Virus record (IMG/VR): IMGVR_UViG_3300023174_000036
Coordinates: 124,001-188,000 of that record
Direction: 5' to 3' (one strand)
DNA length: 64,000 nucleotides
The notes beneath the pieces were generated by a model. That model saw nothing but the letters and a program-made list of their open reading frames with translations. It was not told where the DNA came from and ran no database searches. Positions 1 through 64,000 of the stretch are shown in pieces (the stretch's first letter is position 1; each line of letters starts with the position of its first letter). The translations under genes and the position numbers were made by a program.

Positions 1-1
1 A

Positions 2-817
2 TTGGGCGGATACGAAATTAGTGAATTTGTAAGAGCTGGCGCAACTAGTTTTACTTCTTCAATCAATTTTGCTGATGTAGGATACACAGTTGGTAATCCA
101 GTTGTCAAATTACGTGTATTCAATGACAGCGCCACTACTCCAACAATTTATAACCAGCAAGGTGACACTATTGTTTTTAAAACAACTGTTGCAAGTGCCG
201 AAAAGACTCCAATGAAACTGGTAGGTACTGATATTGTACCTGGTATAACTCTTACTTCCAACTTAGGATCTCCTACATTAAAGTTCAAAGACGTGTATGC
301 AAACTACATATACGCCACAATTGAACAAGCAGATAAATTAACTGTTAATGGTGTTTACAGATCTGCAAGTACTGACCCTGGCATTAACACTATTGCCGCT
401 AGAGATGGAATAGGAACTCTTTCAGCAATTTTATTCTCAGGAGTAGCAACACAAGCTAATTATGCTGACTTGGCAGAAAAATATCTTGCTGATGCTGAAT
501 ATGAAGTTGGTACAGTTTTAATGATTGGCGGTGAAAAAGAAGTTACTGCTTGTACCATTGGTAGTCGAGCAATTGGCCCAGTGTCTGCAAATCCTGCCTA
601 TTTGATGAATAAAGATTTAGAAAACGGAACAGTCATTGCATTAAAAGGAAGAGTTCCAGTGAAAGTTACTGGGCCTATTGTTAAAGGTCAGCATTTGGTT
701 GCTGGTTTAAACGGAACAGCACAGTCCGCTGGTGCTGGAAATCCAGACACGTTTGCTATAGCATTAGAAAGTAACATTGATCCTTTAGTTAAATTAGTTG
801 AATGCATAATATTATAA
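2..817 (+). CDS. tail fibre/baseplate-associated protein, C-terminal part (5' truncated by window)
   Basis: Open frame from window edge; Thr/Gly-rich beta-type sequence ending in a YADLAEKY...GRVPVKV domain typical of large-phage tail proteins; upstream of structural-looking genes. Confidence 0.65.
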   Translation: MGGYEISEFVRAGATSFTSSINFADVGYTVGNPVVKLRVFNDSATTPTIYNQQGDTIVFKTTVASAEKTPMKLVGTDIVPGITLTSNLGSPTLKFKDVYANYIYATIEQADKLTVNGVYRSASTDPGINTIAARDGIGTLSAILFSGVATQANYADLAEKYLADAEYEVGTVLMIGGEKEVTACTIGSRAIGPVSANPAYLMNKDLENGTVIALKGRVPVKVTGPIVKGQHLVAGLNGTAQSAGAGNPDTFAIALESNIDPLVKLVECIIL

Positions 818-827
818 AGGAATCACT

Positions 828-1709
828 ATGGCCGGCGCAAACACTGCTGTTTTAGCAACTGATTACAATACTATACAATCTAAAGTCAATAATATATTGG
901 GTACTGGCTCAGGTGACTACGGCTACGGGCAACCAGTTACTAGTAGCCAAGTTGCTAGAACAAACAGGATTACAGTGGCTCAATGGAACGCTTTAAGAAA
1001 TGATTTATTAAAAGCACGTAGACATCAAACTGCAACAGATGAAAGCGGACTTTTATCTATTGCATCGACTACGACTCGTATAAGAGAATCTGACAGATTG
1101 GCTTATAACACATTTTCTGATACTATCACCACAAACAGATTGGTAACACCTCCTAGTGATCAAGCGTCGCTGACAAATTTACAAACCGTAACCAGAACCT
1201 CCCCATGGGCAACTACTATTAGTCATCAGGTAACTGTAACTTTTGCATCAGCAGATGAAAGTAGATATTTTTTTAATAGCGGCAGTTCTATCAAATTTAG
1301 TTCTTCAATGACTGGATATTCCGCTGGTCTTAGTTTATTGGTCAATCAATCATGGGCCACCTTGCTAGCAAACATGGGAATTATTAGTTTTAATGCGTAC
1401 TCAACTACCAAAACCGGAACAGGAACTGCTCAAACAATTGGTTTTTATAATTTAACCACTACAAATCAATTGGTTTTCACTAAACTAGTTGAAGCAGGTA
1501 ACCAGTATACTCCTAATCGTTATGAGCTGTACGTAAGAAAATCTGGAAACAGCATCATTTTTACGCCAACTTGGAGTTATGTAGAAGATGGAAATTATGG
1601 AAATTTTGAACCAGCGGATGGCACATTGACCAGTCTGATTCAGGCATACACTGCTAGCGGAGCCAACGTTTCAGTAACACCTCCAACAAGTTCCACAACT
1701 AATTTATAA
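828..1709 (+). CDS. virion structural protein, paralog of N-terminal domain of 1781..4375
   Basis: RBS AAGGA; shares DYNxIQ..NN(I/V)LG.GSGD.GYGQ, QWN.LRNDLLKAR.HQ and KLVEAGNQYTPN with next ORF. Confidence 0.7.
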   Translation: MAGANTAVLATDYNTIQSKVNNILGTGSGDYGYGQPVTSSQVARTNRITVAQWNALRNDLLKARRHQTATDESGLLSIASTTTRIRESDRLAYNTFSDTITTNRLVTPPSDQASLTNLQTVTRTSPWATTISHQVTVTFASADESRYFFNSGSSIKFSSSMTGYSAGLSLLVNQSWATLLANMGIISFNAYSTTKTGTGTAQTIGFYNLTTTNQLVFTKLVEAGNQYTPNRYELYVRKSGNSIIFTPTWSYVEDGNYGNFEPADGTLTSLIQAYTASGANVSVTPPTSSTTNL

Positions 1710-1750
1710 AAATGTGTAAGTTAAGGTATTTTTTGATACCAATACTTTGA

Positions 1751-1759
1751 TAATAAATA
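1751..1759 (+). promoter_or_regulatory. T4-like late promoter (TAATAAATA)
   Basis: ATAAATA core about 20 nt upstream of ATG 1781, GGGG RBS between. Confidence 0.55.
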
Positions 1760-1780
1760 CACATATAATAGGGGACAGTA

Positions 1781-4375
1781 ATGGCAGCAGGCGTCGGATC
1801 TAAAGTAGAATATTTAGATTACAATCAAATACAAACTATATTAAACAATGTTCTTGGCTCGGGGTCAGGAGACTCGGGCTACGGACAAACAGTTAGTAGT
1901 AGTCAAGTTGCCCAAAATTCGCTAGTCACAGTTTCCCAATGGAATTCGTTAAGAAACGATCTTCTCAAAGCTAGACAGCATCAAAGCGGTGTGGATGAAT
2001 CTGGAAATTTGGGTCTTCCTACACTTGATATTAAATTAACTGAAGCAGACCGTGCGGCATATTTGAGCATGGCAAATTTGATTAACAATAATAGGAATGT
2101 TACACCACCTAGCGGTGAAGCCAGCTTTGTAACTCTAATAACATCAAACAGATCTTCTGGTTGGAATACCACAGTTGATCAATCAATAACTATAGAATTT
2201 GGAACAGCTGATAATCTTCGCTGGTTTTTTAATGCCGGCGGAAATTTTCAACTCAGTGCTTCTCTTACTAATTTTACCACAACTGGCGACAGTAGATTAG
2301 TGAATGAATCATGGGAAGTGTTATTAAAAAATATGGGAATAATAAAGTTGTCAAATTTGACAACTACCAATACAGGAACAGGAACTCCTGCCACTAATAT
2401 TGGTTTTGTCAACTTAACTTCAACTAACCGATTGATTTTTAGTAAACTAGTTGAAGCTGGAAATCAATATACTCCTAATCAGTACGATTTATATGCAAGA
2501 ATATCAGGCGGATCAGCATTGGTGCTCACACCAACTTGGAGTTATACAGATGCTGGTAATGACGGCGGCTATAGGATATTTGAGCCAGTTCTTGGAACTT
2601 TGAATAGTTTTTGTCAGATGTATATTGCTACTGGTGCAAACGTGGCTGTTGCATATCCTCAAGTGCAATTCAGTGGAGTTGCATGGACATATTCATCAGC
2701 ATATGCTACACCTCCACCGTCCTATAGCATCCGACCTAATGTTACATTAGTGAACGAAGGCAGCACAGTTACTTACACAGTGAGTACTGACAACATCATA
2801 AACGGAACAGTATTGTATTGGAAAAATTTAGGATCTTCTACGTCACAGGATTTTGTTGACGGAAACAATTCAGGAACTGTTACTATAACAGCCGATACTG
2901 GTACTATAACTAGACAAATACGCTCAGACACTATAACAGAAGGTACTGAAACTGTTATTTTACAATTGTTAACTGGGTCGCTCACTGGAGTTCCAGTAGC
3001 AACTGCTGATACTGTAACGATCAGCGACACATCATTGACTCCTGTTAGTTATTCAATAACGCCAAATGTTCTTTCTCAAGATGAAGGGTTGCCAGTTATC
3101 TTTACTATCACCACAACTGGAGTTACAACTGGAACAGTATTATATTGGATCAACACAGGTACAACCAACGGCACTGACTTTCCAAATAGTGTCAATGACG
3201 GAACTGTTGTTATAAACAATGGCACTGCTAGTATTACACGGCCAGCAACTGCTGATCTTACAACAGAAGGTCCTGAAACTCTTATTTTGGAATTGCGTTC
3301 CGGCAGTGTGAACGGGCCTTTGCTGGCAACCAGCAGTACAGTAACAATAAATGATGCTAGTACTACTCCATTATTACCAACTTACGATGTGGCACCAAGT
3401 ATATACAGTGTCAACGAAGGCAGCAGTTTGATATTTTATGTTACCACTTCGCGTGTGGCCAACGGAACTGTGCTGTATTGGACCATTAATAACAGTACAA
3501 GCAACAATGCAGATTTCAGTAGTAGTACCAACGGTTCAGTCACGATAAATTCAAACGCGGCGCAGTTCTCAGTAACGCCAACATCGGACTCAACCACAGA
3601 AGGCCCTGAAAGTTTTTCAGTATCGCTTAGAACTGTCAGTATTTCTGGACAGGTAGTAGCAACCAGTCCCACCGTAACCATCGGTGATACTAGTCAAACT
3701 CCACCTCCACCTCCACCACCCGCGCCTGACCCAACTCCAGCTCCAACATTGGCCGCTAGTGCAGTTGGGCCTTATTATAATTATGTGGTTTTTGGACCAG
3801 GCGCAAACACCAAAGCGTACTATATAGAAATTAGCGCCGCACCTGGCGGATTCGGACAATATTATAATGTGACTACTAGTTTTAGTCAACAAAGTGGATT
3901 TGGTTCAAGCCCTTCTGGGACATTCTTTGGCGGCATAACTCGTGCTCTTATTGGATTCAACGGACCTCACGCCGGTGGATATGTGTATATAACTGTGTCG
4001 GCATCTGGATATACTTCCTATAATACCAGCATATATGTTCCTGCTAATACGGTATATACACCATACACTGCTTCTAACGGGTTTACACAAGAATTTGGTG
4101 TATCTGCTGGTGTTGCTGCCAGTGTGGTTGCTTTCTATAATGGAAATGGCACGTTCTATGTAACTCATGATCCAGGAGTACCTCGTTATCAGCCGTATCG
4201 TGCTCCAGAGTCAGGCGGCGCCGCTTATTGGACTAACTATCTAATAACCAATGGGTTGACTACAAGTTCTCAACAATTCCTTGACGCATTTGGCTCCGCT
4301 CCGGAGACGTTTACAGGCCCAAAAAACAGTTTCCAATACGGCACTGGTTGGGGTGACTTTTCAGATAAACCATAA
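1781..4375 (+). CDS. modular tail fibre/adhesin: anchor domain, three Calx-beta/Ig-like repeats, Pro linker, distal domain
   Basis: Three ~105 aa repeats (V(N/D)EG...NGT.LYW...DF...TEG.E...VTI.D.S) followed by TPPPPPPPAPDPTPAP and a Tyr/Gly-rich C-terminal domain. Confidence 0.7.
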   Translation: MAAGVGSKVEYLDYNQIQTILNNVLGSGSGDSGYGQTVSSSQVAQNSLVTVSQWNSLRNDLLKARQHQSGVDESGNLGLPTLDIKLTEADRAAYLSMANLINNNRNVTPPSGEASFVTLITSNRSSGWNTTVDQSITIEFGTADNLRWFFNAGGNFQLSASLTNFTTTGDSRLVNESWEVLLKNMGIIKLSNLTTTNTGTGTPATNIGFVNLTSTNRLIFSKLVEAGNQYTPNQYDLYARISGGSALVLTPTWSYTDAGNDGGYRIFEPVLGTLNSFCQMYIATGANVAVAYPQVQFSGVAWTYSSAYATPPPSYSIRPNVTLVNEGSTVTYTVSTDNIINGTVLYWKNLGSSTSQDFVDGNNSGTVTITADTGTITRQIRSDTITEGTETVILQLLTGSLTGVPVATADTVTISDTSLTPVSYSITPNVLSQDEGLPVIFTITTTGVTTGTVLYWINTGTTNGTDFPNSVNDGTVVINNGTASITRPATADLTTEGPETLILELRSGSVNGPLLATSSTVTINDASTTPLLPTYDVAPSIYSVNEGSSLIFYVTTSRVANGTVLYWTINNSTSNNADFSSSTNGSVTINSNAAQFSVTPTSDSTTEGPESFSVSLRTVSISGQVVATSPTVTIGDTSQTPPPPPPPAPDPTPAPTLAASAVGPYYNYVVFGPGANTKAYYIEISAAPGGFGQYYNVTTSFSQQSGFGSSPSGTFFGGITRALIGFNGPHAGGYVYITVSASGYTSYNTSIYVPANTVYTPYTASNGFTQEFGVSAGVAASVVAFYNGNGTFYVTHDPGVPRYQPYRAPESGGAAYWTNYLITNGLTTSSQQFLDAFGSAPETFTGPKNSFQYGTGWGDFSDKP

Positions 4376-4384
4376 AGGATTAAC

Positions 4385-4636
4385 ATGTTAACAAGACAAC
4401 AAATTATCGATACATTTGTCGCTGGAATTAATGAAACGCCTGGCAATGAATTAATTGAAGCTTATCAAAATTTAAGATTTACGCAACAGCAACTGGATGA
4501 AGTAATTGCACGTAATCTTGCTACAAAAGCAGACCCAACATACGCTCAACGGGTAGCAGAAGATTACCAAAAGTACATGGCCGCAACTCCAGAAGAACAA
4601 GCGGCTTGGACACACGTTGAGCCCTTACAGTCCTGA
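4385..4636 (+). CDS. small hypothetical protein (possible fibre chaperone)
   Basis: AAGGA RBS, directly follows fibre gene. Confidence 0.55.
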   Translation: MLTRQQIIDTFVAGINETPGNELIEAYQNLRFTQQQLDEVIARNLATKADPTYAQRVAEDYQKYMAATPEEQAAWTHVEPLQS

Positions 4637-4671
4637 ACTAGTTATATTTCACAATAACTGATCTAATTTCC

Positions 4672-4700
4672 TTGACTAGATAATTATAATAGTGTATTAT
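4672..4700 (+). promoter_or_regulatory. sigma70-type promoter
   Basis: TTGACT-17 nt-TATTAT upstream of GGAG RBS and ATG 4722. Confidence 0.55.
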
Positions 4701-4721
4701 TACACTATCTCGGAGTTATCT

Positions 4722-5072
4722 ATGGACGAAAAAATTGAAAAAGCATTTGAAGTTGTCAACTATATGGCAACGCTGTCAAATCAAAGACGCTTGCTGGCTG
4801 AAGAAATAGATCAAAAATTAATCTATTATATCAACGGATCAACATTTAAAATTACACCTACTTTAATTAATTTTGCAAAATTGATGATTGATTTGAAGCA
4901 TACCGTTGATGCTGTATTCATTGACGATAACAACAATCCAGTTGTGGTAGAGGATGTAAAAAAATTCTTTGAAAGTATTACAAAACAATATTTTGAAGTA
5001 ACAGAAACTTACTCTGCTAGATTCCTGGCCATTAAATCTAAAAGAAAAATAAGCGATTTAATTGATCTATGA
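4722..5072 (+). CDS. hypothetical protein
   Basis: ORF track 4692..5072; start moved to ATG 4722 (MDEKIE) behind GGAG; ATGA overlap with next gene. Confidence 0.65.
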   Translation: MDEKIEKAFEVVNYMATLSNQRRLLAEEIDQKLIYYINGSTFKITPTLINFAKLMIDLKHTVDAVFIDDNNNPVVVEDVKKFFESITKQYFEVTETYSARFLAIKSKRKISDLIDL

Positions 5073-5926
5073 AAACAGTTGGTGCTGTAATTTTTGCTCA
5101 GAATAATTCTTCAGTTGATTACGTCAAACTGGCGATTTTTGCGGCTCAGCGTCTGCAAAAATTCTTAAAAATCCCAGTCAGCATCATAACAGATTCTGCA
5201 GATTGGATGTTAAAAACTTATCCCAAAGAATGTGGAATATTTGATCAACTTATCAGTATAGATAACACATCAGAACACAATCAAAAAAGATTCAACGACG
5301 GCACATTATCTTCAAAATTTTTAGAATGGAAAAATTTATCTAGGAATTCAGTGTATAATTTAACGCCGTACGATAAAACTTTGGTAATTGATAGTGATTA
5401 TATTATCAATTCAAGCATACTAACCAATGCATTAAATTCAGATCACAGTTTTCAGTTGTATAAAAACAGTGTTGGTATTGCATCCTGGAGAAATGATACT
5501 GAATTCAAAAAAATAAATCAATATTCTATTCCTTTTTATTGGGCCACTACTTTTGTTTTTGAAAAAACATTAGAAGTAGAATGTTTTTTTACCCTGGTAG
5601 AATATATTAAAAACAACTGGCAATACTTTAGAACATTGTACAGCATAGAAGTTCCTACATTTAGGAATGATTTTGCTTTTAGTATTGCTATACATTTAAT
5701 GAATGCAAAATCAGCAGGAATCTTTGCACAAGAATTGCCAGGAAAGATGTTTTATATATCCGATAGAGATTTATTAATTTCGTTAGATGACAGCAAGATG
5801 AAATTCTTAATTGAAAAAGAAAATTATCTAGGAGAATACACAGCAGTCAGTATCCAAGATACGGATGTACATATTATGAATAAACTTAGTCTTTCAAGGT
5901 TTATTGACGGAGGTTCAGGTGTCTAA
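5069..5926 (+). CDS. glycosyltransferase-like protein (GT-A, DxD motif)
   Basis: YDKTLVIDSDYII motif, FRNDFAFSIA; paralog of next ORF. Confidence 0.6.
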   Translation: MKTVGAVIFAQNNSSVDYVKLAIFAAQRLQKFLKIPVSIITDSADWMLKTYPKECGIFDQLISIDNTSEHNQKRFNDGTLSSKFLEWKNLSRNSVYNLTPYDKTLVIDSDYIINSSILTNALNSDHSFQLYKNSVGIASWRNDTEFKKINQYSIPFYWATTFVFEKTLEVECFFTLVEYIKNNWQYFRTLYSIEVPTFRNDFAFSIAIHLMNAKSAGIFAQELPGKMFYISDRDLLISLDDSKMKFLIEKENYLGEYTAVSIQDTDVHIMNKLSLSRFIDGGSGV

Positions 5927-6761
5927 AGGATTTGTAGTTCTTGCACAAAACAATGGTACTGTTGATTATATCAAACAGGCATATGCACTGGCCTTGAGTA
6001 TCAAAAGCAGTCAAAAAGAAATTACGAACATTTCATTAGTTACAAATGACAAAGTTCCAAAAAAATATAAATCAGTGTTTGATAAAATTATTCCAATACC
6101 GTGGAACGATGATGCTGTAGAAACACAGTGGAAAATTGAGAATCGATGGAAGCTGTATCATGCCAGCCCATATTACGAATCCATTGTGTTGGATGTGGAC
6201 ATGTTATTGTTAGAAGATATCAGTGGCTGGTGGGAATACTGTGGCAATTTCAATATTCGATTTTGTTCTAAAATTACCAACTATAAATTAGAAAATGTAG
6301 TTGATACTGTACATAGAAAATCTTTTGTAGCAAACAAACTTCCCAATGTGTATCATGCATTGCATTATTTTAAAAAATCCGATGAAGCTGCCAATTTTTA
6401 TAAAGTACTAGAATACGTTGTAAACAACTGGGCATTTTGTTATGGACAGATTGCACCCAACGAATATCAAAATTGGTTAAGCATGGATTTGGCTTGTGCA
6501 GTTGCAATAGAATTATCGGGTATGCAAGAATTGATAGACATTAATTCTCCCTTGCAATTTACTCATATGAAAACGCCTATACAAGGATGGTCAGTAACTC
6601 CGGAAAGCTGGCAAGACATGATAGCCTGGCACTTAACACCCGCTGGAAAATTAGTGGTTGGAAATATTTCTCAAGATAAATTATTTCACTATGTAGAGAA
6701 AAATTTTATAACAGACAATCTACTATTGGAATTAAAGGAATTGATCAATGCCAAGTCCTAA
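5904..6761 (+). CDS. glycosyltransferase-like protein (GT-A, DxD motif)
   Basis: SPYYESIVLDVDML motif, MDLACAVA; paralog of 5069..5926. Confidence 0.6.
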   Translation: MTEVQVSKGFVVLAQNNGTVDYIKQAYALALSIKSSQKEITNISLVTNDKVPKKYKSVFDKIIPIPWNDDAVETQWKIENRWKLYHASPYYESIVLDVDMLLLEDISGWWEYCGNFNIRFCSKITNYKLENVVDTVHRKSFVANKLPNVYHALHYFKKSDEAANFYKVLEYVVNNWAFCYGQIAPNEYQNWLSMDLACAVAIELSGMQELIDINSPLQFTHMKTPIQGWSVTPESWQDMIAWHLTPAGKLVVGNISQDKLFHYVEKNFITDNLLLELKELINAKS

Positions 6762-7338
6762 ATTATATGCATATTTTGATGTTAGCACAGGTAACTTGTT
6801 GGCATTTTCCAACGAAATAAGAACTGAATACGAATACAAACTAGAAGTAACTAAAGAACAGTATCATATGTTCGTTAGCGGCATTGAAAAATTTACTGAC
6901 TGGGTAGTTTCTAGAACAAAAAATGTTGATTTTGAATTTGAATTAGTACAAAAACATCAGCAAAGTGTACTTTTTAAAAATAATTTGTTTGAAAAAATAA
7001 CAAACCCTGCTGGAGATAATACAGAGTTAACAGTTCACTATGACATTCCAGGCAAAAATTGGATTGTTATTATTACAGATGAATTTAGACAACGTATATA
7101 TGATGAAACTGCGCAAACCGGCATACGTCATAAAAATGTTGAATTCTATATCACAGCGGCAAACGAACCAAATTTATTGATACAACAAATAAGTATAGAT
7201 ATTCAAAAATTAATCCAAGATAAGATAGTAATACCGTTTGTATCTAAATACGAATTAGACGCTAAAAAAATTAATATTTTTACAAGAAACCCATTTTTCT
7301 CTTACGGTATTCAAATATGGGACACAACAAATGAATAA
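6748..7338 (+). CDS. hypothetical protein
   Basis: 196 aa ORF translationally coupled within the GT operon. Confidence 0.65.
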   Translation: MPSPKLYAYFDVSTGNLLAFSNEIRTEYEYKLEVTKEQYHMFVSGIEKFTDWVVSRTKNVDFEFELVQKHQQSVLFKNNLFEKITNPAGDNTELTVHYDIPGKNWIVIITDEFRQRIYDETAQTGIRHKNVEFYITAANEPNLLIQQISIDIQKLIQDKIVIPFVSKYELDAKKINIFTRNPFFSYGIQIWDTTNE

Positions 7339-8230
7339 TGTTATTAAAGTTATAGAGCAAGATATTATTTTTCTTAGTTACGACGAACCAAATGCTGAAA
7401 AAAATTATGCAGACTTGTGCAACAAAGTGCCTTGGGCAAAACGTGTACATGGAGTCAAGGGCAGTGATGCCGCGCACAAAGCCTGCGCCGCATTAAGTGA
7501 TACTGAATACTTTGTTACAGTGGACGCTGATAATATTATTGATCCAAAATTTCTTGAAGTTGAAATAGATTTAGACGCTTTGGGATTAACTGCTGATCAT
7601 GTGTTCAGCTGGTGCGGTCGAGTTCACGTAAATGGTCTAATGTACGGCAATGGTGGTTTAAAAATGTGGACACGCAAGTTTGTAAACAATATGCGTACAC
7701 ATGAAAATTCAGATCCTAATGATGCCAAGGGATTAGTTGAATTTTGTTTTGATGACAAATATTATCAATTCAATGAAAACTACAGCGAGAGTTTTACCAA
7801 TGCCACACCATTTCAAGCCTGGCGTGCCGGATTTCGTGAAGGCGTAAAGATGTCATTGAATCAAGGTGCCAAAGTTGAAGATTTAAAAACTGTGTGGTGG
7901 CAAAATTACGACAGAATGTTAATATGGTGTAACATTGGTGCTGATGTAGAGAACGGTGAATGGAGTATGTACGGAGCAAGAGAAGGAGCATACTTGACTA
8001 ATTGCACCGATTGGGATTATTCTAATGTGCGAGACTTTGAATGGTTGACTAATGAGTGGGAAACAAAATACAGCAAAGTAACGACTGAAATGCTACCTTA
8101 TGAAATTATGGGCCTTGGTGAAACATTACGTCACGAGTGCGGTTTAGAGGTTGCAGACTTAGACTCTGATGGTAGTAAATTTTTTAAATCAGTTTATAAT
8201 AATTCCCCTAGAATCATACGGAGACGCTAA
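7331..8230 (+). CDS. glycosyltransferase family 2-like protein
   Basis: IFLSYDEPNA, RVHGVKG, YFVTVDADN, YGNGGLK, AWRAGFREG. Confidence 0.6.
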   Translation: MNNVIKVIEQDIIFLSYDEPNAEKNYADLCNKVPWAKRVHGVKGSDAAHKACAALSDTEYFVTVDADNIIDPKFLEVEIDLDALGLTADHVFSWCGRVHVNGLMYGNGGLKMWTRKFVNNMRTHENSDPNDAKGLVEFCFDDKYYQFNENYSESFTNATPFQAWRAGFREGVKMSLNQGAKVEDLKTVWWQNYDRMLIWCNIGADVENGEWSMYGAREGAYLTNCTDWDYSNVRDFEWLTNEWETKYSKVTTEMLPYEIMGLGETLRHECGLEVADLDSDGSKFFKSVYNNSPRIIRRR

Positions 8231-8973
8231 TGTACGATATTGTATTTTTATCATTTAATGAACCAAACGCTGACAATCTTTACTTTCAATTTTTAAAAAA
8301 AATTGTTAATATTCCAAATCAAATACATAGAATTCACGGAATCAAGGGCATACATCAAGCTCATATAGAAGCCGCAAAACAAGTAAAAACTTCAATGTTT
8401 TATGTAGTTGATGCAGATGCAGATCTATTGCCTAGTTTTAAATTTGATATAAAATTGGATCCTAGCGAAGAAGACATTGTACATGTATGGCGCAGTATCA
8501 ATCCTATTAACAATTTAGAATACGGTTATGGCGGAGTCAAATTATTGCCAACTCAATTGACATTAGATATGGATGTTAATTCTGCAGATATGACTACTAG
8601 CATATCCACTAGATTTAAGGCAATGACAACTGCGTCCAATTTAACAGCATTCAATATTAATCCATTATGCACATGGCGCAGTGCATTTAGAGAATGTGCC
8701 AAATTAGCCAGCAGAACTATTGCTGGACAATTAGACGATGAATCTGCGTATAGATTGAAAGTATGGACACACATTGGCGGCGATAATCCTTTTGGAGAAT
8801 ATGCCAAAGGCGGAGCAAGTGCTGGAGAGTGGTTTGGAAAAACTTATAAGGACGACAAAAAAATGCTAGCCAAGATAAATGATTATGCTTGGCTAGAATC
8901 TCAATTCAACAGTCATATTAAAATGTTTCCGCCAGAGACATTTAAAGGAGACTGGCCGCTAGAGGAAAAATAG
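8230..8973 (+). CDS. glycosyltransferase family 2-like protein, paralog of 7331..8230
   Basis: VFLSFNEPNA, RIHGIKG, FYVVDADA, YGYGGVK, TWRSAFRE. Confidence 0.6.
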   Translation: MYDIVFLSFNEPNADNLYFQFLKKIVNIPNQIHRIHGIKGIHQAHIEAAKQVKTSMFYVVDADADLLPSFKFDIKLDPSEEDIVHVWRSINPINNLEYGYGGVKLLPTQLTLDMDVNSADMTTSISTRFKAMTTASNLTAFNINPLCTWRSAFRECAKLASRTIAGQLDDESAYRLKVWTHIGGDNPFGEYAKGGASAGEWFGKTYKDDKKMLAKINDYAWLESQFNSHIKMFPPETFKGDWPLEEK

Positions 8974-9604
8974 TGGCTATTACTTTGGCACAAGCAACAG
9001 CAACTTCTTGATGTTCTTTCTGAGTACCGTTGGCACTGCGTAGTTCAATAAAATGAATCCAACTACGTAGAGTACCATTCATATATAAACGACTTTCAAT
9101 AAGTCCTTCTGGAAGCACAGCACGAGCTTGCTCTTTTGCTATGCCGTTTTTGATAGCCCATTCGTATTCACGTTTAGCGGCATAAATGACTCGTTGTTGA
9201 GCTCTGTACCATTCATTTTGTAACAGTTGATCATCCACTTCGATGCTGTTCTGTCTATTTTTGTCGTCTTGCAGTCTAGCTTCTCTTGTAACAAAATTGA
9301 GATCTTTCGTTGGGTCAGCATAGCGTTGAGAGAACTCTTGGAAACTGAAACTTCTGTGTCGCAAGATTTGGCGAGCAATATCTCTTGTGGTTGTGATTTC
9401 GATACAGGCGGAGACCATTTCAAGTGGGCTCCAGTGTTGGTGTTTGACCAAGTACTTGATGAGTTTTTCTGATGTGTCTGTGTTAAGTTGATTGGAAGGA
9501 TTGCTGACACGGGCGCAATACGCAATAAGTTCTTGCGCATCTGCAAGGCCCAAATCTCTAAATTCCGCTGTTGGCTGAGAATAGGATAATAGCTGAACAT
9601 TCAT
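8942..9604 (-). CDS. thyX: flavin-dependent thymidylate synthase
   Basis: ARVSNP, HWSPLE, RQILRHRSFSFQEFSQRY ThyX motif. Confidence 0.95.
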   Translation of the reverse strand: MNVQLLSYSQPTAEFRDLGLADAQELIAYCARVSNPSNQLNTDTSEKLIKYLVKHQHWSPLEMVSACIEITTTRDIARQILRHRSFSFQEFSQRYADPTKDLNFVTREARLQDDKNRQNSIEVDDQLLQNEWYRAQQRVIYAAKREYEWAIKNGIAKEQARAVLPEGLIESRLYMNGTLRSWIHFIELRSANGTQKEHQEVAVACAKVIATIFPLAASLL

Positions 9605-9607
9605 TAT

Positions 9608-9928
9608 TTATAACTTCTTTTTCTTTAAGAATTTTTGGGTTGATTTTACAATGTCTTTTTTAACACGTTCAGTGTCAAGTTTAAAATCAATATTATCAAT
9701 AGAATCTTCGTAAGTTTTTACAAGCTCACGAAGATTCAATTCAAAACTAGACCATCCTTCGTTACGAGTGACTGTAGTTACTTTGATTTCCCACGTTTTA
9801 CCATCTTTAAAATTAACCAAAACTGAATGCAAATACCCAAGAGGTAATACGTTAAGTTTTACTTCACCGAATACTTCGGGCCAATGTTCAATGATTTCTT
9901 TGGGAAAGATTTTTCCCTTGGACATCAT
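9608..9928 (-). CDS. hypothetical protein
   Basis: ORF in tightly packed minus-strand operon. Confidence 0.65.
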   Translation of the reverse strand: MMSKGKIFPKEIIEHWPEVFGEVKLNVLPLGYLHSVLVNFKDGKTWEIKVTTVTRNEGWSSFELNLRELVKTYEDSIDNIDFKLDTERVKKDIVKSTQKFLKKKKL

Positions 9929-10536
9929 TTTTGTTTTTTAGTTGGCACTAAGTCTTCGGCAAGTCTACGGAAATTTGCGGCTTCTTTAGCTAGTCTATCA
10001 GCTTGACTACGATACAATTTAGCCTGTGCTTCTGGGCTTGCATCAGCAACAGTTTCAACTTCATTAACTGATGACGATGTTGTTCGTGTAACATTGCTTT
10101 CTGCTTGTTTAGCATTGGGTGTTTCTGCTTGTTTAGCATCAGGAATACCTGATTTAACAGACAAATCGTCAATTGCTACACCGCGCTGTTCTGCAATAAC
10201 TTGGTTAAGTTCCGACAACAAAATTGATACGGATGTTGTTGGTTGCATTTCAACTTGATCTGTTGAAATCTTAATCAACTTACCTTGTGTATGCAATGCT
10301 GAGAGCATAATGCTACCATCTGGAAAATTACCTCTTGCCAATGCATCTGCAAATTCATGAGCATCTTGGCCAGTTGTGCTTTCCACAAGATTGATAATAG
10401 CATCATGATAGCTATCTGGTAAATTTTCTGTTGGCACAATTAAGCAGTTGTATGCATCACCGGGTAGTGTACGGTATGCAACAACACATTTCTTGTTGGT
10501 AGATTTTACTCTACCTACGTGTTTGAGTTCAGCCAT
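9925..10536 (-). CDS. hypothetical protein
   Basis: 203 aa ORF overlapping neighbours; coiled-coil-like C-terminus. Confidence 0.7.
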   Translation of the reverse strand: MAELKHVGRVKSTNKKCVVAYRTLPGDAYNCLIVPTENLPDSYHDAIINLVESTTGQDAHEFADALARGNFPDGSIMLSALHTQGKLIKISTDQVEMQPTTSVSILLSELNQVIAEQRGVAIDDLSVKSGIPDAKQAETPNAKQAESNVTRTTSSSVNEVETVADASPEAQAKLYRSQADRLAKEAANFRRLAEDLVPTKKQK

Positions 10537-10765
10537 TTTGTTTTTGTCCTTCAGCTTGTTTAGCTACTTGATCTAAAAAAGCTGTTAATTTTGTATAAGT
10601 TTGTCCAACTGCTGTCATTTCATTTGGTTTAAATGCACCACGTGAACTGGCAATATCAATGATAACTTTCATTGCATTTAAATCGTTAATAGTTAAATCG
10701 TTTGGATTTTCTGCCGGAGCTTCAGTTTTTGGTAGCTCTTGATTGTCTTGTACGGATTCAGTCAT
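10529..10765 (-). CDS. hypothetical protein
   Basis: AAGGAG RBS; LTINDL...SSRGAFKPNEM. Confidence 0.7.
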   Translation of the reverse strand: MTESVQDNQELPKTEAPAENPNDLTINDLNAMKVIIDIASSRGAFKPNEMTAVGQTYTKLTAFLDQVAKQAEGQKQNG

Positions 10766-10797
10766 AGTGTATCTCCTTCGGTTAAGTACATAGTTAA

Positions 10798-11085
10798 TTA
10801 TCTCGTTTCTAAAAGCGGGCAGGCAATCCTGAAGAAACTTAATTCTTTTTCGCTTTCAAAACCTATTCGTGTATTATGCACAATTGTGTTAGATTGGTCT
10901 AACCCAATGCTTTGTCCAATATAATACCTACTATTTAAATTATTAAAGATCCAATGATCTATATTCTTGAGTAAAATTGGATTGTATCGTTCTATAGTAG
11001 TGTATTTAAAATGAGGACAGGCAACCCTAACCCTCCGTAATTCGAAATAATTTAAAGGATTAGGTTTGCCGTTTTTCAAACTCAT
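10798..11085 (-). CDS. hypothetical protein
   Basis: ORF packed between VWA gene and downstream genes. Confidence 0.6.
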   Translation of the reverse strand: MSLKNGKPNPLNYFELRRVRVACPHFKYTTIERYNPILLKNIDHWIFNNLNSRYYIGQSIGLDQSNTIVHNTRIGFESEKELSFFRIACPLLETR

Positions 11086-11086
11086 A

Positions 11087-12268
11087 TTATGCGTTTTCAG
11101 TCACTTCTTCGTAGTATGCAAATTCACCGAATGGTGGAACAATAGTTGTATTCCCGTGAATGATGAATACTGTATCGCAGTAATTTTCATCGCCCCAAGA
11201 GCCCCAGGGATACCCGTCTGTAAACATGATAAACTTTTTAGGTTGAATATCGTTAGCTTTCATGTATTCCCAGTTAGCATCAAACTCAGTGCCACCGCCA
11301 CCCATAACTTTGTAGTCATCAAACTCGTCCATGCTATAGCCATCGTAGTCGGCTTCGTTATATACTTTAGTATCAAAACACCATACTTTAATGTTAAAGT
11401 CTTGATACTCTTGCATAATACCTTTGATCTCTGTTAAGAAATCCTTAGCTTGGTCGTCTCCAATAGACCCTGACATATCAATTGCTACACAAATGTCAAT
11501 TGTTTCTTTAAAGTTAGTTCCTGGAAGAATAGCACCCATGTGCCAGCCTTTGCGATTTGGACGCATAAAACTAAAGTCGTCTCGGATAGTACTTTGGATT
11601 TGCTGACGAATAATTTCACGCCAGTTCATCTTAGGCTCGGTGAGTTCTTTAATCATTCGTTGGATACTTGCAGGTGTATTTCCTGCACCCGCGGCCTGAG
11701 CGGCTTGCAAAGTAGCTTCACGAATCTCGTCACGAATTTTCTTCAACTCGTCTTTGCTGTACTGCGGCTGTCCGTCTTTACCGTTCTCACCCCAGTCAAC
11801 GTGTTCGTCTAACAACTGACCAAGTGCATCTAATTCTTCTTCGTCGTGTTTGTTGTAAATTTCGTCATAGACTTCTTCTGCACCTTTGCCGTAATACTTG
11901 GCATCGTGGAAGATTTTAATCTCTGGAGGTTGCTCGCCAATGCGATCACGCACCAATTGTCCGTTAACACAATAGTCAGCGGCAATATTCCAAATACGTT
12001 TATTTCGACCTTCCACACGAGTCATATGATCAAACACGTTATGCAAAATTTCATGTGCAATAACAAATTCGATTTGTTTAGTAGTTAAAGGTGTAAAAAA
12101 TTCACGATTAAAATAAATTGTACGCCCGTCTGTAGCGGCAGTGGGAAGCCAGTCGCTTGCTTCTTCAATTTTTAGGCGTGTAGCCATATTGCCAAAGAAT
12201 GGATGGCGGAGTAGTAGACCTACACGGGCTACGATAATTTTGTCGATAATTGGATCTGCGTGTGACAT
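11087..12268 (-). CDS. metallopeptidase-like (HExxH) plus VWA domain protein
   Basis: TAATDG, AHEILH zincin motif, C-terminal IDMSGS MIDAS, GGGGTEF, FTDG. Confidence 0.85.
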   Translation of the reverse strand: MSHADPIIDKIIVARVGLLLRHPFFGNMATRLKIEEASDWLPTAATDGRTIYFNREFFTPLTTKQIEFVIAHEILHNVFDHMTRVEGRNKRIWNIAADYCVNGQLVRDRIGEQPPEIKIFHDAKYYGKGAEEVYDEIYNKHDEEELDALGQLLDEHVDWGENGKDGQPQYSKDELKKIRDEIREATLQAAQAAGAGNTPASIQRMIKELTEPKMNWREIIRQQIQSTIRDDFSFMRPNRKGWHMGAILPGTNFKETIDICVAIDMSGSIGDDQAKDFLTEIKGIMQEYQDFNIKVWCFDTKVYNEADYDGYSMDEFDDYKVMGGGGTEFDANWEYMKANDIQPKKFIMFTDGYPWGSWGDENYCDTVFIIHGNTTIVPPFGEFAYYEEVTENA

Positions 12269-12297
12269 ATTTGCTCCTGAATTTACTGTATGTATAT

Positions 12298-12326
12298 ATT
12301 ATAACACCGCCCGAAGGCGGTGTCAA
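12298..12326 (-). promoter_or_regulatory. perfect sigma70 promoter with extended -10
   Basis: Minus strand TTGACA-ccgccttcgggcggtgt(17)-TATAAT, TG at -15/-14. Confidence 0.8.
12304..12323 (-). terminator. UUCG hairpin between MoxR and VWA genes (terminator or processing site)
   Basis: ACACCGCC-TTCG-GGCGGTGT perfect 8 bp stem; only a weak U tail. Confidence 0.45.
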
Positions 12327-12341
12327 TCACTGCATTTTCAA

Positions 12342-13436
12342 TTACTTAGTCTTGTCAGTGGCTTGTGCAATGTACTTGCCAAACTTTTTATGGAACTCGT
12401 CAAAACATGCAATTTCGTCCGGATCCAGTGGCAATTTGTAAGTGCTCAATGCCAACTTAGTTCCCATGATAACCAATTCTGTTTCAAAGTTATTCATCAT
12501 AAATTCGAAGAAATTGTTAGTTTGCTCGCTCCAGTTTTTGGCTTTCTTGTCGCAAGATTCTTTCAATTCGTAGCACAATGACACAGTCAAAGAGTACATG
12601 GCAGAAATTTCTTTACTATCCATTTTCTTAACTTTGCCACTCAAAATATCGCTTGGATTTGGCATTTTGCTAGCATGTTTACGGTGAGCCATAAACTTAA
12701 GAGCAAGCCCTTCACCAACAGAACCTGACACCAAATCAGTCAATGTATCTGCATCGCAGTCGTCATCGTGCAACAATTCGCTAACAAAAGACCAGCTACG
12801 TGGAGTAGCAAATGCACGTGAGCTAGACTTAGGATCAAAGTCATACAAGTCTTTCTTAGAGAAACTCAAGAAACCAACTACGTCCTTATGCACTTTGTTT
12901 TCAGCGGCCCACTCAAAGTAGTCATCCCACTCAACAGTCATTTCCAAGTGAACAAAACGGTTAGCCAACGGAGCAGGCATACGGAATGTAACACCCTTGT
13001 CAGTTTCACGATTACCAGCCGCAACCATTACCACATTGTCTGGCAGTTTGTAAGTACCAACTCGGCGATTCAAAATCAATTGATAAGCCGCGGCCTGTAC
13101 GCTGGGAGCCGCACTATTCATTTCGTCCATGAACAAAATAATAGTTTTATGATGTTTTGCCATTACTTCGTCTGGCAATTCGCTAGGAGGAGCCCAAACC
13201 ATTTTGCTTGTGTTTGAGTCAAAATATGGAATACCTTTAATATCAGTAGGTTCCCACAATGACAAACGAACGTCAATAACGTGAGCTTCTAGCTCAGTAC
13301 CGAGTTGTTTAATAATATCCGACTTGCCAATTCCGGGAGGACCCCACAGGAAAATTGGACGCTGATTCTTAAACGCTTTGCGCAAAGACTTTTTAGCACC
13401 TTTAGGGCCTACGGTGCGGCTAATAATTTCTGCCAT
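12342..13436 (-). CDS. MoxR-like AAA+ ATPase
   Basis: GPPGIGKS Walker A, LFMDEMN Walker B, PAPLANRF, TPRSW. Confidence 0.9.
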   Translation of the reverse strand: MAEIISRTVGPKGAKKSLRKAFKNQRPIFLWGPPGIGKSDIIKQLGTELEAHVIDVRLSLWEPTDIKGIPYFDSNTSKMVWAPPSELPDEVMAKHHKTIILFMDEMNSAAPSVQAAAYQLILNRRVGTYKLPDNVVMVAAGNRETDKGVTFRMPAPLANRFVHLEMTVEWDDYFEWAAENKVHKDVVGFLSFSKKDLYDFDPKSSSRAFATPRSWSFVSELLHDDDCDADTLTDLVSGSVGEGLALKFMAHRKHASKMPNPSDILSGKVKKMDSKEISAMYSLTVSLCYELKESCDKKAKNWSEQTNNFFEFMMNNFETELVIMGTKLALSTYKLPLDPDEIACFDEFHKKFGKYIAQATDKTK

Positions 13437-13488
13437 TTTACATTTCCTATCTTAAGTTAGCGGGGTTAAAAAATTAAGCTATGTGTAT

Positions 13489-13517
13489 ATTATATGGCCT
13501 AACCGCAACAAAGTCAA
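13489..13517 (-). promoter_or_regulatory. sigma70-type promoter
   Basis: TTGACT-17-TATAAT upstream of MoxR gene. Confidence 0.75.
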
Positions 13518-13555
13518 GTAAATTTTCAAGCAGTATTCTTGAATCTAGCCAAAAA

Positions 13556-13945
13556 TTAAGATTCTTTTTGGCGTTCGCTCATGGCCTTAACCAAACCAAA
13601 TTTGCGGATATCGTCCGAAAACAAATACAGTTCAAAACTCTTACGTTCGGAAAACACTGTAATACTTTGGTTTGTTAAGTAGTAAGGACAATCGATATAT
13701 TTTTCCAAAAATATGATTGTTTGAGGACTGAGCTCAATTGGCTCAGTGAATGGGATTTCATACATCTGAATTTCTAAAATGGTTGTTAGAAATTCATAAC
13801 CTTCGTCGCTTAGTCTAAATGCATTGGGTTTATTGACTCGATTTGATTGCCACCATTTTCTATTGTACAGTTCGATATTTGCATCATCTATACTTTTACC
13901 CCATTGTTGTAAAAATATTTTGGTTAGCAAATTTCGATCAATCAT
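13556..13945 (-). CDS. hypothetical protein
   Basis: 129 aa ORF, ATGA-coupled. Confidence 0.65.
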   Translation of the reverse strand: MIDRNLLTKIFLQQWGKSIDDANIELYNRKWWQSNRVNKPNAFRLSDEGYEFLTTILEIQMYEIPFTEPIELSPQTIIFLEKYIDCPYYLTNQSITVFSERKSFELYLFSDDIRKFGLVKAMSERQKES

Positions 13946-14226
13946 GGTACTACAGTGCCTTGTGTCAATTTTATCACTTGGAAGTCTTCAGTGCCAAACG
14001 TTAAATTTAATTTCTTAGCAAGGTTCAATGCGTGACCAGGATTACTGAAACTGGTCTTTTTATATTTAGGACCGGGATAGCTGGTAAGACTGTTAAACGA
14101 TTTTAAATTGAAAGGCTCGTTCTTATAGAACACGGCCCAAATGGCTTCAGATTCTAAAATCTGCTCAGATTTGTAAGTTTTTTTGTTAGTATACTCTAAC
14201 AACACTTTAGGCTTGGGTCTTGACAT
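13942..14226 (-). CDS. hypothetical protein
   Basis: ORF track 13942..14253; likely start MSRPKPK at 14226; late promoter ATAAATA at 14255..14261. Confidence 0.65.
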   Translation of the reverse strand: MSRPKPKVLLEYTNKKTYKSEQILESEAIWAVFYKNEPFNLKSFNSLTSYPGPKYKKTSFSNPGHALNLAKKLNLTFGTEDFQVIKLTQGTVVP

Positions 14227-14264
14227 AATATGCGTCTCTCGATAAGTACGCATATATTTATCTT

Positions 14265-14513
14265 TTATTTAGGCTCTACAAAGCCTCCGCCATCCATAGT
14301 AACAGTTATTACTTCTGTATTTTGAGTATTTTTAAGAGCACTGTACAATGTTTCCCAGTCCCTATTCAGTTTATCCAACGTTTCAGTTAGTGCTAGATTT
14401 AATAACCTTGCTTGCTGTATGGTCAATTTAACTTCTTTTTGTTGATTAAGTTCAGCTACTCTAAGTAGCTGAACAAATTGTGTTATTGGAGTTAGATTAA
14501 TAGGATTTTGCAT
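14265..14513 (-). CDS. hypothetical protein
   Basis: ORF in packed operon. Confidence 0.55.
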   Translation of the reverse strand: MQNPINLTPITQFVQLLRVAELNQQKEVKLTIQQARLLNLALTETLDKLNRDWETLYSALKNTQNTEVITVTMDGGGFVEPK

Positions 14514-15072
14514 TTGCCAACACTGCCTTCATTTCTAGTTTATCTTTAAAAGGACCTTTAAATGGATATCGTTCAATGGTAATAGCTTTAGGACAAAAAC
14601 TCTTAACCCACCCTTTATTAAATTTAATAATGTAATAGCCCGCACAGTATAAACTTTTACTGGCATTTGATTTTGTAAATAATGCCAATTTACGTCTCAC
14701 ATCGTACATACTATTAAACGGCTCACACAATGTTGGGTATCCGTGACATTCAAAATTTTCTTCTTCGGATGCAGTAACTTTGACTTTGACTTTGCTACTA
14801 GATAGAAAGAAACCATCACCAAACTGTTTGGTTAAATCTTGCTTTTTGTTGAACATTACCTCGCCGGTAGTGCTACTCAAAATAAATTTGTTATTTTCTT
14901 TTTTATGTAATGTGGCAATTTTGGATCCATCTTTTTCAACAATCCAAAATTTTCCATCCACAATAGGTTTTGCGTATATTTCTGTCATTATTCTTCCTTG
15001 TATTTTGCTTGGAACGGTTCTGCATATGTTTGTATATTGTCCGCAATCTTTTTCATATCCCACGTATTGCAA
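14497..15072 (-). CDS. hypothetical protein (true start probably MTEIYAKP)
   Basis: Coding-like sequence downstream of RNase H. Confidence 0.6.
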   Translation of the reverse strand: MQYVGYEKDCGQYTNICRTVPSKIQGRIMTEIYAKPIVDGKFWIVEKDGSKIATLHKKENNKFILSSTTGEVMFNKKQDLTKQFGDGFFLSSSKVKVKVTASEEENFECHGYPTLCEPFNSMYDVRRKLALFTKSNASKSLYCAGYYIIKFNKGWVKSFCPKAITIERYPFKGPFKDKLEMKAVLANAKSY

Positions 15073-15974
15073 AATTTTAACATGCGAATTCCCACTTGAT
15101 CTACAGATTTAGAAACAGCATTTGCTTTCACAGTTTCCATAATCTTTTCTTTAATCTCAGCGGGCTGTGCAGTCAAGTCGCACAACTGTATGTTGCGTTG
15201 ATAATCCTCTAGCACACGATGTTCTAAACCGTTATGGTCGGTCCAACGCTGAAGCATGAGATTGTTCCACGAGTAGCCTTTGCTTTTACGATCTTCAAAC
15301 GCTTCAATTAGACCAACTTTGTTTTTACTGCCTTTAGTACGTACACCAGGATATGCAGAAAAGACGTTGTCGCTGGTATCGCCCCGCATACATTTTTCAA
15401 ACAGCATCCATTCGGGATCTTGTGCGGCCTTAGGCTCACCGGTCTTTTTATCCTTAACAGGTTTACCTTTAGCATCAAAGGTGCCTTCGTGTGTAATATG
15501 CAAATCGCCTACGCCATTATATTGGCTCACATTAGCGTTAATCAATTGTGCAAAATCCCCATCTGTGCTGATGATAACATGTTTTGTATCTGGATGTGCT
15601 TGTACCCAGCCAGCAATTAAGTCATCTGCTTCTAGATTAGGATGTTGCATCACAGTGCAGTTGGTCTTTTCTGTGACAAACTTTTTGAATTCGTCAAATG
15701 CTTCCCAAAACAACTTGTCTTCTTCTTGTTGTTTTTCAGTTAACGCATCTCTAGCTTCTTTACGATTGGCCTTATACGGAGTATAAAAGTCCTTGCGCCA
15801 GCTACGACCTTCGAGGCAGAACACCACATGACTACCACCAAAGTCTTGCCATGCTTTTTTAATAGAGTTGAAAGTAATATGAAAAGCCATGCCAAGTTTG
15901 ATATCAGCACTGCCTTGCACCACATGTCTAGCACGAAAGAACGTGTTAGCAGTATCAACTATAATATGTGTCAT
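14988..15974 (-). CDS. rnh: T4 RNase H-like 5'-3' exonuclease
   Basis: IVDTAN, YKANR, LEADDLIA, ISTDGDFAQL, GDTSDNV 5' nuclease motifs. Confidence 0.9.
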   Translation of the reverse strand: MTHIIVDTANTFFRARHVVQGSADIKLGMAFHITFNSIKKAWQDFGGSHVVFCLEGRSWRKDFYTPYKANRKEARDALTEKQQEEDKLFWEAFDEFKKFVTEKTNCTVMQHPNLEADDLIAGWVQAHPDTKHVIISTDGDFAQLINANVSQYNGVGDLHITHEGTFDAKGKPVKDKKTGEPKAAQDPEWMLFEKCMRGDTSDNVFSAYPGVRTKGSKNKVGLIEAFEDRKSKGYSWNNLMLQRWTDHNGLEHRVLEDYQRNIQLCDLTAQPAEIKEKIMETVKANAVSKSVDQVGIRMLKFCNTWDMKKIADNIQTYAEPFQAKYKEE

Positions 15975-16417
15975 TCTACCTCTGCTTTGCCATCGGCAAG
16001 TTTTGTTACATTAATATATCCAGCACCTACACGTCCGGGATCGGCTACTCCAGCTTCGCCCAACATGTTTCTTGCCAAATCTCTAAACCAACGATCTACA
16101 ATTTCTTCATCAGGATCTCCATCGTAGCCGTATCCTGCACGTTTTAATTCTAGCACAAATATCTCATTCCAGTCAAGCTCAAAAAAACCGTTACGGATAT
16201 TATCTTTGTTTACATGAGTGTCCAGCACAGCTACCCACGGCTCGCCTTTGGCAGTAGCACGTTCTTTTGGTGTTAGTTTAGCTTGAGCTTCTAATTCTTG
16301 AGCTTTGGTTGTTTCTGCTTGTGCTAGAGCCAGTGCTTCTTGCGCTTGAGTTTTTTCAGCTTCAAGTTTATCAATACCAAATAATCGTTTGATTAATTTT
16401 TTCATCAAGTTCCCCAC
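15971..16417 (-). CDS. hypothetical protein
   Basis: Packed ORF with FFELDWN motif. Confidence 0.65.
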   Translation of the reverse strand: MGNLMKKLIKRLFGIDKLEAEKTQAQEALALAQAETTKAQELEAQAKLTPKERATAKGEPWVAVLDTHVNKDNIRNGFFELDWNEIFVLELKRAGYGYDGDPDEEIVDRWFRDLARNMLGEAGVADPGRVGAGYINVTKLADGKAEVE

Positions 16418-17262
16418 TCGTTTTTAAACAACGGCACTTGTAGTCTATCGCTGTAGCGCAAGCCATTTTTCATAGCAAGTTCTGCAACACGGCGATTGTT
16501 CAAAGTATAAACGCTTTCAACACCACCAACAGGCATTAAGTATACTGGACCAGTAAATCCATTTTCTCTATAAATGTCTGCGGTTTCAATTGCTTCTTCT
16601 GCATCTTCTTCAGTTGCAACAACAAATTTCAAATATACATAACCCACATCTTGATAGTCATTAACAACTTCGGGTTTAATAGCTTCGTGTCTTGCCTCAC
16701 CACTGCAACTTAATTTGGCACTAACACTAAATGTCACACACCGTTCACCAGGCATACGCATGGTCCAATCCTGCAAGTATTCTTTAAATTCGGGTGTTAA
16801 TGGTTGAGTTCCATTGGTTTCAAAAGTAATTTCCTTTAACTGATTCATATAAACATGATCCAGTAAATCAGGATAAGCACGTTGCCAACCCAACAACGGT
16901 TCACCGCCAGTAATAACCAAATGCTCGTCGACCCATGTTTTATGTGGAAGTATTTCTACAATCTGTTCTGCAATGCCATCTGTTTCCATCAAAGGGCTTA
17001 GGTCTTTAAAACGTGGATCCCAACTTGCATAACTATCACACCCTGTACTTACTAATGGTAAGTCGTTGTAAGTTTTAAATTCTGCAATGCGTTCTGCAAT
17101 TGGTTCTATTTCATTACTTAGTTGACCTTTAGGCATGCCAAATCCAGAACATTTAAAGTTACAACCAAATGTACGTAGAAACACCGACGGGACGCCCATA
17201 TAGCGTCCTTCTCCTTGAATTGAATAAAACAATTCAGCAACTTTTAATTTACTCATACACAA
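16405..17262 (-). CDS. queE: 7-carboxy-7-deazaguanine synthase (radical SAM)
   Basis: ELFYSIQGEG, FLRTFGCNFKC...CDS split CxxxCxxC, ITGGEP, FETNGT, QVPLF. Confidence 0.9.
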   Translation of the reverse strand: MCMSKLKVAELFYSIQGEGRYMGVPSVFLRTFGCNFKCSGFGMPKGQLSNEIEPIAERIAEFKTYNDLPLVSTGCDSYASWDPRFKDLSPLMETDGIAEQIVEILPHKTWVDEHLVITGGEPLLGWQRAYPDLLDHVYMNQLKEITFETNGTQPLTPEFKEYLQDWTMRMPGERCVTFSVSAKLSCSGEARHEAIKPEVVNDYQDVGYVYLKFVVATEEDAEEAIETADIYRENGFTGPVYLMPVGGVESVYTLNNRRVAELAMKNGLRYSDRLQVPLFKNEWGT

Positions 17263-17642
17263 TCCTGTTCTTTTGCCATTTTTGCTATTGTAGCACGTTC
17301 TTCTTTGTTTCGCCTAGCATTTTGAAACTCTTCAACATCTGTAATAGCACTTTTCAAAGTTTCTGCATAGTTAAGAGCTTGTTGTTTACTTAGATGTACT
17401 GAAGATTCAGTATCGATATAACCTTTGGTCAATAATGTCCAAATATGATACCATCGTGTTTTACTCCAATAATTTGTTTTGCCTGTAGTATAAATGGTCA
17501 CAACAATATCGCAATCATCTGCTTCTACCCACATGTTATGATTGTGATTTTCGTCATGACAATTACAAGCAATTCGGTAGACTTTACTGTCACCCCAATC
17601 GTTTGTTTTCATAATGCCTTCGGCCGGCACTTGTATTTTCAT
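17253..17642 (-). CDS. hypothetical protein
   Basis: 129 aa ORF coupled to queE. Confidence 0.6.
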   Translation of the reverse strand: MKIQVPAEGIMKTNDWGDSKVYRIACNCHDENHNHNMWVEADDCDIVVTIYTTGKTNYWSKTRWYHIWTLLTKGYIDTESSVHLSKQQALNYAETLKSAITDVEEFQNARRNKEERATIAKMAKEQDCV

Positions 17643-17953
17643 CGTAGTGACTCCAACATTGAAATTTTAGCAATCTTTTCGCCAAAGTCTTCGTCTTTAC
17701 CAATAATGTATACCTGGCGATCATTACGATCAGTTTTAGGATCATAACGATTAAATTCTACAACTTTACCACCGACTGCACTATACACTTTAAATTGAAG
17801 TGTGGGTTCGCTGTCAATGCCTGAGCGTGTGCTAGCGGTATTCATACCGCGACTCAATTTAGGAGTTGGATAACAATCTTCTTCACGAGCCTGACCAGCG
17901 TTTTCCCAATCTTCTCGCACCCACTTGACTATCATTCTTTTAAACCATTTCAT
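17639..17953 (-). CDS. hypothetical protein
   Basis: ATGA-coupled ORF. Confidence 0.6.
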   Translation of the reverse strand: MKWFKRMIVKWVREDWENAGQAREEDCYPTPKLSRGMNTASTRSGIDSEPTLQFKVYSAVGGKVVEFNRYDPKTDRNDRQVYIIGKDEDFGEKIAKISMLESLR

Positions 17954-18144
17954 AATGACATGATCCTTTCTATTACTTTCTTCGCATCAGCAAATTCACC
18001 ACGATCCAACCTAGCTTCAATTTGAATTTCGTATTCTTCGCGAAGGTGTCTAAGATAAGGACGCATTTGGTAAGTGGCATACGGTTGCGTCCACTTAATA
18101 GTATAAAGATATTTTGGATTCATTCTACATCCTCTTCGAACCAT
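17950..18144 (-). CDS. hypothetical protein
   Basis: Small ORF, probable start MNPKY at 18123. Confidence 0.5.
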   Translation of the reverse strand: MVRRGCRMNPKYLYTIKWTQPYATYQMRPYLRHLREEYEIQIEARLDRGEFADAKKVIERIMSL

Positions 18145-18338
18145 TCGTCTACCATTTCTTCTGCTTCCGCTTGCGTAAGTGCAGGCACAAATAATCGAGC
18201 AGGTTGTCCTATTGTATGTTGTATATTAAATCTAACAATACCACCAGGTATGCTATTAAAATCTCGTTCAACTACAAACTCTTTTAGATTTTTTGCACGA
18301 TGTATTAATTGATTAGTTAAATCTTGGGCTGTTGTCAT
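18120..18338 (-). CDS. hypothetical protein
   Basis: ATGA-coupled to folE. Confidence 0.55.
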   Translation of the reverse strand: MTTAQDLTNQLIHRAKNLKEFVVERDFNSIPGGIVRFNIQHTIGQPARLFVPALTQAEAEEMVDEWFEEDVE

Positions 18339-19171
18339 CTTGGGGCAAACTCCTGTTGCATTTTAATATTGTCAAAAAATTCTTTCTTCGCTCCAGGGTC
18401 AGTCTTAAATGTACCTTGTAGCACCGTAGTCTGTGTAAGACTTGAGTGTGCCATAATTCCACGATTCTCACAACACCCATGTATAGCCTGAATATATACG
18501 CCTAAGTTTTCAGCGCCTGTGGCTTTTTGGATCTCTCTAGCAATGTCATTACAAAGTTCCTCCTGGAGAGTACCTCTACGGGCACACCACTGGGCGATAC
18601 GTGTGTACTTGCTGAGTCCGATGAGTTTCTCAGCCGCAATAATACCAATATAAGCAACGCCAGTAACGGGTTGGTGATGATGGCTACACATACTGCGAAG
18701 CTCGCTACGAACAACCAGCATACCTTCGTAGCGATCCTTCGTATCGTTTGGAAATGCTGTTGCGTCTGGTGCTGGTTCATATCTACCTGCCATTATTTCA
18801 TTAAAGTACATCTTGGCAAGTCTACGTGCTGTGCCTTTTGAGTTTGGATCGTTTTCTCGATCAATAAGCAATCGATCGAGCACTAGTTCAAATGCTTCTG
18901 TTGCCTCGTCAATTAGTTTTTCTTTATCGCCTTCGTGAAGATAATCACTGATATTATCTCCAGCCCAAAACCGTTTTTTATCGCGTTTCATTTTAAAACG
19001 AAGATGATCGCCGAGGTATGCTTCTTGATATCCGCCATCTCCAGCCATAGCGTCTAGTGCTGTTTCTTTTTTAATATATACAGGCTTACCTAGTGGCTCG
19101 TATTTGTCCTCAATAAATTCTCGACCATCGGGGGCGTTCATTACCGGATCTGTTTTAAATTCTCTAGTCAT
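18335..19171 (-). CDS. folE: GTP cyclohydrolase I
   Basis: SMCSHHHQP, IGLSKY.RI, QEEL, HGCCENRG. Confidence 0.93.
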   Translation of the reverse strand: MTREFKTDPVMNAPDGREFIEDKYEPLGKPVYIKKETALDAMAGDGGYQEAYLGDHLRFKMKRDKKRFWAGDNISDYLHEGDKEKLIDEATEAFELVLDRLLIDRENDPNSKGTARRLAKMYFNEIMAGRYEPAPDATAFPNDTKDRYEGMLVVRSELRSMCSHHHQPVTGVAYIGIIAAEKLIGLSKYTRIAQWCARRGTLQEELCNDIAREIQKATGAENLGVYIQAIHGCCENRGIMAHSSLTQTTVLQGTFKTDPGAKKEFFDNIKMQQEFAPR

Positions 19172-19189
19172 TATTACTCCTATGTTTGT

Positions 19190-19218
19190 ATTATATAGGT
19201 TTATTTAGGTTTTTGCAA
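19190..19218 (-). promoter_or_regulatory. sigma70-type promoter for folE operon
   Basis: TTGCAA-17-TATAAT then AGGAG RBS. Confidence 0.65.
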
Positions 19219-19416
19219 GATATTTTCTGCTCGAAGTTTTCGACATTGTTCCTTAACTTCTAACGGAAAGTCCGGACTAATCTCTGATATTGAACAGTTA
19301 TACGCTATCACATCGCCTTTTTTTGGAAGTGATAAAAATATTATCGGAATTGCTATTAAAAATGCAACAGCAACTACGGCTATTTCTACAGTCTCTCGCT
19401 TAGTAAAATTCTGCAT
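19201..19416 (-). CDS. small membrane protein
   Basis: Single hydrophobic segment IAVVAVAFLIAIPIIFLSL. Confidence 0.5.
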   Translation of the reverse strand: MQNFTKRETVEIAVVAVAFLIAIPIIFLSLPKKGDVIAYNCSISEISPDFPLEVKEQCRKLRAENILQKPK

Positions 19417-19589
19417 AAGTCAGCATCCTTTTCGTTTTTAAAATTAAAAAACATAGCATCATGTTTTGGATGAGTTGAATATCTTTCACCAGGCAATCCG
19501 AATACTTCTAACACAATAGCACAGGTTTCATTCCACCAAAATCCATTTTGGTTATCCCATACTACGGAGACTGTATTTTCCGTAATCAC
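19386..19589 (-). CDS. hypothetical protein
   Basis: Small coupled ORF. Confidence 0.5.
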   Translation of the reverse strand: MITENTVSVVWDNQNGFWWNETCAIVLEVFGLPGERYSTHPKHDAMFFNFKNEKDADLCRILLSERL

Positions 19590-19786
19590 TCAGCCCGCCC
19601 GCTGGTGCAACTGTCATTCCACAATTCTTGTGCTTGTTTTTTATATTCATTTAATTCGTAGTCGTGTTTGGCTGTTTGATATTGCTCTTCGGTTAGCCCG
19701 TGCCAACCACAGCACTTGCCTGTTGGACTACGCCCACAACCGCATTTGCCAAACTCTTCTGGATTTTCTTTAACTCTTATTTGCAT
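19586..19786 (-). CDS. CDGSH-like Fe-S/Zn-binding small protein
   Basis: CGCGRSPTGKCCGWH resembles CxCxxS...CDGSH; start moved to MQIRV at 19786. Confidence 0.5.
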   Translation of the reverse strand: MQIRVKENPEEFGKCGCGRSPTGKCCGWHGLTEEQYQTAKHDYELNEYKKQAQELWNDSCTSGRAE

Positions 19787-20153
19787 TTTTATAGTTTCCT
19801 TTTTCTGGTATAACATGTCTAACTCCTCCACGGGGATCTTGCATATCTCCCTTACGTCTTGGAATCATATGAACGTGTGGATACATTACTGTTTGACCAG
19901 CAGCCTCGCCACAGTTTTGTCCGACATTGAAAGCGTCCCACTTGCCTGATTCGACACCCATGTAGCCAAATTTGTATGCGGCTTTGTAGCAGTCCCAGAG
20001 ATGGTCCCAGTCTTCTTTGGTAGGCACAAAAAGCAAATGTCCTTCTGTGACAGGGTATGCATCTCGAAAGACCCAATAGTCTTTAGTTCGGTATTCAATA
20101 CCGGTCCACGGTGCTCTGTTTTCATCAAGTGCTCTTTCAAGATCTGTCGCCAT
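19770..20153 (-). CDS. HIT family hydrolase
   Basis: YPVTEGHLLFVP, NCGEAAGQTVMYPHVHMIPR histidine-triad motif. Confidence 0.9.
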   Translation of the reverse strand: MATDLERALDENRAPWTGIEYRTKDYWVFRDAYPVTEGHLLFVPTKEDWDHLWDCYKAAYKFGYMGVESGKWDAFNVGQNCGEAAGQTVMYPHVHMIPRRKGDMQDPRGGVRHVIPEKGNYKNANKS

Positions 20154-20322
20154 GGGTCATTGAGTTAAGTTGGTCTTCTAAATATTTTTTATATTCTGTT
20201 AATGCTTCAACTTTGCGCGGACTAGAGCCGTCTGCTTGCAATTTTTTAATATCGTTTTCAACTATATCAATCTTAGTTTGAAAATCAGCAATCAATATTT
20301 CTGGTGGAGTTGGATTTGCCAT
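20137..20322 (-). CDS. hypothetical protein
   Basis: AAGGA RBS, coiled-coil-like. Confidence 0.55.
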   Translation of the reverse strand: MANPTPPEILIADFQTKIDIVENDIKKLQADGSSPRKVEALTEYKKYLEDQLNSMTHGDRS

Positions 20323-20331
20323 ATTATTCCT

Positions 20332-20592
20332 TTACTTGTTTGTACCAATTCGTAAGCCTGTTATGCTTCCAAATAGTAAGAAAAATGCACACCATGTTTC
20401 TACTGTTAATGGTATCTGCAACACAGGAAATAGTGTGTTTAAGCTCCATATTCCTACAATGGGGCCAAACACAACAACAATCACAATTAGTGCAATGCCT
20501 AAAATTAATTTAATAAATGCTGATGTCATAACCAAAAATCCTCCCAAGGATAAACTAACCAACAATCTTCTTCTGCTTTGTTTACAGTCCAT
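20332..20592 (-). CDS. small membrane protein
   Basis: Two hydrophobic segments; likely start MTSAFIK. Confidence 0.55.
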   Translation of the reverse strand: MDCKQSRRRLLVSLSLGGFLVMTSAFIKLILGIALIVIVVVFGPIVGIWSLNTLFPVLQIPLTVETWCAFFLLFGSITGLRIGTNK

Positions 20593-21017
20593 ACATAATA
20601 GTCTGGATCTTTAAACTGACTTGATTGATTGTGTGTTAAAACTGCAAACCGAACATTATCTCCCCAGATGCCTTCCCATTTAGGATCGTCGGAAAAACAA
20701 CCACTTGGCCAATCTTGTTTAATCCAATTAACAGTGGATCCTTGATCGTTAATATCATCGACTATAAGAATCTTTTTACCGTTAAATGCATCTTCGGCCA
20801 TACCCAAATTACTAACACAATCGCCGCCGTCTCGAAGACTAACATCTAAACTGTTCATTTTAGTGCCAGTATATTGACTAAGCAAATTAGCAGGAACAAG
20901 TCCACCTCTAGTAATGCCTACTATATAATCCGGACGCCAATAATGAACGTGCATCTGCCTAGCAATTTCTAAACATGCACCTTCTACTTGTTGCCAAGTA
21001 TAATGAATTTTTTTCAC
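20526..21017 (-). CDS. type I phosphoribosyltransferase
   Basis: IVGITRGGLVPA, ILIVDDINDQGST PRPP-binding motif, WLVYPWE. Confidence 0.9.
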   Translation of the reverse strand: MKKIHYTWQQVEGACLEIARQMHVHYWRPDYIVGITRGGLVPANLLSQYTGTKMNSLDVSLRDGGDCVSNLGMAEDAFNGKKILIVDDINDQGSTVNWIKQDWPSGCFSDDPKWEGIWGDNVRFAVLTHNQSSQFKDPDYYVWTVNKAEEDCWLVYPWEDFWL

Positions 21018-21250
21018 GCTGTTAGCCCGTTTGCAAGTGATTGCAGTTCTTCTTTAGTCATAAAGAAGTTATAGGTTTGTGAATCACGCACAAGTCCATC
21101 TTCGTCTAAGGACTCTTGAATAATGTCCAAACTAAACAAACCCTTTGGAGCAAGTACTTCGTGTTTTTCTAATCGTACTCTAGATCCGGCGTTTTCTCTA
21201 ACAGTTATTTTTTTAGCAGTATGCGCTACTGATTCATGCAGTTCTTTCAT
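21014..21250 (-). CDS. hypothetical protein
   Basis: Coupled ORF. Confidence 0.55.
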   Translation of the reverse strand: MKELHESVAHTAKKITVRENAGSRVRLEKHEVLAPKGLFSLDIIQESLDEDGLVRDSQTYNFFMTKEELQSLANGLTA

Positions 21251-21663
21251 TATTCATCTCCTTTAATTGATTCGAATGTTCTATACTTACCCAATGCCGT
21301 AATGTATTCATCATACAGTTTCTTTAGCTTCGGATGCTTCTTTTCAAGTATAACATCTCTTTCAGGAATTTGCAAGACTTTTTCAATGGTGTTTAACCGT
21401 TCTTCTAAGTCTCGACCATTAATAACCATTCGACCTTTGACTTCTAATTCTGGAGGATTATTTTTGGCAACCAATACATCGGGAGTTATCCAATGTGGAT
21501 GAGCACCGGTTCCTGTAGTGGTATAAATCTGACCACTAACACCGCCAGCTGGGTAAACTGTTCCAACTGTTAGCGGAGTTGCAGGCGGAATAGCACCGTA
21601 TCCGACAGACACAGTGCTACCAACTAATCCATTACTGACGACGTTCTTCAAGGTAGTTGTCAT
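21250..21663 (-). CDS. hypothetical protein
   Basis: Thr/Gly-rich N-terminus, C-terminal HPKLKKLYDEY resembling YPGLKIAYEKF of 22053..22475. Confidence 0.6.
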   Translation of the reverse strand: MTTTLKNVVSNGLVGSTVSVGYGAIPPATPLTVGTVYPAGGVSGQIYTTTGTGAHPHWITPDVLVAKNNPPELEVKGRMVINGRDLEERLNTIEKVLQIPERDVILEKKHPKLKKLYDEYITALGKYRTFESIKGDE

Positions 21664-22087
21664 TATGAATCCATTTGTCTTTAACGAGGAATCCCCATTC
21701 TCTCGTTTGTGGACCTGGCATAAACAAGGTCCAAGGCGTTACGCCTTCTTTTAATTCAATTCGGTGATAGCTATTAGCACTACAAAATCTAAAATGTCCA
21801 GGTCCGCGCCATTTACGTATTTCGCAATTTCCACTGAGTACCCACTCATAATACCCGCCTGCTAGTATTAGTGTAAAGTACGGCCACGGATGATCGTGTA
21901 CATCACCGGGATCACCTTTGTGAAACTTGTGTAAGAACACATTGAATGGAAATGTTTTTCGATCTTTTAAAAACAAATAATAACGAGTTAACAACGGCTC
22001 GTTACACTGACGATCCATAATAACTCGTTTGCGATCATGTCGCTCTAACCAGTTAAGGCTTAGGTCTTTTATCTTTTGGAGTATCAT
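21632..22087 (-). CDS. cupin domain protein
   Basis: LHKF...HDHPWPYFTLILAGGYYE...SYHRIEL cupin motifs. Confidence 0.75.
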   Translation of the reverse strand: MILQKIKDLSLNWLERHDRKRVIMDRQCNEPLLTRYYLFLKDRKTFPFNVFLHKFHKGDPGDVHDHPWPYFTLILAGGYYEWVLSGNCEIRKWRGPGHFRFCSANSYHRIELKEGVTPWTLFMPGPQTREWGFLVKDKWIHNDNYLEERRQ

Positions 22088-22475
22088 AGTGATCTGTTAC
22101 TAGTTTATAAGTTGTTACAAATTTTTCGTAGGCTATCTTTAATCCAGGATATTCTTCACACATTTTTTCAATACGTTTAAAATCAGGAAAACAATTGACC
22201 CACTCTTCCGGAAAATTTATTGTAAACGAAGAAGTATCTATGCTAGTTATTGCACCAAGTTGTGCAGTAGTCAATCCTGCAATTTGTGTAGTAGTAATTG
22301 TTGAAATCGATGAACTACTATAATAACTAGGATAAGATACTACACAAGGATTATAACCAGTTAATGTAATAGTATCACTGTTATATGTATTGTGACAGTT
22401 TATACCACTTAAATCAATAGTGTACGTATCATTTAATGTTATCGATGAGTCCGGTTGCTGAGAAGAACTGCTCAT
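22053..22475 (-). CDS. hypothetical protein
   Basis: Ser/Thr-rich, C-terminal MCEEYPGLKIAYEKF. Confidence 0.6.
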   Translation of the reverse strand: MSSSSQQPDSSITLNDTYTIDLSGINCHNTYNSDTITLTGYNPCVVSYPSYYSSSSISTITTTQIAGLTTAQLGAITSIDTSSFTINFPEEWVNCFPDFKRIEKMCEEYPGLKIAYEKFVTTYKLVTDHYDTPKDKRPKP

Positions 22476-23541
22476 GTAATGCCTCCGTTTGTTTATGTAT
22501 AGACGGAATCATATGCGTGTAGTTATCCATATATTGGATTATCTTTGCGCATAAATTTGGTCTATATGTTGTGTAGGACTCAAAATTTTCAGTCCATTCA
22601 CTAGGATATTTAAATGTATCAAAGTACATTTCAGTATAACTAAGTCTATCAGGCACTAGTGGTATAGCATCAACTACTGCACCTTCGTAGCAACTAATGC
22701 CTAAAGTTTCTTGTAAGTTAGCACTAAACACCATCTTTGCTTCGCCTAACAAGTTATGATATTCATTTTTTGTTAGATATTGATCTTGGCAAACTACAAA
22801 TTCGTATTGTGGTAAATGAGTAGCGAGATCTCTAAAAATTTCAACTTGTTTTTCTGGAGCAATCCTGTGCGGAAATAAAATTAAGTCACGCTTAGGCATA
22901 CCCTTGTACGGTAACAAAGTATCGTGCATATATTCCATGGGCCAACCAGTACGTATAATTTTAGTATACTCGCCGGCTAGTATCTCACTCAGTTCCTCTT
23001 CATACCAGGGATTTTCTGTTTGGAACCCGCCATTAAGTAATTCCCTATGAAATAACTCAATATGAAAATTGGTAGCAAAATAGTTGTGATCAAATGCGTG
23101 GAAGAAACTTTTCTCCGCATTACGTACCCAAGGTTTGCCTCCAACAAGACGTCCTAGGAAATCTTGAGGATCATAACTGCCAGCATGCCATAAGCCATGT
23201 AAGGTCCAGTTAAAGCCTAATAGGTCCGACATATATTTCAGTTGGATCACAGTGGGGTTCCACGCATCTGTAAAGATAAAGTGATCGTCGGGACTGGTCT
23301 TGCCTTGATTGTGCTGTTCCAAGAACGCACACATTTGAGCACTCTTCCAATAGTTAGTATCGGAGAAGTTTAAGAACGCACCCGGAGTCAGTTGGCTGTT
23401 CTTCTGAACACCATCTACTTGAACCACATTAAACTTGTCGCCTAACTTGTTCTTGAGTAGTGCTGGCACATGACTGTGCCACTGTGCTGTATAGCGAGTC
23501 TCAATGGGCTCCAGTGAGAATATCCATATTGTTGATTTCAA
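22429..23541 (-). CDS. GT-B fold glycosyltransferase-like protein (TTG start)
   Basis: FPHRIAPEKQ and LQETLGISCYEG resemble GT4 nucleotide-sugar binding motifs; AGGAG RBS. Confidence 0.7.
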   Translation of the reverse strand: MKSTIWIFSLEPIETRYTAQWHSHVPALLKNKLGDKFNVVQVDGVQKNSQLTPGAFLNFSDTNYWKSAQMCAFLEQHNQGKTSPDDHFIFTDAWNPTVIQLKYMSDLLGFNWTLHGLWHAGSYDPQDFLGRLVGGKPWVRNAEKSFFHAFDHNYFATNFHIELFHRELLNGGFQTENPWYEEELSEILAGEYTKIIRTGWPMEYMHDTLLPYKGMPKRDLILFPHRIAPEKQVEIFRDLATHLPQYEFVVCQDQYLTKNEYHNLLGEAKMVFSANLQETLGISCYEGAVVDAIPLVPDRLSYTEMYFDTFKYPSEWTENFESYTTYRPNLCAKIIQYMDNYTHMIPSIHKQTEALHEQFFSATGLIDNIK

Positions 23542-23559
23542 AGTTGTCTCCTATACTAC

Positions 23560-23588
23560 ATTATATAGTAAAGTGGGGTATAGGTCAA
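23560..23588 (-). promoter_or_regulatory. sigma70-type promoter for the glycosyltransferase
   Basis: TTGACC-17-TATAAT then AGGAG. Confidence 0.75.
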
Positions 23589-23606
23589 ATATATTTTGCT
23601 CATTCT

Positions 23607-23852
23607 TCAACTCCACCTTAACGCAAACCATGTGGCCAACTTGGGATCTTTGACTGTGATGGTGGGCACATATTTTGGTGCTAGGTTAAACCCTTCAAAC
23701 GCTTCATGTCCTTGTGGATACATCCGCTCACGCTTATAGAACCAAGTATAATCGTCGCTGTCATAAATGCTGGTCATGTTGCCTCTACCAATATTTTTAT
23801 ACAACCATTCAATACACCCTTCGGGTACACCTTGTGGAAACTCTACTCTCAT
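23607..23852 (-). CDS. hypothetical protein (island cassette)
   Basis: 81 aa ORF ending in junction repeat. Confidence 0.6.
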   Translation of the reverse strand: MRVEFPQGVPEGCIEWLYKNIGRGNMTSIYDSDDYTWFYKRERMYPQGHEAFEGFNLAPKYVPTITVKDPKLATWFALRWS

Positions 23853-24160
23853 ATATTTCCTAATCCAACTCTACTATAACCTAACTTGGACTTAATCTCT
23901 TTACGGTCTCGGTTCTTCTCTGGTTTCCATGCTCTAGGATCAACAGTTTCGCCCGTTAGTTCATAACGAAAATCTGGATCGTAGACCATATAGCCTAACT
24001 TGTTCCATTTGATTACGCCCGCATCAAAAAGAAAGACGCATCCACGACACATACAAAAACTGGCACCATTATCCGACCACACATTACCATTGACTGTGCC
24101 CACATACTTCACAACTTTTCCTGTGTTCATTTCTTTAAGTGCTTCGTAGTAATCAATCAT
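23849..24160 (-). CDS. hypothetical protein (island cassette)
   Basis: 103 aa ORF starting at junction variant. Confidence 0.6.
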   Translation of the reverse strand: MIDYYEALKEMNTGKVVKYVGTVNGNVWSDNGASFCMCRGCVFLFDAGVIKWNKLGYMVYDPDFRYELTGETVDPRAWKPEKNRDRKEIKSKLGYSRVGLGNI

Positions 24161-24303
24161 TCTTGTTCCATCTTACTAAAGTCAGGATCCCGGCTGTACC
24201 CGATATTAAAGTTACCGAGTTTCCACCAAAGATAGCGTCCACCATAATCACAGGTTTGTACTGTAAATCCAAGAAACTTAAAATGTGTAGTCCATTCAAT
24301 CAT
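24157..24303 (-). CDS. 48 aa hypothetical protein (not in ORF track)
   Basis: MIEWTTHFKFLGFTVQTCDYGGRYLWWKLGNFNIGYSRDPDFSKMEQE between two junction repeats. Confidence 0.55.
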   Translation of the reverse strand: MIEWTTHFKFLGFTVQTCDYGGRYLWWKLGNFNIGYSRDPDFSKMEQE

Positions 24304-24616
24304 TCTTCACTCCTAGTAATTCTTTGATCAGGGTCTTTTTATCTTCAGTTGACATACCATCAACTCCGAAATGTTCTTTAATCCTGTCCTTGATAACTTC
24401 AGAAACATTGCCATTGATACCGTCTTCACGAGTATACCAAACCTGTTCAATACATTCTCGAACAATCAACTCGGCGAACTTTTCAAACGAATCGTTTGAA
24501 TCAAAAATCACACCGGCATCTTCTTCGTATTCTTTGCCTTCTAAATTGTTATAGTTGATCCTACGCATAAAGTCAGCACCAGCCTGTACAGCAAGTTCTC
24601 GAATTCGTTCGTTCAT
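24296..24616 (-). CDS. hypothetical protein, MNERI(R/K)ELA family
   Basis: Shares MNERI.ELA, FAELIVRECI, IKEHFGV with next ORF. Confidence 0.75.
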   Translation of the reverse strand: MNERIRELAVQAGADFMRRINYNNLEGKEYEEDAGVIFDSNDSFEKFAELIVRECIEQVWYTREDGINGNVSEVIKDRIKEHFGVDGMSTEDKKTLIKELLGVKND

Positions 24617-24828
24617 TCTTCAACTCCGAAATGTTCTTTAATCTGGTCAATACACTGAGAACCACCGTTAAGCCAAGTGTCAACTGATTTAGGGACAGGA
24701 TCACTAATAACTTGTTCACAACATCCGATACATTCCCGAACAATCAACTCGGCGAAATATTCAATAGATTCTTCATCCTTTCTTAGGAAATTAGCCTGTA
24801 AAGCAAGTTCTTTAATTCGTTCGTTCAT
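24613..24828 (-). CDS. hypothetical protein, MNERI(R/K)ELA family
   Basis: Tandem paralog of 24296..24616. Confidence 0.75.
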   Translation of the reverse strand: MNERIKELALQANFLRKDEESIEYFAELIVRECIGCCEQVISDPVPKSVDTWLNGGSQCIDQIKEHFGVEE

Positions 24829-24831
24829 TCT

Positions 24832-24990
24832 TCAACTCCCGACTGTTAATCGTTTAGTCACCTTGCTATACCTTAGCCAAACGATTTTTGATCCATAACG
24901 GAACCTAAATCCAAGGCTACTTTTATCACCGATCGGATAAAAGTTAAAACCATTGCGGATCACTCCGCCTTCCTCTGTGATATGTATCAT
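24832..24990 (-). CDS. 52 aa hypothetical protein (not in ORF track)
   Basis: MIHITEEGGVIRNGFNFYPIG...VGS; ATGA overlap with endonuclease stop, ends in junction repeat. Confidence 0.55.
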   Translation of the reverse strand: MIHITEEGGVIRNGFNFYPIGDKSSLGFRFRYGSKIVWLRYSKVTKRLTVGS

Positions 24991-25587
24991 TTCTTTTCCT
25001 TACAGTTATCAAAGTGGTATCTCTTCATACCGCTAACTCCGCCTTGTTTAGCACAGTGAGGACAAACAAGTACAGGTTGTAGTGTTCCTTTCAGCGAAGT
25101 AGAAACACCCAATCTACCAGAAGGCAATCCCTTCCTACGCTTATTTGATTCTGATATATGTGGAGCAGGACCAGTTGCCTTGCCCTTGTTCCAAGGTGTT
25201 ATACCTTTCTTATGGATAGCATTGGCTTTACTTGTACTGGGCATTTTAACTCCAGCAGGAGCACCATCTAATCCATTCTCCGGAATCATATTAGCCCATA
25301 CTTTCTTGCCACGGGAATCTACAGCATCTACTATGTTATGGAATTCACTAAAGAATGTAGCAAACTCTACCAACTGATCCATGTCAGTAAATTCTTCACA
25401 CCATACAGTTGTGATATCTTCGCTGTGTTCTTTTAAGTGTCTCAACCAATACTTACCAGAACCCAAATAGGTCTGTGGGTCCTTGGTAGTCTTGCCAAAG
25501 TATCGTAGTCCAGTGGTATTGTGTTGCTTGATATAAAGCCAGGTTGGCTTAAATTCCGGTGATGGAATATTACTATAAATATTCATG
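24987..25587 (-). mobile_element. GIY-YIG (Seg-like) homing endonuclease gene with NUMOD3-like repeats
   Basis: WLYIKQHNTTGLRYFGKT, YLGSGKYW, PWNKGK, ISESNK, C-terminal CPHC...HFDNC; likely start MNIYSN at 25587 behind AGGA. Confidence 0.8.
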
Positions 25588-25649
25588 CTGATAGTTCCTA
25601 ATAAACTGTTAGAGTCAGTGGATGTTGGTAGCATCGCGACTGGCACTTT

Positions 25650-25657
25650 TATTTATA
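25650..25657 (-). promoter_or_regulatory. canonical T4 late promoter TATAAATA driving the endonuclease
   Basis: Exact TATAAATA overlapping the stop codon of the truncated GT fragment. Confidence 0.7.
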
Positions 25658-25928
25658 CAGAACAGTTAGAAAGAATAAGACTGTCGCCGGAATGAACGGC
25701 TCCGTTACAAAATAAACGGCCCATTTGCTCAACCTGACTAGCCTTGTATATATTGGTACCACCAAAATTAAGGAAAGCACCAGGAGTAGTGGCTGTAGGA
25801 ATATCCTCAGGGCCAGAGATAATTTGAACATGGTGTCCTGCCTTTTTAAGAAGTTTAGGCACATGGGATTTCCATTGTCCCGTGTACCGTGTTTCAACAG
25901 CTTCTAGATCAATTATGAATATGTTCAT
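25653..25928 (-). pseudogene. orphan N-terminal fragment of a glycosyltransferase homologous to 22429..23541
   Basis: LEAVETRYTGQWKSHVPKLL and TPGAFLNFGGTN match LEPIETRYTAQWHSHVPALL and TPGAFLNFSDTN; frame ends after about 82 homologous residues. Confidence 0.8.
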
Positions 25929-26173
25929 TGGTTTCTGTTAACAAACGGACGATTGCCTTGATAAGGTTTTTTCTCGCCGGTCCATGCTTTCTTTGGACGC
26001 TTGCTCTTTTCGTAGTTGCGCCACACCCAACTTTCTCTATTGTACAAGTCGGCTTCGTTGTAAGGGAACAATTCAATCCTACAGAAGTTAAGAAAAGATT
26101 CTAGTTCATCGAAAATCTTAACGATATCCGGGCGAGTTTCAAAATAATTGATGTCTTTGTAATTCTTAGCCAT
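25925..26173 (-). CDS. hypothetical protein
   Basis: AAGGA RBS, ATGA-coupled to GT fragment. Confidence 0.65.
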   Translation of the reverse strand: MAKNYKDINYFETRPDIVKIFDELESFLNFCRIELFPYNEADLYNRESWVWRNYEKSKRPKKAWTGEKKPYQGNRPFVNRNQ

Positions 26174-26184
26174 TGTAGCTTTCC

Positions 26185-26589
26185 TTAGTACTTAATAAAT
26201 GAACCATTTTCTCCGTCTTCGGAGACTTCAATCCAGACCTCACGGTCTGGATACTTTTGTGAAATAGTGTCGTACAATTCGTCCGACATCATTTCGCAAC
26301 TCTTGTGATCTAGCGACAAAACACCTTGTGTGCTAGAATACAGTTGTTCAAGCCATCGCTTGAATTGTATGAATTCCACATCTCGGTCATTGTGGGTAAC
26401 ACTAAGCCATACCCTAAAATGAAAGATGTGACGATGAGGATAACCCAGAAACGATACATCATATTCATCTCCTGTAGCTAAGTTAGGGTTTGTTAATGCC
26501 GCTGGGTATTTGTGAATACCCTCCTTACGAAATGTAACCCAAATCATTTTGTTAGGGCGGATGTCTTGTTTAATAATCATTTTAGTCAA
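26185..26589 (-). CDS. QueD-like T-fold protein (DpdL-like candidate)
   Basis: FLGYPHRHIFHFRV, DVEFI.FK, SCEMM, EVSEDGENG; lacks the CxxxHGH of canonical QueD. Confidence 0.65.
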   Translation of the reverse strand: MTKMIIKQDIRPNKMIWVTFRKEGIHKYPAALTNPNLATGDEYDVSFLGYPHRHIFHFRVWLSVTHNDRDVEFIQFKRWLEQLYSSTQGVLSLDHKSCEMMSDELYDTISQKYPDREVWIEVSEDGENGSFIKY

Positions 26590-27130
26590 AGAACCTTTCT
26601 CTAGATTGAGATGTACGAGAGATGCTTATAATTTTTTTCATAGATTTAACTGGAATTCTAATCCTAACAGAATTTTCATGGCCCCAGCAATCTCCAACTA
26701 GATACTTATTAGGTCCATAAATGTCTTTAGAAGAATTGCCTTGCAATACTTGTTTGGCAATATAATTATAGTCTTGTTCAAATTTTTCTTGTATTTCGTT
26801 ATCAGTCATATCAACATTTATAGGTTCTTTAGTAATCCTAAAAATTGGATCTGTTAAAACTACTTCTTGTTTCTGAACTTTTTTATAGATATCAGTTTTA
26901 TTCCACGGCAAAGTTTTTATATTATCTATAGTTATAGAACCTTGAGAGTACGACGAATTGCTGTATATACTATGACTTTTTATTTCAGTACCTTCTGTTG
27001 GCATATCTACAGGCCCAACACGATCTATAATATTTCCTGCTTTTTCGTATGCGTCTTCGATAAATCGACCGTCAGAGCCGTCATTTCTTTTTTTTGGTAG
27101 CAGTGTTCCTGCCGGTATACGTTTAATCAT
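26582..27130 (-). CDS. PD-(D/E)XK nuclease-like protein
   Basis: GRFIE...G...GPVDM...TEIKS spacing like MutH/NaeI-type nucleases; start moved to MIKRIP at 27130. Confidence 0.45.
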   Translation of the reverse strand: MIKRIPAGTLLPKKRNDGSDGRFIEDAYEKAGNIIDRVGPVDMPTEGTEIKSHSIYSNSSYSQGSITIDNIKTLPWNKTDIYKKVQKQEVVLTDPIFRITKEPINVDMTDNEIQEKFEQDYNYIAKQVLQGNSSKDIYGPNKYLVGDCWGHENSVRIRIPVKSMKKIISISRTSQSRERFFD

Positions 27131-27666
27131 AATGTTGTATCTTGTGTGTACTGATCCCAATGAGTATACTTGTCTTTACTCATTAAGCTCTGTAGGTGAT
27201 GTGTCCACACACCTGGATTTGTAGCACCCCAAGTTCGGTCGTCCAGTTTAAGTGTGGCATTATAGTTGAGTTGATTAATGTAAGGTAACTTGACACTAAT
27301 CATAGGGACAAAGCGAGGATATTCGTTATAAGCAGATTCCAATACACCTTCAATGTGTTCAACACCGAAGTCCAATGAAACCCAATAGTCGGCTTTAAGG
27401 CAACCAATAATAACTTCATCCCACGCTTTATATTCTTCTTGCGAGATAGATTTGGGATTAAAACTTTGACTAGTGCCAAAGTAAATGTGTTTAATGCGTT
27501 TAGACTCGTCTAACAGTGCTTGAGTGTCGTCTGCCTTACGCAAAATTTCTTCAAGTGGAGGAGTGCCCACTACAAATAGTGTAAACATACCATAACAAAT
27601 AGTATGCTCGACTTCATAACCTGTAAAGTATACGACGTCTTGTCGTTCTTCAGTGTTTAGTCCCAT
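27127..27666 (-). CDS. conserved-looking hypothetical protein in modification cluster
   Basis: FTGYEVEHT, HIYFGTSQSF, KLDD...ATNPGVW. Confidence 0.65.
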   Translation of the reverse strand: MGLNTEERQDVVYFTGYEVEHTICYGMFTLFVVGTPPLEEILRKADDTQALLDESKRIKHIYFGTSQSFNPKSISQEEYKAWDEVIIGCLKADYWVSLDFGVEHIEGVLESAYNEYPRFVPMISVKLPYINQLNYNATLKLDDRTWGATNPGVWTHHLQSLMSKDKYTHWDQYTQDTTL

Positions 27667-28547
27667 TTGATATAACCTCTGCTGTAACCGTTTGGACGAT
27701 CCTTACCATCCGCAAACGCTTGTTGCCACTCTATGTTTCTATTATAACCTCTAGTCCAAAAAGAATCAACCTCAAGTTCACCGTTTTCAATCATCCAACG
27801 TGCTTGATGCATGGCTGTGATAAATCGAGACGTTCTTGGACTAGGTTTAACTGTGGTAACAGCTTTCCAAAGTTGCTGTTGTGCTTCTTCTTTGGTTACT
27901 GCTTTACCAACGGCATCTATAATTAGTGCTTCGTTATTTAGGTTAATATCTGTACCTATATCATATTTTCCTGATAAGTCCACGACAATGTCATAACTTT
28001 CACTGGTCCACAATAACAAAGTGTCTCCCCAGAGATCTATGTTATTAGATCCCAATGCGTCAACATCCATATCTGGAAAATGATGTTTTAAATTATTAAA
28101 AACAACCCAAGCAAGAAATCCGCTACCTAAGATCAAACATTTACCTTTGGATCTGCGTTCAAATTCTTCGTATGCTTGACTAACACAATTAATACCACAA
28201 GCAACTGGTTCTAAAATATATTTTGGATGTGCTTCTGGAACTTGTACATATTCATTGGCACGTACATTATAAAAGTCTGCGTATGCTGGTTCACCCCGAG
28301 TAGCAACAAAGTCGCCTTTTGCAAGACCAGTGACACCAGCACCCATTTCAATTACTTGACCCAAGCCTTCGTGTCCTTGCATACTAAGTGGCAATGGTCC
28401 AAAATTACCTTGCATCATATCAATGTCGCTACGACATACGCCTGTCATGATAGCTTGTACACGAATATCAGTAGGCCCTAGTGGAGGCAATTCATAGGTT
28501 ACTTCTTCAAAGTAACCTTGACCTGTAGTTTGCAAACAGCGTGTCAT
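27657..28547 (-). CDS. Zn-dependent alcohol dehydrogenase (MDR) family protein
   Basis: GVCRSD, GHEGLG, LEPVAC, LILGSGFL. Confidence 0.85.
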   Translation of the reverse strand: MTRCLQTTGQGYFEEVTYELPPLGPTDIRVQAIMTGVCRSDIDMMQGNFGPLPLSMQGHEGLGQVIEMGAGVTGLAKGDFVATRGEPAYADFYNVRANEYVQVPEAHPKYILEPVACGINCVSQAYEEFERRSKGKCLILGSGFLAWVVFNNLKHHFPDMDVDALGSNNIDLWGDTLLLWTSESYDIVVDLSGKYDIGTDINLNNEALIIDAVGKAVTKEEAQQQLWKAVTTVKPSPRTSRFITAMHQARWMIENGELEVDSFWTRGYNRNIEWQQAFADGKDRPNGYSRGYIKWD

Positions 28548-29428
28548 AGATTTTCGATCCTTTCATGGATCCACGAATCTTGTTTATATTGCTCAAGCCA
28601 AAAAGTCTGATTATCTATATTTTTAATAGCATCAGAAATCATATTCTGATAAGCATATTCTGGACAAAGGCCTAACTCAACAGTAATCACGCTGTCGTCT
28701 TCCATAACAAATTCGATATTTCTTTTATCAGATTTTAAATCTCGCCAATCAGCAGTTAGTTGCCATTTGTCTGTAAAATTAATTTGACAAAAATCATCTA
28801 CATCATACGTGCCATTAACATTAACAGTTCCGTAATCTGTGCCAGTCAATTGACCCAGTGTCCACCTTTTAAATGCAGTTTGCTTAGTCAAGTTAGCTCT
28901 AATCCAGTCTGGTGCCAATGCTATGAACCAACTTAACAAGTGAGGCATTAAATCTCTACTAACACCACCAAATGCCAGTTCTTTATTAGTAAACCAACTA
29001 CCTGGATTTGGTATACGATCTTTGTTAATCCAATTAAGATTAACTTTTTTAGATTTATTTGCTAAATCTTTTAGCTCAACAATGTTGTCTCGCCACATAT
29101 TATTTTTGACCATCATAAAACGTGTAAACGGTCTGGTCTTAATCATACCAGTCCAGTCGTTACTTGTTTTGAATCCTGGCTTTTCAACAAACACTATTTT
29201 AGTATAAGGTGCTACCTGTTCGGCTATGTCTTTATGCGTAAAATTTGGCGTACAAATATGTGCAGTATCAAAAATACTATATTTTCTAATAGCATCTGCA
29301 ACACTAGTAAACTCAGCACCTTTGGAAGGATCCATATCTACTGTAATAACTGTGTGCCCAATATTTTCTAGGACAGTCTTGTATAACTGTCCAATACCCA
29401 TACCGATAACGAGACTACGCTTGTTCAT
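28544..29428 (-). CDS. Gfo/Idh/MocA family oxidoreductase
   Basis: VIGMGIG Rossmann, ICTPNFTH, VEKP, GGVSRDLMPH. Confidence 0.85.
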   Translation of the reverse strand: MNKRSLVIGMGIGQLYKTVLENIGHTVITVDMDPSKGAEFTSVADAIRKYSIFDTAHICTPNFTHKDIAEQVAPYTKIVFVEKPGFKTSNDWTGMIKTRPFTRFMMVKNNMWRDNIVELKDLANKSKKVNLNWINKDRIPNPGSWFTNKELAFGGVSRDLMPHLLSWFIALAPDWIRANLTKQTAFKRWTLGQLTGTDYGTVNVNGTYDVDDFCQINFTDKWQLTADWRDLKSDKRNIEFVMEDDSVITVELGLCPEYAYQNMISDAIKNIDNQTFWLEQYKQDSWIHERIENL

Positions 29429-29660
29429 TTTTCTTTTCCTCGTAGACTCTAAACATTCGAGTCACTTCTTCCATTTGTTTTTGGAACACTTCAGGCGCAC
29501 CGATTGCCGCAATTTGCATATCATATTCGCTAGGATAGTGACGCAACATACTACGTGCTTCGTCTTTAACGGCTTTGGGAACTCGAGGAGTGGTTAAGAT
29601 CTTTAGTAAAAATCTTTGAGTCTGTACTACTGCTCGATATCTTTCGTCGGGTAAAGTCAT
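29415..29660 (-). CDS. hypothetical protein (BPSL0761-like)
   Basis: MTLPDERYRAV...EARSMLRHYP; start moved to 29660. Confidence 0.55.
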   Translation of the reverse strand: MTLPDERYRAVVQTQRFLLKILTTPRVPKAVKDEARSMLRHYPSEYDMQIAAIGAPEVFQKQMEEVTRMFRVYEEKKNEQA

Positions 29661-29697
29661 TTTATAGCTCTTTTTGTGAAAGTTTTCGCGGGTGATG

Positions 29698-31431
29698 TTA
29701 TTCGTGTACACTAGCTTCTAATTCGTCTAGTTTGTTATCATCAAATTCAAGGTCGTCTTCTAATTGTACAATATCTTCTTGGACTTCTTCAAAGAATTTG
29801 GAGTACATAGTTGATGCATTAACTGTTTTCTTACCAGTTGCGCCACGTGTACCAGGTATAGCTTGCCAAAATTTATCATAATAATCAATAATTGCCATTG
29901 CTGAATCTCTATCTGGCGCACTAAAGATAGCGTCTACAACATCTCTAAATTTATTTGGTAACGGAGAGTAATCTGTAAATGGTTTTGGTATAGCTGTAGT
30001 AACATCTAACATGCCAGGACATAACCCAGCATCATATTGACGATTGGCTTCTTGTACGCTGTTCAAATGTAGCCACACATTATGACCCATCATAATAGCA
30101 TAGGTAAAACTATCCCAACTTGTTTTACCAACTTTACCGATTTTGTTTACATCGTTAGGACCATAGATGCAAATGTCTTTAACTTCCACACCGTCCATTA
30201 GCGGACTAGTAGTAAACGATTTAAAATGACCATCTTGCACAACCACATCTTGGAACAGTCTAGTGTCTTTGCTGTACTTTTTGTTGTCTAAACTTGGCAA
30301 CATACGGTAGAGCCATTTTTCTCTATCTGTAATTTCTGTTTGAACATAAATTTGTCCATTAGCTGTAGCAAGAAAAGGACTAGCACAATCAAAACTAATT
30401 GTAAAACTGGGATTATGATATTTTCGAATAGCACGTTGTATATCTGTCAGCAACAACGCCCATTCTAATTTACTTGTTCCAAGAAAGTGCATCCAGTCTT
30501 GATGACCTTGTTCTAACAAACCGTCAAACTTTAATGCAACAAGTCTACGCAGTACTAGATCTACGTCACACATATTCTGCCCACCCATGGCCCAGCCATT
30601 AAATGGCTTGTCATATTTCTTTGGGTCGCAAAAGTCTTTCATTTGTTGATACCAGTCTTCTGCTTGGTCGTGGTTTTCGCCTTGTAATACATTTAAGAAT
30701 TTACAAGCGCCTGTGCGATGTTTGATAAAATATTCGTTATTATATTTGGTAGCCGCGACAGCTTGTGGATAATTACCAACGCCGCTATTTTTAGCACCAA
30801 CAGGACTTCGACCAACCCATGCTGGAATATCTAGCACCATGCCATAATCCATTAGTGCATCCATCCATGCTAGTACTTGTTCACGTTTTTTCTGTGCCGC
30901 ATCTAATTGTGCTTGATACAGTTTAACATGATCAATCTTAGTATACTTAGGATTACCGTTTTTATCTGTCTTAGGATGACCTGTTGGGTGTAATTGAGGA
31001 ACTAGTTCAACACCTTTGGCAACGGCTTCGGCCATACGTTGTGCTACTACTGGACCGTTAGGATCATTCCATTCGCCTGCCCATACGCCTTTACCAATCT
31101 GGAAACCTCCAGAGTCGCCTAACACCCAACTAGTGCTACGGTCTCTGTTACGAAACATGTCTTCACTAGGATCTGGTTTAGTCAAATCTAAGTTAGCATG
31201 ACCAGCAGAATACAAACAATGGTCAAAGTAAAATGCCGCATTGGGATTCAAATAGTTCATAGCTTCAATGCCCATAGGCCCAAAGCTAGCAGGAATACGT
31301 GCAGGATCCACGTAGTTGCTATATCTCTGTTTACCTATATATGTACTATAGAATCCTGAAGTTGCCGGCAAAAAGTAAGCATACGGTTCACCAGAGGCAT
31401 CAAATTGTGCTTTCGTTAGATTTTTATTCAT
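29698..31431 (-). CDS. dpdA: DpdA-like DNA guanine transglycosylase (TGT fold)
   Basis: LGDSGGFQ, MVLDIP, NVLQG, AMGG, HFLGTS, SFDCASP TGT motifs; no C-terminal Zn cluster of tRNA TGT; queE/folE context. Confidence 0.8.
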   Translation of the reverse strand: MNKNLTKAQFDASGEPYAYFLPATSGFYSTYIGKQRYSNYVDPARIPASFGPMGIEAMNYLNPNAAFYFDHCLYSAGHANLDLTKPDPSEDMFRNRDRSTSWVLGDSGGFQIGKGVWAGEWNDPNGPVVAQRMAEAVAKGVELVPQLHPTGHPKTDKNGNPKYTKIDHVKLYQAQLDAAQKKREQVLAWMDALMDYGMVLDIPAWVGRSPVGAKNSGVGNYPQAVAATKYNNEYFIKHRTGACKFLNVLQGENHDQAEDWYQQMKDFCDPKKYDKPFNGWAMGGQNMCDVDLVLRRLVALKFDGLLEQGHQDWMHFLGTSKLEWALLLTDIQRAIRKYHNPSFTISFDCASPFLATANGQIYVQTEITDREKWLYRMLPSLDNKKYSKDTRLFQDVVVQDGHFKSFTTSPLMDGVEVKDICIYGPNDVNKIGKVGKTSWDSFTYAIMMGHNVWLHLNSVQEANRQYDAGLCPGMLDVTTAIPKPFTDYSPLPNKFRDVVDAIFSAPDRDSAMAIIDYYDKFWQAIPGTRGATGKKTVNASTMYSKFFEEVQEDIVQLEDDLEFDDNKLDELEASVHE

Positions 31432-32174
31432 TACTTAGACTGTGCTGGAAGAATATAATCGTATACTGCAACACCGCTGTCGATGTTAATGTTCAACAAC
31501 CCACCATCTGCAATACGCATAGTAGCAGTACCGCTTAGTCCAAGAATACTTTGAACTTGATTAACGGGCCACGACCATGTTTGTTTTAGTTTGCCTTTGA
31601 CATTTGCTTGGAAAATAAAACTACCAGCGTGTGTGCTTGAATCACCAAAGCTAAACACCAAATGACCGTCTTCTGTTTTAACTTGAAAAACAGTTTCTTC
31701 TGAATGTGCATTTGATTGGAATTTCAATTTCTGTATACTGGCAACAGCAGGCGTAAATTCAATATCCCACTGTGCGCCTTTGAACTTGGCCGACTTCAAT
31801 TTGTCGTTAATAATGTCCTGGTTCATGAAACGATAATCGTTTTCAAAGTCAGCAGTTGCATTGATAAAATGCAAACCTGTTGGAACTTCTTCTCCGTTAC
31901 GTTGCTGTTTAACTACCTTGATAGTTGCACCTTCTTTGTACTCTGGACACTTGAGGTGAATATCTAGCTTGTTCAAGTTAGGCATGCCAAAGGTGCCTTC
32001 AAAGTCACTGACTGGTTCGTGCGCTTTGGCATTCAAAATAACGCTACGATCTTCAGCCATAGATTCGATTGTAGTTTCTTTGTCTGTTGCACTTACCTTG
32101 ACCAAAGGTAAAAAGCCCAAACTGTGTGTATGTGCTACTAGGTCTTGTAAAAAGTCTTTCATGAGATTCTCCAT
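31431..32174 (-). CDS. probable DNA sliding clamp/processivity factor
   Basis: About 245 aa alpha/beta pattern, SMAEDRSVI, ends YDYILPAQ like PCNA/gp45; near PolB. Confidence 0.55.
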   Translation of the reverse strand: MENLMKDFLQDLVAHTHSLGFLPLVKVSATDKETTIESMAEDRSVILNAKAHEPVSDFEGTFGMPNLNKLDIHLKCPEYKEGATIKVVKQQRNGEEVPTGLHFINATADFENDYRFMNQDIINDKLKSAKFKGAQWDIEFTPAVASIQKLKFQSNAHSEETVFQVKTEDGHLVFSFGDSSTHAGSFIFQANVKGKLKQTWSWPVNQVQSILGLSGTATMRIADGGLLNINIDSGVAVYDYILPAQSK

Positions 32175-32182
32175 ATGTTATG

Positions 32183-32211
32183 ATTATACTTAGGTTTTTT
32201 GATTATGTCAA
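32183..32211 (-). promoter_or_regulatory. perfect sigma70 promoter for clamp-dpdA operon
   Basis: TTGACA-17-TATAAT. Confidence 0.8.
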
Positions 32212-32981
32212 GCATTTTTTCTTACCGTTTCATTGTATTCCGCCGAAGCTTCTAAAATACTAAACGGTGCATTGATAGTTTTGGCATATTTTATAAATGC
32301 TTGAGTGTCTTTAGGAAAACACGCACCACCAAAACCACGTTCCCCATCAAGCCCAGGTACTAAGGTATGACTGGAACCAATTCTTTGATCATGTGTAATC
32401 ATTTGACGCACTATTGAATAGTCTGCACCATTTGCCTCACATATATCAAACAGTTGATTAAAAAAGGCTACTTTTGCCGCTAGGAAAGAGTTTATACTGT
32501 ACTTGGTCATAGCCGCTTCTAATTTAGTACATTGAAAAAACAGTTTACAATTAGGCAATACTGAACTAAAAGTCTCCTGCCAAAATCCTTCAGGATCTTC
32601 ACCGCCAATAATCATAAACTTTTGTTCGGCAAAGTCCTTAGCAGAAGTAGCCGCCCGTAAAAATTCTGGACTATACACAACGGAATGATCTTTATATACA
32701 TCATCGAATGCTTCCAGCGCACTAGGTGTTACAGTGCTTTTAATCATTACCGGCATAAAAATTGGCACTGTATCTAAAATATCAGCGATGTTTCGGACAT
32801 CACATATGCCATCTTCTGTGGTAGGAGTATTCACACAGATAATTAATCCGTCTGCATCTGGATGATCTTTTATTTGTTCTTCGGTATATTTTGGATCAAC
32901 AATTACAATTTCGTGTTTAGTTTGTAATGTTTGTCCAACTGCTTTGCCAACAAATCCGTATCCTGCAATTATAATTTTCAT
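32208..32981 (-). CDS. UDP-glucose/GDP-mannose dehydrogenase family protein (short form)
   Basis: IAGYGFVG, ICVNTP, IKSTV, SPEFL, TKYSINSFLA.K, FGGACFPKD; start moved to MKIII at 32981. Confidence 0.85.
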   Translation of the reverse strand: MKIIIAGYGFVGKAVGQTLQTKHEIVIVDPKYTEEQIKDHPDADGLIICVNTPTTEDGICDVRNIADILDTVPIFMPVMIKSTVTPSALEAFDDVYKDHSVVYSPEFLRAATSAKDFAEQKFMIIGGEDPEGFWQETFSSVLPNCKLFFQCTKLEAAMTKYSINSFLAAKVAFFNQLFDICEANGADYSIVRQMITHDQRIGSSHTLVPGLDGERGFGGACFPKDTQAFIKYAKTINAPFSILEASAEYNETVRKNA

Positions 32982-32982
32982 A

Positions 32983-35664
32983 TTAGAACTCGAAAAAACT
33001 GTTAAAGGTATTCTTTTCTTCTGTGCTGTTGATATCCCAGTTAAGAACACCAATTAAGTTGTCTAATTTATTATCAATAATTGTCTGTTCCATTTCGGCA
33101 TGATCAAATGCTAAATCTTTAAACCACTGCGGAAGTCGCAACTCGTCTACCGGATAAGCAACACTAGTAAAACCTAGTGCATTAGGTTTTAGTTTACATA
33201 CAATAACTTTAGCACCGTCTGTAATAGCCATGCTATACTTGTCTCCGTACATGCGTTTTAATGTGTTCCAATTAATACTTGCACGAACGTGACCAGGCAT
33301 ATTAGTCTTGCCAGCTTTGGCTTCTTTGGCTTGGTAGTCTGTAATGTTGTTGGCACGTTTTGGACTGCCTTTTTCCCAACCGGGACGAGCTTTAAATCGA
33401 ATTCTAAATTCACTAATATGATCCAATACTTGTTGTTCAGTTGCACCTGTCAATACTAGTTCAAGTACATCACTTAAAAAGTTTTGAATAAATTCAGGCG
33501 TGTCACTACGCTTGAGGTCCAACCCCATGGCTTTAATTTTGCCGGGTTTACCTTCAACGTCTGTACGTTTGCCTTCTTTGTCGTAATACAACACAGCATA
33601 ACGCTTCTTGGTAATAAACAAACTTTTACTACCAACAATCTCACGACCTGCTTTGATAACTTCTCCACGCGACTTGGGCACGTGAAACGAATCCAACATA
33701 AACTGTGGAAATGTACTGTTAACTTCCTCACCAATTTGGTCGTACAACTGAACAACTGATTCTTTAGTCCACGGCAACTGCCCTGCATTGATTTCTTTTT
33801 CCAATGTTTTATATGCTGAGAAATAACATGAGTCTGTATCACCGTAGATAATAGCTTTGCCTGTGTGATTGTATTCACCCGCAATAATCTCATTAACTTT
33901 ACTGGCCATGTGTTTAGCAATAGCACGACCTGTTAGTGTAGTTGATTGTCCGATACGCTTGTCAAAGAATCTACAACCGTTGTTAAGAATAGCACCATAC
34001 AAACTGTTCAAGTTAATTTTCTTGACTAGTTGTCGTTTGTCCCAGTATTCTTCTTCAACCTTATTGCCGGCTTTGATAGCTTCTTTAAGTTTAGCCTGCA
34101 TCTCTTTACGTTCAGCATACCAACGCTTTAACAAGCCAGGAATAATACCTTCTTTTTCATACGTGAAAATTGTGCCGTTGGCACTGAGGATCCACGGCTG
34201 GTTGCTTTCGTAAATTAATCTATACACTTCTGCGGCACTGACAACATCAGTGTCGCCGTTCTCCCAGTCAATAGTAATGTCTGTGCCAATTTCTTGATTT
34301 ATCACAGCAGTATACTCTAATGATCCAAACACACCTTCCCATGCCGCCGCAAAACTCTTACCTTTTGCTACAAGATTATCAATGTATTCTTGCGTAAGTG
34401 TTTGACGTAACTGCCCTACAATGGTCTCTGGCCCCATGTTAAGTGCTCTAATAGCACTAGGATACAGTGAGTTAATGTCTAGTGAACCGATCCAATCATG
34501 GATGCCTTCTTTAGGATAAGCAACATACGCACCTGCGGCCCCCTCGTTGCCTTCTCTGTCGTCCATTTTAGTTCTGTTGGGAACTTGGAAACCTCTGCGG
34601 TGTGCTTCGTTAATAATAGCCTGCTCAGTCACAGCCACAGCACCCATTGTAGTCTGTAACAACACAGTACATTCATGTGCCAGCGTGTTAGCAAGGTCCA
34701 TGAATTTTAATTTCTTGTCTAATTTTTCAAGAAGCATACAGTCATTGATGTTGTATTCAATGAAAGTTCTAAAATCATTGTTGTACAACTGATCCAATGT
34801 GCCTTCGTATTGCGTCTTACGCTCACCTAGTTCGTATTCAGCAATAGCATCCAGTCGATAGGTATGACGTTCTTCATAAGTATACTTTCGATACAGTTCA
34901 AGACTATCCAAGTGTACACGACCAATAAAGTCGTATGTAACAGCTTGTCTTCCATATTTTTCATATTCACGTTTCTTTGGCAATTGGTCAAACAAACAAA
35001 AACGTCTTGTATCTTCTTTGCTTAATGCCTTGGTCACACGATTAACCGTGTAGGGAATATCAAAGCCTTCGCTGTTCCAACCACTCAGTACATCAGCATC
35101 TTTGATCAAATCCAAGAACACATCCAACATCTCTGCTTCTGTTTCATACAGCATTACGTTGTCAAAGTCTTTGACCATTTCTTTGGCATCCGCCATGTTG
35201 AGTTTCTTGGGTGGCACAGCCAAACATATCATTGTTTCCATCCATTGTAGGTAAACAGCAATCGCAGTGATTGGCATAAATGCATCATCGGGTGACGCAT
35301 AGCCACGCTCTGGGTCGAAGTCTACTTCAATATCGAAAAATGCTACATTTAGTTTGGGAGGTTCTGCGTTTAGATAGTTTTCGCTTAGACAAACAAAGAT
35401 GGGGTTAATGTCTGCTTCAAACAGTTTTTTGCTTGAATTAATAGCTTGTTCTTTTCTTAGCTCTTTGGTATTTTTACAAATAATACGTGTGAGTGGATCA
35501 CCGTAAATACTTTGAAATTTGCCCTTGGGGTCTTTAAAGTAAAACGTGTGTTTGACAGGAATGTCACGGAACTCACGTTCTTGTTTTTTATTACGTTCGA
35601 CCACTTTAATAACGTCATTCTCGCGGTCAAACCATGCGTCTACATAGCTCAATATATTCTCCAT
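32983..35664 (-). CDS. family B DNA polymerase (T4 gp43-like)
   Basis: FFDIEV exonuclease, DINSLYPS, KINLNSLYG, YGDTDS, KKRY; true start may be TTG 35652. Confidence 0.97.
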   Translation of the reverse strand: MENILSYVDAWFDRENDVIKVVERNKKQEREFRDIPVKHTFYFKDPKGKFQSIYGDPLTRIICKNTKELRKEQAINSSKKLFEADINPIFVCLSENYLNAEPPKLNVAFFDIEVDFDPERGYASPDDAFMPITAIAVYLQWMETMICLAVPPKKLNMADAKEMVKDFDNVMLYETEAEMLDVFLDLIKDADVLSGWNSEGFDIPYTVNRVTKALSKEDTRRFCLFDQLPKKREYEKYGRQAVTYDFIGRVHLDSLELYRKYTYEERHTYRLDAIAEYELGERKTQYEGTLDQLYNNDFRTFIEYNINDCMLLEKLDKKLKFMDLANTLAHECTVLLQTTMGAVAVTEQAIINEAHRRGFQVPNRTKMDDREGNEGAAGAYVAYPKEGIHDWIGSLDINSLYPSAIRALNMGPETIVGQLRQTLTQEYIDNLVAKGKSFAAAWEGVFGSLEYTAVINQEIGTDITIDWENGDTDVVSAAEVYRLIYESNQPWILSANGTIFTYEKEGIIPGLLKRWYAERKEMQAKLKEAIKAGNKVEEEYWDKRQLVKKINLNSLYGAILNNGCRFFDKRIGQSTTLTGRAIAKHMASKVNEIIAGEYNHTGKAIIYGDTDSCYFSAYKTLEKEINAGQLPWTKESVVQLYDQIGEEVNSTFPQFMLDSFHVPKSRGEVIKAGREIVGSKSLFITKKRYAVLYYDKEGKRTDVEGKPGKIKAMGLDLKRSDTPEFIQNFLSDVLELVLTGATEQQVLDHISEFRIRFKARPGWEKGSPKRANNITDYQAKEAKAGKTNMPGHVRASINWNTLKRMYGDKYSMAITDGAKVIVCKLKPNALGFTSVAYPVDELRLPQWFKDLAFDHAEMEQTIIDNKLDNLIGVLNWDINSTEEKNTFNSFFEF

Positions 35665-35733
35665 ATGTCATTTTTGGCTGACAAATACCCAACTTGCGGT
35701 TTATGGCCCGCTTGCCCTTGCATGTACTACTTA

Positions 35734-35991
35734 TTAGATACGTTTTGTAATATCTAAAATTGCTTCAATTTCTTCCCAGTCTGCATTATGTGCCTGCCAA
35801 TCGCCTTTGTGTGCAATTTTAATAGCTTTGTTAATAACACTGGGTTTAACTTGTAATTCTTCTGCCACTGCCTGTACTGTTTCTTTTAAGCCTACTTGCA
35901 AGTCTTCAATTTCACGTAATACTGTTGATCCTTCGGTAATCAATCTTTCTAGTTTTGCCTTTTCTTCTGCGCCGTATGAACGTCCTGACAT
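35734..35991 (-). CDS. small dsDNA-binding protein (T4 DsbA/GapR-like)
   Basis: LREIEDL...LKE...AEEL...VINKAIKIA helical pattern. Confidence 0.55.
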   Translation of the reverse strand: MSGRSYGAEEKAKLERLITEGSTVLREIEDLQVGLKETVQAVAEELQVKPSVINKAIKIAHKGDWQAHNADWEEIEAILDITKRI

Positions 35992-36016
35992 GTAAGTCTC
36001 CTAATGTATATTGCCT

Positions 36017-36045
36017 ATTGTACAGTACTTATGTTGTTAATGCAA
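36017..36045 (-). promoter_or_regulatory. sigma70-type promoter
   Basis: TTGCAT-17-TACAAT upstream of AGGAG. Confidence 0.55.
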
Positions 36046-36065
36046 CCTCAATGATATTTTTGAGG

Positions 36066-36093
36066 TGAAAATGGCGGAATCAATCCGCCATAA
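36066..36093 (-). terminator. intrinsic terminator after head-protein array
   Basis: ATGGCGGA-TTGAT-TCCGCCAT followed by TTT on minus strand. Confidence 0.6.
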
Positions 36094-36477
36094 TCAATAT
36101 TTGATACTTTTAATTCTTTCCAATACTGCATCGTCTTGCGCTTTGACTGATTCATCCATTCCTGCTATACCTTTTACAACGCCCTTGCCAAATCGCCATG
36201 CTTTGTCAGCAACATCGCCGATTAGTTCTCCAGTCCCAACCACAACATCTTTAGCCACTTTTCCTGTTTTTTTACCTGCTTCATCCGCAGTTAACTCTGG
36301 CTCTGTTACTTTAGGAGCCTGACCGCTGACAGGTTCGCCGTTAATAGTGGCAACTGTTTTATCTGGATATTTCTCTTTGGCTTTTTTAACTAATAGTTCG
36401 TTGGTATATCTATCATCAGCGTTCCAAACTACAGATGTTTTATCGGTAAATTCAATTGTAAATTTTTTTGTTCCCAC
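36094..36477 (-). CDS. probable internal head protein
   Basis: MDES motif and terminal LERIKSI like neighbours. Confidence 0.5.
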   Translation of the reverse strand: MGTKKFTIEFTDKTSVVWNADDRYTNELLVKKAKEKYPDKTVATINGEPVSGQAPKVTEPELTADEAGKKTGKVAKDVVVGTGELIGDVADKAWRFGKGVVKGIAGMDESVKAQDDAVLERIKSIKY

Positions 36478-36490
36478 GCCAGCCCCTTAT

Positions 36491-38224
36491 TTAATTTTTG
36501 CCAGATCGGTCTGTTAGCCTTGCATGTTTCAATAATTCTGCATTGGTCATCTTGGAGTACTTATCTACCTGTCCAGCATCATACGGAATATTTTCCACTG
36601 TTCCACGTTTAACAAAGGTGCCGTCTTCATCGTAGCCGTCCGGACCATACCATCTTCTATAGTTGTTACCAATGTTTTTCCATCCACCTTTTTCAGTTGA
36701 TGTAACACTTGCGCCTTGATTAGTTTGCCCTAATTTTGCTCTAACCGCCGCTAATCGTTTTTGTATTGCAGGATCTTTGGATTTTGCTAACTCTGCAATA
36801 AGAGCATCAATTTGTGCTTTTAATTTTGCTAACTCTGCGGCTTGTTCTGCTGTAGGTTTATTAGCAACAACAGTTTCTTTGTCTTTTACTTTTCCTGCTT
36901 GATTAACTTCGGCTTTTTTCTCAGCATCAGTCTTTCCTTCAGGACCATTAGCAGTCTTACCATCAGTCTTACCATCAGTCTTACCATCAGTCTTACCATC
37001 AGTCTTACCATCAGTCTTACCATCAGTCTTACCATCAGTCTTACCATCAGTTTTACCATCAGTATTGGCATCTGTACTGTCATCAGTTTTATCATCTGTT
37101 GGGTTGTCTAATACTTCTTCTGGTTCAGGTAATGGTTTATCTCGCATAGCAAGGTATGCGCCGCCAGCAGCCAAAGCTACAGGAATACTGATTAATCCAC
37201 CGACTTTAAGTTTTCTACCTAACCAGCGCCAGAATCCAACTTCTTTTTCAGTGCCTTCAATTCCTTCCCATGCACCTTTATAAGATGGGTCATCTTTTAA
37301 TGTACGCTCTAATTGTTCGCTAGGAGTTTCGTTAGGTTTCTTAGGTAGCAACTCGCCTTCTTTAACTTTTATTGTACCGTCATCGAGTGCTGGCTTAACA
37401 GCATCTTTTTCTTTTGCAATTTCTTTTTTAACAAGTACTTCTTCACCAGTTTTAGGAGCAGTTGGTTCTTCTTTTGGTGATGTTGTAGATTTTGGACGTT
37501 TTGCTAATTCAAGTTCGTATTCTTTTCTTGTTACTGCTGGAATGTCTTTATTTTTTAATGCGGCTTCGAGTTCTTCTCGACTCATGCCTTGAGCTTTTTT
37601 TCTTGCAACTTCTGCACTATCAAATTTATCTTTAGGTGCTTCTGCCGGCGGCGCTGACCCTTTTTTCTTGGCTAGTTCATCAGCAAATGCTTTTCGTTCT
37701 ATTGCAGTGCCTTCTCCGGATGCAATTCTTTTTTCTAATTCAGGAATACTTAATTTTTCAGCTTTTGCAGTTGCTTCAGCGGCAGGGTCTAAGGCAGGGC
37801 CTGTTGGTTCAGCAACTGTTTTGCCAGCATTAGCACTAGTACTTTTTACCACTCTGCCTTCGTTTGCGGCTGTTTCAACTTCAGTTTTGATAACATCAGC
37901 TGTTCTGGTTGTGATTTTTTTGGGTACTTTACCGTTAACGGTTTTAATGGCATACAGTTCAGTTCCAGGCATGTGTTCCCATACTTCGGTAATTTCACGC
38001 TCAGCGAGGACCTTGACGCCCTTATCTACTTTTGGTACCATTTTCACACTAGTAATTTCAACACGCGGCCCTAGTTCTTTTATTAACTCTTTGCCGCTTT
38101 TGCCAATTAGTCTTTTTACAAATTGTTCGCCGGTTTCTCCAACAGCGCCTTCGGTTAGGGTTTTGTTTTCAATACTGTCAAGAATACGTTTAAGTTCTGA
38201 CATGTGTGTAGTTAAATTTGTCAT
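36491..38224 (-). CDS. probable internal head/ejection protein with one TM segment and DGKT repeat
   Basis: N-terminal LKRILDSIE..LTEG; hydrophobic GGLISIPVALAAGGAYLAM; (DGKT)x9. Confidence 0.55.
   Translation of the reverse strand: MTNLTTHMSELKRILDSIENKTLTEGAVGETGEQFVKRLIGKSGKELIKELGPRVEITSVKMVPKVDKGVKVLAEREITEVWEHMPGTELYAIKTVNGKVPKKITTRTADVIKTEVETAANEGRVVKSTSANAGKTVAEPTGPALDPAAEATAKAEKLSIPELEKRIASGEGTAIERKAFADELAKKKGSAPPAEAPKDKFDSAEVARKKAQGMSREELEAALKNKDIPAVTRKEYELELAKRPKSTTSPKEEPTAPKTGEEVLVKKEIAKEKDAVKPALDDGTIKVKEGELLPKKPNETPSEQLERTLKDDPSYKGAWEGIEGTEKEVGFWRWLGRKLKVGGLISIPVALAAGGAYLAMRDKPLPEPEEVLDNPTDDKTDDSTDANTDGKTDGKTDGKTDGKTDGKTDGKTDGKTDGKTDGKTANGPEGKTDAEKKAEVNQAGKVKDKETVVANKPTAEQAAELAKLKAQIDALIAELAKSKDPAIQKRLAAVRAKLGQTNQGASVTSTEKGGWKNIGNNYRRWYGPDGYDEDGTFVKRGTVENIPYDAGQVDKYSKMTNAELLKHARLTDRSGKN
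36952..37059 (-). repeat. 12 bp coding tandem repeat (CAGTCTTACCAT)x9
   Basis: Eight identical units plus one single-mismatch unit; encodes DGKT. Confidence 0.95.
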
Positions 38225-39861
38225 TGTAGGCCTTCCTCTAACCCTGTTTTTTTCCTTGCCCAGTCTATGCCAGGTTGTATAGTGTCCAAGGCCTTATCAA
38301 CCCCTTTACCTATGGCTTTGTATGTATCTGGTAAAAATTCTTTTAATATCAAAGCCGCACCATTGAATCCTGCAGAAATTAAAGCTGAAATTAACAAAGC
38401 CAATTTTGACAAATTACCTGTTAAGCCTTTATAAAATGCATCTGCATGTACTTTAAGTGCGGCGCTTACTGCTTCAGCAGCCTTTGTGGGATTTAATTTT
38501 ACTAATTCCCAATAAGGTTTACCCCAGATTTTTACCATACTTTGAATGCCACGAGCTATTCTAATAATCCATCTAACAAATATTGCACCAGCTCCTGCAT
38601 ATCCAACCACTGCAGAACCACCTGCGGTAAATGGAGCCATAATAGTTCCCACAAGTACAAACCCAGCCGCAATGCCTAAATCTATTCCAAGATCTTTAAA
38701 GCTGTATACTCCGGGTATAATTTCGTCTTCCCAAGACAAAGTGCCTTCGTTCCATATGGCATTAGGGATAGTTGTTACTATATTTTTCTCTTTCCATGTA
38801 CGGCGATCAACTCTGCCAGATTTAGTATCATCTGGATCTCCGTATTTGCTTTGTAAATACGCATCCACATCAAAGTCATCATCGTCTTTTTTAGATTTTG
38901 TATCTTTGGGTTTGTCATACTTAGACGACAAATTCAAATCAGCTTCAGCTTCTAGCAATGAGTAAGGATGATTTTTTCTATAACCAAAACTTTCAATCAG
39001 TTCTGCAATTGAAGTTTTTTTTTGATAACCAAAACTTTCAACTAGTGAAGCGGCTAGGTTAGATTCTTTAACAACACCGGGCACTGCTATTTGTTTTGCG
39101 TTGTCCCATGTAGCTCCAGCATTTGGCGCCACAGTTTGCCCGCCCGTGGCTTTTGTGCCACCCCATGTGGGATCAAATGCATGTGCATTGGCATCATCGC
39201 TATCGTCCATGGGGTCTCTAGTTGAAGTAACTTTTGCGGCCTGATCTTTTTTAGCACCAGTGTTGATATCTTCTTTAAGTTTGAGATACTGATCAACCAA
39301 GCCTTCCAGTTGAGTCATTTTTGCTTCTTCATCTGCTGATGAAACTTTAGCGGCTTGTGCCGCATCAACTGGCGCTGTTGTATTAGCCGCCACATCTGCT
39401 GATTGTTTTTTAACAGCATCAAATTCTTTTTGTGCTCCACCGCTGGATAACCAGTTGGTTAATCCTGCTGGGCCCTTTGCATTTGCAGGGATTAATCCCT
39501 TAGCGGCTAGCGGCTTCCAATCATCTGGACTTGGTGGAACGACCCGAGGATTTTCTCCAGGGTGCATTTCGCTATTAGAACTCCACGTTCTATTTCCGTA
39601 GGCCACAACAAAATCGCCTTCGCTGTTGAATAAGCCTTCAAAATTGTTTTGCTGTGCCAGTTTAGCTAACGCAATGTTACCAGCAACACGAGGATCCCAT
39701 GTGGTAAATCCAGTCCAACCGCCTTTGGCTTTTTCAGCAACAGCTTTGTCCATTGCGGCTTTTTCTACAGCGGCAATGCTTTGCAAGGTAAGAGAACCTT
39801 CTGCTTCATTGATATGATCTAATTTATTAATGAGTTCTCTAAAGTTCATTTCTTTTTCCAA
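38221..39861 (-). CDS. probable internal head/ejection protein with hydrophobic hairpins
   Basis: MNFRELINKLDHINEAE; VKES, LVES, LIES, LLEAE; C-terminal hydrophobic segments. Confidence 0.55.
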   Translation of the reverse strand: MEKEMNFRELINKLDHINEAEGSLTLQSIAAVEKAAMDKAVAEKAKGGWTGFTTWDPRVAGNIALAKLAQQNNFEGLFNSEGDFVVAYGNRTWSSNSEMHPGENPRVVPPSPDDWKPLAAKGLIPANAKGPAGLTNWLSSGGAQKEFDAVKKQSADVAANTTAPVDAAQAAKVSSADEEAKMTQLEGLVDQYLKLKEDINTGAKKDQAAKVTSTRDPMDDSDDANAHAFDPTWGGTKATGGQTVAPNAGATWDNAKQIAVPGVVKESNLAASLVESFGYQKKTSIAELIESFGYRKNHPYSLLEAEADLNLSSKYDKPKDTKSKKDDDDFDVDAYLQSKYGDPDDTKSGRVDRRTWKEKNIVTTIPNAIWNEGTLSWEDEIIPGVYSFKDLGIDLGIAAGFVLVGTIMAPFTAGGSAVVGYAGAGAIFVRWIIRIARGIQSMVKIWGKPYWELVKLNPTKAAEAVSAALKVHADAFYKGLTGNLSKLALLISALISAGFNGAALILKEFLPDTYKAIGKGVDKALDTIQPGIDWARKKTGLEEGLQ

Positions 39862-41232
39862 TTATTTTTTCTTTGTAATACTTGCGCCTTGACCAGACTT
39901 TAAATCATTAGAAATTTCTTTTTCGTCAAATGGTCTTGGTATTGAGCTAACCGCTTTATCCACTGCTTGTCTTGCATTTGCACCTGCTGACACCAAGGTA
40001 TTGGTAACTTTATTTACCACTGAGTTAGCACCTTGCTCTCCAATGTGTGGATTAATACCTTTGCTCTGCACTCCGCCTTTACGACGTTTTGCGGCAAGCT
40101 CACCAATACCATGACGAATTTGTTCTAGATTTTGTTCAAGACCCATGAACATGCCGCCTTTGGCTTTCTTACAAATTTCTTCCCAAGCAAGCAGACTATC
40201 GCTTTCTGCTAGTTCAGCTAATTCTTTTAATTGTGCGCGAGCTTGTGCAATGCGACCTTTCAAGCTCATTGGGTTTGCTTTCTCGTGTCCGTATATGTGC
40301 GGATCATTGGGATCTCCAGTCATTTCAATCGGAGTCTCCGATACTGTTTGTGCAGATTCTTTCATCAGCACTCGTTCAGCAATGGTCTTGGCATATTGAT
40401 TAATCAATGCACGTTTTTCTTCTTTGCGTTGCATAATCTCAGTTTCAGCTTCAACAAAGTATTTGTCAATTAGTCGTTCACGTGGTTGTGGTTTTGTTTT
40501 AGGTTGCTGATAATGTTGCATGGCCATTTGCACTGGCAATGCAACCTTGTGTGGATTAGTGCCTTCACTTAGTATACTAACATCATTTTTATCTACAATA
40601 GATAAGAATTTACTTAGACTGTTTTCTTGGACTGGCGCACCATTAACTTGCGCCATTGCACGACCATATGTGGCTTCTTTATCTTTGTTACCCATAGCGT
40701 ATAAATCTTTATTTGACACAATATTGTTAGCTTCCTCGCCACGGCCCTGCCATGATTTAGATGTTATTCCTTTGGCATCTCGACCCATTGCCATCTTACC
40801 TACACCTAAATCGTATTCAGTATTATGTGATACCACTTTACCTTTAGCATCAACAGTTTGGGTAGTATTCATTGGGCCAGCATTATAATTTTGTGTAGTT
40901 TGATTATTAGTCAAATCAATTGTTTGACTTGCTCCAGTGAATTGAGGTGTAGTGTATTTTATAGCCTTACCTGACTTATCATAGATAAATGTTCCAAACC
41001 CACCAGCATAAGTTTTAGTACCATCTGGATTTGTTGTTAATTTAGATCCATCGCCTTGGTCGCCATCTTGTGCAGGCAGTTGCGGTATGGGAGGAACTTT
41101 GACTGGTTTAACGGCTGGTTGATTAATCTCAGCTTCTTTGACCACACGAAGAAACTTAGACATGCTGTCAGCACCTTCTACAGGCTTTGAAGCAACACCG
41201 TCCATTGCCTGTAAAATTTTCTTCATGTCCAT
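39862..41232 (-). CDS. probable internal head protein
   Basis: MKKILQAMD, repeated SKFL.(V/I)V...E, ILSEG, MKES, VSET. Confidence 0.55.
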   Translation of the reverse strand: MDMKKILQAMDGVASKPVEGADSMSKFLRVVKEAEINQPAVKPVKVPPIPQLPAQDGDQGDGSKLTTNPDGTKTYAGGFGTFIYDKSGKAIKYTTPQFTGASQTIDLTNNQTTQNYNAGPMNTTQTVDAKGKVVSHNTEYDLGVGKMAMGRDAKGITSKSWQGRGEEANNIVSNKDLYAMGNKDKEATYGRAMAQVNGAPVQENSLSKFLSIVDKNDVSILSEGTNPHKVALPVQMAMQHYQQPKTKPQPRERLIDKYFVEAETEIMQRKEEKRALINQYAKTIAERVLMKESAQTVSETPIEMTGDPNDPHIYGHEKANPMSLKGRIAQARAQLKELAELAESDSLLAWEEICKKAKGGMFMGLEQNLEQIRHGIGELAAKRRKGGVQSKGINPHIGEQGANSVVNKVTNTLVSAGANARQAVDKAVSSIPRPFDEKEISNDLKSGQGASITKKK

Positions 41233-41236
41233 GCTA

Positions 41237-42148
41237 TTAACCTTTTAATACTCTGCTGGTTATATCTTTAATGCGAGTTAATTCTGAATTTTCTTTTAAA
41301 CTTCTAAACTGTGCAGTACCGCCGGGCATTATTGGCCCGCCATGCAAGTTGTCGCGTTCTTGTCCTGCTTTGTTGTACCACTTACCATCTTGACCTTTTG
41401 TCAGTGGTTCTCCAGTTTGATAATCTTTAGGAACAAATGGCGCAGATGGAGCAGGTTCTGGCTCGCGTTGTCTAGGTTCGCGGACATTCCATCCTGCGGC
41501 TTTCATTGCGGCAAGTGTTTGCTTTCCTGGCATTCCGGCAGTTGCTTTGCCATTTTCAATCTTGATATGTGAACCAAACCCAATGGTATGGATATTGTCT
41601 GTTAATTCAAGCCAATATATTTTACCTTGTGTATCAAATACAGTAGGATAATTCTGCCCATCATAGTTAGTTGTTGTTAAAGTAAATCCATTTCCTAAAT
41701 CCTGATCAGCACCTTCTTCTAAACCAATAGCACCTTTAATTTTATCTACTATGCTTGGCTTTTGCATACTTGGCGGTAAGCAATTGTTTGGTAATGTCTT
41801 AACAACACTTGGATTTCTCGCCATCCATTCTTTAGCAGGTAACACAGGAATGTAATTTCCTTTAGAATCTAACGGTGCTCCGTTTCCGGCACCAGGTTCC
41901 CCAGCCATAGCTTCTGCACTGCGAAGATTTTCAATACGCCATTTAATTTGATTTCTTTCCCACGGCTCACGGGCACGTGATAACAAATCATTAAGTTGCC
42001 TAAATTGTGGATTTTTATTGTTATAGTCTTTATCAGCTTGATCAGCTTCTGCACGATCGTCCCCAGGCCATCCAGGCTGACCATTTAGCTCAGATAATCG
42101 AGTATTATACTCAAAAATAAATCCTGGTTCAACATCAGTTATACGCAT
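41237..42148 (-). CDS. probable internal head protein
   Basis: MRITDV, LEEG, terminal LKENSELTRIKDIT. Confidence 0.55.
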   Translation of the reverse strand: MRITDVEPGFIFEYNTRLSELNGQPGWPGDDRAEADQADKDYNNKNPQFRQLNDLLSRAREPWERNQIKWRIENLRSAEAMAGEPGAGNGAPLDSKGNYIPVLPAKEWMARNPSVVKTLPNNCLPPSMQKPSIVDKIKGAIGLEEGADQDLGNGFTLTTTNYDGQNYPTVFDTQGKIYWLELTDNIHTIGFGSHIKIENGKATAGMPGKQTLAAMKAAGWNVREPRQREPEPAPSAPFVPKDYQTGEPLTKGQDGKWYNKAGQERDNLHGGPIMPGGTAQFRSLKENSELTRIKDITSRVLKG

Positions 42149-42152
42149 ACTA

Positions 42153-43958
42153 TTAACCGTTCAAACGTGTCAAGAATTGTTTCATGCGATCTAAGTCCGC
42201 TGATTCTTTAACAGGGTATGTTTTTCCATCCACTTTGAATTCAGTCTTGCCAGCTTTTCTAGCCGCGTCTAATTCTCCTGAAAATTCGTTACCCTCATCA
42301 GCCACATCATTGCCTTTGGTAGGTTTGTCTTTTTTCTGAACAGCTGATTTTTCGGCAATGTATGCTTGTGTTTCTTTAATGTTCTTCCACATAGCGGCAG
42401 CGGCAATCTTTTCACCTTTCTCACCACCACCAGCAGCCTTGGCCACTTTGTCAAAACTCTTACCTGGCTTGCCAATGTCTTTGCCTGCTTTAGCATCTTT
42501 AACTACAGCTGACTTCTTAGCCTTGCTTAGACCTGCACTTGGTTTGGCGGCCTCTGGTAAATTTGGACGAGGATGAGTGCCTTGTGCTGATTTGATACTG
42601 CCTTTTAAACTACTGACGTGATTTCTACTTGGCATGCCTTTGCGTTTGCCGTGTGTGTTCATCGAACCAGCACCGCCGCGGCCGTATCCTTTGACTAGTG
42701 GATCATTGTGGTCAAATTCGCCACCGCCCTTTAGATTCTTTTCGCCCGGATAGTCATCTGGTTTTGGACCATTGTAATAATCATCATCATGATAATCATA
42801 CTGGTCATAATCACGCGGCTCTTGAGTATACAATTTGTCTTTGTGTTTAGGATCACGCCACTTGGCAGCTTCTTTAACTGTCTTGCCGCCTTTTTCATCT
42901 TTACCAAGACGTCCGGCAATAACATCACCGCGTGTTACTTTGTCGTATGGTTTGGCATTGTTGGCCAAGTTGCCATCGCCTTTCTTTTTAGCTTCGTAAA
43001 CGCCTGTGCCATAAGTTTCGTCAACTTCTTTGGCTTTCTTTGGTTTAGCAGGAGCACCATCTCTGTTGTCAAACTTCTCGCTGTCCTTCATGCCCCAAGT
43101 CTTGGCACTCTTTGGACTTTGCTTTTGTGCTGGAGCTCGCTTTGCTTTCTCTTCAGCTGATTGTGCTTTGGCATGACTTGCTTTGCCTTTGCCTGATTTA
43201 GCCATCGAATCCAGCTCGTCGCCGTCATCTTTGTAGCTGGTATTTTTATGAATTACACCTGTGTCAGTTTTAGTTAATTCGCCAGTGGCTGTTTTCTTTG
43301 TGGAACCCACTTTGGCATTTGCATCAAAATCTTCGTCCACTTCTTCGTCGTCTGGAATACCATTGTGGTTACGGTCAAGACGTTTGCTGGCAGCATGGAA
43401 CGCTTTGGCTTGACGATTGTATTTTTCAACTTTTGATTTAACATGATCTGGAATTGCTTTAGGCTCTTCGTAAACCATTCCACTGCCGCCACATTCTGTA
43501 CATTCACGATGTCCACCACTCAAAATACCTTCGGCAATTTTGTCGTCGGCATCGGCTTTGATTTTTTCTGCGTGTACTTTCTTAAGCTCTTTAACTTTAG
43601 ATTTAGCCTCCATCAGGCGATTATTAATAATACGCTTTTGGCTTTCGGTATAAACTTCGCTGTCTTCAAGAGCTTTGCCATACTGGCTAAACTTCATTTC
43701 ATATTCAAGATAATGGTAAACGGATGCAATATAGTCAGCGGCTTTGGTAATCTTGGCTTGCACCCAGGCTTCCATCTGATCTTCATCATTAATCTGTTTA
43801 AACAGCTTGTGTGAATAGTTTGCAATCTTGTATAAATCAGCTTTGGCCATTGCACCTTCGCGATCGGACTGTCCGGGCTGTAATCCAATTACATTTTCCG
43901 CGTCTTGCGACATGATTTCTGGCTCTGCTGGTCCCATTGGGTTCATTTGATCTGACAT
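42153..43958 (-). CDS. probable internal head protein, Lys/Asp-rich
   Basis: Late promoter at 43983..43989; IAEG, VDED, VDET, VKEA, LPEA, terminal VKESADLDRMK. Confidence 0.6.
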   Translation of the reverse strand: MSDQMNPMGPAEPEIMSQDAENVIGLQPGQSDREGAMAKADLYKIANYSHKLFKQINDEDQMEAWVQAKITKAADYIASVYHYLEYEMKFSQYGKALEDSEVYTESQKRIINNRLMEAKSKVKELKKVHAEKIKADADDKIAEGILSGGHRECTECGGSGMVYEEPKAIPDHVKSKVEKYNRQAKAFHAASKRLDRNHNGIPDDEEVDEDFDANAKVGSTKKTATGELTKTDTGVIHKNTSYKDDGDELDSMAKSGKGKASHAKAQSAEEKAKRAPAQKQSPKSAKTWGMKDSEKFDNRDGAPAKPKKAKEVDETYGTGVYEAKKKGDGNLANNAKPYDKVTRGDVIAGRLGKDEKGGKTVKEAAKWRDPKHKDKLYTQEPRDYDQYDYHDDDYYNGPKPDDYPGEKNLKGGGEFDHNDPLVKGYGRGGAGSMNTHGKRKGMPSRNHVSSLKGSIKSAQGTHPRPNLPEAAKPSAGLSKAKKSAVVKDAKAGKDIGKPGKSFDKVAKAAGGGEKGEKIAAAAMWKNIKETQAYIAEKSAVQKKDKPTKGNDVADEGNEFSGELDAARKAGKTEFKVDGKTYPVKESADLDRMKQFLTRLNG

Positions 43959-43985
43959 ATTTGTAACTCCGTTAACTTGTAATAT

Positions 43986-44588
43986 TTATCTTTTGACGCT
44001 GCCGCCGCCCAATAGGTTGGCACCCTTCATATCAAGGGCATTTTTAGCAGTACCATCTTTGTTCTTAGGCTGTTTTACTGGTTTGTTCTTGTATACTGCA
44101 CCAACGCCCACATTGGCCGCAGTAGTCATGTTTCCAGGTGCGCTGGCGAATTCTTTTAGGGTTTCACTGACCGGAGCGCCAGTTTCGTGTACTGAAGCTT
44201 TTTTACCTTTGTTTTGCAAACTTCTAGCCACAGCTTCTGCGTGTGATTTGCTACCAAACACCTTCCAAGTTTTACCATCTATTGCAACTGCGTAATTGTT
44301 AGTTTCATGGCCTAATTCGTGTTCCATCTCACGACGTTTGAATTCACGTTTTTCGCGATCCCCAAATCCAGTACGATTGTCATCGTAGTTACGATAGCTT
44401 TCAGCCACACTTTCCTTCTTGGCAGTTTTGGCCGCATCTTTCCATGCTTGTGCTGTGGGCGCTTTAGGACTATCAGCATCTCTACTAGTGCCTGCTTTTT
44501 TACGTTTGTTCACATAGTAGTATAGTCCTTTCTTTTCACTTTCTACTATATCTTTTTTAACACTTTCATCTAATTCATGCATTTTCAT
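43986..44588 (-). CDS. probable internal head protein
   Basis: MKMHELDES, IVES, VAES, VSET, LKE. Confidence 0.55.
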   Translation of the reverse strand: MKMHELDESVKKDIVESEKKGLYYYVNKRKKAGTSRDADSPKAPTAQAWKDAAKTAKKESVAESYRNYDDNRTGFGDREKREFKRREMEHELGHETNNYAVAIDGKTWKVFGSKSHAEAVARSLQNKGKKASVHETGAPVSETLKEFASAPGNMTTAANVGVGAVYKNKPVKQPKNKDGTAKNALDMKGANLLGGGSVKR

Positions 44589-44896
44589 AATTTTTTCTCC
44601 CCAGTCATGTATGGTAAACTAAACCATAATTTGAACCATTCAGGAGTTCCTGGTTTAATATTGTTTTTGCGCTGTATCTCACCGTTGTTATCGCCGGTTA
44701 CACTGATGTTGCTGCCTAAGCTAGCACGATACTCGTGTAGTCTTGCTTCACCACCTAGACCACCTAGACCAGCCAGTGCTTTTAATTCGTGTATAGGATC
44801 ATTGGGATCGAGATAACAATCGTCATCTGCACTTTGATTCAAATCCTGTGTAGTGATCCTATATTGTTTCATTTTAAACTTGCTCTTAACATCCAA
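44585..44896 (-). CDS. hypothetical protein
   Basis: Ends PGTPEWFKLWFSLPYMTG. Confidence 0.6.
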   Translation of the reverse strand: MDVKSKFKMKQYRITTQDLNQSADDDCYLDPNDPIHELKALAGLGGLGGEARLHEYRASLGSNISVTGDNNGEIQRKNNIKPGTPEWFKLWFSLPYMTGEKKL

Positions 44897-45306
44897 CTGT
44901 GTTTCTTATGCGCATCCTGACGATCTGCAAAGAAGTTACTTAGTCCGTGATCACCAGCATCTTCGGCCATGGCAAACACTATCTTGAACATGTTGGCCAT
45001 TTTATCACTATCAGCTAACAGTTCGCGTAACATACTTTGAAAATCTGGAACTGAGTTCTCATCTTCAATCTTGCTCAGCATACTAAATTTGCTGTAACTA
45101 GCAGGCGCATAAATTTGCAAAGCACGTAGTTCTTCTGCAAATTTATCAACTACTCCATACACTTCGTCATATATTCTTTCAAACAACAAATGATGCTGAT
45201 AAAACAACGGCCCTTCGGTATTCCAGTGAAAGTTTTGCGCCTTTAATGCAAATGAATATTCGCTGGCAAATGCTGTTTTTAATGCTAAATGATATTTTTC
45301 GTCCAC
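44869..45306 (-). CDS. dps: Dps/ferritin-like DNA-protection protein
   Basis: KAQNFHWNTEG..FY..H.LFE.IY....D.FAE.LR, HKKHSWML. Confidence 0.9.
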   Translation of the reverse strand: MDEKYHLALKTAFASEYSFALKAQNFHWNTEGPLFYQHHLLFERIYDEVYGVVDKFAEELRALQIYAPASYSKFSMLSKIEDENSVPDFQSMLRELLADSDKMANMFKIVFAMAEDAGDHGLSNFFADRQDAHKKHSWMLRASLK

Positions 45307-45307
45307 T

Positions 45308-46411
45308 TTAAACTCCGTATTTGTTTCGTTTAGGTTTTGCTACAGGACTGACTTTATGAGTAGAATCCAATTCTCGACTCTTCATATCGCCTTTATTTGT
45401 ATCCTTGTAACTAGCACCAACAACCTTATATGCTTGTTTAAGCATGTCTTGTTCTTCTTGTGTATAAGGATGAGTTGTTTTTTGTTTACCAATCCAGCTC
45501 TTGGCCTTCATCTCAATAGGGTCTTTGCCGTTAGCACCAGCCACGGCCATGCCTAATCGATATGCGGTGTAATCACCGCTAACATGCTCGCTATCACCGT
45601 AAGTATTAACACCTCTAGTGGGCTGTTGTTGTCGCTTGGTCATTTTAGCCTGCGATGACTCTAGCATTGCAGTCATTTCTCTAATTTGTTCTGCTAGTTG
45701 AAATGCACGAAGATTTTTCTTTGGTGTATTCTTGTTTACGTCAACTGTGGTGTTTTGTTTTGTAATAATACCAACACCTGCGGCATCTTCTTTGGCTTTA
45801 ACTGCTTTTTTAACTTTTTCTGGATACTGATTTAAATAATATGCAACCACATCAAATATAGGTTTTGCTTCACCATCAACTTCGACGGTCACACTAGGAT
45901 CAATGCCCATGTCTTTATAGAACGCATTACGGTCACCGGTTCTTACAGCCTTACGCAAATCCGTTGCACTTGCCAATCGTTCTGTTGCAACATGCTCAAT
46001 ATTTTTAAATTTATACATACCATGTTCGCTTTCAGCGCCATTGTATTTGACCAATACGTCAGCTAACCATGTTTCATCGGTATATACTTTCAAATGTACA
46101 TTTTCACCATACTTGTCGTAAACACTGGTGGCTAATGTTAGCAAACTTTGTTCAGGAACAACATGACCTGCAACTGGCGGAAATACTGCGGCCATGCATT
46201 GTAATTTAACATCATAGGGTAATGGATCTTTAGGGCCGCTAGTGCTGTCGTTAGTTCCTACATACCAAATTGGATTTTTGCTGGCTGCTTTCCATACACC
46301 TTTGTGACCTTTGTGCGGAGGATTAAAGCGTCCAAATGAAATCCCAATAGTCTTTATACTATTAGTTGGTTGCTCACCTTCAAACATTTCTCTTAACTTC
46401 ATGGTACCCAC
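45308..46411 (-). CDS. cytidyltransferase-like (HIGH) domain fused to head-protein-like C-terminal domain
   Basis: SFGRFNPPHKGH, DPL, ASAT.LR. Confidence 0.7.
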   Translation of the reverse strand: MGTMKLREMFEGEQPTNSIKTIGISFGRFNPPHKGHKGVWKAASKNPIWYVGTNDSTSGPKDPLPYDVKLQCMAAVFPPVAGHVVPEQSLLTLATSVYDKYGENVHLKVYTDETWLADVLVKYNGAESEHGMYKFKNIEHVATERLASATDLRKAVRTGDRNAFYKDMGIDPSVTVEVDGEAKPIFDVVAYYLNQYPEKVKKAVKAKEDAAGVGIITKQNTTVDVNKNTPKKNLRAFQLAEQIREMTAMLESSQAKMTKRQQQPTRGVNTYGDSEHVSGDYTAYRLGMAVAGANGKDPIEMKAKSWIGKQKTTHPYTQEEQDMLKQAYKVVGASYKDTNKGDMKSRELDSTHKVSPVAKPKRNKYGV

Positions 46412-47613
46412 CTTGATAATGTTTCCCCGCTACCGTGTTGAACGTTATCTCGTGGAACAAATTTAGTATGCATATCACCTGCTGAATCGTACTGTACCCA
46501 TCCTTCTGAATTGATAACTTTAATTTCTGGAGGATTCATTTCTAATTGCGATAACAGTTGATTTTTCAAATTCATAATTCGCTTAACATAATTAAACACA
46601 GTAGTAACGCCAGCCGGAACAGCATCTATACGGGATCTAATATTCAACTTCATGCTGTCGGATTTGACCATACCACTTGCACCTGTATCAACCCAAGTTA
46701 TAAAATCATCACCAACATTGGCCAACTGTCCTGATTTGGATTTTTCATTCATGTAACGATATATAATACCTTTGAAGTTTGATACTTTTGGAATAGGTGA
46801 CAAGAACGCATCAATAGTTGCTTTATCTTGTTTGAGATCCATTTCAATTTTATCAATAACTTTGGTATCCATTTTTGGTTGTACTTTGGCATAGTATGGA
46901 CTCAATACAATTAACTCAGGTATTGGATTCATATATGTAGTAAAATCTCTAACTGGTTTTTGTTCACTATCACCAGCACCAAATTTATCAAAGCTACCGT
47001 GTGCGGCAACCATGGCCTGTGCACCTTCCGCAATACGCTGACCCAGTGTAGAGTCGACAGCAATGTGATATTGTGTTTGACTTTTTAAATTAGGATTTAA
47101 TTCATACACACCATCCACTTCTTCTGGGGGTGTTGTAAATAGACCATCGGCATAAAAATAAATTTCTTTACCTTTACGTGGAACTTTGGTAGAAGCTTTG
47201 AAAATCTCATACAAGTGACTAAACTCTGTGGCAAACTGTTGGCGCTCTGCTTGTTTGGCAGGATCGTTGCCAGCATCACCGCTTTTGTTCAAAATAAAAT
47301 TATAAATGCCACGCACACTGGTAAAATCGCTTATATCGCTAGTGCCTGTTCCACCGCGACTCCAACCGTTGTGACCGCATAAGATAAACTGTCCGTCTTT
47401 AGTGTAGCCCCAATAAATTTGCGGTGCTCCGTCCCATTTAAATCTGGTATTTTCTGAACTAGCAGTTCCAGCTTTACGTATATGCTCAAGAGCTTTGATT
47501 ACACCAGCAGTGCCGTGTAAAAAAGTCAAATCTTCTACGTGGTTAAATGCTCTGCCAACTTTTGCTTTGACAGGTTCAACAGCCTCACGTATAAACAATT
47601 CTCTTAGTAACAC
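46399..47613 (-). CDS. conserved phage protein with ligase-like KxDG motif (DUF6267-like)
   Basis: NHVEDL, FKWDGAPQIYWG, YADGLF, terminal EGWV...KFVPR. Confidence 0.55.
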   Translation of the reverse strand: MLLRELFIREAVEPVKAKVGRAFNHVEDLTFLHGTAGVIKALEHIRKAGTASSENTRFKWDGAPQIYWGYTKDGQFILCGHNGWSRGGTGTSDISDFTSVRGIYNFILNKSGDAGNDPAKQAERQQFATEFSHLYEIFKASTKVPRKGKEIYFYADGLFTTPPEEVDGVYELNPNLKSQTQYHIAVDSTLGQRIAEGAQAMVAAHGSFDKFGAGDSEQKPVRDFTTYMNPIPELIVLSPYYAKVQPKMDTKVIDKIEMDLKQDKATIDAFLSPIPKVSNFKGIIYRYMNEKSKSGQLANVGDDFITWVDTGASGMVKSDSMKLNIRSRIDAVPAGVTTVFNYVKRIMNLKNQLLSQLEMNPPEIKVINSEGWVQYDSAGDMHTKFVPRDNVQHGSGETLSRWVP

Positions 47614-47615
47614 AA

Positions 47616-48008
47616 TTAGTCCTTGTACTTGCCATCAGCTAGATGTTGTTTAAAGTCTTCTTGCATTTTTTTGCAAATACTAGTAACAGTTTTGTCGTCT
47701 AACGATTCAGGCAGTTCACGTATAGGGAATCGTTTAACATATTGCTGATAGCTACTTACAACTGCTGGCTTAAAAACATCAGGATTTATTGAACGATTGC
47801 TGTTGGCCCTATCAAGGCAGCGGGCAATGCTGGGATAAACATGACGTCGATACACATCATCGTCATGATTCATGAAATGAGTCAAGTCTTCTACAAGGTC
47901 ATAGTCCAGTTCTCTACCCTTTTCAGTAGATTTAACAAAATCTAAATCTTTAAAGAATTTATTTTCTAATAGTTCACGTATACGCATTATAAAGCCCGGT
48001 TTTAACAA
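47616..48008 (-). CDS. hypothetical late protein
   Basis: MRIRELLE; late promoter ATAAATA at 48046..48052. Confidence 0.6.
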   Translation of the reverse strand: MLKPGFIMRIRELLENKFFKDLDFVKSTEKGRELDYDLVEDLTHFMNHDDDVYRRHVYPSIARCLDRANSNRSINPDVFKPAVVSSYQQYVKRFPIRELPESLDDKTVTSICKKMQEDFKQHLADGKYKD

Positions 48009-48071
48009 AAATTACATACATGGCGGCAGATGCTCGCCTTTAGAGTATTTATCGTAAAACACAATTACTGT

Positions 48072-48719
48072 TTAGGCTTTCTCGTTTACGACCCGCTCAA
48101 CTTTGGAAATTACGCCGCTAAGATGCATCTTTGCCATGAGCAAATTATTATCACCTGTAATGTAAAAGTAACTGCCGCCCCAGCTATTGTTTCTTAACAG
48201 CTGAATTTTACAAGATTTAGTTAGTTTTATCTTGGAATTATTACTAGCCCATGTGATAAAAGTGCTGTATTCTTGCGAAGTTTTGCCCAGTGTTACCCTG
48301 TAATCGTATTTTATCTTGGGCAAAATAACTGTGTTTTCTTCTAGAGTTGTGCCGGTTGCCGGCTTGCAAATATACTTTACTCGAGATGCATCCAATTTGA
48401 TTAATTTGTCAACATCTTGTTTGTTATTAGTATACACTGTGACCCATGGAGTTTCTACACGTATTTCTATGTTGTCTAACGCAGAAAGCACATGCTCTAA
48501 CTTGATAGCATATTGCAACTCTTCTTCAGTTTTGATAGTCCAACGTTTTCTAGAATACACATCAGTTTCTAATTTTACATTTTTTATGCGGTCAGCAATA
48601 ACATCGCTGGGTGCGTTTCTAAATAAATGAGCGCCAGAAAATACCAATACAATTTTGTACTGGTACTTTCCGTAAAACAGTTTTTTAGTCTGCTTGAACT
48701 GCATGGTCAGTAGTTTCAA
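48072..48719 (-). CDS. hypothetical protein
   Basis: 215 aa ORF overlapping clpA end. Confidence 0.6.
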   Translation of the reverse strand: MKLLTMQFKQTKKLFYGKYQYKIVLVFSGAHLFRNAPSDVIADRIKNVKLETDVYSRKRWTIKTEEELQYAIKLEHVLSALDNIEIRVETPWVTVYTNNKQDVDKLIKLDASRVKYICKPATGTTLEENTVILPKIKYDYRVTLGKTSQEYSTFITWASNNSKIKLTKSCKIQLLRNNSWGGSYFYITGDNNLLMAKMHLSGVISKVERVVNEKA

Positions 48720-50961
48720 TTGCCAACATTGGCGCTTTAGATGTTTTACCTTTAGCTACCAATGCTATTTTATCTTCACTAATAGAGATAGTAAGCCACC
48801 CGCCGTTCTTGAGGTCTCCAAACAACATCATGCGAGCAAGGTCACGTTTAATTTCCTTGTCAATAACACGTTGTAATGGACGAGCACCCATTTTAGGATC
48901 AAAGCCTTTGGCAATAAGCCAGTTGGTAGCCTCGTTATTAATTTTGATACGAATACCTTTTTCTTTAACTTGATCACGCATTTCGTCAATGAACTTGGTA
49001 ACAACTTTGACCATTGTTTCTTTATTGAGTTTGTTGAATGTAATAACTGCATCAAGTCGATTTCGAAACTCTGGAGTAAAAAACTTTTTCAAGTCTTTAT
49101 CGCTGTAGTCTTTACTTTGTGATCCAAATCCAATAGTATTCTTTTCAGCATCCTGCGCACCTGCATTGGTGGTGAGAATCAATACAATGTTACGGCAATC
49201 AGCTTTTTTACCATTCGAACCAGTAATAAAACCGTTATCCATAATTTGCAACAATACTGTGCTGACATCTGGATGTGACTTTTCAACTTCGTCAAACAAC
49301 AAAACAGCATTAGGGTTTTCTTGAATCTGTGTAATCAACAAGCCAGCATTTTCTTCAAAGCCAACATACCCTGGTGGACTACCAATCAGTTTGGAGATGC
49401 TATGCTTCTCTTGGTATTCTGACATGTCAAACCGCAACAGTTTGACACCCAAGTGCTTGGCCAGCGACTTGGCAGTTTCGGTCTTACCGCAACCAGTTGG
49501 CCCCATGAATATAAATGATCCAACAGGTTTGTTTTCACTCTTAAGTCCTGCCTGTGCAACAATGATCTTGTCCACAATTTCTTCCACAGCGGTGTCTTGT
49601 CCAAACACATCTGCGCTGACATTGTCTTGCAATTTGGAAATACTTGCACTTTCAGTTTCAGAAACTTGTTCTTCAGGAATTTGTACCATCTTAGCAAGTT
49701 CGTATTGAATTTCACGTTCGGTAATGATACGCTCGTCTGCAAGTTTGAGATTGAAACGACTACAAGCCAAGTCAATCAAATCAATGGCCTTATCTGGAAG
49801 TTTCTTATCTGTTTGATATTTTACACTTAGCTTGATTGCTGAATGTAATGCATCGTCTTTAATTTTAACATTATGGAATCCTTCATAGTATTTTTTAATA
49901 CCCTTAAGGATCTGTGTAGTAACTTCAATTGTTGGTTCATCAACAGTAATACGTTGGAAACGACGCATCAATGCACGATCCTTTTCAAAGTGCTTGCGAT
50001 ATTCTTCCCATGTTGTACTAGCAACAACTTTGATATTGCCTTTGCTCAATGCAGGTTTCATCATGTTGGCAAGGTCGTTTGCACTGTTACCAGCAGATCC
50101 TGCACCAGAGATCATGTGTGCTTCGTCGATAAACAACACAGTCTTGCCTTTCTTTTGAAGAGCTTTGATAACTGCTTTAAATCTTTCTTCAAAGTCTCCG
50201 CGATATTTAGATCCAGCTAGCATAGCTGAGATATCTAAATTATAAACAGTGTAGTCTTTTAAGAAGTCTGGAACAGCACCCTTGACAATATTGTAGGCTA
50301 GTCCTTCTGCTATGGCAGTCTTACCTACACCCGGATCTCCAACTAAGATAACATTATTTTTATTACGACGACCCATTGCAAGTGCAATATTTTCCAGTTC
50401 GTCAACACGACCAATAACTGGGTCAATTTTATTTTTTTCTACTTGAGCATTTAAGTTTGTAGTAAACGCCTGCAGAGCTTTACTTGGTTGACCGCCTTCT
50501 TGAGGTTGTTCTTCCTCTTCAGGATCATCCACGCTGTTATTCAAGAAGTCAGCAAACTTGTCTCTATCAATGCCAGCTTTTGCAATATAAAAATATGCCC
50601 AACTGCGTTTTTCACCCATCATTGCAACAAACACATCAGTGGGCTCAATGCGCTGGCGTCCGTTGAACAACACTTGTGTAAACGCACGATTCAACACACG
50701 CTCCACGCTTTGTGTTTTCTTAGGCTTGACCACAACATCTTGCACAGTGATTTCACCGCATTTGTTTTTCAAATAATCAGTTAATTCTGATTTCATTGTT
50801 TCAGGCTTGGAACCAAAACTTTGTAAACAACTAACAAACGATTCTTCAGTCAGCATAGCTAGAAAGATATGTTCGATTGTTAAATATTCATGATGCAGTT
50901 TTTTAGCAGTCTCTAATGCTTTTTCAAATACTGCCTGCAAATTATCACTTGGTTCTACCAT
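48685..50961 (-). CDS. clpA: ATP-dependent Clp protease ATP-binding subunit
   Basis: N-domain HEYLTIEH, GDPGVGKT, FIDEAH, RRFQ, GPTGCGKT, FDMSEY, LLFDEVEK, GARPL. Confidence 0.93.
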   Translation of the reverse strand: MVEPSDNLQAVFEKALETAKKLHHEYLTIEHIFLAMLTEESFVSCLQSFGSKPETMKSELTDYLKNKCGEITVQDVVVKPKKTQSVERVLNRAFTQVLFNGRQRIEPTDVFVAMMGEKRSWAYFYIAKAGIDRDKFADFLNNSVDDPEEEEQPQEGGQPSKALQAFTTNLNAQVEKNKIDPVIGRVDELENIALAMGRRNKNNVILVGDPGVGKTAIAEGLAYNIVKGAVPDFLKDYTVYNLDISAMLAGSKYRGDFEERFKAVIKALQKKGKTVLFIDEAHMISGAGSAGNSANDLANMMKPALSKGNIKVVASTTWEEYRKHFEKDRALMRRFQRITVDEPTIEVTTQILKGIKKYYEGFHNVKIKDDALHSAIKLSVKYQTDKKLPDKAIDLIDLACSRFNLKLADERIITEREIQYELAKMVQIPEEQVSETESASISKLQDNVSADVFGQDTAVEEIVDKIIVAQAGLKSENKPVGSFIFMGPTGCGKTETAKSLAKHLGVKLLRFDMSEYQEKHSISKLIGSPPGYVGFEENAGLLITQIQENPNAVLLFDEVEKSHPDVSTVLLQIMDNGFITGSNGKKADCRNIVLILTTNAGAQDAEKNTIGFGSQSKDYSDKDLKKFFTPEFRNRLDAVITFNKLNKETMVKVVTKFIDEMRDQVKEKGIRIKINNEATNWLIAKGFDPKMGARPLQRVIDKEIKRDLARMMLFGDLKNGGWLTISISEDKIALVAKGKTSKAPMLAIETTDHAVQAD

Positions 50962-51448
50962 TTAATTTCCTCTGTTTTTTAATTGCCATTGCTAGTTTAA
51001 GTGGACTTAGTCCATCTGTAAAACATACGCCATCCAAATGATCTAGTTCGTGTAAGAAACATCTGGCATCTAGACCCTCTAATTGTATTATACGCTCTTG
51101 GCCTGTATTGTCAAGGTATTTTGCAATCAAACTTGTACTGCGTTCAACTTTTAACCATAAATCCGGAAAACTCAAACATCCTTCGTCTCCTATGGCTTTT
51201 TCATTATTTACTTCAAGGATAATGGGATTAAACAGCCCACACTCTCGACCATCCTGAGTACGCATGACAAATACACGTTTCAACAATCCAACTTGTTGTG
51301 CGGCAAGTCCTATACCGTTTGATATCTTCATTAAACTAAGCATCTCTTGCTCGACACGTGCCGCTTGTTCACAATCTTCTGCACTTTCAAATTGCCAAGG
51401 CGTTGCTGATTGTTTTAATATTGGATTAGGATGTTTTATTAATTTCAT
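50945..51448 (-). CDS. def: peptide deformylase
   Basis: [23 protein letters not shown]. Confidence 0.95.
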
Positions 51449-52277
51449 TGTTAATTGAGCGAAGTCTTTCTACTAACGAAGGATCTGTAACGGCCGGAGT
51501 TCGGATTTTAATAACAGATACAAAACGACCTTTGTGCCCAGTGTTTACATTTGGAAATCCATTACCGTGACTGGCAAATTCTGAACCGTCTTCAATACCA
51601 GCACGTAAATCAAGATCCAATGCTTGTCCTGACAATGTTTTTACTTGTTTTCTACAACCAACCATAGCGTCAATGGGACTAATGTACACTTTTGTGTAAA
51701 TGTCATCGCCCACACGGGTAAAGTTAGCATCGGGCAATATCACAATAGTAACATTTAAATTACCACGGGGTGCATTTGGAATACTGTCGTCACCAAGTCC
51801 TTGATATCTGATAGTTTCAGCATGTCCAATACCAGGCGGCACATTAATAACAACAGTTTGTGTACGTCCACTAGGCAATTTATAATTTGCTTCTAGTTGT
51901 TTGCCTACAAACGAATCCATTAACGTAATTTGACATTGGATATTTAAATCTCTATTTCGGCCACGGCCACCGTGTCTGCCAAAAATATCTCCAAACGGAT
52001 GTCCAGCAAATGGATTGTTTTGCCCAAATGCTTGTTCAAACGGATCCCAACCACCAGTATGAAAACGTACTTGTGGGCCACCCATTCTTTGTTGGTCGTA
52101 TTCAGCACGTTTATTTTGATCACTTAGTGTGTCGTATGCCACACTAATATCTTTAAACTTGGCTTGATCACCGCCTTTGTCCGGGTGATGCTTATTGGCC
52201 AAACTTCTGTAGGCTTTTTTAATTTCTTCAGGAGTTGCTTGTTCATTAACTCCAAGGGTTTGATAATAATCAGTCAT
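51426..52277 (-). CDS. DnaJ/CbpA-like co-chaperone (no Zn finger)
   Basis: [16 protein letters not shown]-domain, G/F linker, C-terminal DnaJ domains; late promoter at 52297..52303. Confidence 0.9.
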
Positions 52278-52289
52278 TGATGTAATTCC

Positions 52290-52967
52290 TTAAGGATATT
52301 TATGAATAACATTTTCATCGTTATGAAAGTTAAATGCCACGGTCATTCTTTCACCGTCCGCAGTAAAAGGATTAACCAAATGAGACATCCAACCGGGAAA
52401 AATTAATACATCTCCAGGTTTTCCTCTAAAAGAAAAACTAGTTGAATCTAGAAAGTTTTTGTTTGCACTGTATATAAAATGAGTCACACCCGGCAAATAA
52501 CTTCCACCTTTAATTTTAGAAAGTTCTTCTAATGCATCAATTTCTTCGGCTATGCTAGGATCTTCTTTTAGATATATAATACCGGATAATGGACTTTTAT
52601 TATGATCGTGTAAACAATTATAGTCGTGTTTTCGAGTAATATTTAACCAAGCAGATGCAATTGCTAATTTTGTTTCTTTAACTGACTGATCCGCAGTATG
52701 ATGACTTTGTAAATAATATTCCCCTAATGCTACTAAAAACGATTGTAAATTTGATTCAACAAAAAAATCATAATTCAGCAACAGTTGATTTGTATTTTTC
52801 CCTACAAGATATTCTGACCAGTCGTATTCTTTAAGATATGCTTCGTCTTGTGTCTTTGCCTTCATTGCTTCGCTTTCGGCAAGCACGGCCGCAAGTATAT
52901 CATCGGGTAAATGAAATTTTAAAAATACGGGCCCAAAAGGGCTAATCATAATCGGTTGTTCAGTCAT
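52290..52967 (-). CDS. 2OG-Fe(II) oxygenase-like protein
   Basis: AWLN, HDH...LSGIIYL, IFPGWMSHLVNP, ERMTVAFN. Confidence 0.75.
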   Translation of the reverse strand: MTEQPIMISPFGPVFLKFHLPDDILAAVLAESEAMKAKTQDEAYLKEYDWSEYLVGKNTNQLLLNYDFFVESNLQSFLVALGEYYLQSHHTADQSVKETKLAIASAWLNITRKHDYNCLHDHNKSPLSGIIYLKEDPSIAEEIDALEELSKIKGGSYLPGVTHFIYSANKNFLDSTSFSFRGKPGDVLIFPGWMSHLVNPFTADGERMTVAFNFHNDENVIHKYP

Positions 52968-52991
52968 AATAATGGGTCAAGTAATACAGTA

Positions 52992-53020
52992 ATTATACTA
53001 TATTAGACTTGACCCGTCAA
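52992..53020 (-). promoter_or_regulatory. sigma70-type promoter
   Basis: TTGACG-17-TATAAT. Confidence 0.65.
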
Positions 53021-53033
53021 GAGTCTGAGCTAA

Positions 53034-53246
53034 TTATTTCTTTTTAGCTGGCTCTGGAACTGCGTGACCTTCGGCTTTTTCATGTACTTTGATCTTCTTG
53101 CACACTTGAACTGGCTTACCGTCCTTACCATTTACAACTTTACCAGCCTTGTCCAATTTGTCTTTACAAACTTCTTTGGTCTCGCCACCGGCATATGCAC
53201 ATACAGCAATACCAAAACTCATCATCAATGCTAAAATTAATTTCAT
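53034..53246 (-). CDS. small secreted protein
   Basis: Signal peptide MKLILALMMSFGIAVCAYA; two Cys, Lys-rich. Confidence 0.65.
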   Translation of the reverse strand: MKLILALMMSFGIAVCAYAGGETKEVCKDKLDKAGKVVNGKDGKPVQVCKKIKVHEKAEGHAVPEPAKKK

Positions 53247-53256
53247 TTTATTTTCC

Positions 53257-53814
53257 TTATAAAACAGGATCTGGATCCTGAGGTACTATTTTCTTACCAC
53301 CAGCTGTTGTTGTTACTCCTGTTGGAGTTGTCCCCCAACTTGGTGCTGGTGTAAAACTTGTTGTTGGCGCTGAAGGTATGCTTCCAAACCCGCCTCCGCC
53401 AAAGCCACTTGGCGCTGGTTGGTTGAACCCTGTTGGTGCTGGAGTACTGAAGCCCCCAGGCGAGGCACCAAATCCTGTTTGAGGTGAGCCAAATGTTGTT
53501 GTGACGCTCTGTGATACGGGTGCAAGTCCACCATTATTTGCTCCGCCTAATTTTTCTTGTGTACGACCAAATGCCGCAATACCTAAAACAGCACCCATTG
53601 CAATGTGGAATAAACCAGCACCTTGTAGTGTTAGCGGATTCCACTGTGTGATTTGTGTGTGGGTCATTGTTTGTAACAGACTCCATAAGATTGGAAATAC
53701 CACCATGTCCATAGTACAAACCAACATGTACATCCAACCCATCATTGGACGCCATTTGCTGTTCATCCAATCTTCTTTCTTTTGCTCGCTTGCGCTTTTG
53801 ACTTCTTCTGACAT
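53257..53814 (-). CDS. probable holin with low-complexity C-terminal tail
   Basis: KWRPMMGW then hydrophobic segments and MGAVLGIAAFGRTQEK, like 3TM holins; inside lysis cluster. Confidence 0.65.
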   Translation of the reverse strand: MSEEVKSASEQKKEDWMNSKWRPMMGWMYMLVCTMDMVVFPILWSLLQTMTHTQITQWNPLTLQGAGLFHIAMGAVLGIAAFGRTQEKLGGANNGGLAPVSQSVTTTFGSPQTGFGASPGGFSTPAPTGFNQPAPSGFGGGGFGSIPSAPTTSFTPAPSWGTTPTGVTTTAGGKKIVPQDPDPVL

Positions 53815-53838
53815 TTAGTTCGCTCCTAAATTATACTA

Positions 53839-54459
53839 CTATTTAACTGATTCAAAGATTTTTTTCTGTTCCTTGTACCATTCTTGCCATGCTTCTAATT
53901 TGGCTGCGTTTTCGTGACAGCTTCCGTAGTTTTCAACGACTCTGTCGAGGAGTTGACTGGCTTTAACTTCGCTGGGGGTTCCATCAGTTGCGGCGGCACG
54001 TCCGGCCACTTCATTACGACTGGCGCTGTCGTGCAAGCTGACAGTAGACTTAGGCAAGCTACAACTAGCATCCAACTGCTTGCCGGCAACTTCTTTAATG
54101 ATTTCTCTGTTGACATAAACATTTTCCTTGACTACTTTAATTTTTTCAACTATTTTAGTTTCTATAACTTTGTTAACTTGCTGACTTTTTTCTTCTGCAA
54201 TTTTAACTTTGGCTTCTAATTCTTGGACTCTGGCCAACCATGCTTGTTGTACGCCGTGCCCACCGTAAAAATACGCTCCTACTACTAACAATACAACACC
54301 AACTAATTCCGCTGGTAATTTATATTGACCCATTAAAGGAAGCCACTTTACCAGTTTACTAGCAATGTAAAGTGCAACACCTGCTGTTAGGATTATATAA
54401 TAAATCCAAACAAACAAATTATCTGGAATGAGACTTAGCATCCATCCAAGTTGGCCCAT
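53839..54459 (-). CDS. i-spanin (Rz-like)
   Basis: N-terminal TM segments, coiled coil, C-terminal NY..CHEN..KL.AWQEW. Confidence 0.7.
   Translation of the reverse strand: MGQLGWMLSLIPDNLFVWIYYIILTAGVALYIASKLVKWLPLMGQYKLPAELVGVVLLVVGAYFYGGHGVQQAWLARVQELEAKVKIAEEKSQQVNKVIETKIVEKIKVVKENVYVNREIIKEVAGKQLDASCSLPKSTVSLHDSASRNEVAGRAAATDGTPSEVKASQLLDRVVENYGSCHENAAKLEAWQEWYKEQKKIFESVK
53895..54071 (-). CDS. o-spanin (Rz1-like lipoprotein) embedded in i-spanin
   Basis: MLVVACLSLLSAC lipobox then Pro-rich WPDVPPQLMEPP in alternate frame. Confidence 0.75.
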   Translation of the reverse strand: MLVVACLSLLSACTTAPVVMKWPDVPPQLMEPPAKLKPVNSSTESLKTTEAVTKTQPN

Positions 54460-54460
54460 G

Positions 54461-55090
54461 TTAGCTTCCTAAAATGTGCATGGCATGATTATAATGCTTG
54501 ATGCGATCATCTAAACCCAATGTGCCACCATTAATACGTTTAGTCAATGTTAGCATGTCTCCACTGTCTGCCCATTGATTCAAGTTGTTGGTTTCCCAAA
54601 ACCAGCAAGCACTTTGTACAGCGCCTTCAAATGTTCCAAGAAATTCTGGAATCTCTTCCACAGGAGTTTCGATACTTTCTGCAAATCGAGTATAGTTGTC
54701 TTTGCCGGTTAATTGAATTAGACCACGACCACAATAACGGAAACCGTCGCCTGATGCCTCAGGACCGTTACCCATACGCCCGCCGTATGCGCGATTAGCA
54801 ATGCGTTCTGGTTGTTGTGCATACTGTCGAGCTACATCAATATTGGGAAAATAACGTGGCCACACTTTCATCAATGTTTCTGCACGATAGTTTAAATTTT
54901 CCTTTAATGCTTTATAACCGCCTGACTCGTGTGCTGTTTGCGCTAAAAAAGCCGCTACACGTGGCACTGTGTTAATGTCATAGTCTGGAAGTAGCAATGC
55001 TAGTGCTTCATACCAATGATTAACATACTGATTATTTGTGATAATTTGTGATAATTTATTTTCTGTAAATTCAAAATCAAAGTTTGACAT
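54461..55090 (-). CDS. endolysin, glycoside hydrolase family 19
   Basis: AQTAHESGG, GRGLIQLTGKDNY, TKRINGG. Confidence 0.9.
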   Translation of the reverse strand: MSNFDFEFTENKLSQIITNNQYVNHWYEALALLLPDYDINTVPRVAAFLAQTAHESGGYKALKENLNYRAETLMKVWPRYFPNIDVARQYAQQPERIANRAYGGRMGNGPEASGDGFRYCGRGLIQLTGKDNYTRFAESIETPVEEIPEFLGTFEGAVQSACWFWETNNLNQWADSGDMLTLTKRINGGTLGLDDRIKHYNHAMHILGS

Positions 55091-55092
55091 TA

Positions 55093-55824
55093 TTAAATCC
55101 TTTCAAGTGCAACGGCCCATCCGTTGTTTTCAAATATAAACTTACTATTAATTTTGGTAATATTGTAGTTACCAATTGTTTTAGTTAGAAATAATACTTC
55201 TGAGATATCTTTTCCTTCTAACATAATAGGCCCTTGTATATTATTGTATACATCGTGCCTTGATCCACTGTCAACGATATTAAACGATACTGGTTGATTA
55301 ACAGATCGTCTAAATGTAATAGACTCGTCTAGTACTGTTACTTTATCAGCATAACTTTTAGCAAAAAACTCACTGAAGTTATTCAATCCAGTTCTTTCTG
55401 TGGCAATTTTATAAGAATTTTTATCTGTGGGAACGATCGATGTAATATTTTCTTTAGTTGCTTCTTGGCTTTTGAAATTTTTAAAATAACGGAATCTCAT
55501 ATAATCAAATTCTGTTAACTTAGTAACTCCGTTGATAATTTCCATAATTTGTTCAGCCGCATGCCTACCGCGTTCTAATTCTACAAAAACTAAAAATTCG
55601 CCGTCGTCTGTTTCGCCTGGTGTGACATCTGCGTCAAGTACAAAATCGTAGCCCATCTCAATAAAATTTTCTAAATCTTTAGCAGGATCTTCTTCGGCCA
55701 CTACAAAACTTAAAACAATAACTTCTTCGTCGTTGCCAACTTTACTTTTGTAGCTGTCAATTCCAAATACTTTTTTAATCATGTGGCGCAAGTCGCCTGC
55801 TCTCAAACTTTCAGTAATTTTCAT
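55093..55824 (-). CDS. hypothetical protein
   Basis: MKITESL; 243 aa. Confidence 0.65.
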   Translation of the reverse strand: MKITESLRAGDLRHMIKKVFGIDSYKSKVGNDEEVIVLSFVVAEEDPAKDLENFIEMGYDFVLDADVTPGETDDGEFLVFVELERGRHAAEQIMEIINGVTKLTEFDYMRFRYFKNFKSQEATKENITSIVPTDKNSYKIATERTGLNNFSEFFAKSYADKVTVLDESITFRRSVNQPVSFNIVDSGSRHDVYNNIQGPIMLEGKDISEVLFLTKTIGNYNITKINSKFIFENNGWAVALERI

Positions 55825-55832
55825 ATTGATCC

Positions 55833-56423
55833 TTACGCTACCGGAGCCATTCCACCCGCTGGAGCGCCACCTGGCATACCACCACCTGCTGGAGCGCCGC
55901 CCGGCGGAGCCATTCCACCAGGAGCTGCCGGAGTGGTAGGAGCCGCTGTTGCTGGACCCTGAGCTTCACTTGGAGCAGTTCCTGATTGATTTTCGTTTTT
56001 CATCTTGTCCATGTAGCCTTTGTAAACATCAAACGCTACTTTTTTTGGCATTTGAATTTCAACAAGCCAGATAGGCTTACGATCTAATTTGCCTTTTTTA
56101 CTGCCTGGACGAATATCTTCATGTGTGCGGATTTTACGTGGTTCAAGTAAATGACTTTTTTGATATCTTACTTTGCAACCTAAATCTATTAGTCTCTTGC
56201 CTGCATTGGGATCAGGCATCTTGTCTTGAGGCCACATAAAACTAGCAGTTATCCAGTGACGGTCAACTCGAGGCCCATATGCCAACTCGCCGTCAACCCA
56301 GTTTTCAAATACGTAAGTGTCCATCTCGTCGAGAACACGCTCAAAATCTTTTAAAACAGCTAGATTAGAGTTGTTTTCATACAGTGTTTGTATATTGTTA
56401 ATGACGTCTATTATATCATGCAT
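55833..56423 (-). CDS. hypothetical protein with Pro/Gly/Ala tail
   Basis: 196 aa; late-promoter-like TAAATAAGTA upstream. Confidence 0.65.
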   Translation of the reverse strand: MHDIIDVINNIQTLYENNSNLAVLKDFERVLDEMDTYVFENWVDGELAYGPRVDRHWITASFMWPQDKMPDPNAGKRLIDLGCKVRYQKSHLLEPRKIRTHEDIRPGSKKGKLDRKPIWLVEIQMPKKVAFDVYKGYMDKMKNENQSGTAPSEAQGPATAAPTTPAAPGGMAPPGGAPAGGGMPGGAPAGGMAPVA

Positions 56424-56504
56424 TATGGTAAGTCCCAGAAGTTTCTATACTTATTTAGCTGGTTTTAAACGATAACATAACAGTTTATTATTCTGCGGAT
56501 CGAG

Positions 56505-56587
56505 TAAATAAAAATGTAGGACCTCTGTAGTTATCAAGGGCGGTCGCTACAAGTCCTACTTAACCAAGTAAAGTAGGAGCAACTTAG
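56505..56587 (+). promoter_or_regulatory. structured phoH leader with alternative pairings
   Basis: TAAATA then GTAGGAC/GTCCTAC and TGTAG/CTACA stems, or TCCTACTT/AAGTAGGA covering the AGGAG RBS. Confidence 0.55.
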
Positions 56588-57322
56588 ATGAGTAAACAGC
56601 GAGTAACGCAACGAGTGAAAAAACGTTTTACATCAGAAGTTAACATAATTGATTTTCAACCATACTTGCCTCAAAAGAAGCAACGTGTACAATTATCACC
56701 AAGAAACTCTAATCAAGAATTATACGTAAGAAAATTGCAAGATGATGCTAAAAGCATTATTTTAGCCATTGGTCCAGCCGGCACAGGTAAAACTATGCTA
56801 GCCGTACAGAACGGGATTAGATTATTTCAAGAGGGTAAAGTTGACAAGATCATTGTGACAAGACCCGCCGTGAGTGTAGATGAAGATTTGGGATTTTTGC
56901 CAGGAACGCTGAATGAAAAAATGGCGCCTTGGACAAGACCTATATTTGACGTCTTAGGAGAGTATTACCAGCAAAAAGACATTGCAAAGATGTTGGAGGA
57001 TGGAACTATCGAAATAAGCCCGCTCGCTTATATGCGAGGCCGCACATTTAAAAACGCTTACATTATCGCTGACGAATGTCAGAATACAACTGTAAACCAA
57101 ATGAAAATGTTGTTGACCAGACTTGGAGATAATTCTAGAATGGTAGTGACAGGAGATTTAGCTCAAGCAGATAGATTAAACGATAATGGATTAATCAATT
57201 TTTGTAATTTACTTGGAGGGAAGCCAGGATTGAAACATATTGACATTGTTCAATTTAATGCCAAAGATATTGAACGTCATAATGCTGTTAAGGAGGTTTT
57301 AGCATTATACGGTGATTCATAA
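56588..57322 (+). CDS. phoH: PhoH family ATPase
   Basis: GPAGTGKT, TRPAV, LGFLPG, YMRGRTF, DECQN, GDLAQAD. Confidence 0.95.
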   Translation: MSKQRVTQRVKKRFTSEVNIIDFQPYLPQKKQRVQLSPRNSNQELYVRKLQDDAKSIILAIGPAGTGKTMLAVQNGIRLFQEGKVDKIIVTRPAVSVDEDLGFLPGTLNEKMAPWTRPIFDVLGEYYQQKDIAKMLEDGTIEISPLAYMRGRTFKNAYIIADECQNTTVNQMKMLLTRLGDNSRMVVTGDLAQADRLNDNGLINFCNLLGGKPGLKHIDIVQFNAKDIERHNAVKEVLALYGDS

Positions 57323-57347
57323 AAAAAGGACCTTCGGGTCCTTTTTT
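57321..57347. terminator. bidirectional intrinsic terminator
   Basis: AAAAAAAGGACC-TTCG-GGTCCTTTTTT between convergent phoH and dCMP deaminase. Confidence 0.9.
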
Positions 57348-57774
57348 ACAGTTGTGTTACAGTTATTCCTGATCGTTCAAGGAACGTAACACCATCAGTA
57401 CTACGATAACTGTTACGATAGAATACACTGCGAATGCCACTTTGAAATATAAGTTTTGCACAGTCCAAGCATGGGCTATGAGTAACAAACAATACAGCCC
57501 CATCACCAGATTCTGTACTTTTCGCAAGTTTAGCAATAGCATTAGTTTCTGCATGTAACACCTCTGGTTTACTTTTTAATGTAACTGTATCATCACTATG
57601 TTGGATAACGTACTCGCAATCGTTATCCCATCCTGCGGGCATGCCATTATAGCCAATACTGATAATACGATCATCCTTGACCACAATAGCACCAACATGA
57701 AGCCTACGTGCTGAACTAAGTTCAGCAAATCGTTCAGCAACATCCATGTAGGCATTTATGAATTTTTCTTTCAT
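57346..57774 (-). CDS. dCMP deaminase
   Basis: [25 protein letters not shown]. Confidence 0.9.
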
Positions 57775-58094
57775 TCTTCTAGCAAGTCTAATTTATTAGG
57801 TTTGTTATTCCATTCTTCTGCATCAGGTAGCGCAGGTTTACGTTTAGTAATGGTAGGCCATTTTTTAGCAAGCCGTGTATTAAGCTCAGTCCAAAACACA
57901 ACATCAACAGTTTTATCAGTATCGGGAACAATAGCATCGATCGGGCACTCAGGAACGCACACACCACAGTCAATACATTCGTCTGGATCGATAACAAGAA
58001 AGTTAGGACCTTCTTTAAAACAATCAACAGGACAAACTTCTACACAATCAGTATGTTTGCATTTAATACAATTCTCTAATACCAAATATGTCAT
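57771..58094 (-). CDS. fdxA: 7Fe ferredoxin (FdxA type)
   Basis: [30 protein letters not shown]. Confidence 0.92.
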
Positions 58095-59047
58095 AGGTGA
58101 CTCAGTCTAATTAGGGTTGCCGCAAGATTAATTTCTGGATCAATAATTAATGTATGATCTACCAGTCCTTGTTTAATAATAAGAATTGCCTTGTCTTGAA
58201 CGGTTTCATCTCCAAAAATTTCCACATTATCATATAACCAACGGAATATTTCCTCCATCTCTTCTGGCCGTGCTTGACTACAAACAAGTTTACGACCTTC
58301 TGTAATTTTTCCTGCTTTAAACAATCGAACCATGTCTAACTTATAATCAGCTTGTCCGCTATCTGCTTTCTCAGGAGTATGCAATTTTCCATCCATACTG
58401 TTCATTTGTGTAGTGTTAATACACTTGCGAAGGTCAGGGTAAGTTGCTTTGACAAAGGTGTCCAATGTGTCCAAATCAAACTCTACGGATTCCTCCATAA
58501 GAATAGTAGCAACACGGGCAGTAAATTCTGCAATGTCAACACGTTCGATATGAAAACCTTGGCAACGACTGTGCAGTGCAGGAATAATCCTATTGGGATA
58601 ATTACAAGTAAGAATAAAACGTGCAGTGGTATGATACTCTTCCATAACTCCACGCAATGCCGCTTGTGCATTGGGACTCAAATAGTCTGCTTCGTCTAAC
58701 AGCACAACTTTAAAGTCTCCAAATGGAATCATCTGTACAAAGTTCACAATCTTATCACGAACATCCTCAACTGAGTTTGTACGTGATGCGTTGATTTCCA
58801 AAACATCTAGATCATTAATTTGTAGTTCATTGAACAACACTCTGGCAAGAGTAGTTTTACCAATGCCAGCATTACCGCTAAACAACAAATGCGGGATACT
58901 TTTTTGTTTAATCCAAGATTCTACTTGCTCTTTTTGATGATTATCTCTAAACACATAGCCGTCAATAGTGTTAGGACGGTATTTCTCAACCCATAATTCT
59001 TTCATTTTAAACCATTTCCTCGTAAATGCCAAGTGCTTCTGCAACAA
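58091..59047 (-). CDS. clamp loader small subunit (RFC/gp44-like)
   Basis: [29 protein letters not shown]; start likely MKELWVEK. Confidence 0.9.
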
Positions 59048-59270
59048 TTAATAGTACGCCAGCAACAGTAAATTCACCAAAGCACAATGCAATGCCAGCA
59101 ATAATTCTAAAGAAGCTTTTTACAAAGCTAATATATTTGTGTTTAGTTGGATCTGGGTGTTCAACTTCGCTAGTAGTTTTTTTCTCTACAGCATCTAAAC
59201 GACCCATAAGGTCTTGCATTAGTTGAATATTTGCTTCGTAGTCTTGCTTTGCTTGATCTTTAGCGTTCAT
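59007..59270 (-). CDS. small membrane protein
   Basis: AGGAG RBS; coiled coil plus hydrophobic C-terminus. Confidence 0.55.
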   Translation of the reverse strand: MNAKDQAKQDYEANIQLMQDLMGRLDAVEKKTTSEVEHPDPTKHKYISFVKSFFRIIAGIALCFGEFTVAGVLLIVAEALGIYEEMV

Positions 59271-59301
59271 AGTATCTCCTTAATTAGAAACTCTTGCTCT
59301 A

Positions 59302-59330
59302 ATTGTACTATGAACGTTAGCGATAGTCAA
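59302..59330 (-). promoter_or_regulatory. sigma70-type promoter
   Basis: TTGACT-17-TACAAT. Confidence 0.65.
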
Positions 59331-59342
59331 GGAAAATATTAC

Positions 59343-59903
59343 TCAAATATTAAATGAAAATGTTTTTCTAGGATTATCGTTTAATTTTTGTGGAACTTCA
59401 TGTTCTATCCACGAATTCCACATCACAATCTTTCCAGCTTGAGGCTCAATAAATTTTGTATTTTGTATTTCACCATTAAATACCGATATCGGTTTTGGAT
59501 TAAACAACACTAATGGCGGAACATCTTTGCCCACTTCTAAATAAATGATTCCAGAAAATGTACATCGATGATGCATGTGCCTTCTTAGATAAGCATTTTT
59601 ATTCATAGAACTAAAAAAACCGTAAGGTTTAAATTCTATTTGATTGTAATCCATTTCTGAAGCTTCAGCCAGTTGAACAGCATAGGTCATGATGATCATA
59701 CTCAATGTCTGTTGTACAACCGGATCCGACATTACAACAGGATTAAGATCATCTGATCCCAGCGTTGACGGAAAATTATCAATATTAAGTAAATTGTCCT
59801 TAGTTAGCGACGTATACTTATTACACAGCGGAAGCAATGTGTTTGCCAACTCAATATTTGAGTCCTGAAGCACAAATGTTGGAAATACAGACTCAATTAT
59901 CAT
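59343..59903 (-). CDS. 2OG-Fe(II) oxygenase-like protein
   Basis: HMH...FSGIIYL, MWNSWIEHEVP, RKTFSFN. Confidence 0.75.
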   Translation of the reverse strand: MIIESVFPTFVLQDSNIELANTLLPLCNKYTSLTKDNLLNIDNFPSTLGSDDLNPVVMSDPVVQQTLSMIIMTYAVQLAEASEMDYNQIEFKPYGFFSSMNKNAYLRRHMHHRCTFSGIIYLEVGKDVPPLVLFNPKPISVFNGEIQNTKFIEPQAGKIVMWNSWIEHEVPQKLNDNPRKTFSFNI

Positions 59904-60314
59904 TTATTGTTCAAAACTTGGTCTTGAAAACGAAGCTGGATCAAATGTTGCGTGTGTTACGGTACTGTGAGCGCCGTGAATAATTTGATCAGGTTTTTCA
60001 TCAGTGACCATTAATATACCATTTGGGTCAGCACGACGAATAATCATATCGTTGCCATCGTCGTCTAGCACTGTAAATCCTCTACTCCACCGGCCATGTT
60101 CGAGTAAGATCCACTCGCCTACTTTTACATCAATTTGTTCCGGCCCAACGGAATACACTCGACCCCATCGACTTTTAACACCCTCGCTTTTACCATCATC
60201 GCTGGGTAGAACAATTCCGCCTTTAGTTACTTGCGCACCAAAATCCATATCAACAATAACAATATTATCGCGAATTGGTCTTAGTTTGCTGGCATATACT
60301 GGTGTTCTTTTCAT
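59904..60314 (-). CDS. groES: GroES-like co-chaperonin
   Basis: LRPIRDNIVI, TKGGIVLP, VYSVGP, VKVG. Confidence 0.8.
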   Translation of the reverse strand: MKRTPVYASKLRPIRDNIVIVDMDFGAQVTKGGIVLPSDDGKSEGVKSRWGRVYSVGPEQIDVKVGEWILLEHGRWSRGFTVLDDDGNDMIIRRADPNGILMVTDEKPDQIIHGAHSTVTHATFDPASFSRPSFEQ

Positions 60315-60613
60315 TCGTTGCCTTCTGGATCCATGTCTGCTACATTTTTCTTAGCAATCACTGGTTTTGCAGTAGCAACTTCTTCGACTTGACGTACATT
60401 AATTTGATCAGGTACGATTCTGTTGGCTTCTGCTTCTCTTAGAATATCTTCGCGCTTTCTAACGATCTTGCCGCCTGGCCCTAGTTCGTCACCACGTGCA
60501 TTTACCTTAAGATTACCCACAGCTGGCGTGAGTTCGTTTATGTTTACTAAACGATTCATATCAACTTCTTTGCCTTGCATTGAACGATATATTTGTTTTG
60601 GTTGTTGTTCCAT
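60311..60613 (-). CDS. hypothetical protein
   Basis: YRSMQGK.VDM, AVGNLKVNARGDELGPGG. Confidence 0.65.
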   Translation of the reverse strand: MEQQPKQIYRSMQGKEVDMNRLVNINELTPAVGNLKVNARGDELGPGGKIVRKREDILREAEANRIVPDQINVRQVEEVATAKPVIAKKNVADMDPEGNE

Positions 60614-60640
60614 TTTAAATCTCCTTAATTATACTAGTAC

Positions 60641-61153
60641 TTATCTCAGGAATTCCTGCCAGTCAAGATTATATTTAATACTATCAATATGGTGTACCCC
60701 TATCAAATAGAGTATGTAACTGGCCACACTGGATCCTCTACCCACACCCCAAACCACATTGTTTTTATTGCAAGTATCCACAAAATATTTGAGCCAACGT
60801 AATAAATCCAGCATATTGCGCTCTTTGAATGCCACTAGTTCTTCAGTAACTCTAGTGTGTTGCGGATCCCAAGGGGGTGTTTGTTGCCAAATCCACGCTT
60901 CTATATCCAGTGTTTTGTATTCTTCAGGCATGTACCAATTTGATTGGCAAGCTGAATCGTAGTCACCGACTTCAAAGTGGGTATCGTAAGGTTCTAGGAA
61001 TTTAAATCCTATTTTGGATTCCAGTTGTTTGATTGCGTCAGATCGTTGATCAACTAGTAAGGTATCCGTTGCATCAAATTGATAACTTTGATACAACGCA
61101 TCAAACAGATCTTGTTCTGAAAATATGGGATTACTGTATTTGTCTAGGCGCAT
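60641..61153 (-). CDS. DNA polymerase III alpha (DnaE) fragment-like protein
   Basis: RVTEEL..F, WGVGRGSSVASYILYLIG motif; only 170 aa. Confidence 0.75.
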   Translation of the reverse strand: MRLDKYSNPIFSEQDLFDALYQSYQFDATDTLLVDQRSDAIKQLESKIGFKFLEPYDTHFEVGDYDSACQSNWYMPEEYKTLDIEAWIWQQTPPWDPQHTRVTEELVAFKERNMLDLLRWLKYFVDTCNKNNVVWGVGRGSSVASYILYLIGVHHIDSIKYNLDWQEFLR

Positions 61154-61160
61154 AGCCTAT

Positions 61161-61189
61161 ATTTTACTGTATGTTGATTAGCTTGTCAA
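61161..61189 (-). promoter_or_regulatory. sigma70-type promoter
   Basis: TTGACA-17-TAAAAT. Confidence 0.65.
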
Positions 61190-61394
61190 GGTTTTTATCG
61201 CGATTATCAACCATTTTTTGCCATTCAGCACGTTGCCTTCTGGCTTGCTCAGTTTTATATGTGTCCAAAGCCAATGATACTTGTTGTCGCAAATCTGGAT
61301 TTGCGGATTGAAAATATTTTTTAGTGAGATCGTTGATTTTAAAATCAATCTCACTGTCTTTTAAATTTTCTAAATTTGATATTAATGGATGCAT
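61164..61394 (-). CDS. hypothetical protein
   Basis: Coiled-coil 76 aa ORF. Confidence 0.6.
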   Translation of the reverse strand: MHPLISNLENLKDSEIDFKINDLTKKYFQSANPDLRQQVSLALDTYKTEQARRQRAEWQKMVDNRDKNLDKLINIQ

Positions 61395-62485
61395 TAATTG
61401 TATTCGCCTAAATATCGAAGATACACATTGAGACCGCCGTCAATACTCCATGCTTCTATAACTTTAACGTTATCATTAGTTATGGTTGTTAACACAGCAG
61501 TTGCAGTTGCTTGTACTCCAGTCACCGCAGGAGCTCCTATAGTAACTTGCGGTGGCACAGTAGTCCAGCCGTCTCCGCCATCTGTAACAACTATGCTGTC
61601 AATAGCACATACCAAATCTACTCTTGCTCCTGAACCTATACCGGTTAATGCTGTGACAGTTTTTGAACCAGCCAGTGGTGTTGTCAACGGGCCGTTAACA
61701 CTGACGCTGACGTTGGTAATACCACCTGAACCGTTAACTCCGGTTACTGATAACACAATACTTGTGTCTTGGTTTACAACTAGCAAATCGCCGTTGGCAT
61801 AATTAGAACCAAGTGAACCTGAACTAACAGTTGCTGACAGAACTTTGTATTTGGCAGTTGCGGTTGCAACTGTACCGCCAGCTAATGTTGGACTAGTAAA
61901 TGAAACAGTAGTTGGTGTAATATATTTACTACCTGGTTCAGTAACAGTAATGCTTCTAACACTTTCTCCACCAACTTTAAATCCATAAGTTGTGCTGTTT
62001 GGCAATGTGGGATATGCCACATCATATCTAATAGATCCGCCACCGCTGGTTGCAAATCCTGGTGTTCGCACTCCGTTTTGATCGCTGGCAATCAATACAC
62101 GAATTAATCCCATTTTGCCCGCAGTTGGCCATCCTGTAAATGTTAAAGTTGCATCTCCTGCTAGAATGAATCTCTGCACAGGACCGTTAATTAAATCTAC
62201 ATTAGAAGCTGTTGAAACAGTGCCTCCGCTAAAATACACGCCGTAAAATCTATTGTACAAGCCATTGCTTATAGTGCTACCATTTAGGTCGTTGTTAACA
62301 ACTGCGTTGGTTGCGAGGTTGGCTTTCAACACTGCATTGGTTTGCAATGCGGTAAGTTCAGTTTTGGCAATGGCTAATCCTGCTGAAATAGCTGTAAAAT
62401 TATCACGAAACCCTTGGCTGTTATTGTCAACACCTGCAACTGGGTAAGATGTGTTAATTGTTCCGACATTTATTTGACTGGTCAT
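61394..62485 (-). CDS. tail/baseplate structural protein
   Basis: YPVAGVDNNSQGFRDNF; ITVTEPGSKY...ATATA repeats; late promoter at 62516..62522. Confidence 0.65.
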   Translation of the reverse strand: MTSQINVGTINTSYPVAGVDNNSQGFRDNFTAISAGLAIAKTELTALQTNAVLKANLATNAVVNNDLNGSTISNGLYNRFYGVYFSGGTVSTASNVDLINGPVQRFILAGDATLTFTGWPTAGKMGLIRVLIASDQNGVRTPGFATSGGGSIRYDVAYPTLPNSTTYGFKVGGESVRSITVTEPGSKYITPTTVSFTSPTLAGGTVATATAKYKVLSATVSSGSLGSNYANGDLLVVNQDTSIVLSVTGVNGSGGITNVSVSVNGPLTTPLAGSKTVTALTGIGSGARVDLVCAIDSIVVTDGGDGWTTVPPQVTIGAPAVTGVQATATAVLTTITNDNVKVIEAWSIDGGLNVYLRYLGEYN

Positions 62486-63999
62486 ACTGTTATCCTATCG
62501 TTTCTAAATACAAGATATTTATCGTTAATCGAACCGGTGACAGAATCTATTATGTATCTGTCCACTGTGTAATCTAAAGATTTAAAATCAAATTCGCTGT
62601 GTTGGATATTTAATAAAATATCAGCACTTTTGCCCGCTTCGCAGTAACAAATTGGAATAGCCAACACAAATCCTAATTCTTGACTATTCCCAGGTTGTAT
62701 ACTACGCATCCATAAAGGCATGTAGTTCCTCTCTGTTGCACCAGTATCTTTAATCCTGCTACGCCAATTGGTAATACTGTTTGGAAAATAGGTATTGACA
62801 TTGGGATTTGAAACTTCGTAACCTGTGCTGTCGGCTGTGATTATTGGCTCCGGCCTAATGTTTTCCGGACTGTCGGCACCTAATGAATCCAAAGTTCTAC
62901 TCCAAATATTGGTACTGCTATCGATAGTTATAGTATCGCTAGACAGCCCTGGTAATTGAATATTTCTTGGCAAATATTTGCCGTTTGGCTCTTGCGGGTC
63001 CACAACACTGACATATATCACTTCATATACTGTATCGGTAGTACCGGGCTGAATAGCAACTGCGGATTTAACCGGACCAAAAGCAAATCGTTTTCTTTTG
63101 TGATTCAAACCAATTGCACCAACAAACCTAGCGGCATCTTTGGTTTCTATACCAGCATATACCATCATGTTTAAATCAGTCTGAACTCCAAAATTAGCAT
63201 CATTGGTTCTATAAATGCTACTAGGTGTAAAAATAGAAGTATCGGTAATGAATGATTTCCAAAGAGCTCGTTGTGATTGTTTTAAGAACGGCTTGGTTCT
63301 GATATTGCTGAAACTTATATCGTTTGGGGTATCAATGTACAAGGTAAATGCGCGAGTAGTTGCACTATAGTCATATTGATCTCTAGCTTGCACGGTAAAC
63401 GTATATTGCTTGTCTATACTGGTAGTATCAAAATCAAAAGTTATAAATTTTCTACTTGAGCCAACTGTGTCGTAAAATCTCGTAAGGCCTTTGGATCCAG
63501 AAACAGCATCATAAAATTGATTGACCTTGCCTATAATTTCTCCGTCATAGTTTAGTGATAAACCTGGAGGCAGTGATCCACTTGTTAACGTATAAGAAAT
63601 AATTGCATCAGGTATGGTACTTGAAGCGGCCACATGCAAATTAGAAATAAAATTTGCATTGATGTTGCCCAAGTTGGCATCAGTTAGCCACGTTATTACA
63701 CTGTCAATCTCGCCAATAATACCAATAGTAAATGTTCTGGATGCAGTCGCACTGTCTTGTTTGTCTCCAAATCTAGTAGCAGTGATGGTGAAGTTATAAG
63801 TTTTTGTGATAGCTGGCTGATATGGAACCAGTCCGTATACCGTAGCAGTTTGTATATCAAAATTGGTACCTTTGGGTAACACACTCAAAGTTCCAATATA
63901 AAAACTGGTTCCTGTTGGTATGCTTACTTGTAGCGGTGTTAAGATAGTGAGACGATAACGTCCATTGCCTAAATTCTCCACCACACTGATTTTATAAAG
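62482..63999 (-). CDS. large baseplate/structural protein, C-terminal part (5' end outside window)
   Basis: Frame open to window edge; GSLPPGLSL Ig-like (He_PIG-type) repeat, YTFTVQA. Confidence 0.65.
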   Translation of the reverse strand, partial: LYKISVVENLGNGRYRLTILTPLQVSIPTGTSFYIGTLSVLPKGTNFDIQTATVYGLVPYQPAITKTYNFTITATRFGDKQDSATASRTFTIGIIGEIDSVITWLTDANLGNINANFISNLHVAASSTIPDAIISYTLTSGSLPPGLSLNYDGEIIGKVNQFYDAVSGSKGLTRFYDTVGSSRKFITFDFDTTSIDKQYTFTVQARDQYDYSATTRAFTLYIDTPNDISFSNIRTKPFLKQSQRALWKSFITDTSIFTPSSIYRTNDANFGVQTDLNMMVYAGIETKDAARFVGAIGLNHKRKRFAFGPVKSAVAIQPGTTDTVYEVIYVSVVDPQEPNGKYLPRNIQLPGLSSDTITIDSSTNIWSRTLDSLGADSPENIRPEPIITADSTGYEVSNPNVNTYFPNSITNWRSRIKDTGATERNYMPLWMRSIQPGNSQELGFVLAIPICYCEAGKSADILLNIQHSEFDFKSLDYTVDRYIIDSVTGSINDKYLVFRNDRITV

Positions 64000-64000
64000 T

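Follow-up and report, generated by a model that had tools for sequence, protein, structure and literature searches.

A very abundant uncultured jumbo phage (IMG/VR record IMGVR_UViG_3300023174_000036) carries, on the minus strand of the 64,000-nucleotide stretch analysed here (hereafter the window, 64 of 356 kb of the genome), a block of genes for the replacement of guanine in DNA by a 7-deazaguanine, interleaved with sugar-type enzymes and adjacent to a sliding clamp and a family B DNA polymerase (Table 1). The first-pass annotation had listed folE, queE, a QueD-like gene and a DpdA-like gene together with a glycosyltransferase (GT), a phosphoribosyltransferase (PRTase), a cupin, a HIT hydrolase, an MDR dehydrogenase, a Gfo/Idh/MocA oxidoreductase and an NDP-sugar dehydrogenase, and this observation held, as every named gene was confirmed, with three corrections regarding the QueD-like gene, the NDP-sugar dehydrogenase and HIT.

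Table 1. Features of the deazaguanine block, with positions in the window and presence among the loci of the phage's clade.
Position	Strand	Feature	Family evidence	Clade loci
16405-17262	-	QueE-like radical-SAM enzyme	Five NCBIfam QueE models, 4e-14 to 2.4e-10, all far below their cut-offs; 51% identical to the annotated QueE of cyanophage BUCT-ZZ01; N-terminal FYSIQGEG...GCNFKC stretch in the translation	
18335-19171	-	GTP cyclohydrolase I (FolE)	Pfam GTP_cyclohydroI, 5e-38	17/17
19770-20153	-	HIT-family protein (accessory)	Pfam HIT, 3.7e-9	8/27
20526-21017	-	6-oxopurine-type PRTase	Pfam Pribosyltran, 3.8e-11; best NCBIfam hit xanthine PRTase, 8e-13, below cut-off	23/27
21632-22087	-	Cupin (metal-binding His motif)	PHROG 4786, 2.9e-34	27/27
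22429-23541	-	GT4-family GT-B glycosyltransferase, 370 aa	See text	38/38
23292-25683	-	Mobile insertion in the 5' part of the GT gene	See text	
25925-26173	-	a82, small conserved ORF between DpdL and GT	41% homologue at the same position in locus L088	42/42
26185-26589	-	DpdL (QueD paralogue; proposed CDG decarboxylase), 134 aa	See text	42/42
26582-27160		ORF		Not conserved in relatives
27127-27666	-	y179, conserved protein of unknown function, 179 aa	No Pfam, PHROG or PDB match	52/52
27657-28547	-	MDR zinc-type alcohol/polyol dehydrogenase, 296 aa	Pfam ADH_N, 1.5e-11; PDB hits to ADH, threonine and xylitol dehydrogenases	60/60
28544-29428	-	Gfo/Idh/MocA oxidoreductase, 294 aa	Pfam GFO_IDH_MocA, 5.6e-6, above the Pfam cut-off	60/60
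29415-29711	-	x98, BPSL0761-family small protein, role unknown	NCBIfam, 1.8e-18	59/60
29698-31431	-	DpdA-like DNA-guanine transglycosylase (predicted TGT fold), 577 aa	See text	
31431-32174	-	Sliding clamp	34% identical to the annotated clamp of phage Phosso and to the PA5oct homologue	
32208-33053	-	Truncated NDP-sugar dehydrogenase-like protein (UDPG/GDP-mannose dehydrogenase family)	NCBIfam NDP-sugDHase, 9.7e-41	67/79
32983-35664	-	Family B DNA polymerase (PolB)	Pfam DNA_pol_B, 2.1e-37; exo domain, 5.6e-18	

Two of the proteins gave no direct family hit and were identified indirectly. The AlphaFold (AF2) model of the 577-aa protein reached a pLDDT of 91.1, and its 17 best Foldseek matches in the PDB (E ≤ 1.6e-4, best 6.5e-7) were all tRNA-guanine transglycosylases (TGT, QTRT1 or ArcTGT), while hits in BFVD included the phage nt-1 protein and the Motura protein named TGT. 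In the alignment of this protein with 47 relatives, DSGG (residues 106-109), D201, H315 and D348 were invariant or nearly invariant, and hhalign against the DpdA-type proteins of ACP17, BUDD and BUCT gave a probability of 97% (E 7.9e-11). As regards the 370-aa protein, 5 of 11 aligned homologues hit Pfam Glycos_transf_1 (best 6.8e-12), and the best PDB matches of its model were GT4 enzymes such as BshA, GlgM, PglA and WaaG (TM about 0.6), although the confidence of the model is only moderate (pLDDT 74.8, the other four models 51-57).

The ORF previously read as QueD-like belongs instead to the DpdL family, the proposed 7-carboxy-7-deazaguanine (CDG) decarboxylase of phages lacking QueC (PMC10516641): it shows LGYPHRH, matching the LxxxHRH motif, where QueD has CxxxHG[HY], and is 55% identical to DpdL of Acidovorax phage ACP17 and 32% to that of Cellulophaga phage phiST. 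The NDP-sugar dehydrogenase retains only the N-terminal and central domains, matching positions 71-298 of the 413 of the NCBIfam model; GxGxxG and GGACFPKD are present, but the protein ends about 30 residues later and lacks the C-terminal UDP-binding domain. HIT is accessory. No QueC was found in the window by Pfam searches of all ORFs of 120 aa or more or by tblastn, nor in the 80 clade loci, and no QueD was detected in the window.

Whether the GT, MDR and Gfo genes co-occur with this type of DpdA had been proposed beforehand as a test of a link between sugar and deazaguanine, and the comparison of relatives indicated that the GT is not a chance neighbour. It was present beside the DpdL and DpdA-like genes in all 38 clade loci that span the position, and its homologues lie next to or within about 3 kb of DpdL in seven further, unrelated phage lineages. 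These homologues are next to DpdL in Pseudomonas PA5oct, Sinorhizobium Phosso, ACP17, BUCT-ZZ01 and L088 (we use L numbers for individual compared loci) and near it in Xanthomonas BUDD, one of the lineages being metagenomic and 53% identical, while hits in X1 and BCSR5 lie within a few kb of DpdL hits. The clade loci are close relatives, and their counts consequently show conservation rather than independent co-occurrence, with identities for Gfo, MDR, GT and cupin falling to 48-62%. Several DpdL phages lack this GT, and more distant GT homologues in Xanthomonas PhiXhv phages sit with GlmS and a deacetylase, with no deazaguanine genes within 8 kb. The PolB-clamp-DpdA order is conserved across the family.

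The sugar-type enzymes surrounding the GT change with lineage. In L088 the GT is directly followed by a strong NDP-sugar epimerase/dehydratase (Pfam 6e-48), and a 2OG oxygenase is also present, whereas in the window the corresponding genes are Gfo, MDR, the UGD-like protein and the cupin. Gfo, MDR and y179 form a trio shared in the same order with PA5oct (34, 37, and 39% identity, respectively), and among 50,697 phage records full-length hits came only from PA5oct-like phages. The trio lies 25 kb from the DpdA cluster in PA5oct; nonetheless, y179 ties it to the DpdA gene, as y179 homologues lie beside that gene in ACP17 (30%), in L092 and in L088 (46%), and a 45% homologue of Gfo lies beside the DpdA-like gene in L091. 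The PRTase belongs with the deazaguanine genes rather than with the sugar genes, since a PRTase also occurs in the deazaguanine clusters of BUCT-ZZ01, L088, L101 and PA5oct.

Among characterized systems, that of phiST, which yields plain 7-deazaguanine (dDG) in DNA (Cui, Hutinet et al. 2023, PMC10516641), shares with the window FolE, QueE, a DpdL with the LxxxHRH motif, a TGT-superfamily transglycosylase, the absence of QueC and the location next to replication genes. However, phiST gave no hit to this GT, has no Gfo, MDR or UGD-like genes, and encodes QueD in the cluster, while its 259-aa DpdA3 is only marginally similar to the 577-aa protein (hhalign probability 66%). The PA5oct (Wroclawvirus) cluster has the same order of PolB, clamp, DpdA-like (32%), GT (41%), DpdL (56%), PRTase, QueE and RNaseH; no homologue of the UGD-like, cupin or HIT genes was seen in the two PA5oct regions compared, where a weak 172-aa epimerase-like ORF is found instead. 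PA5oct DNA is reported to carry a modified G and to resist G-site restriction enzymes (PMC12191111), but the base is not identified in the papers searched. In ACP17, a T4-like 156-kb phage, the cluster comprises QueD, FolE, the y179-like gene, DpdA, GT (37%), DpdL and QueE; its 424-aa DpdA is related to the 577-aa protein only at profile level, and Gfo, MDR and UGD are absent.

Taken together, the block is best explained as a QueC-less, DpdL-type 7-deazaguanine DNA-modification module in which a GT4 glycosyltransferase is an integral part, an explanation that we hold with moderate confidence. In this view, FolE, a QueD encoded elsewhere in the phage or supplied by the host, and the QueE-like enzyme would turn GTP into CDG, which DpdL, by the published proposal, would convert to 7-deazaguanine; the DpdA-like enzyme, encoded next to the clamp and PolB, would then exchange guanine in phage DNA for the deazaguanine base, and the PRTase would most likely recycle the released guanine to GMP, or ribosylate a deazapurine base. 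The GT would add a sugar to the deazaguanine, and as its closest structural relatives act on small soluble acceptors this may happen on the free base before insertion, or alternatively on DNA, while Gfo, MDR, the truncated UGD-like dehydrogenase and the cupin would remodel that sugar. What the analysis establishes are the gene identities, the folds and the gene linkage, whereas every chemical step, the acceptor atom and the order of the steps are inferred. No chemistry is available for this phage or any GT-bearing relative, plain 7-deazaguanine offers no hydroxyl, so the acceptor atom is unclear, and the UGD-like protein lacks the domain that binds UDP. On the other hand, phiST, with DpdL and no hit to this GT, has plain dDG, and expression of ACP17 dpdL plus dpdA alone gave no dDG in E. 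coli. The first-pass proposal that an oxidised or rearranged sugar or cyclitol is attached to a deazaguanine, or to a second base, is partly supported: its deazaguanine part is right, while the attachment of a sugar to the base or to DNA is an inference from gene linkage. We found no report of a glycosylated deazaguanine in DNA, and such a base, if present, would be undescribed.

Precedents for parts of this scheme exist. In huimycin/dapiramicin biosynthesis the GT-B glycosyltransferase HuiG (Pfam PF13439) glycosylates a free, preQ0-derived 7-deazaguanine-type base, with sugar-tailoring enzymes in the same cluster, although these are actinomycete secondary metabolites and not DNA, use preQ0 (QueC present) and O-methylation, and sequence relatedness of HuiG to the window GT was not tested. 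The tubercidin pathway uses CDG plus a PRTase without QueC. In phage T4, the GT-B alpha- and beta-glucosyltransferases add a sugar to a modified base as an anti-restriction device, the acceptor being the hydroxymethyl group of 5-hydroxymethylcytosine, a pyrimidine; neither was among the top 50 structural matches of the window GT.

The alternative that survives best, although we consider it unlikely, is that the phage simply replaces G with plain dDG, as phiST does with FolE, QueD, QueE, DpdL and DpdA3, and that the GT and oxidoreductases serve another function, such as modifying a host surface sugar or metabolite or glycosylating a virion protein, sharing with the deazaguanine genes only an early replication-gene neighborhood. 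The small-molecule, lipid or sugar acceptors of the nearest GT structures, the absence of DNA glucosyltransferases among the top 50 matches, the PhiXhv context and the distance of the PA5oct trio from the DpdA cluster agree with this view, whereas the direct adjacency of GT to DpdL or DpdA in lineages as far apart as a T4-like cyanophage, Busanvirus ACP17, the Wroclawvirus jumbo phages and Phosso, the lack of dDG from ACP17 dpdA plus dpdL, and the link provided by y179 argue against it.

It is doubtful that the modification is made at the nucleotide level, with the PRTase turning the (possibly glycosylated) deazapurine base into a nucleotide, as in tubercidin biosynthesis, PolB incorporating it during replication, and the TGT-fold protein having a repair or proofreading-like exchange role. 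The recurrence of a PRTase in the clusters, an NT5C-like nucleotidase in L088 and the constant position of the DpdA-like gene beside the clamp and PolB are compatible with this route. Nevertheless, the best PRTase match is a xanthine/guanine-type salvage enzyme, and salvage of guanine released by base exchange explains its presence equally well; no ribonucleotide reductase or kinase specific for such a nucleotide was seen in the block, the published view is that all phage deazaguanines are inserted after replication by a DpdA, and the catalytic-type motifs of the DpdA-like protein are conserved.

Least likely, and neither supported nor excluded with 64 of 356 kb visible, is that the sugar goes on a second base, giving DNA with two independent modifications, since, although glycosylated hydroxymethyl-pyrimidines, as in T-even phages, are the known sugar-bearing DNA bases of phages and the window holds ThyX and a dCMP deaminase, so that pyrimidine metabolism is altered, no ThyA-type hydroxymethylase is in the 64-kb window, the conserved neighbors of the GT are DpdL and DpdA rather than pyrimidine enzymes, and its top 50 structural matches include no T4 alpha- or beta-glucosyltransferase.

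The mobile insertion in the 5' part of the GT gene is absent from the locus L005, whose flanks match the window at 100% and 95.9%, and the ORFs at 23607-25646 occur only in this genome, while ORF 25653-25928 is the stranded original N-terminus of the GT.

Family searches confirmed FolE, a QueE-like radical-SAM enzyme, a 6-oxopurine-type PRTase, HIT, a cupin, an MDR dehydrogenase, a Gfo/Idh/MocA oxidoreductase, a UDP-glucose/GDP-mannose dehydrogenase-family protein and PolB, and the observation made in the first-pass annotation is upheld, although with corrections. In the window, which is part of a 356-kb uncultured phage contig (IMGVR_UViG_3300023174_000036), almost every gene is on the minus strand from about 9.9 kb onward. 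A megablast search with the 16.6-kb block retrieved nothing among 50,697 phage records, whereas protein comparisons place the phage as a distant relative of the Pseudomonas jumbo phage PA5oct, with which it shares the order PolB, clamp, 540-577-aa protein, QueE, 5'-3' exonuclease and AAA ATPase. The coordinates of the features considered here, together with their conservation in related loci, are collected in the table below.

Coordinates of the features (window positions unless another sequence is named) and number of clade loci carrying each gene, counting only those of the 80 best loci that span its position
Feature	Coordinates	Loci with the gene
QueE-like radical-SAM enzyme	16405-17262	
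ORF examined as a possible QueD	17253-17642	
FolE	18335-19171	17/17
HIT	19770-20153	8/27
6-oxopurine-type PRTase	20526-21017	23/27
Cupin	21632-22087	27/27
370-aa glycosyltransferase (GT)	22429-23541	38/38
2.4-kb insertion	23292-25683	
Remnant of the original GT 5' end	25653-25928	
134-aa DpdL	26185-26589	42/42
ORF without a name	26582-27160	4/52
y179		52/52
MDR dehydrogenase	27657-28547	60/60
Gfo/Idh/MocA oxidoreductase	28544-29428	60/60
Gfo, MDR and y179, in this order	29428->27127	
577-aa DpdA-like protein	29698-31431	
UGD-like (UDP-glucose/GDP-mannose dehydrogenase family)	32208-33053	67/79
PolB	32983-35664	
ThyX and dCMP deaminase	8942-9604 and 57346-57774	
MoxR-type AAA ATPase next to a DUF2201 metallopeptidase/VWA protein	11087-13436	
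ClpB-like double AAA chaperone, DnaJ, peptide deformylase, Cpn10 and ferritin-like protein	44869-45306, 48685-52277, 59904-60314	
Two 2OG-Fe(II) oxygenase-family proteins	52290-52967 and 59343-59903	
170-aa ORF	60641-61153	
PA5oct Gfo, MDR and y179 homologue (L104; EST35_0362-0364)	PA5oct 250869-253146	
Split PolB of relatives	L094 3822-7543; L001/L102 PolB region	
QueC lineage	L094 12420-13142 and L095	
Distant GT homologue of Xanthomonas phage PhiXhv-15	L096 105658-108892	

Three genes that the first-pass annotation had named from the sequence alone gave no direct family hit. The first, the 577-aa protein proposed as a TGT-fold DpdA-like enzyme, contains LGDSGGFQ and had no Pfam hit, and neither single-sequence nor profile searches of the PDB returned a TGT, which was recovered only by comparison of folds. 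A search of 1.84 billion representative proteins found 905 clusters at 50% identity (E <= 0.001), and an alignment of 48 of these sequences keeps DSGG (106-109), D201, H315 and D348 (in SFDCASP) invariant or nearly so. The AlphaFold model built from that alignment has a mean pLDDT of 91.1 and its 17 best PDB matches (E <= 1.6e-4, prob 1.00, target-normalised TM 0.31-0.51) are all tRNA-guanine transglycosylases, namely bacterial TGT, human QTRT1 and archaeal ArcTGT, and the protein has the TGT-type (beta/alpha)8 barrel fold; among predicted viral structures the model matches the phage nt-1 protein and a phage protein named TGT. The catalytic aspartates of TGTs lie in a DSGGFQ-type motif and in a downstream FDC-type nucleophile motif, but no residue-level superposition was made, and whether the conserved DSGG and D348 are equivalent to them is therefore left undecided. 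The DpdA-like gene is real, and its genomic association with deazaguanine biosynthesis genes is clear, while base exchange in DNA was not assayed. Pairwise BLASTP against the ACP17 and phiST DpdA proteins was uninformative, whereas a profile comparison linked the protein to the DpdA-type proteins of ACP17, BUDD and BUCT-ZZ01 (prob 97%, E 7.9e-11) across the DSGG, HxLG and xSxD motifs, with DSGG and the D348 motif aligning to DSGGLQ and ISYDS of the ACP17-type proteins, and only weakly to phiST DpdA3 (prob 66%). These comparisons do not assign it to any of the named subfamilies (DpdA1-4, bDpdA), and it probably represents a distinct large subfamily.

The second gene, annotated at first as QueD-like, is not QueD. 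The 134-aa product carries LGYPHRH, in agreement with the LxxxHRH motif that defines DpdL (PMC10516641), where phage QueDs have CxxxHG[HY], and it is 55% identical to the ACP17 protein and 32% to the phiST protein for which the name DpdL was coined. DpdL is the proposed decarboxylase that turns 7-carboxy-7-deazaguanine (CDG) into 7-deazaguanine in phages with FolE, QueD, QueE and a DpdA but no QueC, an activity still unproven in the literature and not measured here. No QueC was found in the window or in the 80 related loci. No QueD was found in the window either: tblastn with three phage QueDs gave no hit, ORF 17253-17642 is not QueD, and the alignment of y179 (a conserved protein without assigned function) to the DpdL/QueD profile was negative, while the other 292 kb of the contig were not examined. 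The QueE-like protein scored at best 52.8 bits against curated cut-offs of 200-300, and hence falls below the family threshold, although it resembles QueE at both ends, has a long internal insertion and is 51% identical to a phage protein annotated as QueE.

The third gene encodes a GT-B enzyme of the GT4 kind, with the two-Rossmann GT-B fold and a Glycos_transf_1-type C-terminal domain. Single-sequence and profile searches of the PDB gave only marginal GT4 hits and the protein itself has no direct Pfam hit, but 5 of 11 aligned homologues hit Glycos_transf_1 (best 6.8e-12), and a model of moderate confidence (pLDDT 74.8) matches the GT4 enzymes BshA, GlgM, PglA, MshA and WaaG (top hit E 1.8e-7, TM about 0.6). 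No phage DNA glucosyltransferase of the T4 AGT/BGT type is among its 50 best PDB matches. Compared to L005, a locus whose DpdA-like protein is 100% identical, the window has an insertion in the 5' part of this gene, carrying a 219-aa ORF with a GIY-YIG-like stretch (judged by eye, no family hit) and four small ORFs found in no other locus. The insertion also brings a foreign 5' end, more like the Phosso and ACP17 versions, leaving the original GT N-terminus stranded as a 91-aa ORF, while the GT reading frame stays intact.

As regards the sugar-type enzymes, the NDP-sugar dehydrogenase of the first-pass annotation lacks the three-domain organization of the UDP-glucose/GDP-mannose dehydrogenase family. 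It keeps the NAD-binding Rossmann motif and the central domain with the catalytic GGACFPKD, but ends about 30 residues later, at model position 298 of 413, and so has no C-terminal domain, which binds UDP in this family. The Gfo/Idh/MocA protein exceeds the Pfam cut-off in its N-terminal NAD(P) Rossmann domain (27.5 bits against 24), with a weak C-terminal domain (18.2 against 27). The GroES-like ADH_N domain of the MDR protein scores 44.9 bits against 23.5, and GVCRSD and GHEG are visible; however, no ADH_zinc_N hit was found and the protein is about 50 residues shorter than typical members, a mixed picture that does not settle its standing among the zinc alcohol dehydrogenases. For y179, no Pfam, PHROG or PDB match was obtained, the large protein search listed only close relatives at 74-93% identity, and no structure was modeled.

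The DpdA-like protein has more than 7,500 clusters at 90% identity in public data and at least 598 loci in IMG/VR. In the 80 best loci (77-100% identity) the gene order is fixed: PolB, UGD-like, clamp, DpdA-like, x98, Gfo, MDR, y179, DpdL, a82, GT, c140, cupin, d137, e78, PRTase, f86, (HIT), FolE, g129, QueE, RNaseH, where x98, a82, c140, d137, e78, f86 and g129 are working names of further ORFs. Whether the GT, MDR and Gfo genes accompany this DpdA clade had been proposed in advance as a test of the sugar hypothesis, and all three were present in every locus spanning their positions. These loci are nonetheless close relatives, and the counts show conservation through considerable divergence (Gfo down to 48% identity), not independent co-occurrence. 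The idea that HIT and ORF 26582-27160 are core parts was rejected on the same counts.

Stronger evidence comes from linkage in unrelated phages. GT homologues lie directly beside DpdL in five lineages: PA5oct-like phages; Sinorhizobium phage Phosso; Acidovorax phage ACP17 (QueD, FolE, y179-like, DpdA, GT, DpdL, QueE); Synechococcus phage BUCT-ZZ01 (QueE, PRTase, QueD, FolE, two unnamed ORFs, DpdL, GT); and L088, a metagenomic lineage with a 53%-identical DpdA-like protein, whose 396-aa protein is a clear GT homologue by profile comparison (E 1.5e-50). In Xanthomonas BUDD the GT is beside the annotated TGT, with DpdL next, and in Xanthomonas X1 and Burkholderia BCSR5 the GT and DpdL hits lie within a few kb of each other. 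Some DpdL phages, namely phiST, Rhizobium RHph_I1_18 and Aeromonas Ahp1, give no hit to this GT, and more distant homologues in Xanthomonas PhiXhv phages (27% in PhiXhv-15) sit with GlmS and a BshB-like deacetylase with no deazaguanine genes nearby, suggesting in PhiXhv-15 a GlcNAc-then-deacetylate chemistry with an unknown target. In L088 the GT is followed immediately by a strong NDP-sugar epimerase/dehydratase (Pfam 6e-48), then by a nucleotidase-like ORF and a 2OG oxygenase, and PA5oct has a weak epimerase-like ORF in its cluster. Two 2OG-Fe(II) oxygenase-family proteins lie outside the block in the window and, given the L088 arrangement, could matter for the same pathway. The GT therefore stays with DpdL while the sugar-type enzymes around it change.

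Among the 50,697 phage records, full-length hits to the Gfo-MDR pair came only from PA5oct-like phages, where the pair is followed by a y179 homologue in the same order as in the window, although in PA5oct this trio is 25 kb from the DpdA cluster. The y179 protein itself sits beside the DpdA gene in ACP17, in the locus L092 and in L088, and is the link between the oxidoreductases and the deazaguanine genes. The wider DpdA-like family keeps its place next to the clamp and PolB while its companion genes vary, with FolE, PRTase and QueE in the locus L101, QueE alone in L099, and QueC two genes downstream in L094, from a lineage whose DpdA-like protein is 39% identical. The same transglycosylase family therefore serves both QueC-dependent and QueC-less pathways, and the PRTase, which the first-pass annotation had listed with the sugar-processing enzymes, travels with the deazaguanine genes and not with the sugar genes. 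Relatives (L094, L001, L102) carry PolB genes split by an intein or a homing-endonuclease gene, whereas the PolB of the window is one uninterrupted 893-aa ORF.

Experimental data exist for some of these phages. In phiST DNA all G is replaced by 7-deazaguanine (dDG), while co-expression of dpdL and dpdA from phiST or ACP17 in E. coli gave no dDG. PA5oct DNA resists five restriction enzymes with G in their sites and is targeted by nucleases that sense modified G, and QueE and PTPS genes were noted, but no mass is reported for it (PMC12191111). In the literature searched, which did not extend to subscription journals, no paper describes a sugar on a deazaguanine in DNA, all eight deazaguanine derivatives described in DNA so far lacking one. 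Two precedents are nevertheless found in secondary metabolism: the HuiG glycosyltransferase (Pfam PF13439) adds GlcNAc to a preQ0-derived free base in huimycin biosynthesis, and the tubercidin pathway uses CDG and a PRTase without QueC.

The suggestion that the phage attaches an oxidised or rearranged sugar or cyclitol to a deazaguanine, or to a second base, finds partial support in these results. While deazaguanine DNA-modification systems are already known, the present one, widespread in metagenomes and with cultured relatives, differs in the glycosyltransferase that accompanies DpdL. In the mechanism we consider most likely, with moderate confidence, FolE, a QueD from elsewhere and QueE would make CDG, DpdL would alter it, and the DpdA-like enzyme would exchange it for guanine in DNA, the PRTase recycling the released guanine or ribosylating a deazapurine. 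The GT would add a sugar to the deazaguanine, possibly on the free base, because its structural neighbors use small soluble acceptors, and Gfo, MDR, the truncated dehydrogenase and the cupin would remodel the sugar. Our analysis demonstrates the gene identities and their linkage, whereas every chemical step is deduced from them, and the atom that would carry the sugar was not identified, plain 7-deazaguanine having no hydroxyl. The truncated dehydrogenase cannot bind UDP in the usual way, which would fit action on a sugar already attached to something else, but this is speculation.

A bolder possibility, which we hold only tentatively, is that in this very abundant group of uncultured jumbo phages, and in cultured relatives such as PA5oct and ACP17, guanine in DNA is replaced by a sugar-bearing 7-deazaguanine, which would be the first glycosylated deazapurine found in any genome. 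The sugar would be remodeled by lineage-specific enzyme sets, much as O-antigens diversify, under pressure from modification-sensing nucleases. Phage DNA hypermodifications decide which restriction, CRISPR and modification-dependent defences work, and they have supplied enzymes for biotechnology. A glycosylated deazaguanine would join the two main routes used by phages to disguise DNA, base replacement and glycosylation, would explain why ACP17 dpdA plus dpdL alone gave nothing in E. coli, and would identify the unknown modified G of PA5oct. Given the abundance of the DpdA-like protein in public metagenomes, any new base would be widespread in nature and would affect how such genomes behave in sequencing and cloning, and the hypothesis is directly testable because cultured phages carry the same core genes.

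Among the alternatives, plain dDG with an unrelated GT survives best, although we consider it unlikely, and a nucleotide-level route through the PRTase and PolB appears more doubtful still. Glycosylation of a second base is the least likely; no ThyA-type hydroxymethylase is in the window, though ThyX (Pfam 9.5e-45) and a dCMP deaminase are present and the phage therefore also alters pyrimidine nucleotide supply.

Elsewhere in the window, the chaperone, deformylase and ferritin-like genes listed in the table make up a proteostasis set unusual for a phage, and the MoxR-type AAA ATPase and its DUF2201 metallopeptidase/VWA neighbor form a conserved pair of unknown role in phages. The 170-aa ORF matches only a piece of the DNA polymerase III alpha NTPase domain, and may be a gene fragment or a split gene.

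What the first reader, a model, noticed from the sequence alone, without database searches (positions are those of the whole stretch)
22429..25928. Homing-endonuclease island splits the glycosyltransferase and repairs it with a foreign N-terminus and new promoter
ORF 25653..25928 is the first ~82 aa of a glycosyltransferase and stops exactly where a TATAAATA late promoter and a GIY-YIG gene begin. About 2.1 kb downstream, a complete homolog (22429..23541) starts with a divergent version of the same N-terminus, its own TTGACC-17-TATAAT promoter and a TTG start. The best reading is that an invading cassette (endonuclease, six small genes and an allele-B 5' end) recombined into allele A, giving a chimeric GT and an orphan stub. 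Free-standing Seg-type endonucleases are known to convert neighbouring genes to cleavage-resistant alleles; here the target is a putative DNA-modification enzyme, so its specificity may have changed.
Basis: partly seen in the sequence, partly recalled or inferred. Interest (0 to 1): 0.78.

Follow-up and report, generated by a model that had tools for sequence, protein, structure and literature searches.

The report
Endonuclease cassette replaces a gene's front
A selfish DNA-cutting-enzyme gene sits inside a giant lake phage's glycosyltransferase gene and keeps that gene working by carrying a substitute front end with its own promoter, which leaves the original front end as a dead stub; this trick was known from fungal mitochondria but, as far as I could find, not from phages.

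Summary
The window lies in a 356-kb freshwater jumbo-phage contig.

- **Empty-site relative.** L004 is 97-99% identical on both flanks and has one uninterrupted glycosyltransferase (GT) gene. Against it, the window carries about 2.5 kb of foreign DNA (25683 to about 23200).
- **Content of the foreign tract.** It holds a decayed scrap of GT codons 82-100, a GIY-YIG homing endonuclease, six small coupled ORFs, a sigma-70-like promoter with RBS and TTG start, and a "B-type" GT 5' module (codons 1-114).
- **Stub.** Stub codons 1-81 are base-for-base identical to L004.
- **Chimeric gene.** Residues 1-118 of the full gene are 94-96% identical to B-type genes whose C-termini are only 70-72% alike. 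Residues 121-370 are 99.2% identical to L004.
- **Recurrence.** The same stub-endonuclease-cargo-B-head layout recurs in more than 20 contigs on at least eight divergent backbones. The endonuclease is under strong purifying selection (dN/dS 0.05-0.09).
- **Controls.** No intron was found. Contigs in two independent lake metagenomes bridge both junctions exactly.
- **Not supported.** Nothing supports a role for the GT in DNA modification or a change in its specificity. Cleavage itself is inferred.
- **Closest known.** The nearest analogue is the fungal mitochondrial "mobile ORF" gene hybrid, mirrored to the other gene end.

The parts
25684..25928 (-). Native part of the orphan stub: A-type GT codons 1-81. 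Its ATG overlaps the stop of the upstream 82-aa ORF.
   Evidence: Base-for-base identical to the 5' end of the intact GT in L004. It groups with L004 in the N-terminal tree.
25653..25683 (-). Last 10 stub codons plus the stop. This is a decayed remnant of GT codons 82-100 that travels with the cassette (SLILSNCSV* in place of HFVFTDAW...).
   Evidence: Identity to L004 ends sharply at 25684/25683. The degenerate part differs among island copies, and L086 keeps the most of it (DHFVFDNVG).
25584..25664 (-). Conserved left end of the cassette, including TATAAATA (25650-25657) and the leader of the endonuclease gene.
   Evidence: Identical in five of the six island copies aligned and near-identical in L087. 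A 32-nt stretch of it has exact matches in 4 viral contigs and 18 metagenome contigs, one of which (L183) is the window's own contig. Genome-wide, 11 of 15 TATAAATA copies precede an ORF start, against 11% for controls.
24987..25583 (-). Free-standing GIY-YIG homing endonuclease gene (198 aa from the ATG; an alternative GTG start is at 25646). It has an N-terminal catalytic domain, a disordered linker and a C-terminal CxxC...H..C zinc finger.
   Evidence: The model's catalytic domain best matches the I-TevI catalytic domain (Z 7.3, rmsd 2.9 A over 81 residues), followed by other GIY-YIG nucleases. Among 37 family members, Pfam GIY-YIG hits 14 and NUMOD3 hits 15. dN/dS is 0.05-0.09. It is the only copy in the genome.
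23607..24990 (-). Six small cargo ORFs with overlapping starts and stops: 24832-24990 (52 aa), 24613-24828 (71 aa), 24296-24616 (106 aa), 24157-24303 (48 aa), 23849-24160 (103 aa) and 23607-23852 (81 aa).
   Evidence: Listed. Each has homologues in other island copies. Number and order vary between islands, from 1 to more than 9 ORFs. No Pfam or PHROG match.
23548..23588 (-). Cassette-borne expression signals for the repaired GT: TTGACC-17-TATAAT (23588-23560) and RBS AGGAG (23552-23548).
   Evidence: Best sigma-70-like site in the 6-kb region scanned, 11/12. The block is identical in the window, L007, L083 and (one base aside) L084; L006 keeps the two hexamers, RBS and start but has a different spacer, even though upstream cargo differs.
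23200..23541 (-). Foreign B-type 5' module of the GT: TTG start and codons 1-114.
   Evidence: 21-42 mismatches per 60 nt against L004. 94-96% amino-acid identity to L005, L006 and L007. It sits in the B clade, separated from the A clade by about 10 substitutions per site.
23167..23199 (-). Right crossover interval, codons 115-125, at the start of the HGLWHAGSYDP block that A and B types share at DNA level.
   Evidence: The last difference from L004 is at codon 114. Sustained divergence from L005/6/7 begins after about codon 125-130.
22429..23166 (-). Native A-lineage remainder of the GT (codons about 126-370), containing the EX7E motif.
   Evidence: 99.2% amino-acid identity to L004 and sister to L004 in the C-terminal tree. 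GT-B fold, GT4-like, Z up to 25.6.

Best explanation
What is shown is a gene-invading homing-endonuclease cassette that makes its own insertion harmless by replacement rather than by splicing.

The ancestor of this phage looked like L004. It had an operon, 192-aa ORF / 134-aa ORF / 82-aa ORF / A-type GT, with one intact GT gene.

Inferred steps:
1. During co-infection with an island-bearing relative, the GIY-YIG endonuclease cut the A-type GT in or near codons 82-100. This is the most conserved DNA stretch of A-type genes and the point where the ancestral insertion sits.
2. The break was repaired from the donor.
3. The left end recombined within the donor's own A-type stub. The crossover fell at codon 81/82.
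4. The right end found its first good homology in the block at codons 115-128, which A and B types share.

Shown result: about 2.5 kb was copied in. It contains the endonuclease gene behind a TATAAATA element, variable small-gene cargo, and a promoter-RBS-TTG unit driving a B-type copy of GT codons 1-114 fused in frame to the resident codons 115-370.

The resident 5' end is left as an untranslatable-to-function stub. The stub still sits behind the native operon signals and serves as the left homology arm for the next round of homing.

The B-type head differs from A at the putative target (HPGII becomes NPTVI, plus silent changes). It is therefore presumed resistant to cleavage.

The GT probably keeps its chemistry: it has a GT-B/GT4 fold, an EX7E motif, and all near-invariant residues conserved in both head types.
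For: Structure of the recombinant:
- Window 33922-25684 matches L004 1-8239 at 99.0%, and window 23291-15000 matches L004 8233-16500 at 97.4%. The mismatch profile shows the left boundary is sharp, and GT codons 121-370 are nearly mismatch-free (4 differences in about 750 nt).
- Residues 1-118 are 94-96% identical to L005/6/7, whose C-termini are 70-72% identical. Residues 121-370 are 99.2% identical to L004.
- The N-terminal and C-terminal trees are discordant.

Mobility:
- The same stub-endonuclease-cargo-B-head order occurs in L007, L083, L084, L086, L087 and in 17 further metagenome contigs.
- Their neighbouring 134-aa ORF is only 37-89% identical to the window's, while the endonuclease is 92-98% identical (75% in the divergent L087).
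- All six stubs fall in the A clade, next to different A-type genes.

Endonuclease identity and maintenance:
- GIY-YIG fold with I-TevI as top match. Pfam GIY-YIG and NUMOD3 hits occur in family members. dN/dS is 0.05-0.09.

Target inference:
- Codons 89-98 are the most conserved DNA in the A-type genes over the span examined (codons 70-130). They coincide with the ancestral insertion point and differ in B.

Expression signals:
- The promoter/RBS/TTG block is conserved across islands. TATAAATA is associated with gene starts across the genome.

Not an artefact, not spliced:
- Exact contigs in two independent studies bridge both junctions. RNA-library contigs show no stub-to-GT joint. No Rfam intron matches.

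Established background:
- Free-standing T4 Seg endonucleases cause co-conversion and marker exclusion (PMC2988022).
Against: - No cleavage assay exists. The cut site, and the resistance of the B head and the stub, are inferred from conservation and breakpoints only.
- Ordinary homologous recombination between co-infecting phages could yield the same product without a targeted cut.
- B-type heads also occur without a stub or endonuclease (L003, L005, L006, L170 and others). So the B module can spread, or persist, without the enzyme.
- The island is itself mosaic. The window's endonuclease is close to L083's (dS 0.14), but their B modules are far apart (dS 1.5).
- The window protein's own Pfam GIY-YIG score is below threshold (E 0.087). 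The canonical arginine is not invariant in the family alignment.
- RNA evidence comes from assembled contigs of metatranscriptomes that may contain DNA.
Confidence: 0.8

Rival explanations
1. The endonuclease is only a passenger. The island and the B-type head spread by ordinary homologous recombination between co-infecting mosaic phages. The original stub arose from one illegitimate recombination event, and the enzyme does not target the GT gene.
For: B-type heads exist without an endonuclease or stub (L003, L005, L006, L170). Another unrelated mosaic patch lies 1.2 kb downstream, at 21982-21262 relative to L004. The endonuclease and the B module have different divergence histories.
Against: The endonuclease is always immediately next to the stub, at one identical junction, in every contig that shows it. 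It is kept under strong purifying selection (dN/dS 0.05-0.09) while moving across backbones whose neighbouring 134-aa ORF is 37-89% identical. The ancestral insertion point lies in the most conserved DNA stretch of the target gene, which is the hallmark of homing sites.
Confidence: 0.15
2. This is a split or spliced gene. The stub is a 5' exon that is joined to the downstream gene by RNA splicing, trans-splicing or protein splicing.
For: The stub is an intact ORF in five of six island copies, and it lies in the same orientation as the GT.
Against: The downstream gene is complete. It has its own homologous N-terminus, promoter, RBS and start codon. No group I or group II intron model matches at E<=1. 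The intervening 2.1 kb is packed with seven ORFs. No stub-to-GT joint appears in RNA-library contigs. L087's stub carries an internal stop.
Confidence: 0.02
3. The stub is the decayed remnant of an old tandem paralogue of the GT. It is not the original 5' end of the same gene.
For: The two N-termini are only 40% identical, as old paralogues might be.
Against: None of the 71 stub- and endonuclease-free relatives among the first 80 loci has two GT copies. The stub is 100% identical to the head of L004's single GT, and the full gene's tail is 99.2% identical to the tail of that same gene. In the trees, the stub groups with L004's head and the window's tail is sister to L004's tail.
Confidence: 0.02
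4. This is an assembly chimera of co-occurring A-type and B-type strains.
For: Island-free relatives co-occur at higher depth in the same samples; a joint 23286 to 26185 appears in runs X1 and X2.
Against: Zero-mismatch contigs bridge the stub/endonuclease junction and the promoter/B-head/crossover region in two independent studies. The same architecture is assembled independently in more than 20 contigs from many samples.
Confidence: 0.01

Closest known systems
Fungal mitochondrial 'mobile ORF' (mORF) gene hybrids: Allomyces macrogynus atp6; Glomus sp. atp6, atp9, cox2 and nad3; Rhizopus atp9; Mortierella cox2 (PMC3630166)
   Same: A free-standing endonuclease ORF (GIY-YIG or LAGLIDADG) inserts into a protein gene and carries a foreign copy of the displaced gene end. 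The foreign end is the one used. The native end survives nearby as an unused duplicate that is near-identical to the close relative's gene, while the inserted end is much more divergent. Neither case involves an intron or an intein.
   Different: There the 3' end is replaced: the foreign C-terminus lies upstream of the endonuclease and is read in frame from the native promoter. Here the 5' end is replaced, so the cassette must bring its own promoter, RBS and start codon. The foreign module lies downstream of the endonuclease and of up to 9 or more cargo genes. The host is a bacteriophage, not an organelle.
Intronless homing by free-standing T4 Seg endonucleases: SegF at genes 56/69, SegG at gene 32, SegE and SegB (reviewed in PMC2988022)
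   Same: A GIY-YIG enzyme that is not inside an intron. The presumed cut is in a neighbouring conserved gene of endonuclease-less relatives. Repair copies the endonuclease gene and co-converts flanking sequence to the donor's allele. Late-type TATAAATA-like signals lie next to the endonuclease gene.
   Different: Seg genes lie between genes. Conversion replaces alleles cleanly, with no duplicated gene fragment and no new promoter for the target. Here the element lies inside the ORF, and the gene is rebuilt from a foreign head. Sequence identity of the catalytic domain model to I-TevI is only 16%.
Endonuclease insertions that split phage genes: mobE in Aeh1 nrdA, mobA in T4 gene 39/60, a seg-like insertion in gene 43 of phage 25 (PMC2988022)
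   Same: A free-standing endonuclease gene sits inside a conserved enzyme gene at a functionally critical, conserved motif. Gene function is retained without splicing.
   Different: In those cases the two halves are both translated and reassemble as subunits. Here nothing needs to reassemble: the downstream gene is full-length and the upstream piece is redundant.
Integrase-type elements that carry a replacement gene end, such as phage 21 and e14 in icd, and tRNA-gene integrators (from my own knowledge, not checked here)
   Same: The inserted element restores the disrupted gene with its own copy of the displaced end and leaves a duplicated remnant.
   Different: Those elements use site-specific recombinases and replace 3' ends. 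No integrase is present here, and the boundaries are homology-dependent crossovers.

Membership tests
GIY-YIG homing endonucleases (I-TevI / Seg type) | GIY-YIG alpha/beta catalytic fold | tested here: met
   AF2 model residues 13-101 have pLDDT of about 95. The best of 48,161 chains is the I-TevI catalytic domain 1ln0_A (Z 7.3, rmsd 2.9 A, 81 of 92 residues). Next come PD-T4-3, T4 EndoII, Slx1 and UvrC-N.
GIY-YIG homing endonucleases (I-TevI / Seg type) | Sequence signature (GIY...YIG tyrosines, Arg, Glu, Asn) recognised by the Pfam model | tested here: inconclusive
   The window protein scores E 0.087, below the Pfam cut-off. Fourteen of 37 relatives hit PF01541, best E 0.0023. Invariant residues are Y17, Y28, N98 and E102, but no arginine is invariant.
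GIY-YIG homing endonucleases (I-TevI / Seg type) | Modular DNA-binding tail (NUMOD3 repeats or zinc finger) | tested here: met
   NUMOD3 is found in 15 of 37 relatives, best E 2.7e-12. A C-terminal CxxC...H..C motif is conserved and modelled at pLDDT 82-89.
GIY-YIG homing endonucleases (I-TevI / Seg type) | Presence/absence polymorphism at one site in otherwise near-identical genomes, with co-conversion of flanks | tested here: met
   L004 compared with the window: the flanks are 97-99% identical and the donor tract spans 25683 to about 23200.
GIY-YIG homing endonucleases (I-TevI / Seg type) | Site-specific cleavage of the endonuclease-less allele | not testable with these tools
   The complex-prediction job with protein plus target DNA was not folded. 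This needs a biochemical assay.
mORF-type gene hybrid (endonuclease carrying a replacement gene end) | Endonuclease ORF plus a duplicated gene end; the foreign copy is in use, and the native copy is orphaned and near-identical to a close relative | tested here: met
   The stub is 100% identical to L004. The head in use is B-type, 41% identical to L004.
mORF-type gene hybrid (endonuclease carrying a replacement gene end) | The replaced end is the C-terminus, read through from the native gene | tested here: not met
   Here the N-terminus is replaced, and it is driven by a cassette-borne promoter, RBS and TTG start.
Group I / group II intron with an endonuclease ORF | Ribozyme core flanking the endonuclease ORF; exons joined in RNA | tested here: not met
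   No Rfam match at E<=1 in 22000-26600. No stub-to-GT joint in RNA-library contigs. The downstream gene is complete.
GT-B glycosyltransferase, GT4-like (retaining) | Two-Rossmann-domain GT-B fold | tested here: met
   The model has pLDDT 93.6 and pTM 0.90. Z is 25.6 to sucrose-phosphate synthase and 24 to MshA, BshA and GlgM.
GT-B glycosyltransferase, GT4-like (retaining) | EX7E motif in the C-terminal domain | tested here: met
   E278 to E286 (ETLGISCYE) is read directly from the translation. Both glutamates are invariant or near-invariant in the 46-sequence alignment.
GT-B glycosyltransferase, GT4-like (retaining) | Match to curated sequence models (Pfam Glycos_transf_1 and similar) | tested here: not met
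   No Pfam, NCBIfam or PHROG hit, and no PDB sequence hit.
Phage DNA glycosyltransferases (T4 alpha/beta-glucosyltransferase type) | Closest fold to T4 AGT/BGT, plus a pathway making a modifiable base (hydroxymethylase, or DpdA/TGT) | tested here: not met
   T4 enzymes are not among the top 50 structural matches. The genome has no PF00303, PF01702 or PF06508.

The most novel reading that the evidence does not exclude
This may be a distinct class of ORF-invading mobile element in phages. A free-standing homing endonuclease neutralises its insertion neither by RNA splicing nor by protein splicing. Instead it carries a promoter-equipped, cleavage-resistant replacement 5' module of the target gene. 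It re-uses the orphaned native 5' end as its left homology arm and expression leader, and it acts as a shuttle for variable small-gene cargo. Because the swapped module covers about two-thirds of the acceptor-binding domain of a GT-B enzyme, repeated homing could also diversify what the enzyme glycosylates.
Probability: 0.35. Interest if true: 0.8.

Novelty: new variant of a known kind. Interest (0 to 1): 0.66.

Why it matters
Homing endonucleases are thought to survive inside genes only by hiding in self-splicing introns or inteins, or by splitting genes whose halves can reassemble. This locus shows a third solution in a phage: bring a spare, resistant gene head with its own promoter. The evidence is unusually clean. 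There is a 97-99% identical empty-site genome, mapped crossovers, and more than 20 independent occurrences on divergent backbones.

The locus mirrors the C-terminal "gene hybrids" of fungal mitochondria. That suggests end-replacement is a general, convergent strategy of free-standing endonucleases.

It also gives three practical things:
- a concrete, testable enzyme/target pair;
- an explanation for a deep A/B dimorphism confined to the first roughly 115 codons of a core gene in a very large family of freshwater jumbo phages;
- a route by which small accessory genes hitch-hike between phages.

Tried and rejected
- **Family and sequence searches that found nothing.** Megablast of the region against GenBank phages gave no match. 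Pfam, PHROG and NCBIfam scans of the GT, the stub, the endonuclease and the small ORFs gave no hits at default sensitivity. Sequence searches of the PDB found nothing meaningful for either protein.
- **Foldseek on the endonuclease model.** It gave only insignificant hits (E>0.6), though they included Slx1 and a UPF0213 GIY-YIG protein. The VIA-align wide search was needed to resolve the fold.
- **Complex prediction.** The job with endonuclease plus an 81-bp A-type target was counted but not folded. It is no evidence either way.
- **Longer contigs for the second-order variant.** I tried to find longer contigs for the variant with a 30-codon B-type stub. Two exact-protein look-ups found nothing, and the third returned only contigs of 4.7 kb or less.
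- **DNA-modification role of the GT.** No thymidylate-synthase-type hydroxymethylase, TGT/DpdA or QueC is in the genome. The idea was dropped as unsupported.
- **TATAAATA.** I first judged it a chance match: 3 copies in the window against 5.7 expected, and rank 55 of 56 among composition-matched 8-mers genome-wide. I revised this after the positional test.
- **Rejected explanations.** Intron or splicing, tandem paralogue, assembly chimera, and deletion of the island from a window-like ancestor to give L004. The last is impossible because L004 carries A-type sequence at codons 84-114, which the window lacks.

Full report
**Setting.** The window is bases 124001-188000 of a 356-kb, about 96%-complete IMG/VR virus contig. 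The contig comes from lake water; runs holding the region are all freshwater metagenomes. All genes discussed lie on the minus strand. The GT belongs to a very large family: more than 8000 proteins in the word-indexed search and at least 598 viral contigs. More distant relatives occur in jumbo phages of Pseudomonas, Sinorhizobium, Acidovorax and Xanthomonas.

**Observation check.**
- The stub ORF is 25653-25928, 91 aa. The full GT is 22429-23541, 370 aa, with a TTG start.
- The two N-termini align at 40% identity, E 1e-17.
- The stub's stop codon lies inside TATAAATA.
- An endonuclease ORF (24987-25583/25646) and six small ORFs with overlapping starts and stops fill the 2.1-kb gap.
- The best sigma-70-like site in the 6-kb region scanned, TTGACC-17-TATAAT (11/12), sits 19 nt upstream of the TTG start, with an AGGAG between them.

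**The empty site.** Among 80 related viral loci, L004 is the key comparator.
- Window 33922-25684 matches L004 1-8239 at 99.0%. Window 23291-15000 matches L004 8233-16500 at 97.4%.
- L004 has the order 192-aa ORF, 134-aa ORF, 82-aa ORF, a single GT, then the downstream genes, with flanking proteins 94-100% identical to the window's over the adjacent genes, falling to 60% at the 137-aa ORF inside the downstream mosaic patch.
- The stub is identical to L004's GT 5' end up to 25684 and diverges abruptly at 25683.
- In the full-length gene, codons 1-120 differ from L004 at 21-42 positions per 60 nt. From codon 121 through the end of the GT and on to about window 21983 there are only 5 differences in roughly 1.2 kb.
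- The last difference from L004 is at codon 114. Sustained divergence from the B-type genes begins after codon 125-130.
- The foreign tract is therefore window 25683 to about 23200, roughly 2.5 kb.
- L004 cannot derive from the window by deletion. It carries A-type sequence at codons 84-114 that the window no longer has.

**Chimerism.**
- Residues 1-83 and 84-118 of the window GT are 94-96% identical to L005, L006 and L007, whose residues 121-370 are only 70-72% identical to the window.
- Residues 121-370 are 99.2% identical to L004, whose residues 1-83 are 41% identical.
- A maximum-likelihood tree of the first 83 residues has two clades separated by about 10 substitutions per site (support 100/100). 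The A clade has 70 rows and includes all six stubs, with the window stub joined to L004. The B clade has 12 rows and includes every island-bearing full-length gene.
- The tree of residues 125-370 has no such split. It places the window as sister to L004 (SH-aLRT 98) inside A-type diversity, and carriers of B heads are scattered.

**Recurrence and mobility.**
- The same order (134-aa ORF, 82-aa ORF, A-type stub, endonuclease, small ORFs, promoter, B-type GT) is found in L007, L083, L084, L086 and L087.
- It also occurs in every one of the 17 other metagenome contigs (plus the window's own) that share a 32-nt stretch of the cassette's left end and extend far enough to show it.
- Across these loci the 134-aa neighbour is 37-89% identical to the window's, whereas the endonuclease is 92-98% identical (75% in the divergent L087).
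- The cassette's left end is identical in five of the six island copies from the TGTTCTGTATAAATAA motif onward and near-identical in L087. Just upstream, the remnant of GT codons 82-100 is decayed differently in different copies; L086 still reads DHFVFDNVG.
- The promoter/RBS/TTG block is identical, apart from one base in L084, in four islands with different cargo; endonuclease-free L006 keeps the hexamers, RBS and start but has a different spacer.
- Cargo ranges from one to more than nine small ORFs.
- The endonuclease has dN/dS of 0.05-0.09 in seven comparisons, so it is maintained by selection.
- The island is itself mosaic. The window's endonuclease is close to L083's (dS 0.14), but their B modules are distant (dS 1.5).

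**What the proteins are.**
- *Endonuclease.* The model is confident over residues 10-105 (pLDDT about 95) and over the C-terminal zinc-finger region. An exhaustive structural comparison ranks the I-TevI catalytic domain first (Z 7.3, rmsd 2.9 A, 81 residues). Next come a GIY-YIG restriction enzyme, T4 EndoII, Slx1 and UvrC-N. Fourteen of 37 relatives give weak Pfam GIY-YIG hits and 15 of 37 give NUMOD3 hits. It is the only copy in the genome.
- *GT.* The model (pLDDT 93.6) is a GT-B fold closest to GT4 and related retaining GT-B enzymes: sucrose-phosphate synthase, MshA, BshA and GlgM, with Z 24-26. It has an EX7E motif at E278-E286.
- *Extent of the swap.* The swapped 114 codons span strands 1-4 and helices 1-3 of the N-terminal domain. 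In GT-B enzymes this domain usually binds the acceptor (established knowledge).
- *Conserved residues.* The near-invariant family residues in that span (E11, R16, Y17, W21, F56, T62, K66, Q69, D92, W94, Y103) are present in both types, as far as each can be read. Nothing here indicates altered chemistry.

**Is the GT a DNA-modification enzyme?**
- No support was found. T4 glucosyltransferases are not among the top structural matches.
- The genome lacks a thymidylate-synthase-type hydroxymethylase, TGT/DpdA and QueC.
- The neighbourhood does hold GTP cyclohydrolase I, a radical-SAM protein, a phosphoribosyltransferase, UDP-glucose dehydrogenase, two oxidoreductases and a B-family DNA polymerase. 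A PTPS/QueD homologue lies elsewhere in the genome.
- A pterin- or sugar-related acceptor is therefore at least as plausible as DNA. A tetrahydrobiopterin glucosyltransferase is among the structural matches (Z 20.5). The acceptor remains unknown.

**Promoters.**
- TATAAATA is rare in the genome: 15 copies, rank 55 of 56 among composition-matched 8-mers.
- Eleven of those 15 copies lie 10-80 nt upstream of the ATG of an ORF of at least 60 aa on the same strand. The figure for the other permutations pooled is 318 of 2817, or 11%.
- The motif thus behaves like a real promoter element. Its timing is not known.

**Splicing and artefact controls.**
- No Rfam family matches 22000-26600 at E<=1.
- In two independent DNA studies, zero-mismatch contigs span 24814-25782 or 25583-26163 (endonuclease, junction, stub) and 22300-24125 (GT, crossover, promoter, cargo).
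- One metatranscriptome holds exact contigs over the B head, the crossover and the promoter region, but none over the endonuclease or stub.
- Another metatranscriptome holds a roughly 91%-identical relative's endonuclease-plus-stub junction.
- No RNA contig joins the stub to the GT. These RNA libraries may contain DNA, so this is weak evidence.

**Mechanism.**
- *Shown:* the structure, the breakpoints, the horizontal distribution, and selection on the enzyme.
- *Inferred:* the enzyme cuts A-type GT DNA between codons about 82 and 100.
- The grounds for this are as follows. Codons 89-98 (TTTACTGAtGCTTGGCAtCCtGGtAT) are the most conserved DNA within the codon 70-130 span of the 45 distinct A-type sequences. 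The ancestral insertion point lies within them. B-type genes differ there, with HPGII replaced by NPTVI plus silent changes.
- The right crossover sits at the first long stretch that A and B share (codons 115-128). The left crossover sits at the last base of intact stub homology. Both are what double-strand-break repair from an island-bearing donor would give.
- This matches the pathway established for T4 free-standing endonucleases (PMC2988022).
- The stub then serves as the left homology arm. Because it keeps the native operon coupling (its ATG overlaps the stop of the 82-aa ORF), it probably also feeds transcription into the endonuclease gene.

**Comparison with known systems.** The nearest described arrangement is the fungal mitochondrial mORF gene hybrid. 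There, an endonuclease ORF carries a foreign C-terminal gene end, the native end is left unused, and the native end is near-identical to a sister species (PMC3630166). The present case is the mirror image: the 5' end is replaced, with its own promoter, and it is in a phage. The T4-phage review describes endonuclease insertions that split genes, and intronless homing with co-conversion, but no end replacement. Four full-text searches found no phage precedent. I therefore rate it a new variant of a known kind.

**Confidence.** The recombinant structure is essentially certain. That endonuclease-initiated homing created and spreads it is likely (about 0.8) but unproven without a cleavage assay.

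Noticed in passing
window 24296-24828; L181 1494-3953; L179, L176, L187: The 71-aa and 106-aa cargo ORFs belong to a family of small genes with conserved ends (MNERI..LA.QA ... KFAELIVREC ... HFGVEE). The stop of one overlaps the start of the next. L181 carries at least nine in tandem. Contig depth over 24444-24845 is 10-20 times the flanks in all four runs, so the family is very abundant in these lakes. The conserved ends could mediate cassette-like shuffling.
   Followed up: partly
L181 1376-1510 (also L171, L173, L176, L179, L084): A second-order stub. In several islands the B-type head is itself cut off after 30 codons (MKSTIW...PALLK, then out of register), directly behind its conserved promoter. 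It is followed by an array of the small MNERI-family genes. Contigs end before any further GT appears. Contigs with the identical endonuclease protein (L195, L197) have the intact B-type gene instead.
   Followed up: partly
window 21262-21982: A separate mosaic patch relative to L004: 5-37 mismatches per 60 nt across the 151-aa and 137-aa ORFs, between stretches of near-identity. It is an independent recombination tract 0.5 kb downstream of the GT.
   Followed up: no
window 16405-21017 and 27657-35664; genome 208587-208967: The gene neighbourhood includes a radical-SAM protein (16405-17262), GTP cyclohydrolase I (18335-19171), a xanthine/hypoxanthine-type phosphoribosyltransferase (20526-21017), two oxidoreductases (27657-29428), UDP-glucose/GDP-mannose dehydrogenase (32208-33053) and a B-family DNA polymerase (32983-35664). 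A PTPS/QueD homologue lies elsewhere. No QueC or TGT/DpdA was found, so this is an incomplete 7-deazapurine set or a pterin pathway.
   Followed up: partly
whole genome (15 sites, e.g. genome 87994+, 225592-, 309337-): TATAAATA is strongly under-represented in the genome, yet 11 of its 15 copies lie just upstream of ORF starts. This suggests a T4-late-like promoter class in this uncultivated jumbo phage.
   Followed up: partly
L087 5102-5362: The stub of the most divergent island (endonuclease 75% identical) has an internal stop and deletions. Stubs therefore decay with age. This fits the view that they are non-functional as protein.
   Followed up: no
L006 7074-8001; L170 2447-3185: B-type heads with the cassette promoter and homologues of the cargo ORFs occur without any stub or endonuclease. 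L006 keeps only the last 28 codons' worth of the 103-aa cargo ORF. These may be the ancestral donor context, or islands that lost the enzyme.
   Followed up: partly
L088-L162 (viral contigs): The endonuclease belongs to a family with at least 96 relatives in IMG/VR (39-63% identical) that sit in other genomic contexts. Their N-terminal domain is nearly invariant (TWLYIKQHN..GL.YFGKT), and their NUMOD3/zinc-finger tails are highly variable. This fits target switching by tail exchange.
   Followed up: no
window 22053-22475: The 140-aa ORF downstream overlaps the last 47 nt of the GT. It is Ser/Thr-rich with a weak ALTTAQ-repeat match (E 0.004). It is 99% identical in L004 but only 35-37% identical in the B-head/island loci L003 and L087 and about 75% in the A-type relatives L008 and L021.
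   Followed up: no

What the first reader, a model, noticed from the sequence alone, without database searches (positions are those of the whole stretch)
23600..24990. Small-gene cassette array joined by a repeated RBS-stop-start junction GGAGTTGAAGAATGA
Three exact and two variant copies of a 15-mer mark gene boundaries. It encodes GVEE-stop (or WS/GS-stop in another frame) while providing GGAG plus ATG for the next gene. Two cassettes are paralogs sharing DNA repeats (CAACTCCGAAATGTTCTTTAATC at 24361 and 24621; CGAACAATCAACTCGGCGAA near 24459 and 24737). The last junction leads only to a 15-codon stub over the GT promoter. Inference: microhomology-driven plug-in gene shuffling, an integrase-free cassette system in which any inserted gene is automatically translationally coupled.
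Basis: partly seen in the sequence, partly recalled or inferred. Interest (0 to 1): 0.68.

Follow-up and report, generated by a model that had tools for sequence, protein, structure and literature searches.

The report
Shuffled small-gene island in jumbo phage
A 2.5 kb homing-endonuclease island inside a sugar-transferase gene of a 356 kb lake phage carries small genes that related phages swap at short stop/start joints, and the main joint is the nucleotide-invariant end of a very large, unannotated phage protein family.

Summary
GGAGTTGAAGAATGA occurs exactly three times in the 356 kb genome, all in this array, each at a stop/start overlap.

The 15-mer is not a generic cassette joint. It is the invariant 3' end (…HFGVEE-stop) of a small three-helix protein family with at least 7,814 clusters and no annotation. 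Its genes keep three blocks identical even at synonymous sites, while the segments between them reassort freely: 38 gene pairs share one module and none share both.

The whole array (about 23201-25683) is cargo of a Seg-like GIY-YIG homing-endonuclease island. The island is inserted in a glycosyltransferase gene and is absent from a relative that is ~100% identical in the flanks. It brings its own promoter and a replacement 5' end for the gene.

About a dozen island variants carry different cargo. All three 15-mer copies coincide with homology breakpoints, but so do nearly all the other gene junctions. The genome has a RecA/UvsX-type recombinase and no integrase.

Short-homology exchange at coupled junctions is likely. 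A dedicated plug-in system for any gene is not shown.

The parts
23201..25683 (-). Block absent from the near-identical relative L005: the island insertion (23292-25683) plus a ~90-nt donor-like co-conversion tract (23201-23291)
   Evidence: L005 matches window 30000->25684 at 99.98%, then continues directly at 23291; both flanks are ~100% identical for at least 8 kb; mismatches cluster at 23300-23201 and then stop.
25653..25928 (-). 5' fragment of the original glycosyltransferase gene (82 native codons plus 9 new ones and a stop); left homology arm of the island
   Evidence: identical to the first 82 codons of the intact GT of L005. The joint lies in the motif (G/D)D-HF(V/I)FTDAW.
24987..25646 (-). 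Free-standing homing endonuclease HE219 (Seg-like GIY-YIG N-terminal motif, C-terminal Cys/His motif); single copy in the genome
   Evidence: weak match to phrog_655 (homing endonuclease); homologs hit NUMOD3 (14 of 21), SegE_GIY-YIG (3) and GIY-YIG (1); one copy in G000.
24832..24990 (-). s52, an orphan gene that stops inside 15-mer copy A in frame B
   Evidence: L309 has s52 (96%) followed by the exact 15-mer and then a different gene (z78).
24825..24839 (-). 15-mer copy A (SD GGAG, 7-nt spacer, ATG of pA71, two stops)
   Evidence: WIN and L309 homology ends exactly at 24825.
24613..24828 (-). pA71, a member of the MNERI…FAELIVREC…HFGVEE family
   Evidence: its second variable module is 98% identical to that of L093:8186, while the first modules are unrelated.
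24613..24627 (-). 15-mer copy B (end of pA71 in frame A, start of pB106)
   Evidence: in L007, L099 and L313 a family gene end with this 15-mer is joined directly to the sequence that follows copy C.
24296..24616 (-). pB106, a family member with the C-terminal extension …DGMSTEDKKTLIKELLGVKND
   Evidence: its first module is 92% identical to those of L084 and L085, and its second module is 86-94% identical to those of six other genes.
24300..24313 (-). Variant junction GGAGTGAAGAATGA (pB106 to s48)
   Evidence: the same variant ends the extension-type family genes of L093 and L098.
24157..24303 (-). s48, an orphan gene bracketed by a 12-nt exact direct repeat AAGAATGATTGA
   Evidence: present in L098 (90%) and absent in L093, where the family gene runs directly into s103.
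23849..24160 (-). s103, an orphan gene found with many different neighbours
   Evidence: preceded by the 15-mer (L224), by the variant junction (L093) or by s48 (L098). Followed by s81, by family genes or by the stub.
23607..23852 (-). s81, an orphan gene that stops inside 15-mer copy C in frame B
   Evidence: in L008 it ends …RWSS-stop and overlaps the start of gene x.
23600..23614 (-). 15-mer copy C, the right edge of the variable cargo
   Evidence: the same 15-mer plus stub is preceded by family genes, by x or by s81 in different island variants.
23556..23603 (-). 15-codon stub; its first 11 nt equal the start of gene x of L008 and L309
23560..23588 (-). Sigma70-like promoter for the restored GT gene (TTGACC-N17-TATAAT)
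   Evidence: 11 of 12. Conserved in L007, L008 and L099.
22429..23541 (-). Intact, chimeric glycosyltransferase gene (TTG start). The 5' part down to ~23201 came with the island; the rest is native.
   Evidence: (relatives annotated as glycosyltransferase).

Best explanation
There are two layers.

Layer 1, the island. Window ~23201-25683 is the cargo of a mobile island driven by a Seg-like GIY-YIG homing endonuclease. The enzyme most likely cuts island-free alleles of the glycosyltransferase gene near codon 82. Repair then copies the island in from a co-infecting carrier. The island leaves the old 5' end behind as a dead fragment and supplies a promoter and a divergent replacement 5' end, so the gene stays functional.

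Layer 2, the cargo. Inside the island, small genes turn over by recombination at their translationally coupled junctions. The 15-mer is the nucleotide-invariant 3' block (…HFGVEE-stop) of a very large family of small three-helix proteins. The same block is the Shine-Dalgarno sequence, spacer and start codon of whatever gene follows. Together with the family's invariant 5' block and core block, it gives 15-27 nt of perfect identity scattered through arrays and genomes. General homologous or short-homology recombination, by the phage's RecA/UvsX-type machinery and break repair during co-infection, uses these blocks. The result is swapped protein modules, duplicated or deleted family genes, and exchanged neighbouring genes. 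Selection keeps products in which the downstream gene retains its ribosome site.

Shown: the anatomy, the presence/absence polymorphism, the co-conversion tract, module reassortment, breakpoint positions and synonymous-site invariance. Inferred: cleavage by the endonuclease, the recombination mechanism, and translational coupling.
For: Island:
- L005 is 99.98-100% identical on both flanks for at least 8 kb and lacks 23292-25683.
- The left joint is sharp. On the right, a ~90-nt tract is donor-like.
- 68 GT loci with an upstream anchor have no island.
- Homologs of the endonuclease carry NUMOD3 and SegE/GIY-YIG domains.

Family block:
- 18 of 18 genes ending GVEE use exactly the same 15 nt, although GGA, GTT and GAA make up 27%, 48% and 82% of their codon classes.
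- The core Glu codon is GAG in 27 of 27 genes. The rest of the gene has a median nucleotide identity of 50%.
- In the larger set of 153 genes, 45-48% keep each block exactly.

Reassortment: 38 of 3,828 gene pairs share one variable module at >=80% nucleotide identity while the other is <60%. None share both.

Junction use:
- At least 15 different downstream genes start at the embedded ATG.
- Non-family genes stop in it in frame B.

Breakpoints:
- WIN/L309 homology ends at 24825.
- L007, L099 and L313 join copy B to copy C.
- Gene x is flanked by TGGAGTT…ATGAGCAAAAT repeats, and s48 by a 12-nt repeat.

Other: the junction RNA is unstructured. A RecA-family recombinase is present, and integrase, resolvase and reverse transcriptase are absent.
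Against: - Nearly all the other junctions of the array are breakpoints as well, some with only 5 nt of shared sequence (ATGAG, AATGA). Illegitimate recombination filtered by selection could therefore explain much of the pattern without any role for the 15-mer.
- No recombination intermediate or junction-to-junction deletion could be seen. Only short contigs were available, and they break at the repeats.
- HE219 itself reaches no Pfam threshold.
- Family arrays are usually not next to an endonuclease: 2 of 15 and 4 of 39 loci.
- All comparison sequences are metagenome assemblies. Several architectures do recur in 3-7 independent contigs.
- Why synonymous sites in the internal core block are frozen remains unexplained.
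Confidence: 0.6

Rival explanations
1. Ordinary reading. The repeats are by-products of a paralogous family whose C-terminus and ribosome site are conserved for protein function and translation only. Cargo differences arise by random illegitimate recombination, and selection keeps only events at gene boundaries. The 15-mer has no role in recombination.
For: Nearly all junctions in the array are breakpoints, not only the 15-mers, and some share just 5 nt. In loci not chosen through the motif the 15-mer always follows a family member. The conserved blocks coincide with the three predicted helices. The junction RNA is open, as suits a ribosome site.
Against: Protein function does not explain frozen synonymous sites in three blocks (18/18, 27/27, 17/20) within genes otherwise at ~50% nucleotide identity. 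Module exchange happens precisely across the internal core block, which is no gene boundary, so gene-boundary selection cannot explain it. The same 15 nt end unrelated genes in a second reading frame.
Confidence: 0.25
2. This is a dedicated, integrase-free cassette platform. The 15-mer is a specific attachment joint at which any gene, perhaps as a small circle, plugs in and becomes translationally coupled.
For: The exact 15-mer lies between many unrelated gene pairs. It offers stops in two frames plus an SD and an ATG. Gene x and pA71 are bracketed by direct copies, as expected after a single crossover with a circle. There is no integrase in the genome. The model parallels the PeSL mini-circles of T4-type phages (PMC2839356).
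Against: There are only three copies in 356 kb, all in one island. Occurrence is tied to one gene family. Other junction sequences serve equally well as breakpoints. The array entered this genome as one block through an endonuclease island. No circles or deletion forms were observed. About 100 chance matches are expected in the viral collection (my own estimate), so part is noise.
Confidence: 0.1
3. The invariant blocks are binding or cleavage sites for a regulator, for example a translational repressor or an SD-cutting RNase like RegA or RegB of T4. They would be conserved for co-regulation of the family, and recombination at them would be incidental.
For: Conservation is at the nucleotide level, including the spacer between SD and ATG. 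The core and 3' blocks share the heptamer GAGTTGA. The link to RegA/RegB is my own knowledge and was not tested.
Against: The 5' block and the core block have no common motif with each other. No known RNA family matches and there is no structure. No regulator candidate was identified.
Confidence: 0.05

Closest known systems
PeSL regulatory cassettes of T4-type phages (Arbiol et al. 2010, PMC2839356; Comeau et al. 2014, PMC4122927)
   Same: Short conserved repeats flank orphan genes in hyperplastic regions. Close relatives differ by presence or absence of the flanked gene with one repeat copy left behind. The proposed mechanism is homologous recombination between repeats without a site-specific recombinase. 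The repeat also supplies expression signals to the gene it brings.
   Different: PeSLs are ~100-bp non-coding promoter plus stem-loop terminator units. Here the repeat is 15-27 nt, is coding (the end of one gene and the start of the next), supplies translation signals and not transcription signals, has no stem-loop, and belongs to one protein family. Mini-circles were shown for PeSLs and could not be tested here.
Free-standing Seg/Mob homing endonucleases of T4-like phages, intronless homing with co-conversion (Edgell et al. 2010, PMC2988022; SegB, PMC2330249; HEGs at exchange boundaries, PMC10448857)
   Same: A GIY-YIG/NUMOD-type gene sits in or next to a conserved gene. It shows presence/absence polymorphism among near-identical genomes, and flanking sequence is co-converted.
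   Different: The insertion lies inside the target gene. It carries six passenger genes plus a promoter and a divergent replacement for the first ~110 codons of the target, so the gene is restored and not split. Cleavage has not been demonstrated.
Integron gene cassettes
   Same: A one-way array of small, promoterless genes of varied content, joined by a recurring sequence.
   Different: There is no integrase. The joint is not a folded attC. The joint overlaps coding sequence on both sides, and there is no attI/Pc platform.
Internal-protein (IP) locus of T-even phages, where a conserved N-terminal leader sequence bounds swapped genes (Repoila et al. 1994, cited from my own knowledge; not read here)
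   Same: This is a hypervariable locus of small genes. They share a short conserved coding block at the gene end, and that block marks the exchange points.
   Different: There the block is the 5' capsid-targeting leader of packaged proteins. Here three blocks exist and the 3' one doubles as the next gene's ribosome site. Packaging of this family is unknown.
Homeologous or short-homology recombination as a source of phage mosaicism (Martinsohn et al. 2008, PMC2327257)
   Same: Phage recombinases exchange diverged sequences at short identical stretches, giving mosaics with breakpoints in conserved islands.
   Different: That was shown for lambda Red in temperate phages. Here the recombinase is RecA/UvsX-like in a jumbo lytic-type phage, and nothing was measured.

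Membership tests
Integron-type cassette system | Tyrosine recombinase (IntI) encoded with the array | tested here: not met
   No PF00589 or PF00239 match in the 356 kb genome, and the controls were positive.
Integron-type cassette system | Cassette joint is an imperfect inverted repeat that folds (attC) | tested here: not met
   Junction contexts fold no better than shuffles: z +1.87, -0.70, +0.77.
PeSL modular shuffling | Repeat unit is a sigma70 promoter plus a stem-loop terminator of ~100 bp | tested here: not met
   Only one strong promoter-like site, at the stub (23588-23560). No terminator-like hairpin at the junctions. The repeat is 15-26 nt.
PeSL modular shuffling | Repeats bracket orphan genes that are differentially present in close relatives, leaving one copy | tested here: met
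   Gene x (L008 and L309 against WIN), pB106-to-s81 (WIN against L007, L099 and L313), and the segment after s52 (WIN against L309).
PeSL modular shuffling | Excised mini-circles | not testable with these tools
   Only short contigs of public runs were available, and they break at the repeats.
Seg-like GIY-YIG free-standing homing endonuclease | GIY-YIG catalytic domain | tested here: inconclusive
   P0001 has no Pfam hit. Four of 21 homologs hit SegE_GIY-YIG or GIY-YIG. The N-terminus reads …LYIKQHNTTGLRYFGKT…, which is GIY…YIG-like.
Seg-like GIY-YIG free-standing homing endonuclease | NUMOD-type DNA-binding modules | tested here: inconclusive
   NUMOD3 in 14 of 21 homologs, best E 7.6e-28, but not in P0001 itself at E<=0.01.
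Seg-like GIY-YIG free-standing homing endonuclease | Presence/absence polymorphism in otherwise identical genomes, with co-conversion of flanks | tested here: met
   L005 against the window.
Seg-like GIY-YIG free-standing homing endonuclease | Site-specific cleavage of the endonuclease-free allele | not testable with these tools
   Needs the enzyme and a substrate.
Translationally coupled (termination-reinitiation) junction | Stop overlapping or just upstream of the next start, with an SD 5-9 nt upstream | tested here: met
   GGAG, then 7 nt, then ATG. TGA overlaps the ATG (frame A) or lies 3 nt upstream of it (frame B).
Translationally coupled (termination-reinitiation) junction | Downstream translation depends on upstream translation | not testable with these tools
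   No RNA or ribosome data; none of the 20 runs that hold the stretch is RNA.
Diversity-generating retroelement | Reverse transcriptase with template and variable repeats | tested here: not met
   No PF00078 match in the genome. The variable modules are unalignable and are not point-mutated copies.

The most novel reading that the evidence does not exclude
The MNERI…HFGVEE genes could be self-spreading mini-cassettes. Their three frozen nucleotide blocks would be maintained as recombination joints. Family genes and any neighbour captured between two joints would then excise and re-insert at any other copy, within and between co-infecting phages. That would give jumbo phages an integron-like, recombinase-independent platform for gene capture and protein-module shuffling, with built-in translational coupling. 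The family's hypervariability (at least 7,814 clusters) would reflect an arms-race function such as anti-defence.
Probability: 0.15. Interest if true: 0.8.

Novelty: new variant of a known kind. Interest (0 to 1): 0.55.

Why it matters
How phages gain, lose and reshuffle their many small orphan genes is a long-standing question: illegitimate recombination plus selection, or exchange at short conserved linkers.

This locus offers a compact natural test case:
- A very abundant uncharacterised protein family keeps three nucleotide-frozen blocks and visibly reassorts its modules across them.
- One of those blocks is also the ribosome site of the next gene, so an exchange there swaps neighbours without breaking expression.
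- The locus also shows a homing-endonuclease island that carries passenger genes and repairs the gene it interrupts by bringing a replacement 5' end and a promoter.

Both features can be tested directly with crosses and reporter constructs. The family is a candidate repertoire of host-interaction proteins in freshwater jumbo phages.

Tried and rejected
- **Pfam and PHROGs scans:** scans of all ten proteins of the region gave nothing usable. My by-eye 'QueD' label for the 134-aa neighbour (26185-26589) got no Pfam support and was dropped.
- **Megablast against phage records:** no match. The nearest cultured relatives of the GT are only 37-48% identical: Sinorhizobium phage Phosso, the Pseudomonas PA5oct group and Acidovorax ACP17.
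- **PDB by sequence:** no match for the endonuclease or its profile.
- **Fold of pA71:** a confident three-helix bundle (pLDDT 85) with no PDB match at E<=0.001, so no functional lead.
- **Laying public runs to find junction-to-junction deletions or circles:** only Logan contigs were available. They break at 24125, 24618 and 24814, and the many 'joints' come from other community genomes that share the family blocks, so no verdict.
- **Near-identical pairs among family-array loci, to map indel breakpoints:** none found apart from the window and L005.
- **General linkage of family arrays to endonuclease genes:** rejected, 2 of 15 and 4 of 39 loci.
- **Whole-protein homology of s81 and x (both end …WS-stop in the 15-mer):** not supported by BLASTP. 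Only the last ~35 nt before the 15-mer are alike at the DNA level.
- **Other exclusions:** RNA structure at the junctions, known RNA families and a DGR are all negative.
- **Non-family occurrences of the 15-mer:** I estimate about 100 chance matches in that collection, so only occurrences beside family genes are used as evidence.
- **Genetic code:** no alternative code was needed or used.
Full report
**Setting.** The window is bases 124001-188000 of a 356,312-base virus record, GC 40%, estimated 96% complete. It comes from lake metagenomes and is seen in at least 13 studies. The genes around the finding run on the - strand. The order is: an 82-aa gene (s82), a 91-codon GT fragment, a 219-aa endonuclease (HE219), s52, pA71, pB106, s48, s103, s81, a 15-codon stub, and a 370-aa glycosyltransferase (GT) with a TTG start. 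Relatives of the GT in cultured jumbo phages are annotated as glycosyltransferases. None of the small proteins has a Pfam or PHROG match.

**Observation.** The 15-mer occurs exactly three times (23600, 24613, 24825, - strand). These are the only copies with <=1 mismatch in the whole genome, where about 0.001 would be expected from composition. Each copy lies at a stop/start overlap and is read in two frames: GVEE-stop for pA71, and VGS-stop and RWS-stop for s52 and s81. Two degenerate versions join pB106 to s48 and s48 to s103. The third copy opens a 15-codon stub that overlies the best sigma70-like site of the region.

**What the 15-mer is.** In related viral contigs the same 15 nt recur exactly. 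Nearly always they form the last five codons of genes of one family: MNERI(K/R)ELAxQAG … KFAELIV(R/K)EC … (I/L)KEHFGVEE-stop, 62-106 aa.
- The family is very large. A profile search returned 7,814 significant clusters out of the 8,000 candidates scored, all unannotated and without a Pfam domain.
- pA71 folds as a three-helix bundle (pLDDT 85) with no significant structural match.
- The genes keep three blocks that are frozen at the nucleotide level. All 18 genes ending GVEE use the same 15 nt, although GGA, GTT and GAA make up only 27%, 48% and 82% of their codon classes. The core FAELI is TTCGCCGAGTTGATT, with GAG in 27 of 27. The 5' ATGAACGAACGAATT is exact in 17 of 20. Outside the blocks the median nucleotide identity is 50%.
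- In 153 distinct genes, 45-48% carry each block exactly.

**Module reassortment.** The two variable segments between the blocks assort independently. pA71 shares its second segment (98% nucleotide identity) with a gene of L093 whose first segment is unrelated. pB106 shares its first segment (92%) with genes of L084 and L085 whose second segments are unrelated. The C-terminal extension of pB106 is attached to at least five different second segments. Over 3,828 gene pairs, 38 share one segment at >=80% while the other is <60%, and none share both. Crossovers therefore fall in the conserved blocks, including the internal core block, which is not a gene boundary.

**The array is cargo of an endonuclease island.**
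- Contig L005 matches the window at 99.98-100% for at least 8 kb on each side but lacks 23292-25683. There, s82 runs straight into one intact GT.
- The left joint is sharp (25684/25683). On the right, mismatches continue to 23201 and then stop, which marks a one-sided co-conversion tract.
- Both joints lie in the conserved GT motif (G/D)D-HF(V/I)FTDAW.
- The insert leaves the first 82 native codons as a dead fragment. It carries a promoter, a ribosome site and a divergent replacement 5' end, so the GT is restored as a chimera.
- 68 GT loci with an upstream anchor have no island. The divergent 5' allele occurs naturally in other phages, but without the 15-mer, stub or TTGACC.
- HE219 is single-copy. 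Its homologs carry NUMOD3 (14 of 21) and SegE/GIY-YIG domains, although HE219 itself passes no Pfam threshold.
- This is the pattern known for free-standing Seg/Mob endonucleases (PMC2988022, PMC2330249, PMC10448857). The additions here are passenger genes and a replacement gene end.

**Cargo varies among island variants.** Searches with the endonuclease and with the stub/-35 sequence gave about a dozen architectures, several of them in 3-7 independent contigs. Examples, each read from the HE to the stub:
- Window: s52, pA71, pB106, s48, s103, s81.
- L008: family gene, s81, x.
- L099 and L313: one family gene.
- L100 group: family gene, y102.
- L311 and L312: family gene(s), s103.
- L309: s52, z78, two family genes, w89, s103, s81, x.
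- L007 and L299: decayed islands with no endonuclease.

The stub is preceded by a family gene, by x or by s81 through the exact 15-mer (frames A, B, B). It is preceded by s103 or y102 through a different TAATG joint.
- WIN and L309 are 94% identical from the GT fragment to the last base of copy A (24825). They then differ completely and realign at the s103 start codon.
- Gene x is bracketed by TGGAGTT…ATGAGCAAAAT repeats, and the window holds the single-copy form.
- s48 is bracketed by a 12-nt exact repeat and is absent in L093.

**Limits of the cassette idea.**
- The 15-mer is not a genome-wide joint. It accounts for 1 of 115 ATGA overlaps in this genome. In loci not chosen through the motif, its six occurrences all follow family genes.
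- Nearly all the other junctions in the array are breakpoints in some comparison, sometimes with only 5 nt in common. The pB106/s48 junction is conserved with L098.
- A scan for the 15-mer outside the family's Phe codon found 42 junction-like cases among 80 loci, 28 of which hold family genes. That scan was truncated, and I estimate about 100 chance matches for that collection.
- No deletion or circular forms could be tested. Contigs of public runs break at the repeats, and depth over the family blocks is 10-25x the baseline because many community genomes share them.
- The junction RNA is unstructured and matches no Rfam family.
- The genome has a RecA/UvsX-type recombinase and no integrase, resolvase or reverse transcriptase.

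**Conclusion.** The feature is real and more structured than a paralog repeat. It is the frozen 3' block of a very large mosaic gene family that doubles as the next gene's translation start, and it sits inside an endonuclease-borne island whose cargo turns over at coupled junctions. The closest known analogue is PeSL-mediated shuffling in T4-type phages (PMC2839356), with a coding/translation joint in place of a promoter-terminator cassette. Recombination at the blocks is inferred from comparative patterns and has not been observed. A dedicated plug-in mechanism remains a minority reading.

Noticed in passing
window 21300-22100 (genes 21250-21663 and the 3' end of 21632-22087): A second mosaic patch relative to L005. 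Identity drops to 58-80% inside flanks that are otherwise 99-100% identical, so the 137-aa gene has been replaced by a divergent allele (60% aa).
   Followed up: partly
L298, L300, L303, L305, L306 (after their stub) and L304:1-1500: Nested structure. After the stub, the promoter and the first ~32 codons of the GT, the gene is interrupted again. It is followed by up to eight more family genes (plus s48 and s103 in L300), and then, in L304, by s81, x, a second stub and promoter and the full GT. The right arm of the island is itself duplicated around more cargo.
   Followed up: partly
window 25650-25657 (- strand), just upstream of the HE219 start: TATAAATA, the consensus of T4 late promoters (my own knowledge), overlaps the stop of the GT fragment. 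It lies 3 nt before the GTG of the endonuclease gene and is conserved in all island variants.
   Followed up: no
L181, L182, L201, L206, L208, L223, L237, L247-L249, L255: In contigs without the MNERI family, an unrelated ~155-aa protein family ends …NKPKGVEE-stop with the identical 15-mer. At least six different genes start at its ATG. This may be chance plus many sequenced relatives, or a second user of the joint.
   Followed up: no
L007:7296-7410 and L299:2401-2526: Decayed islands without an endonuclease. A 15-18-codon remnant of the original GT start is fused to the last ~28 codons of an s103-like gene.
   Followed up: partly
window 24432-24939, runs X1, X2, X4, X6: Summed contig depth is 10-25 times the baseline over the family genes only. 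This shows that the frozen blocks are shared by many other genomes in the same lakes. Short-read assemblies break at 24125, 24618 and 24814.
   Followed up: partly
family N-terminus, e.g. window 24790-24828 (- strand): MNERIKE-LAE-QAG contains I/L-x-E motifs like the cleavage sites of the T4 prohead protease and the leader of T-even internal proteins (my own knowledge). The family might be packaged and injected. This is pure speculation and was not tested.
   Followed up: no
window 31600-33400 and near 34000: Further patches of 91-97% identity to L005, and 61% at the locus end, in the otherwise identical left flank.
   Followed up: no
core block (24459-24478, 24737-24756) compared with the 15-mer: The internal core block and the 3' block share the heptamer GAGTTGA, and both are followed within 4-11 nt by GAATG. 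It is unknown whether this is coincidence, common origin or a shared recognition motif.
   Followed up: no
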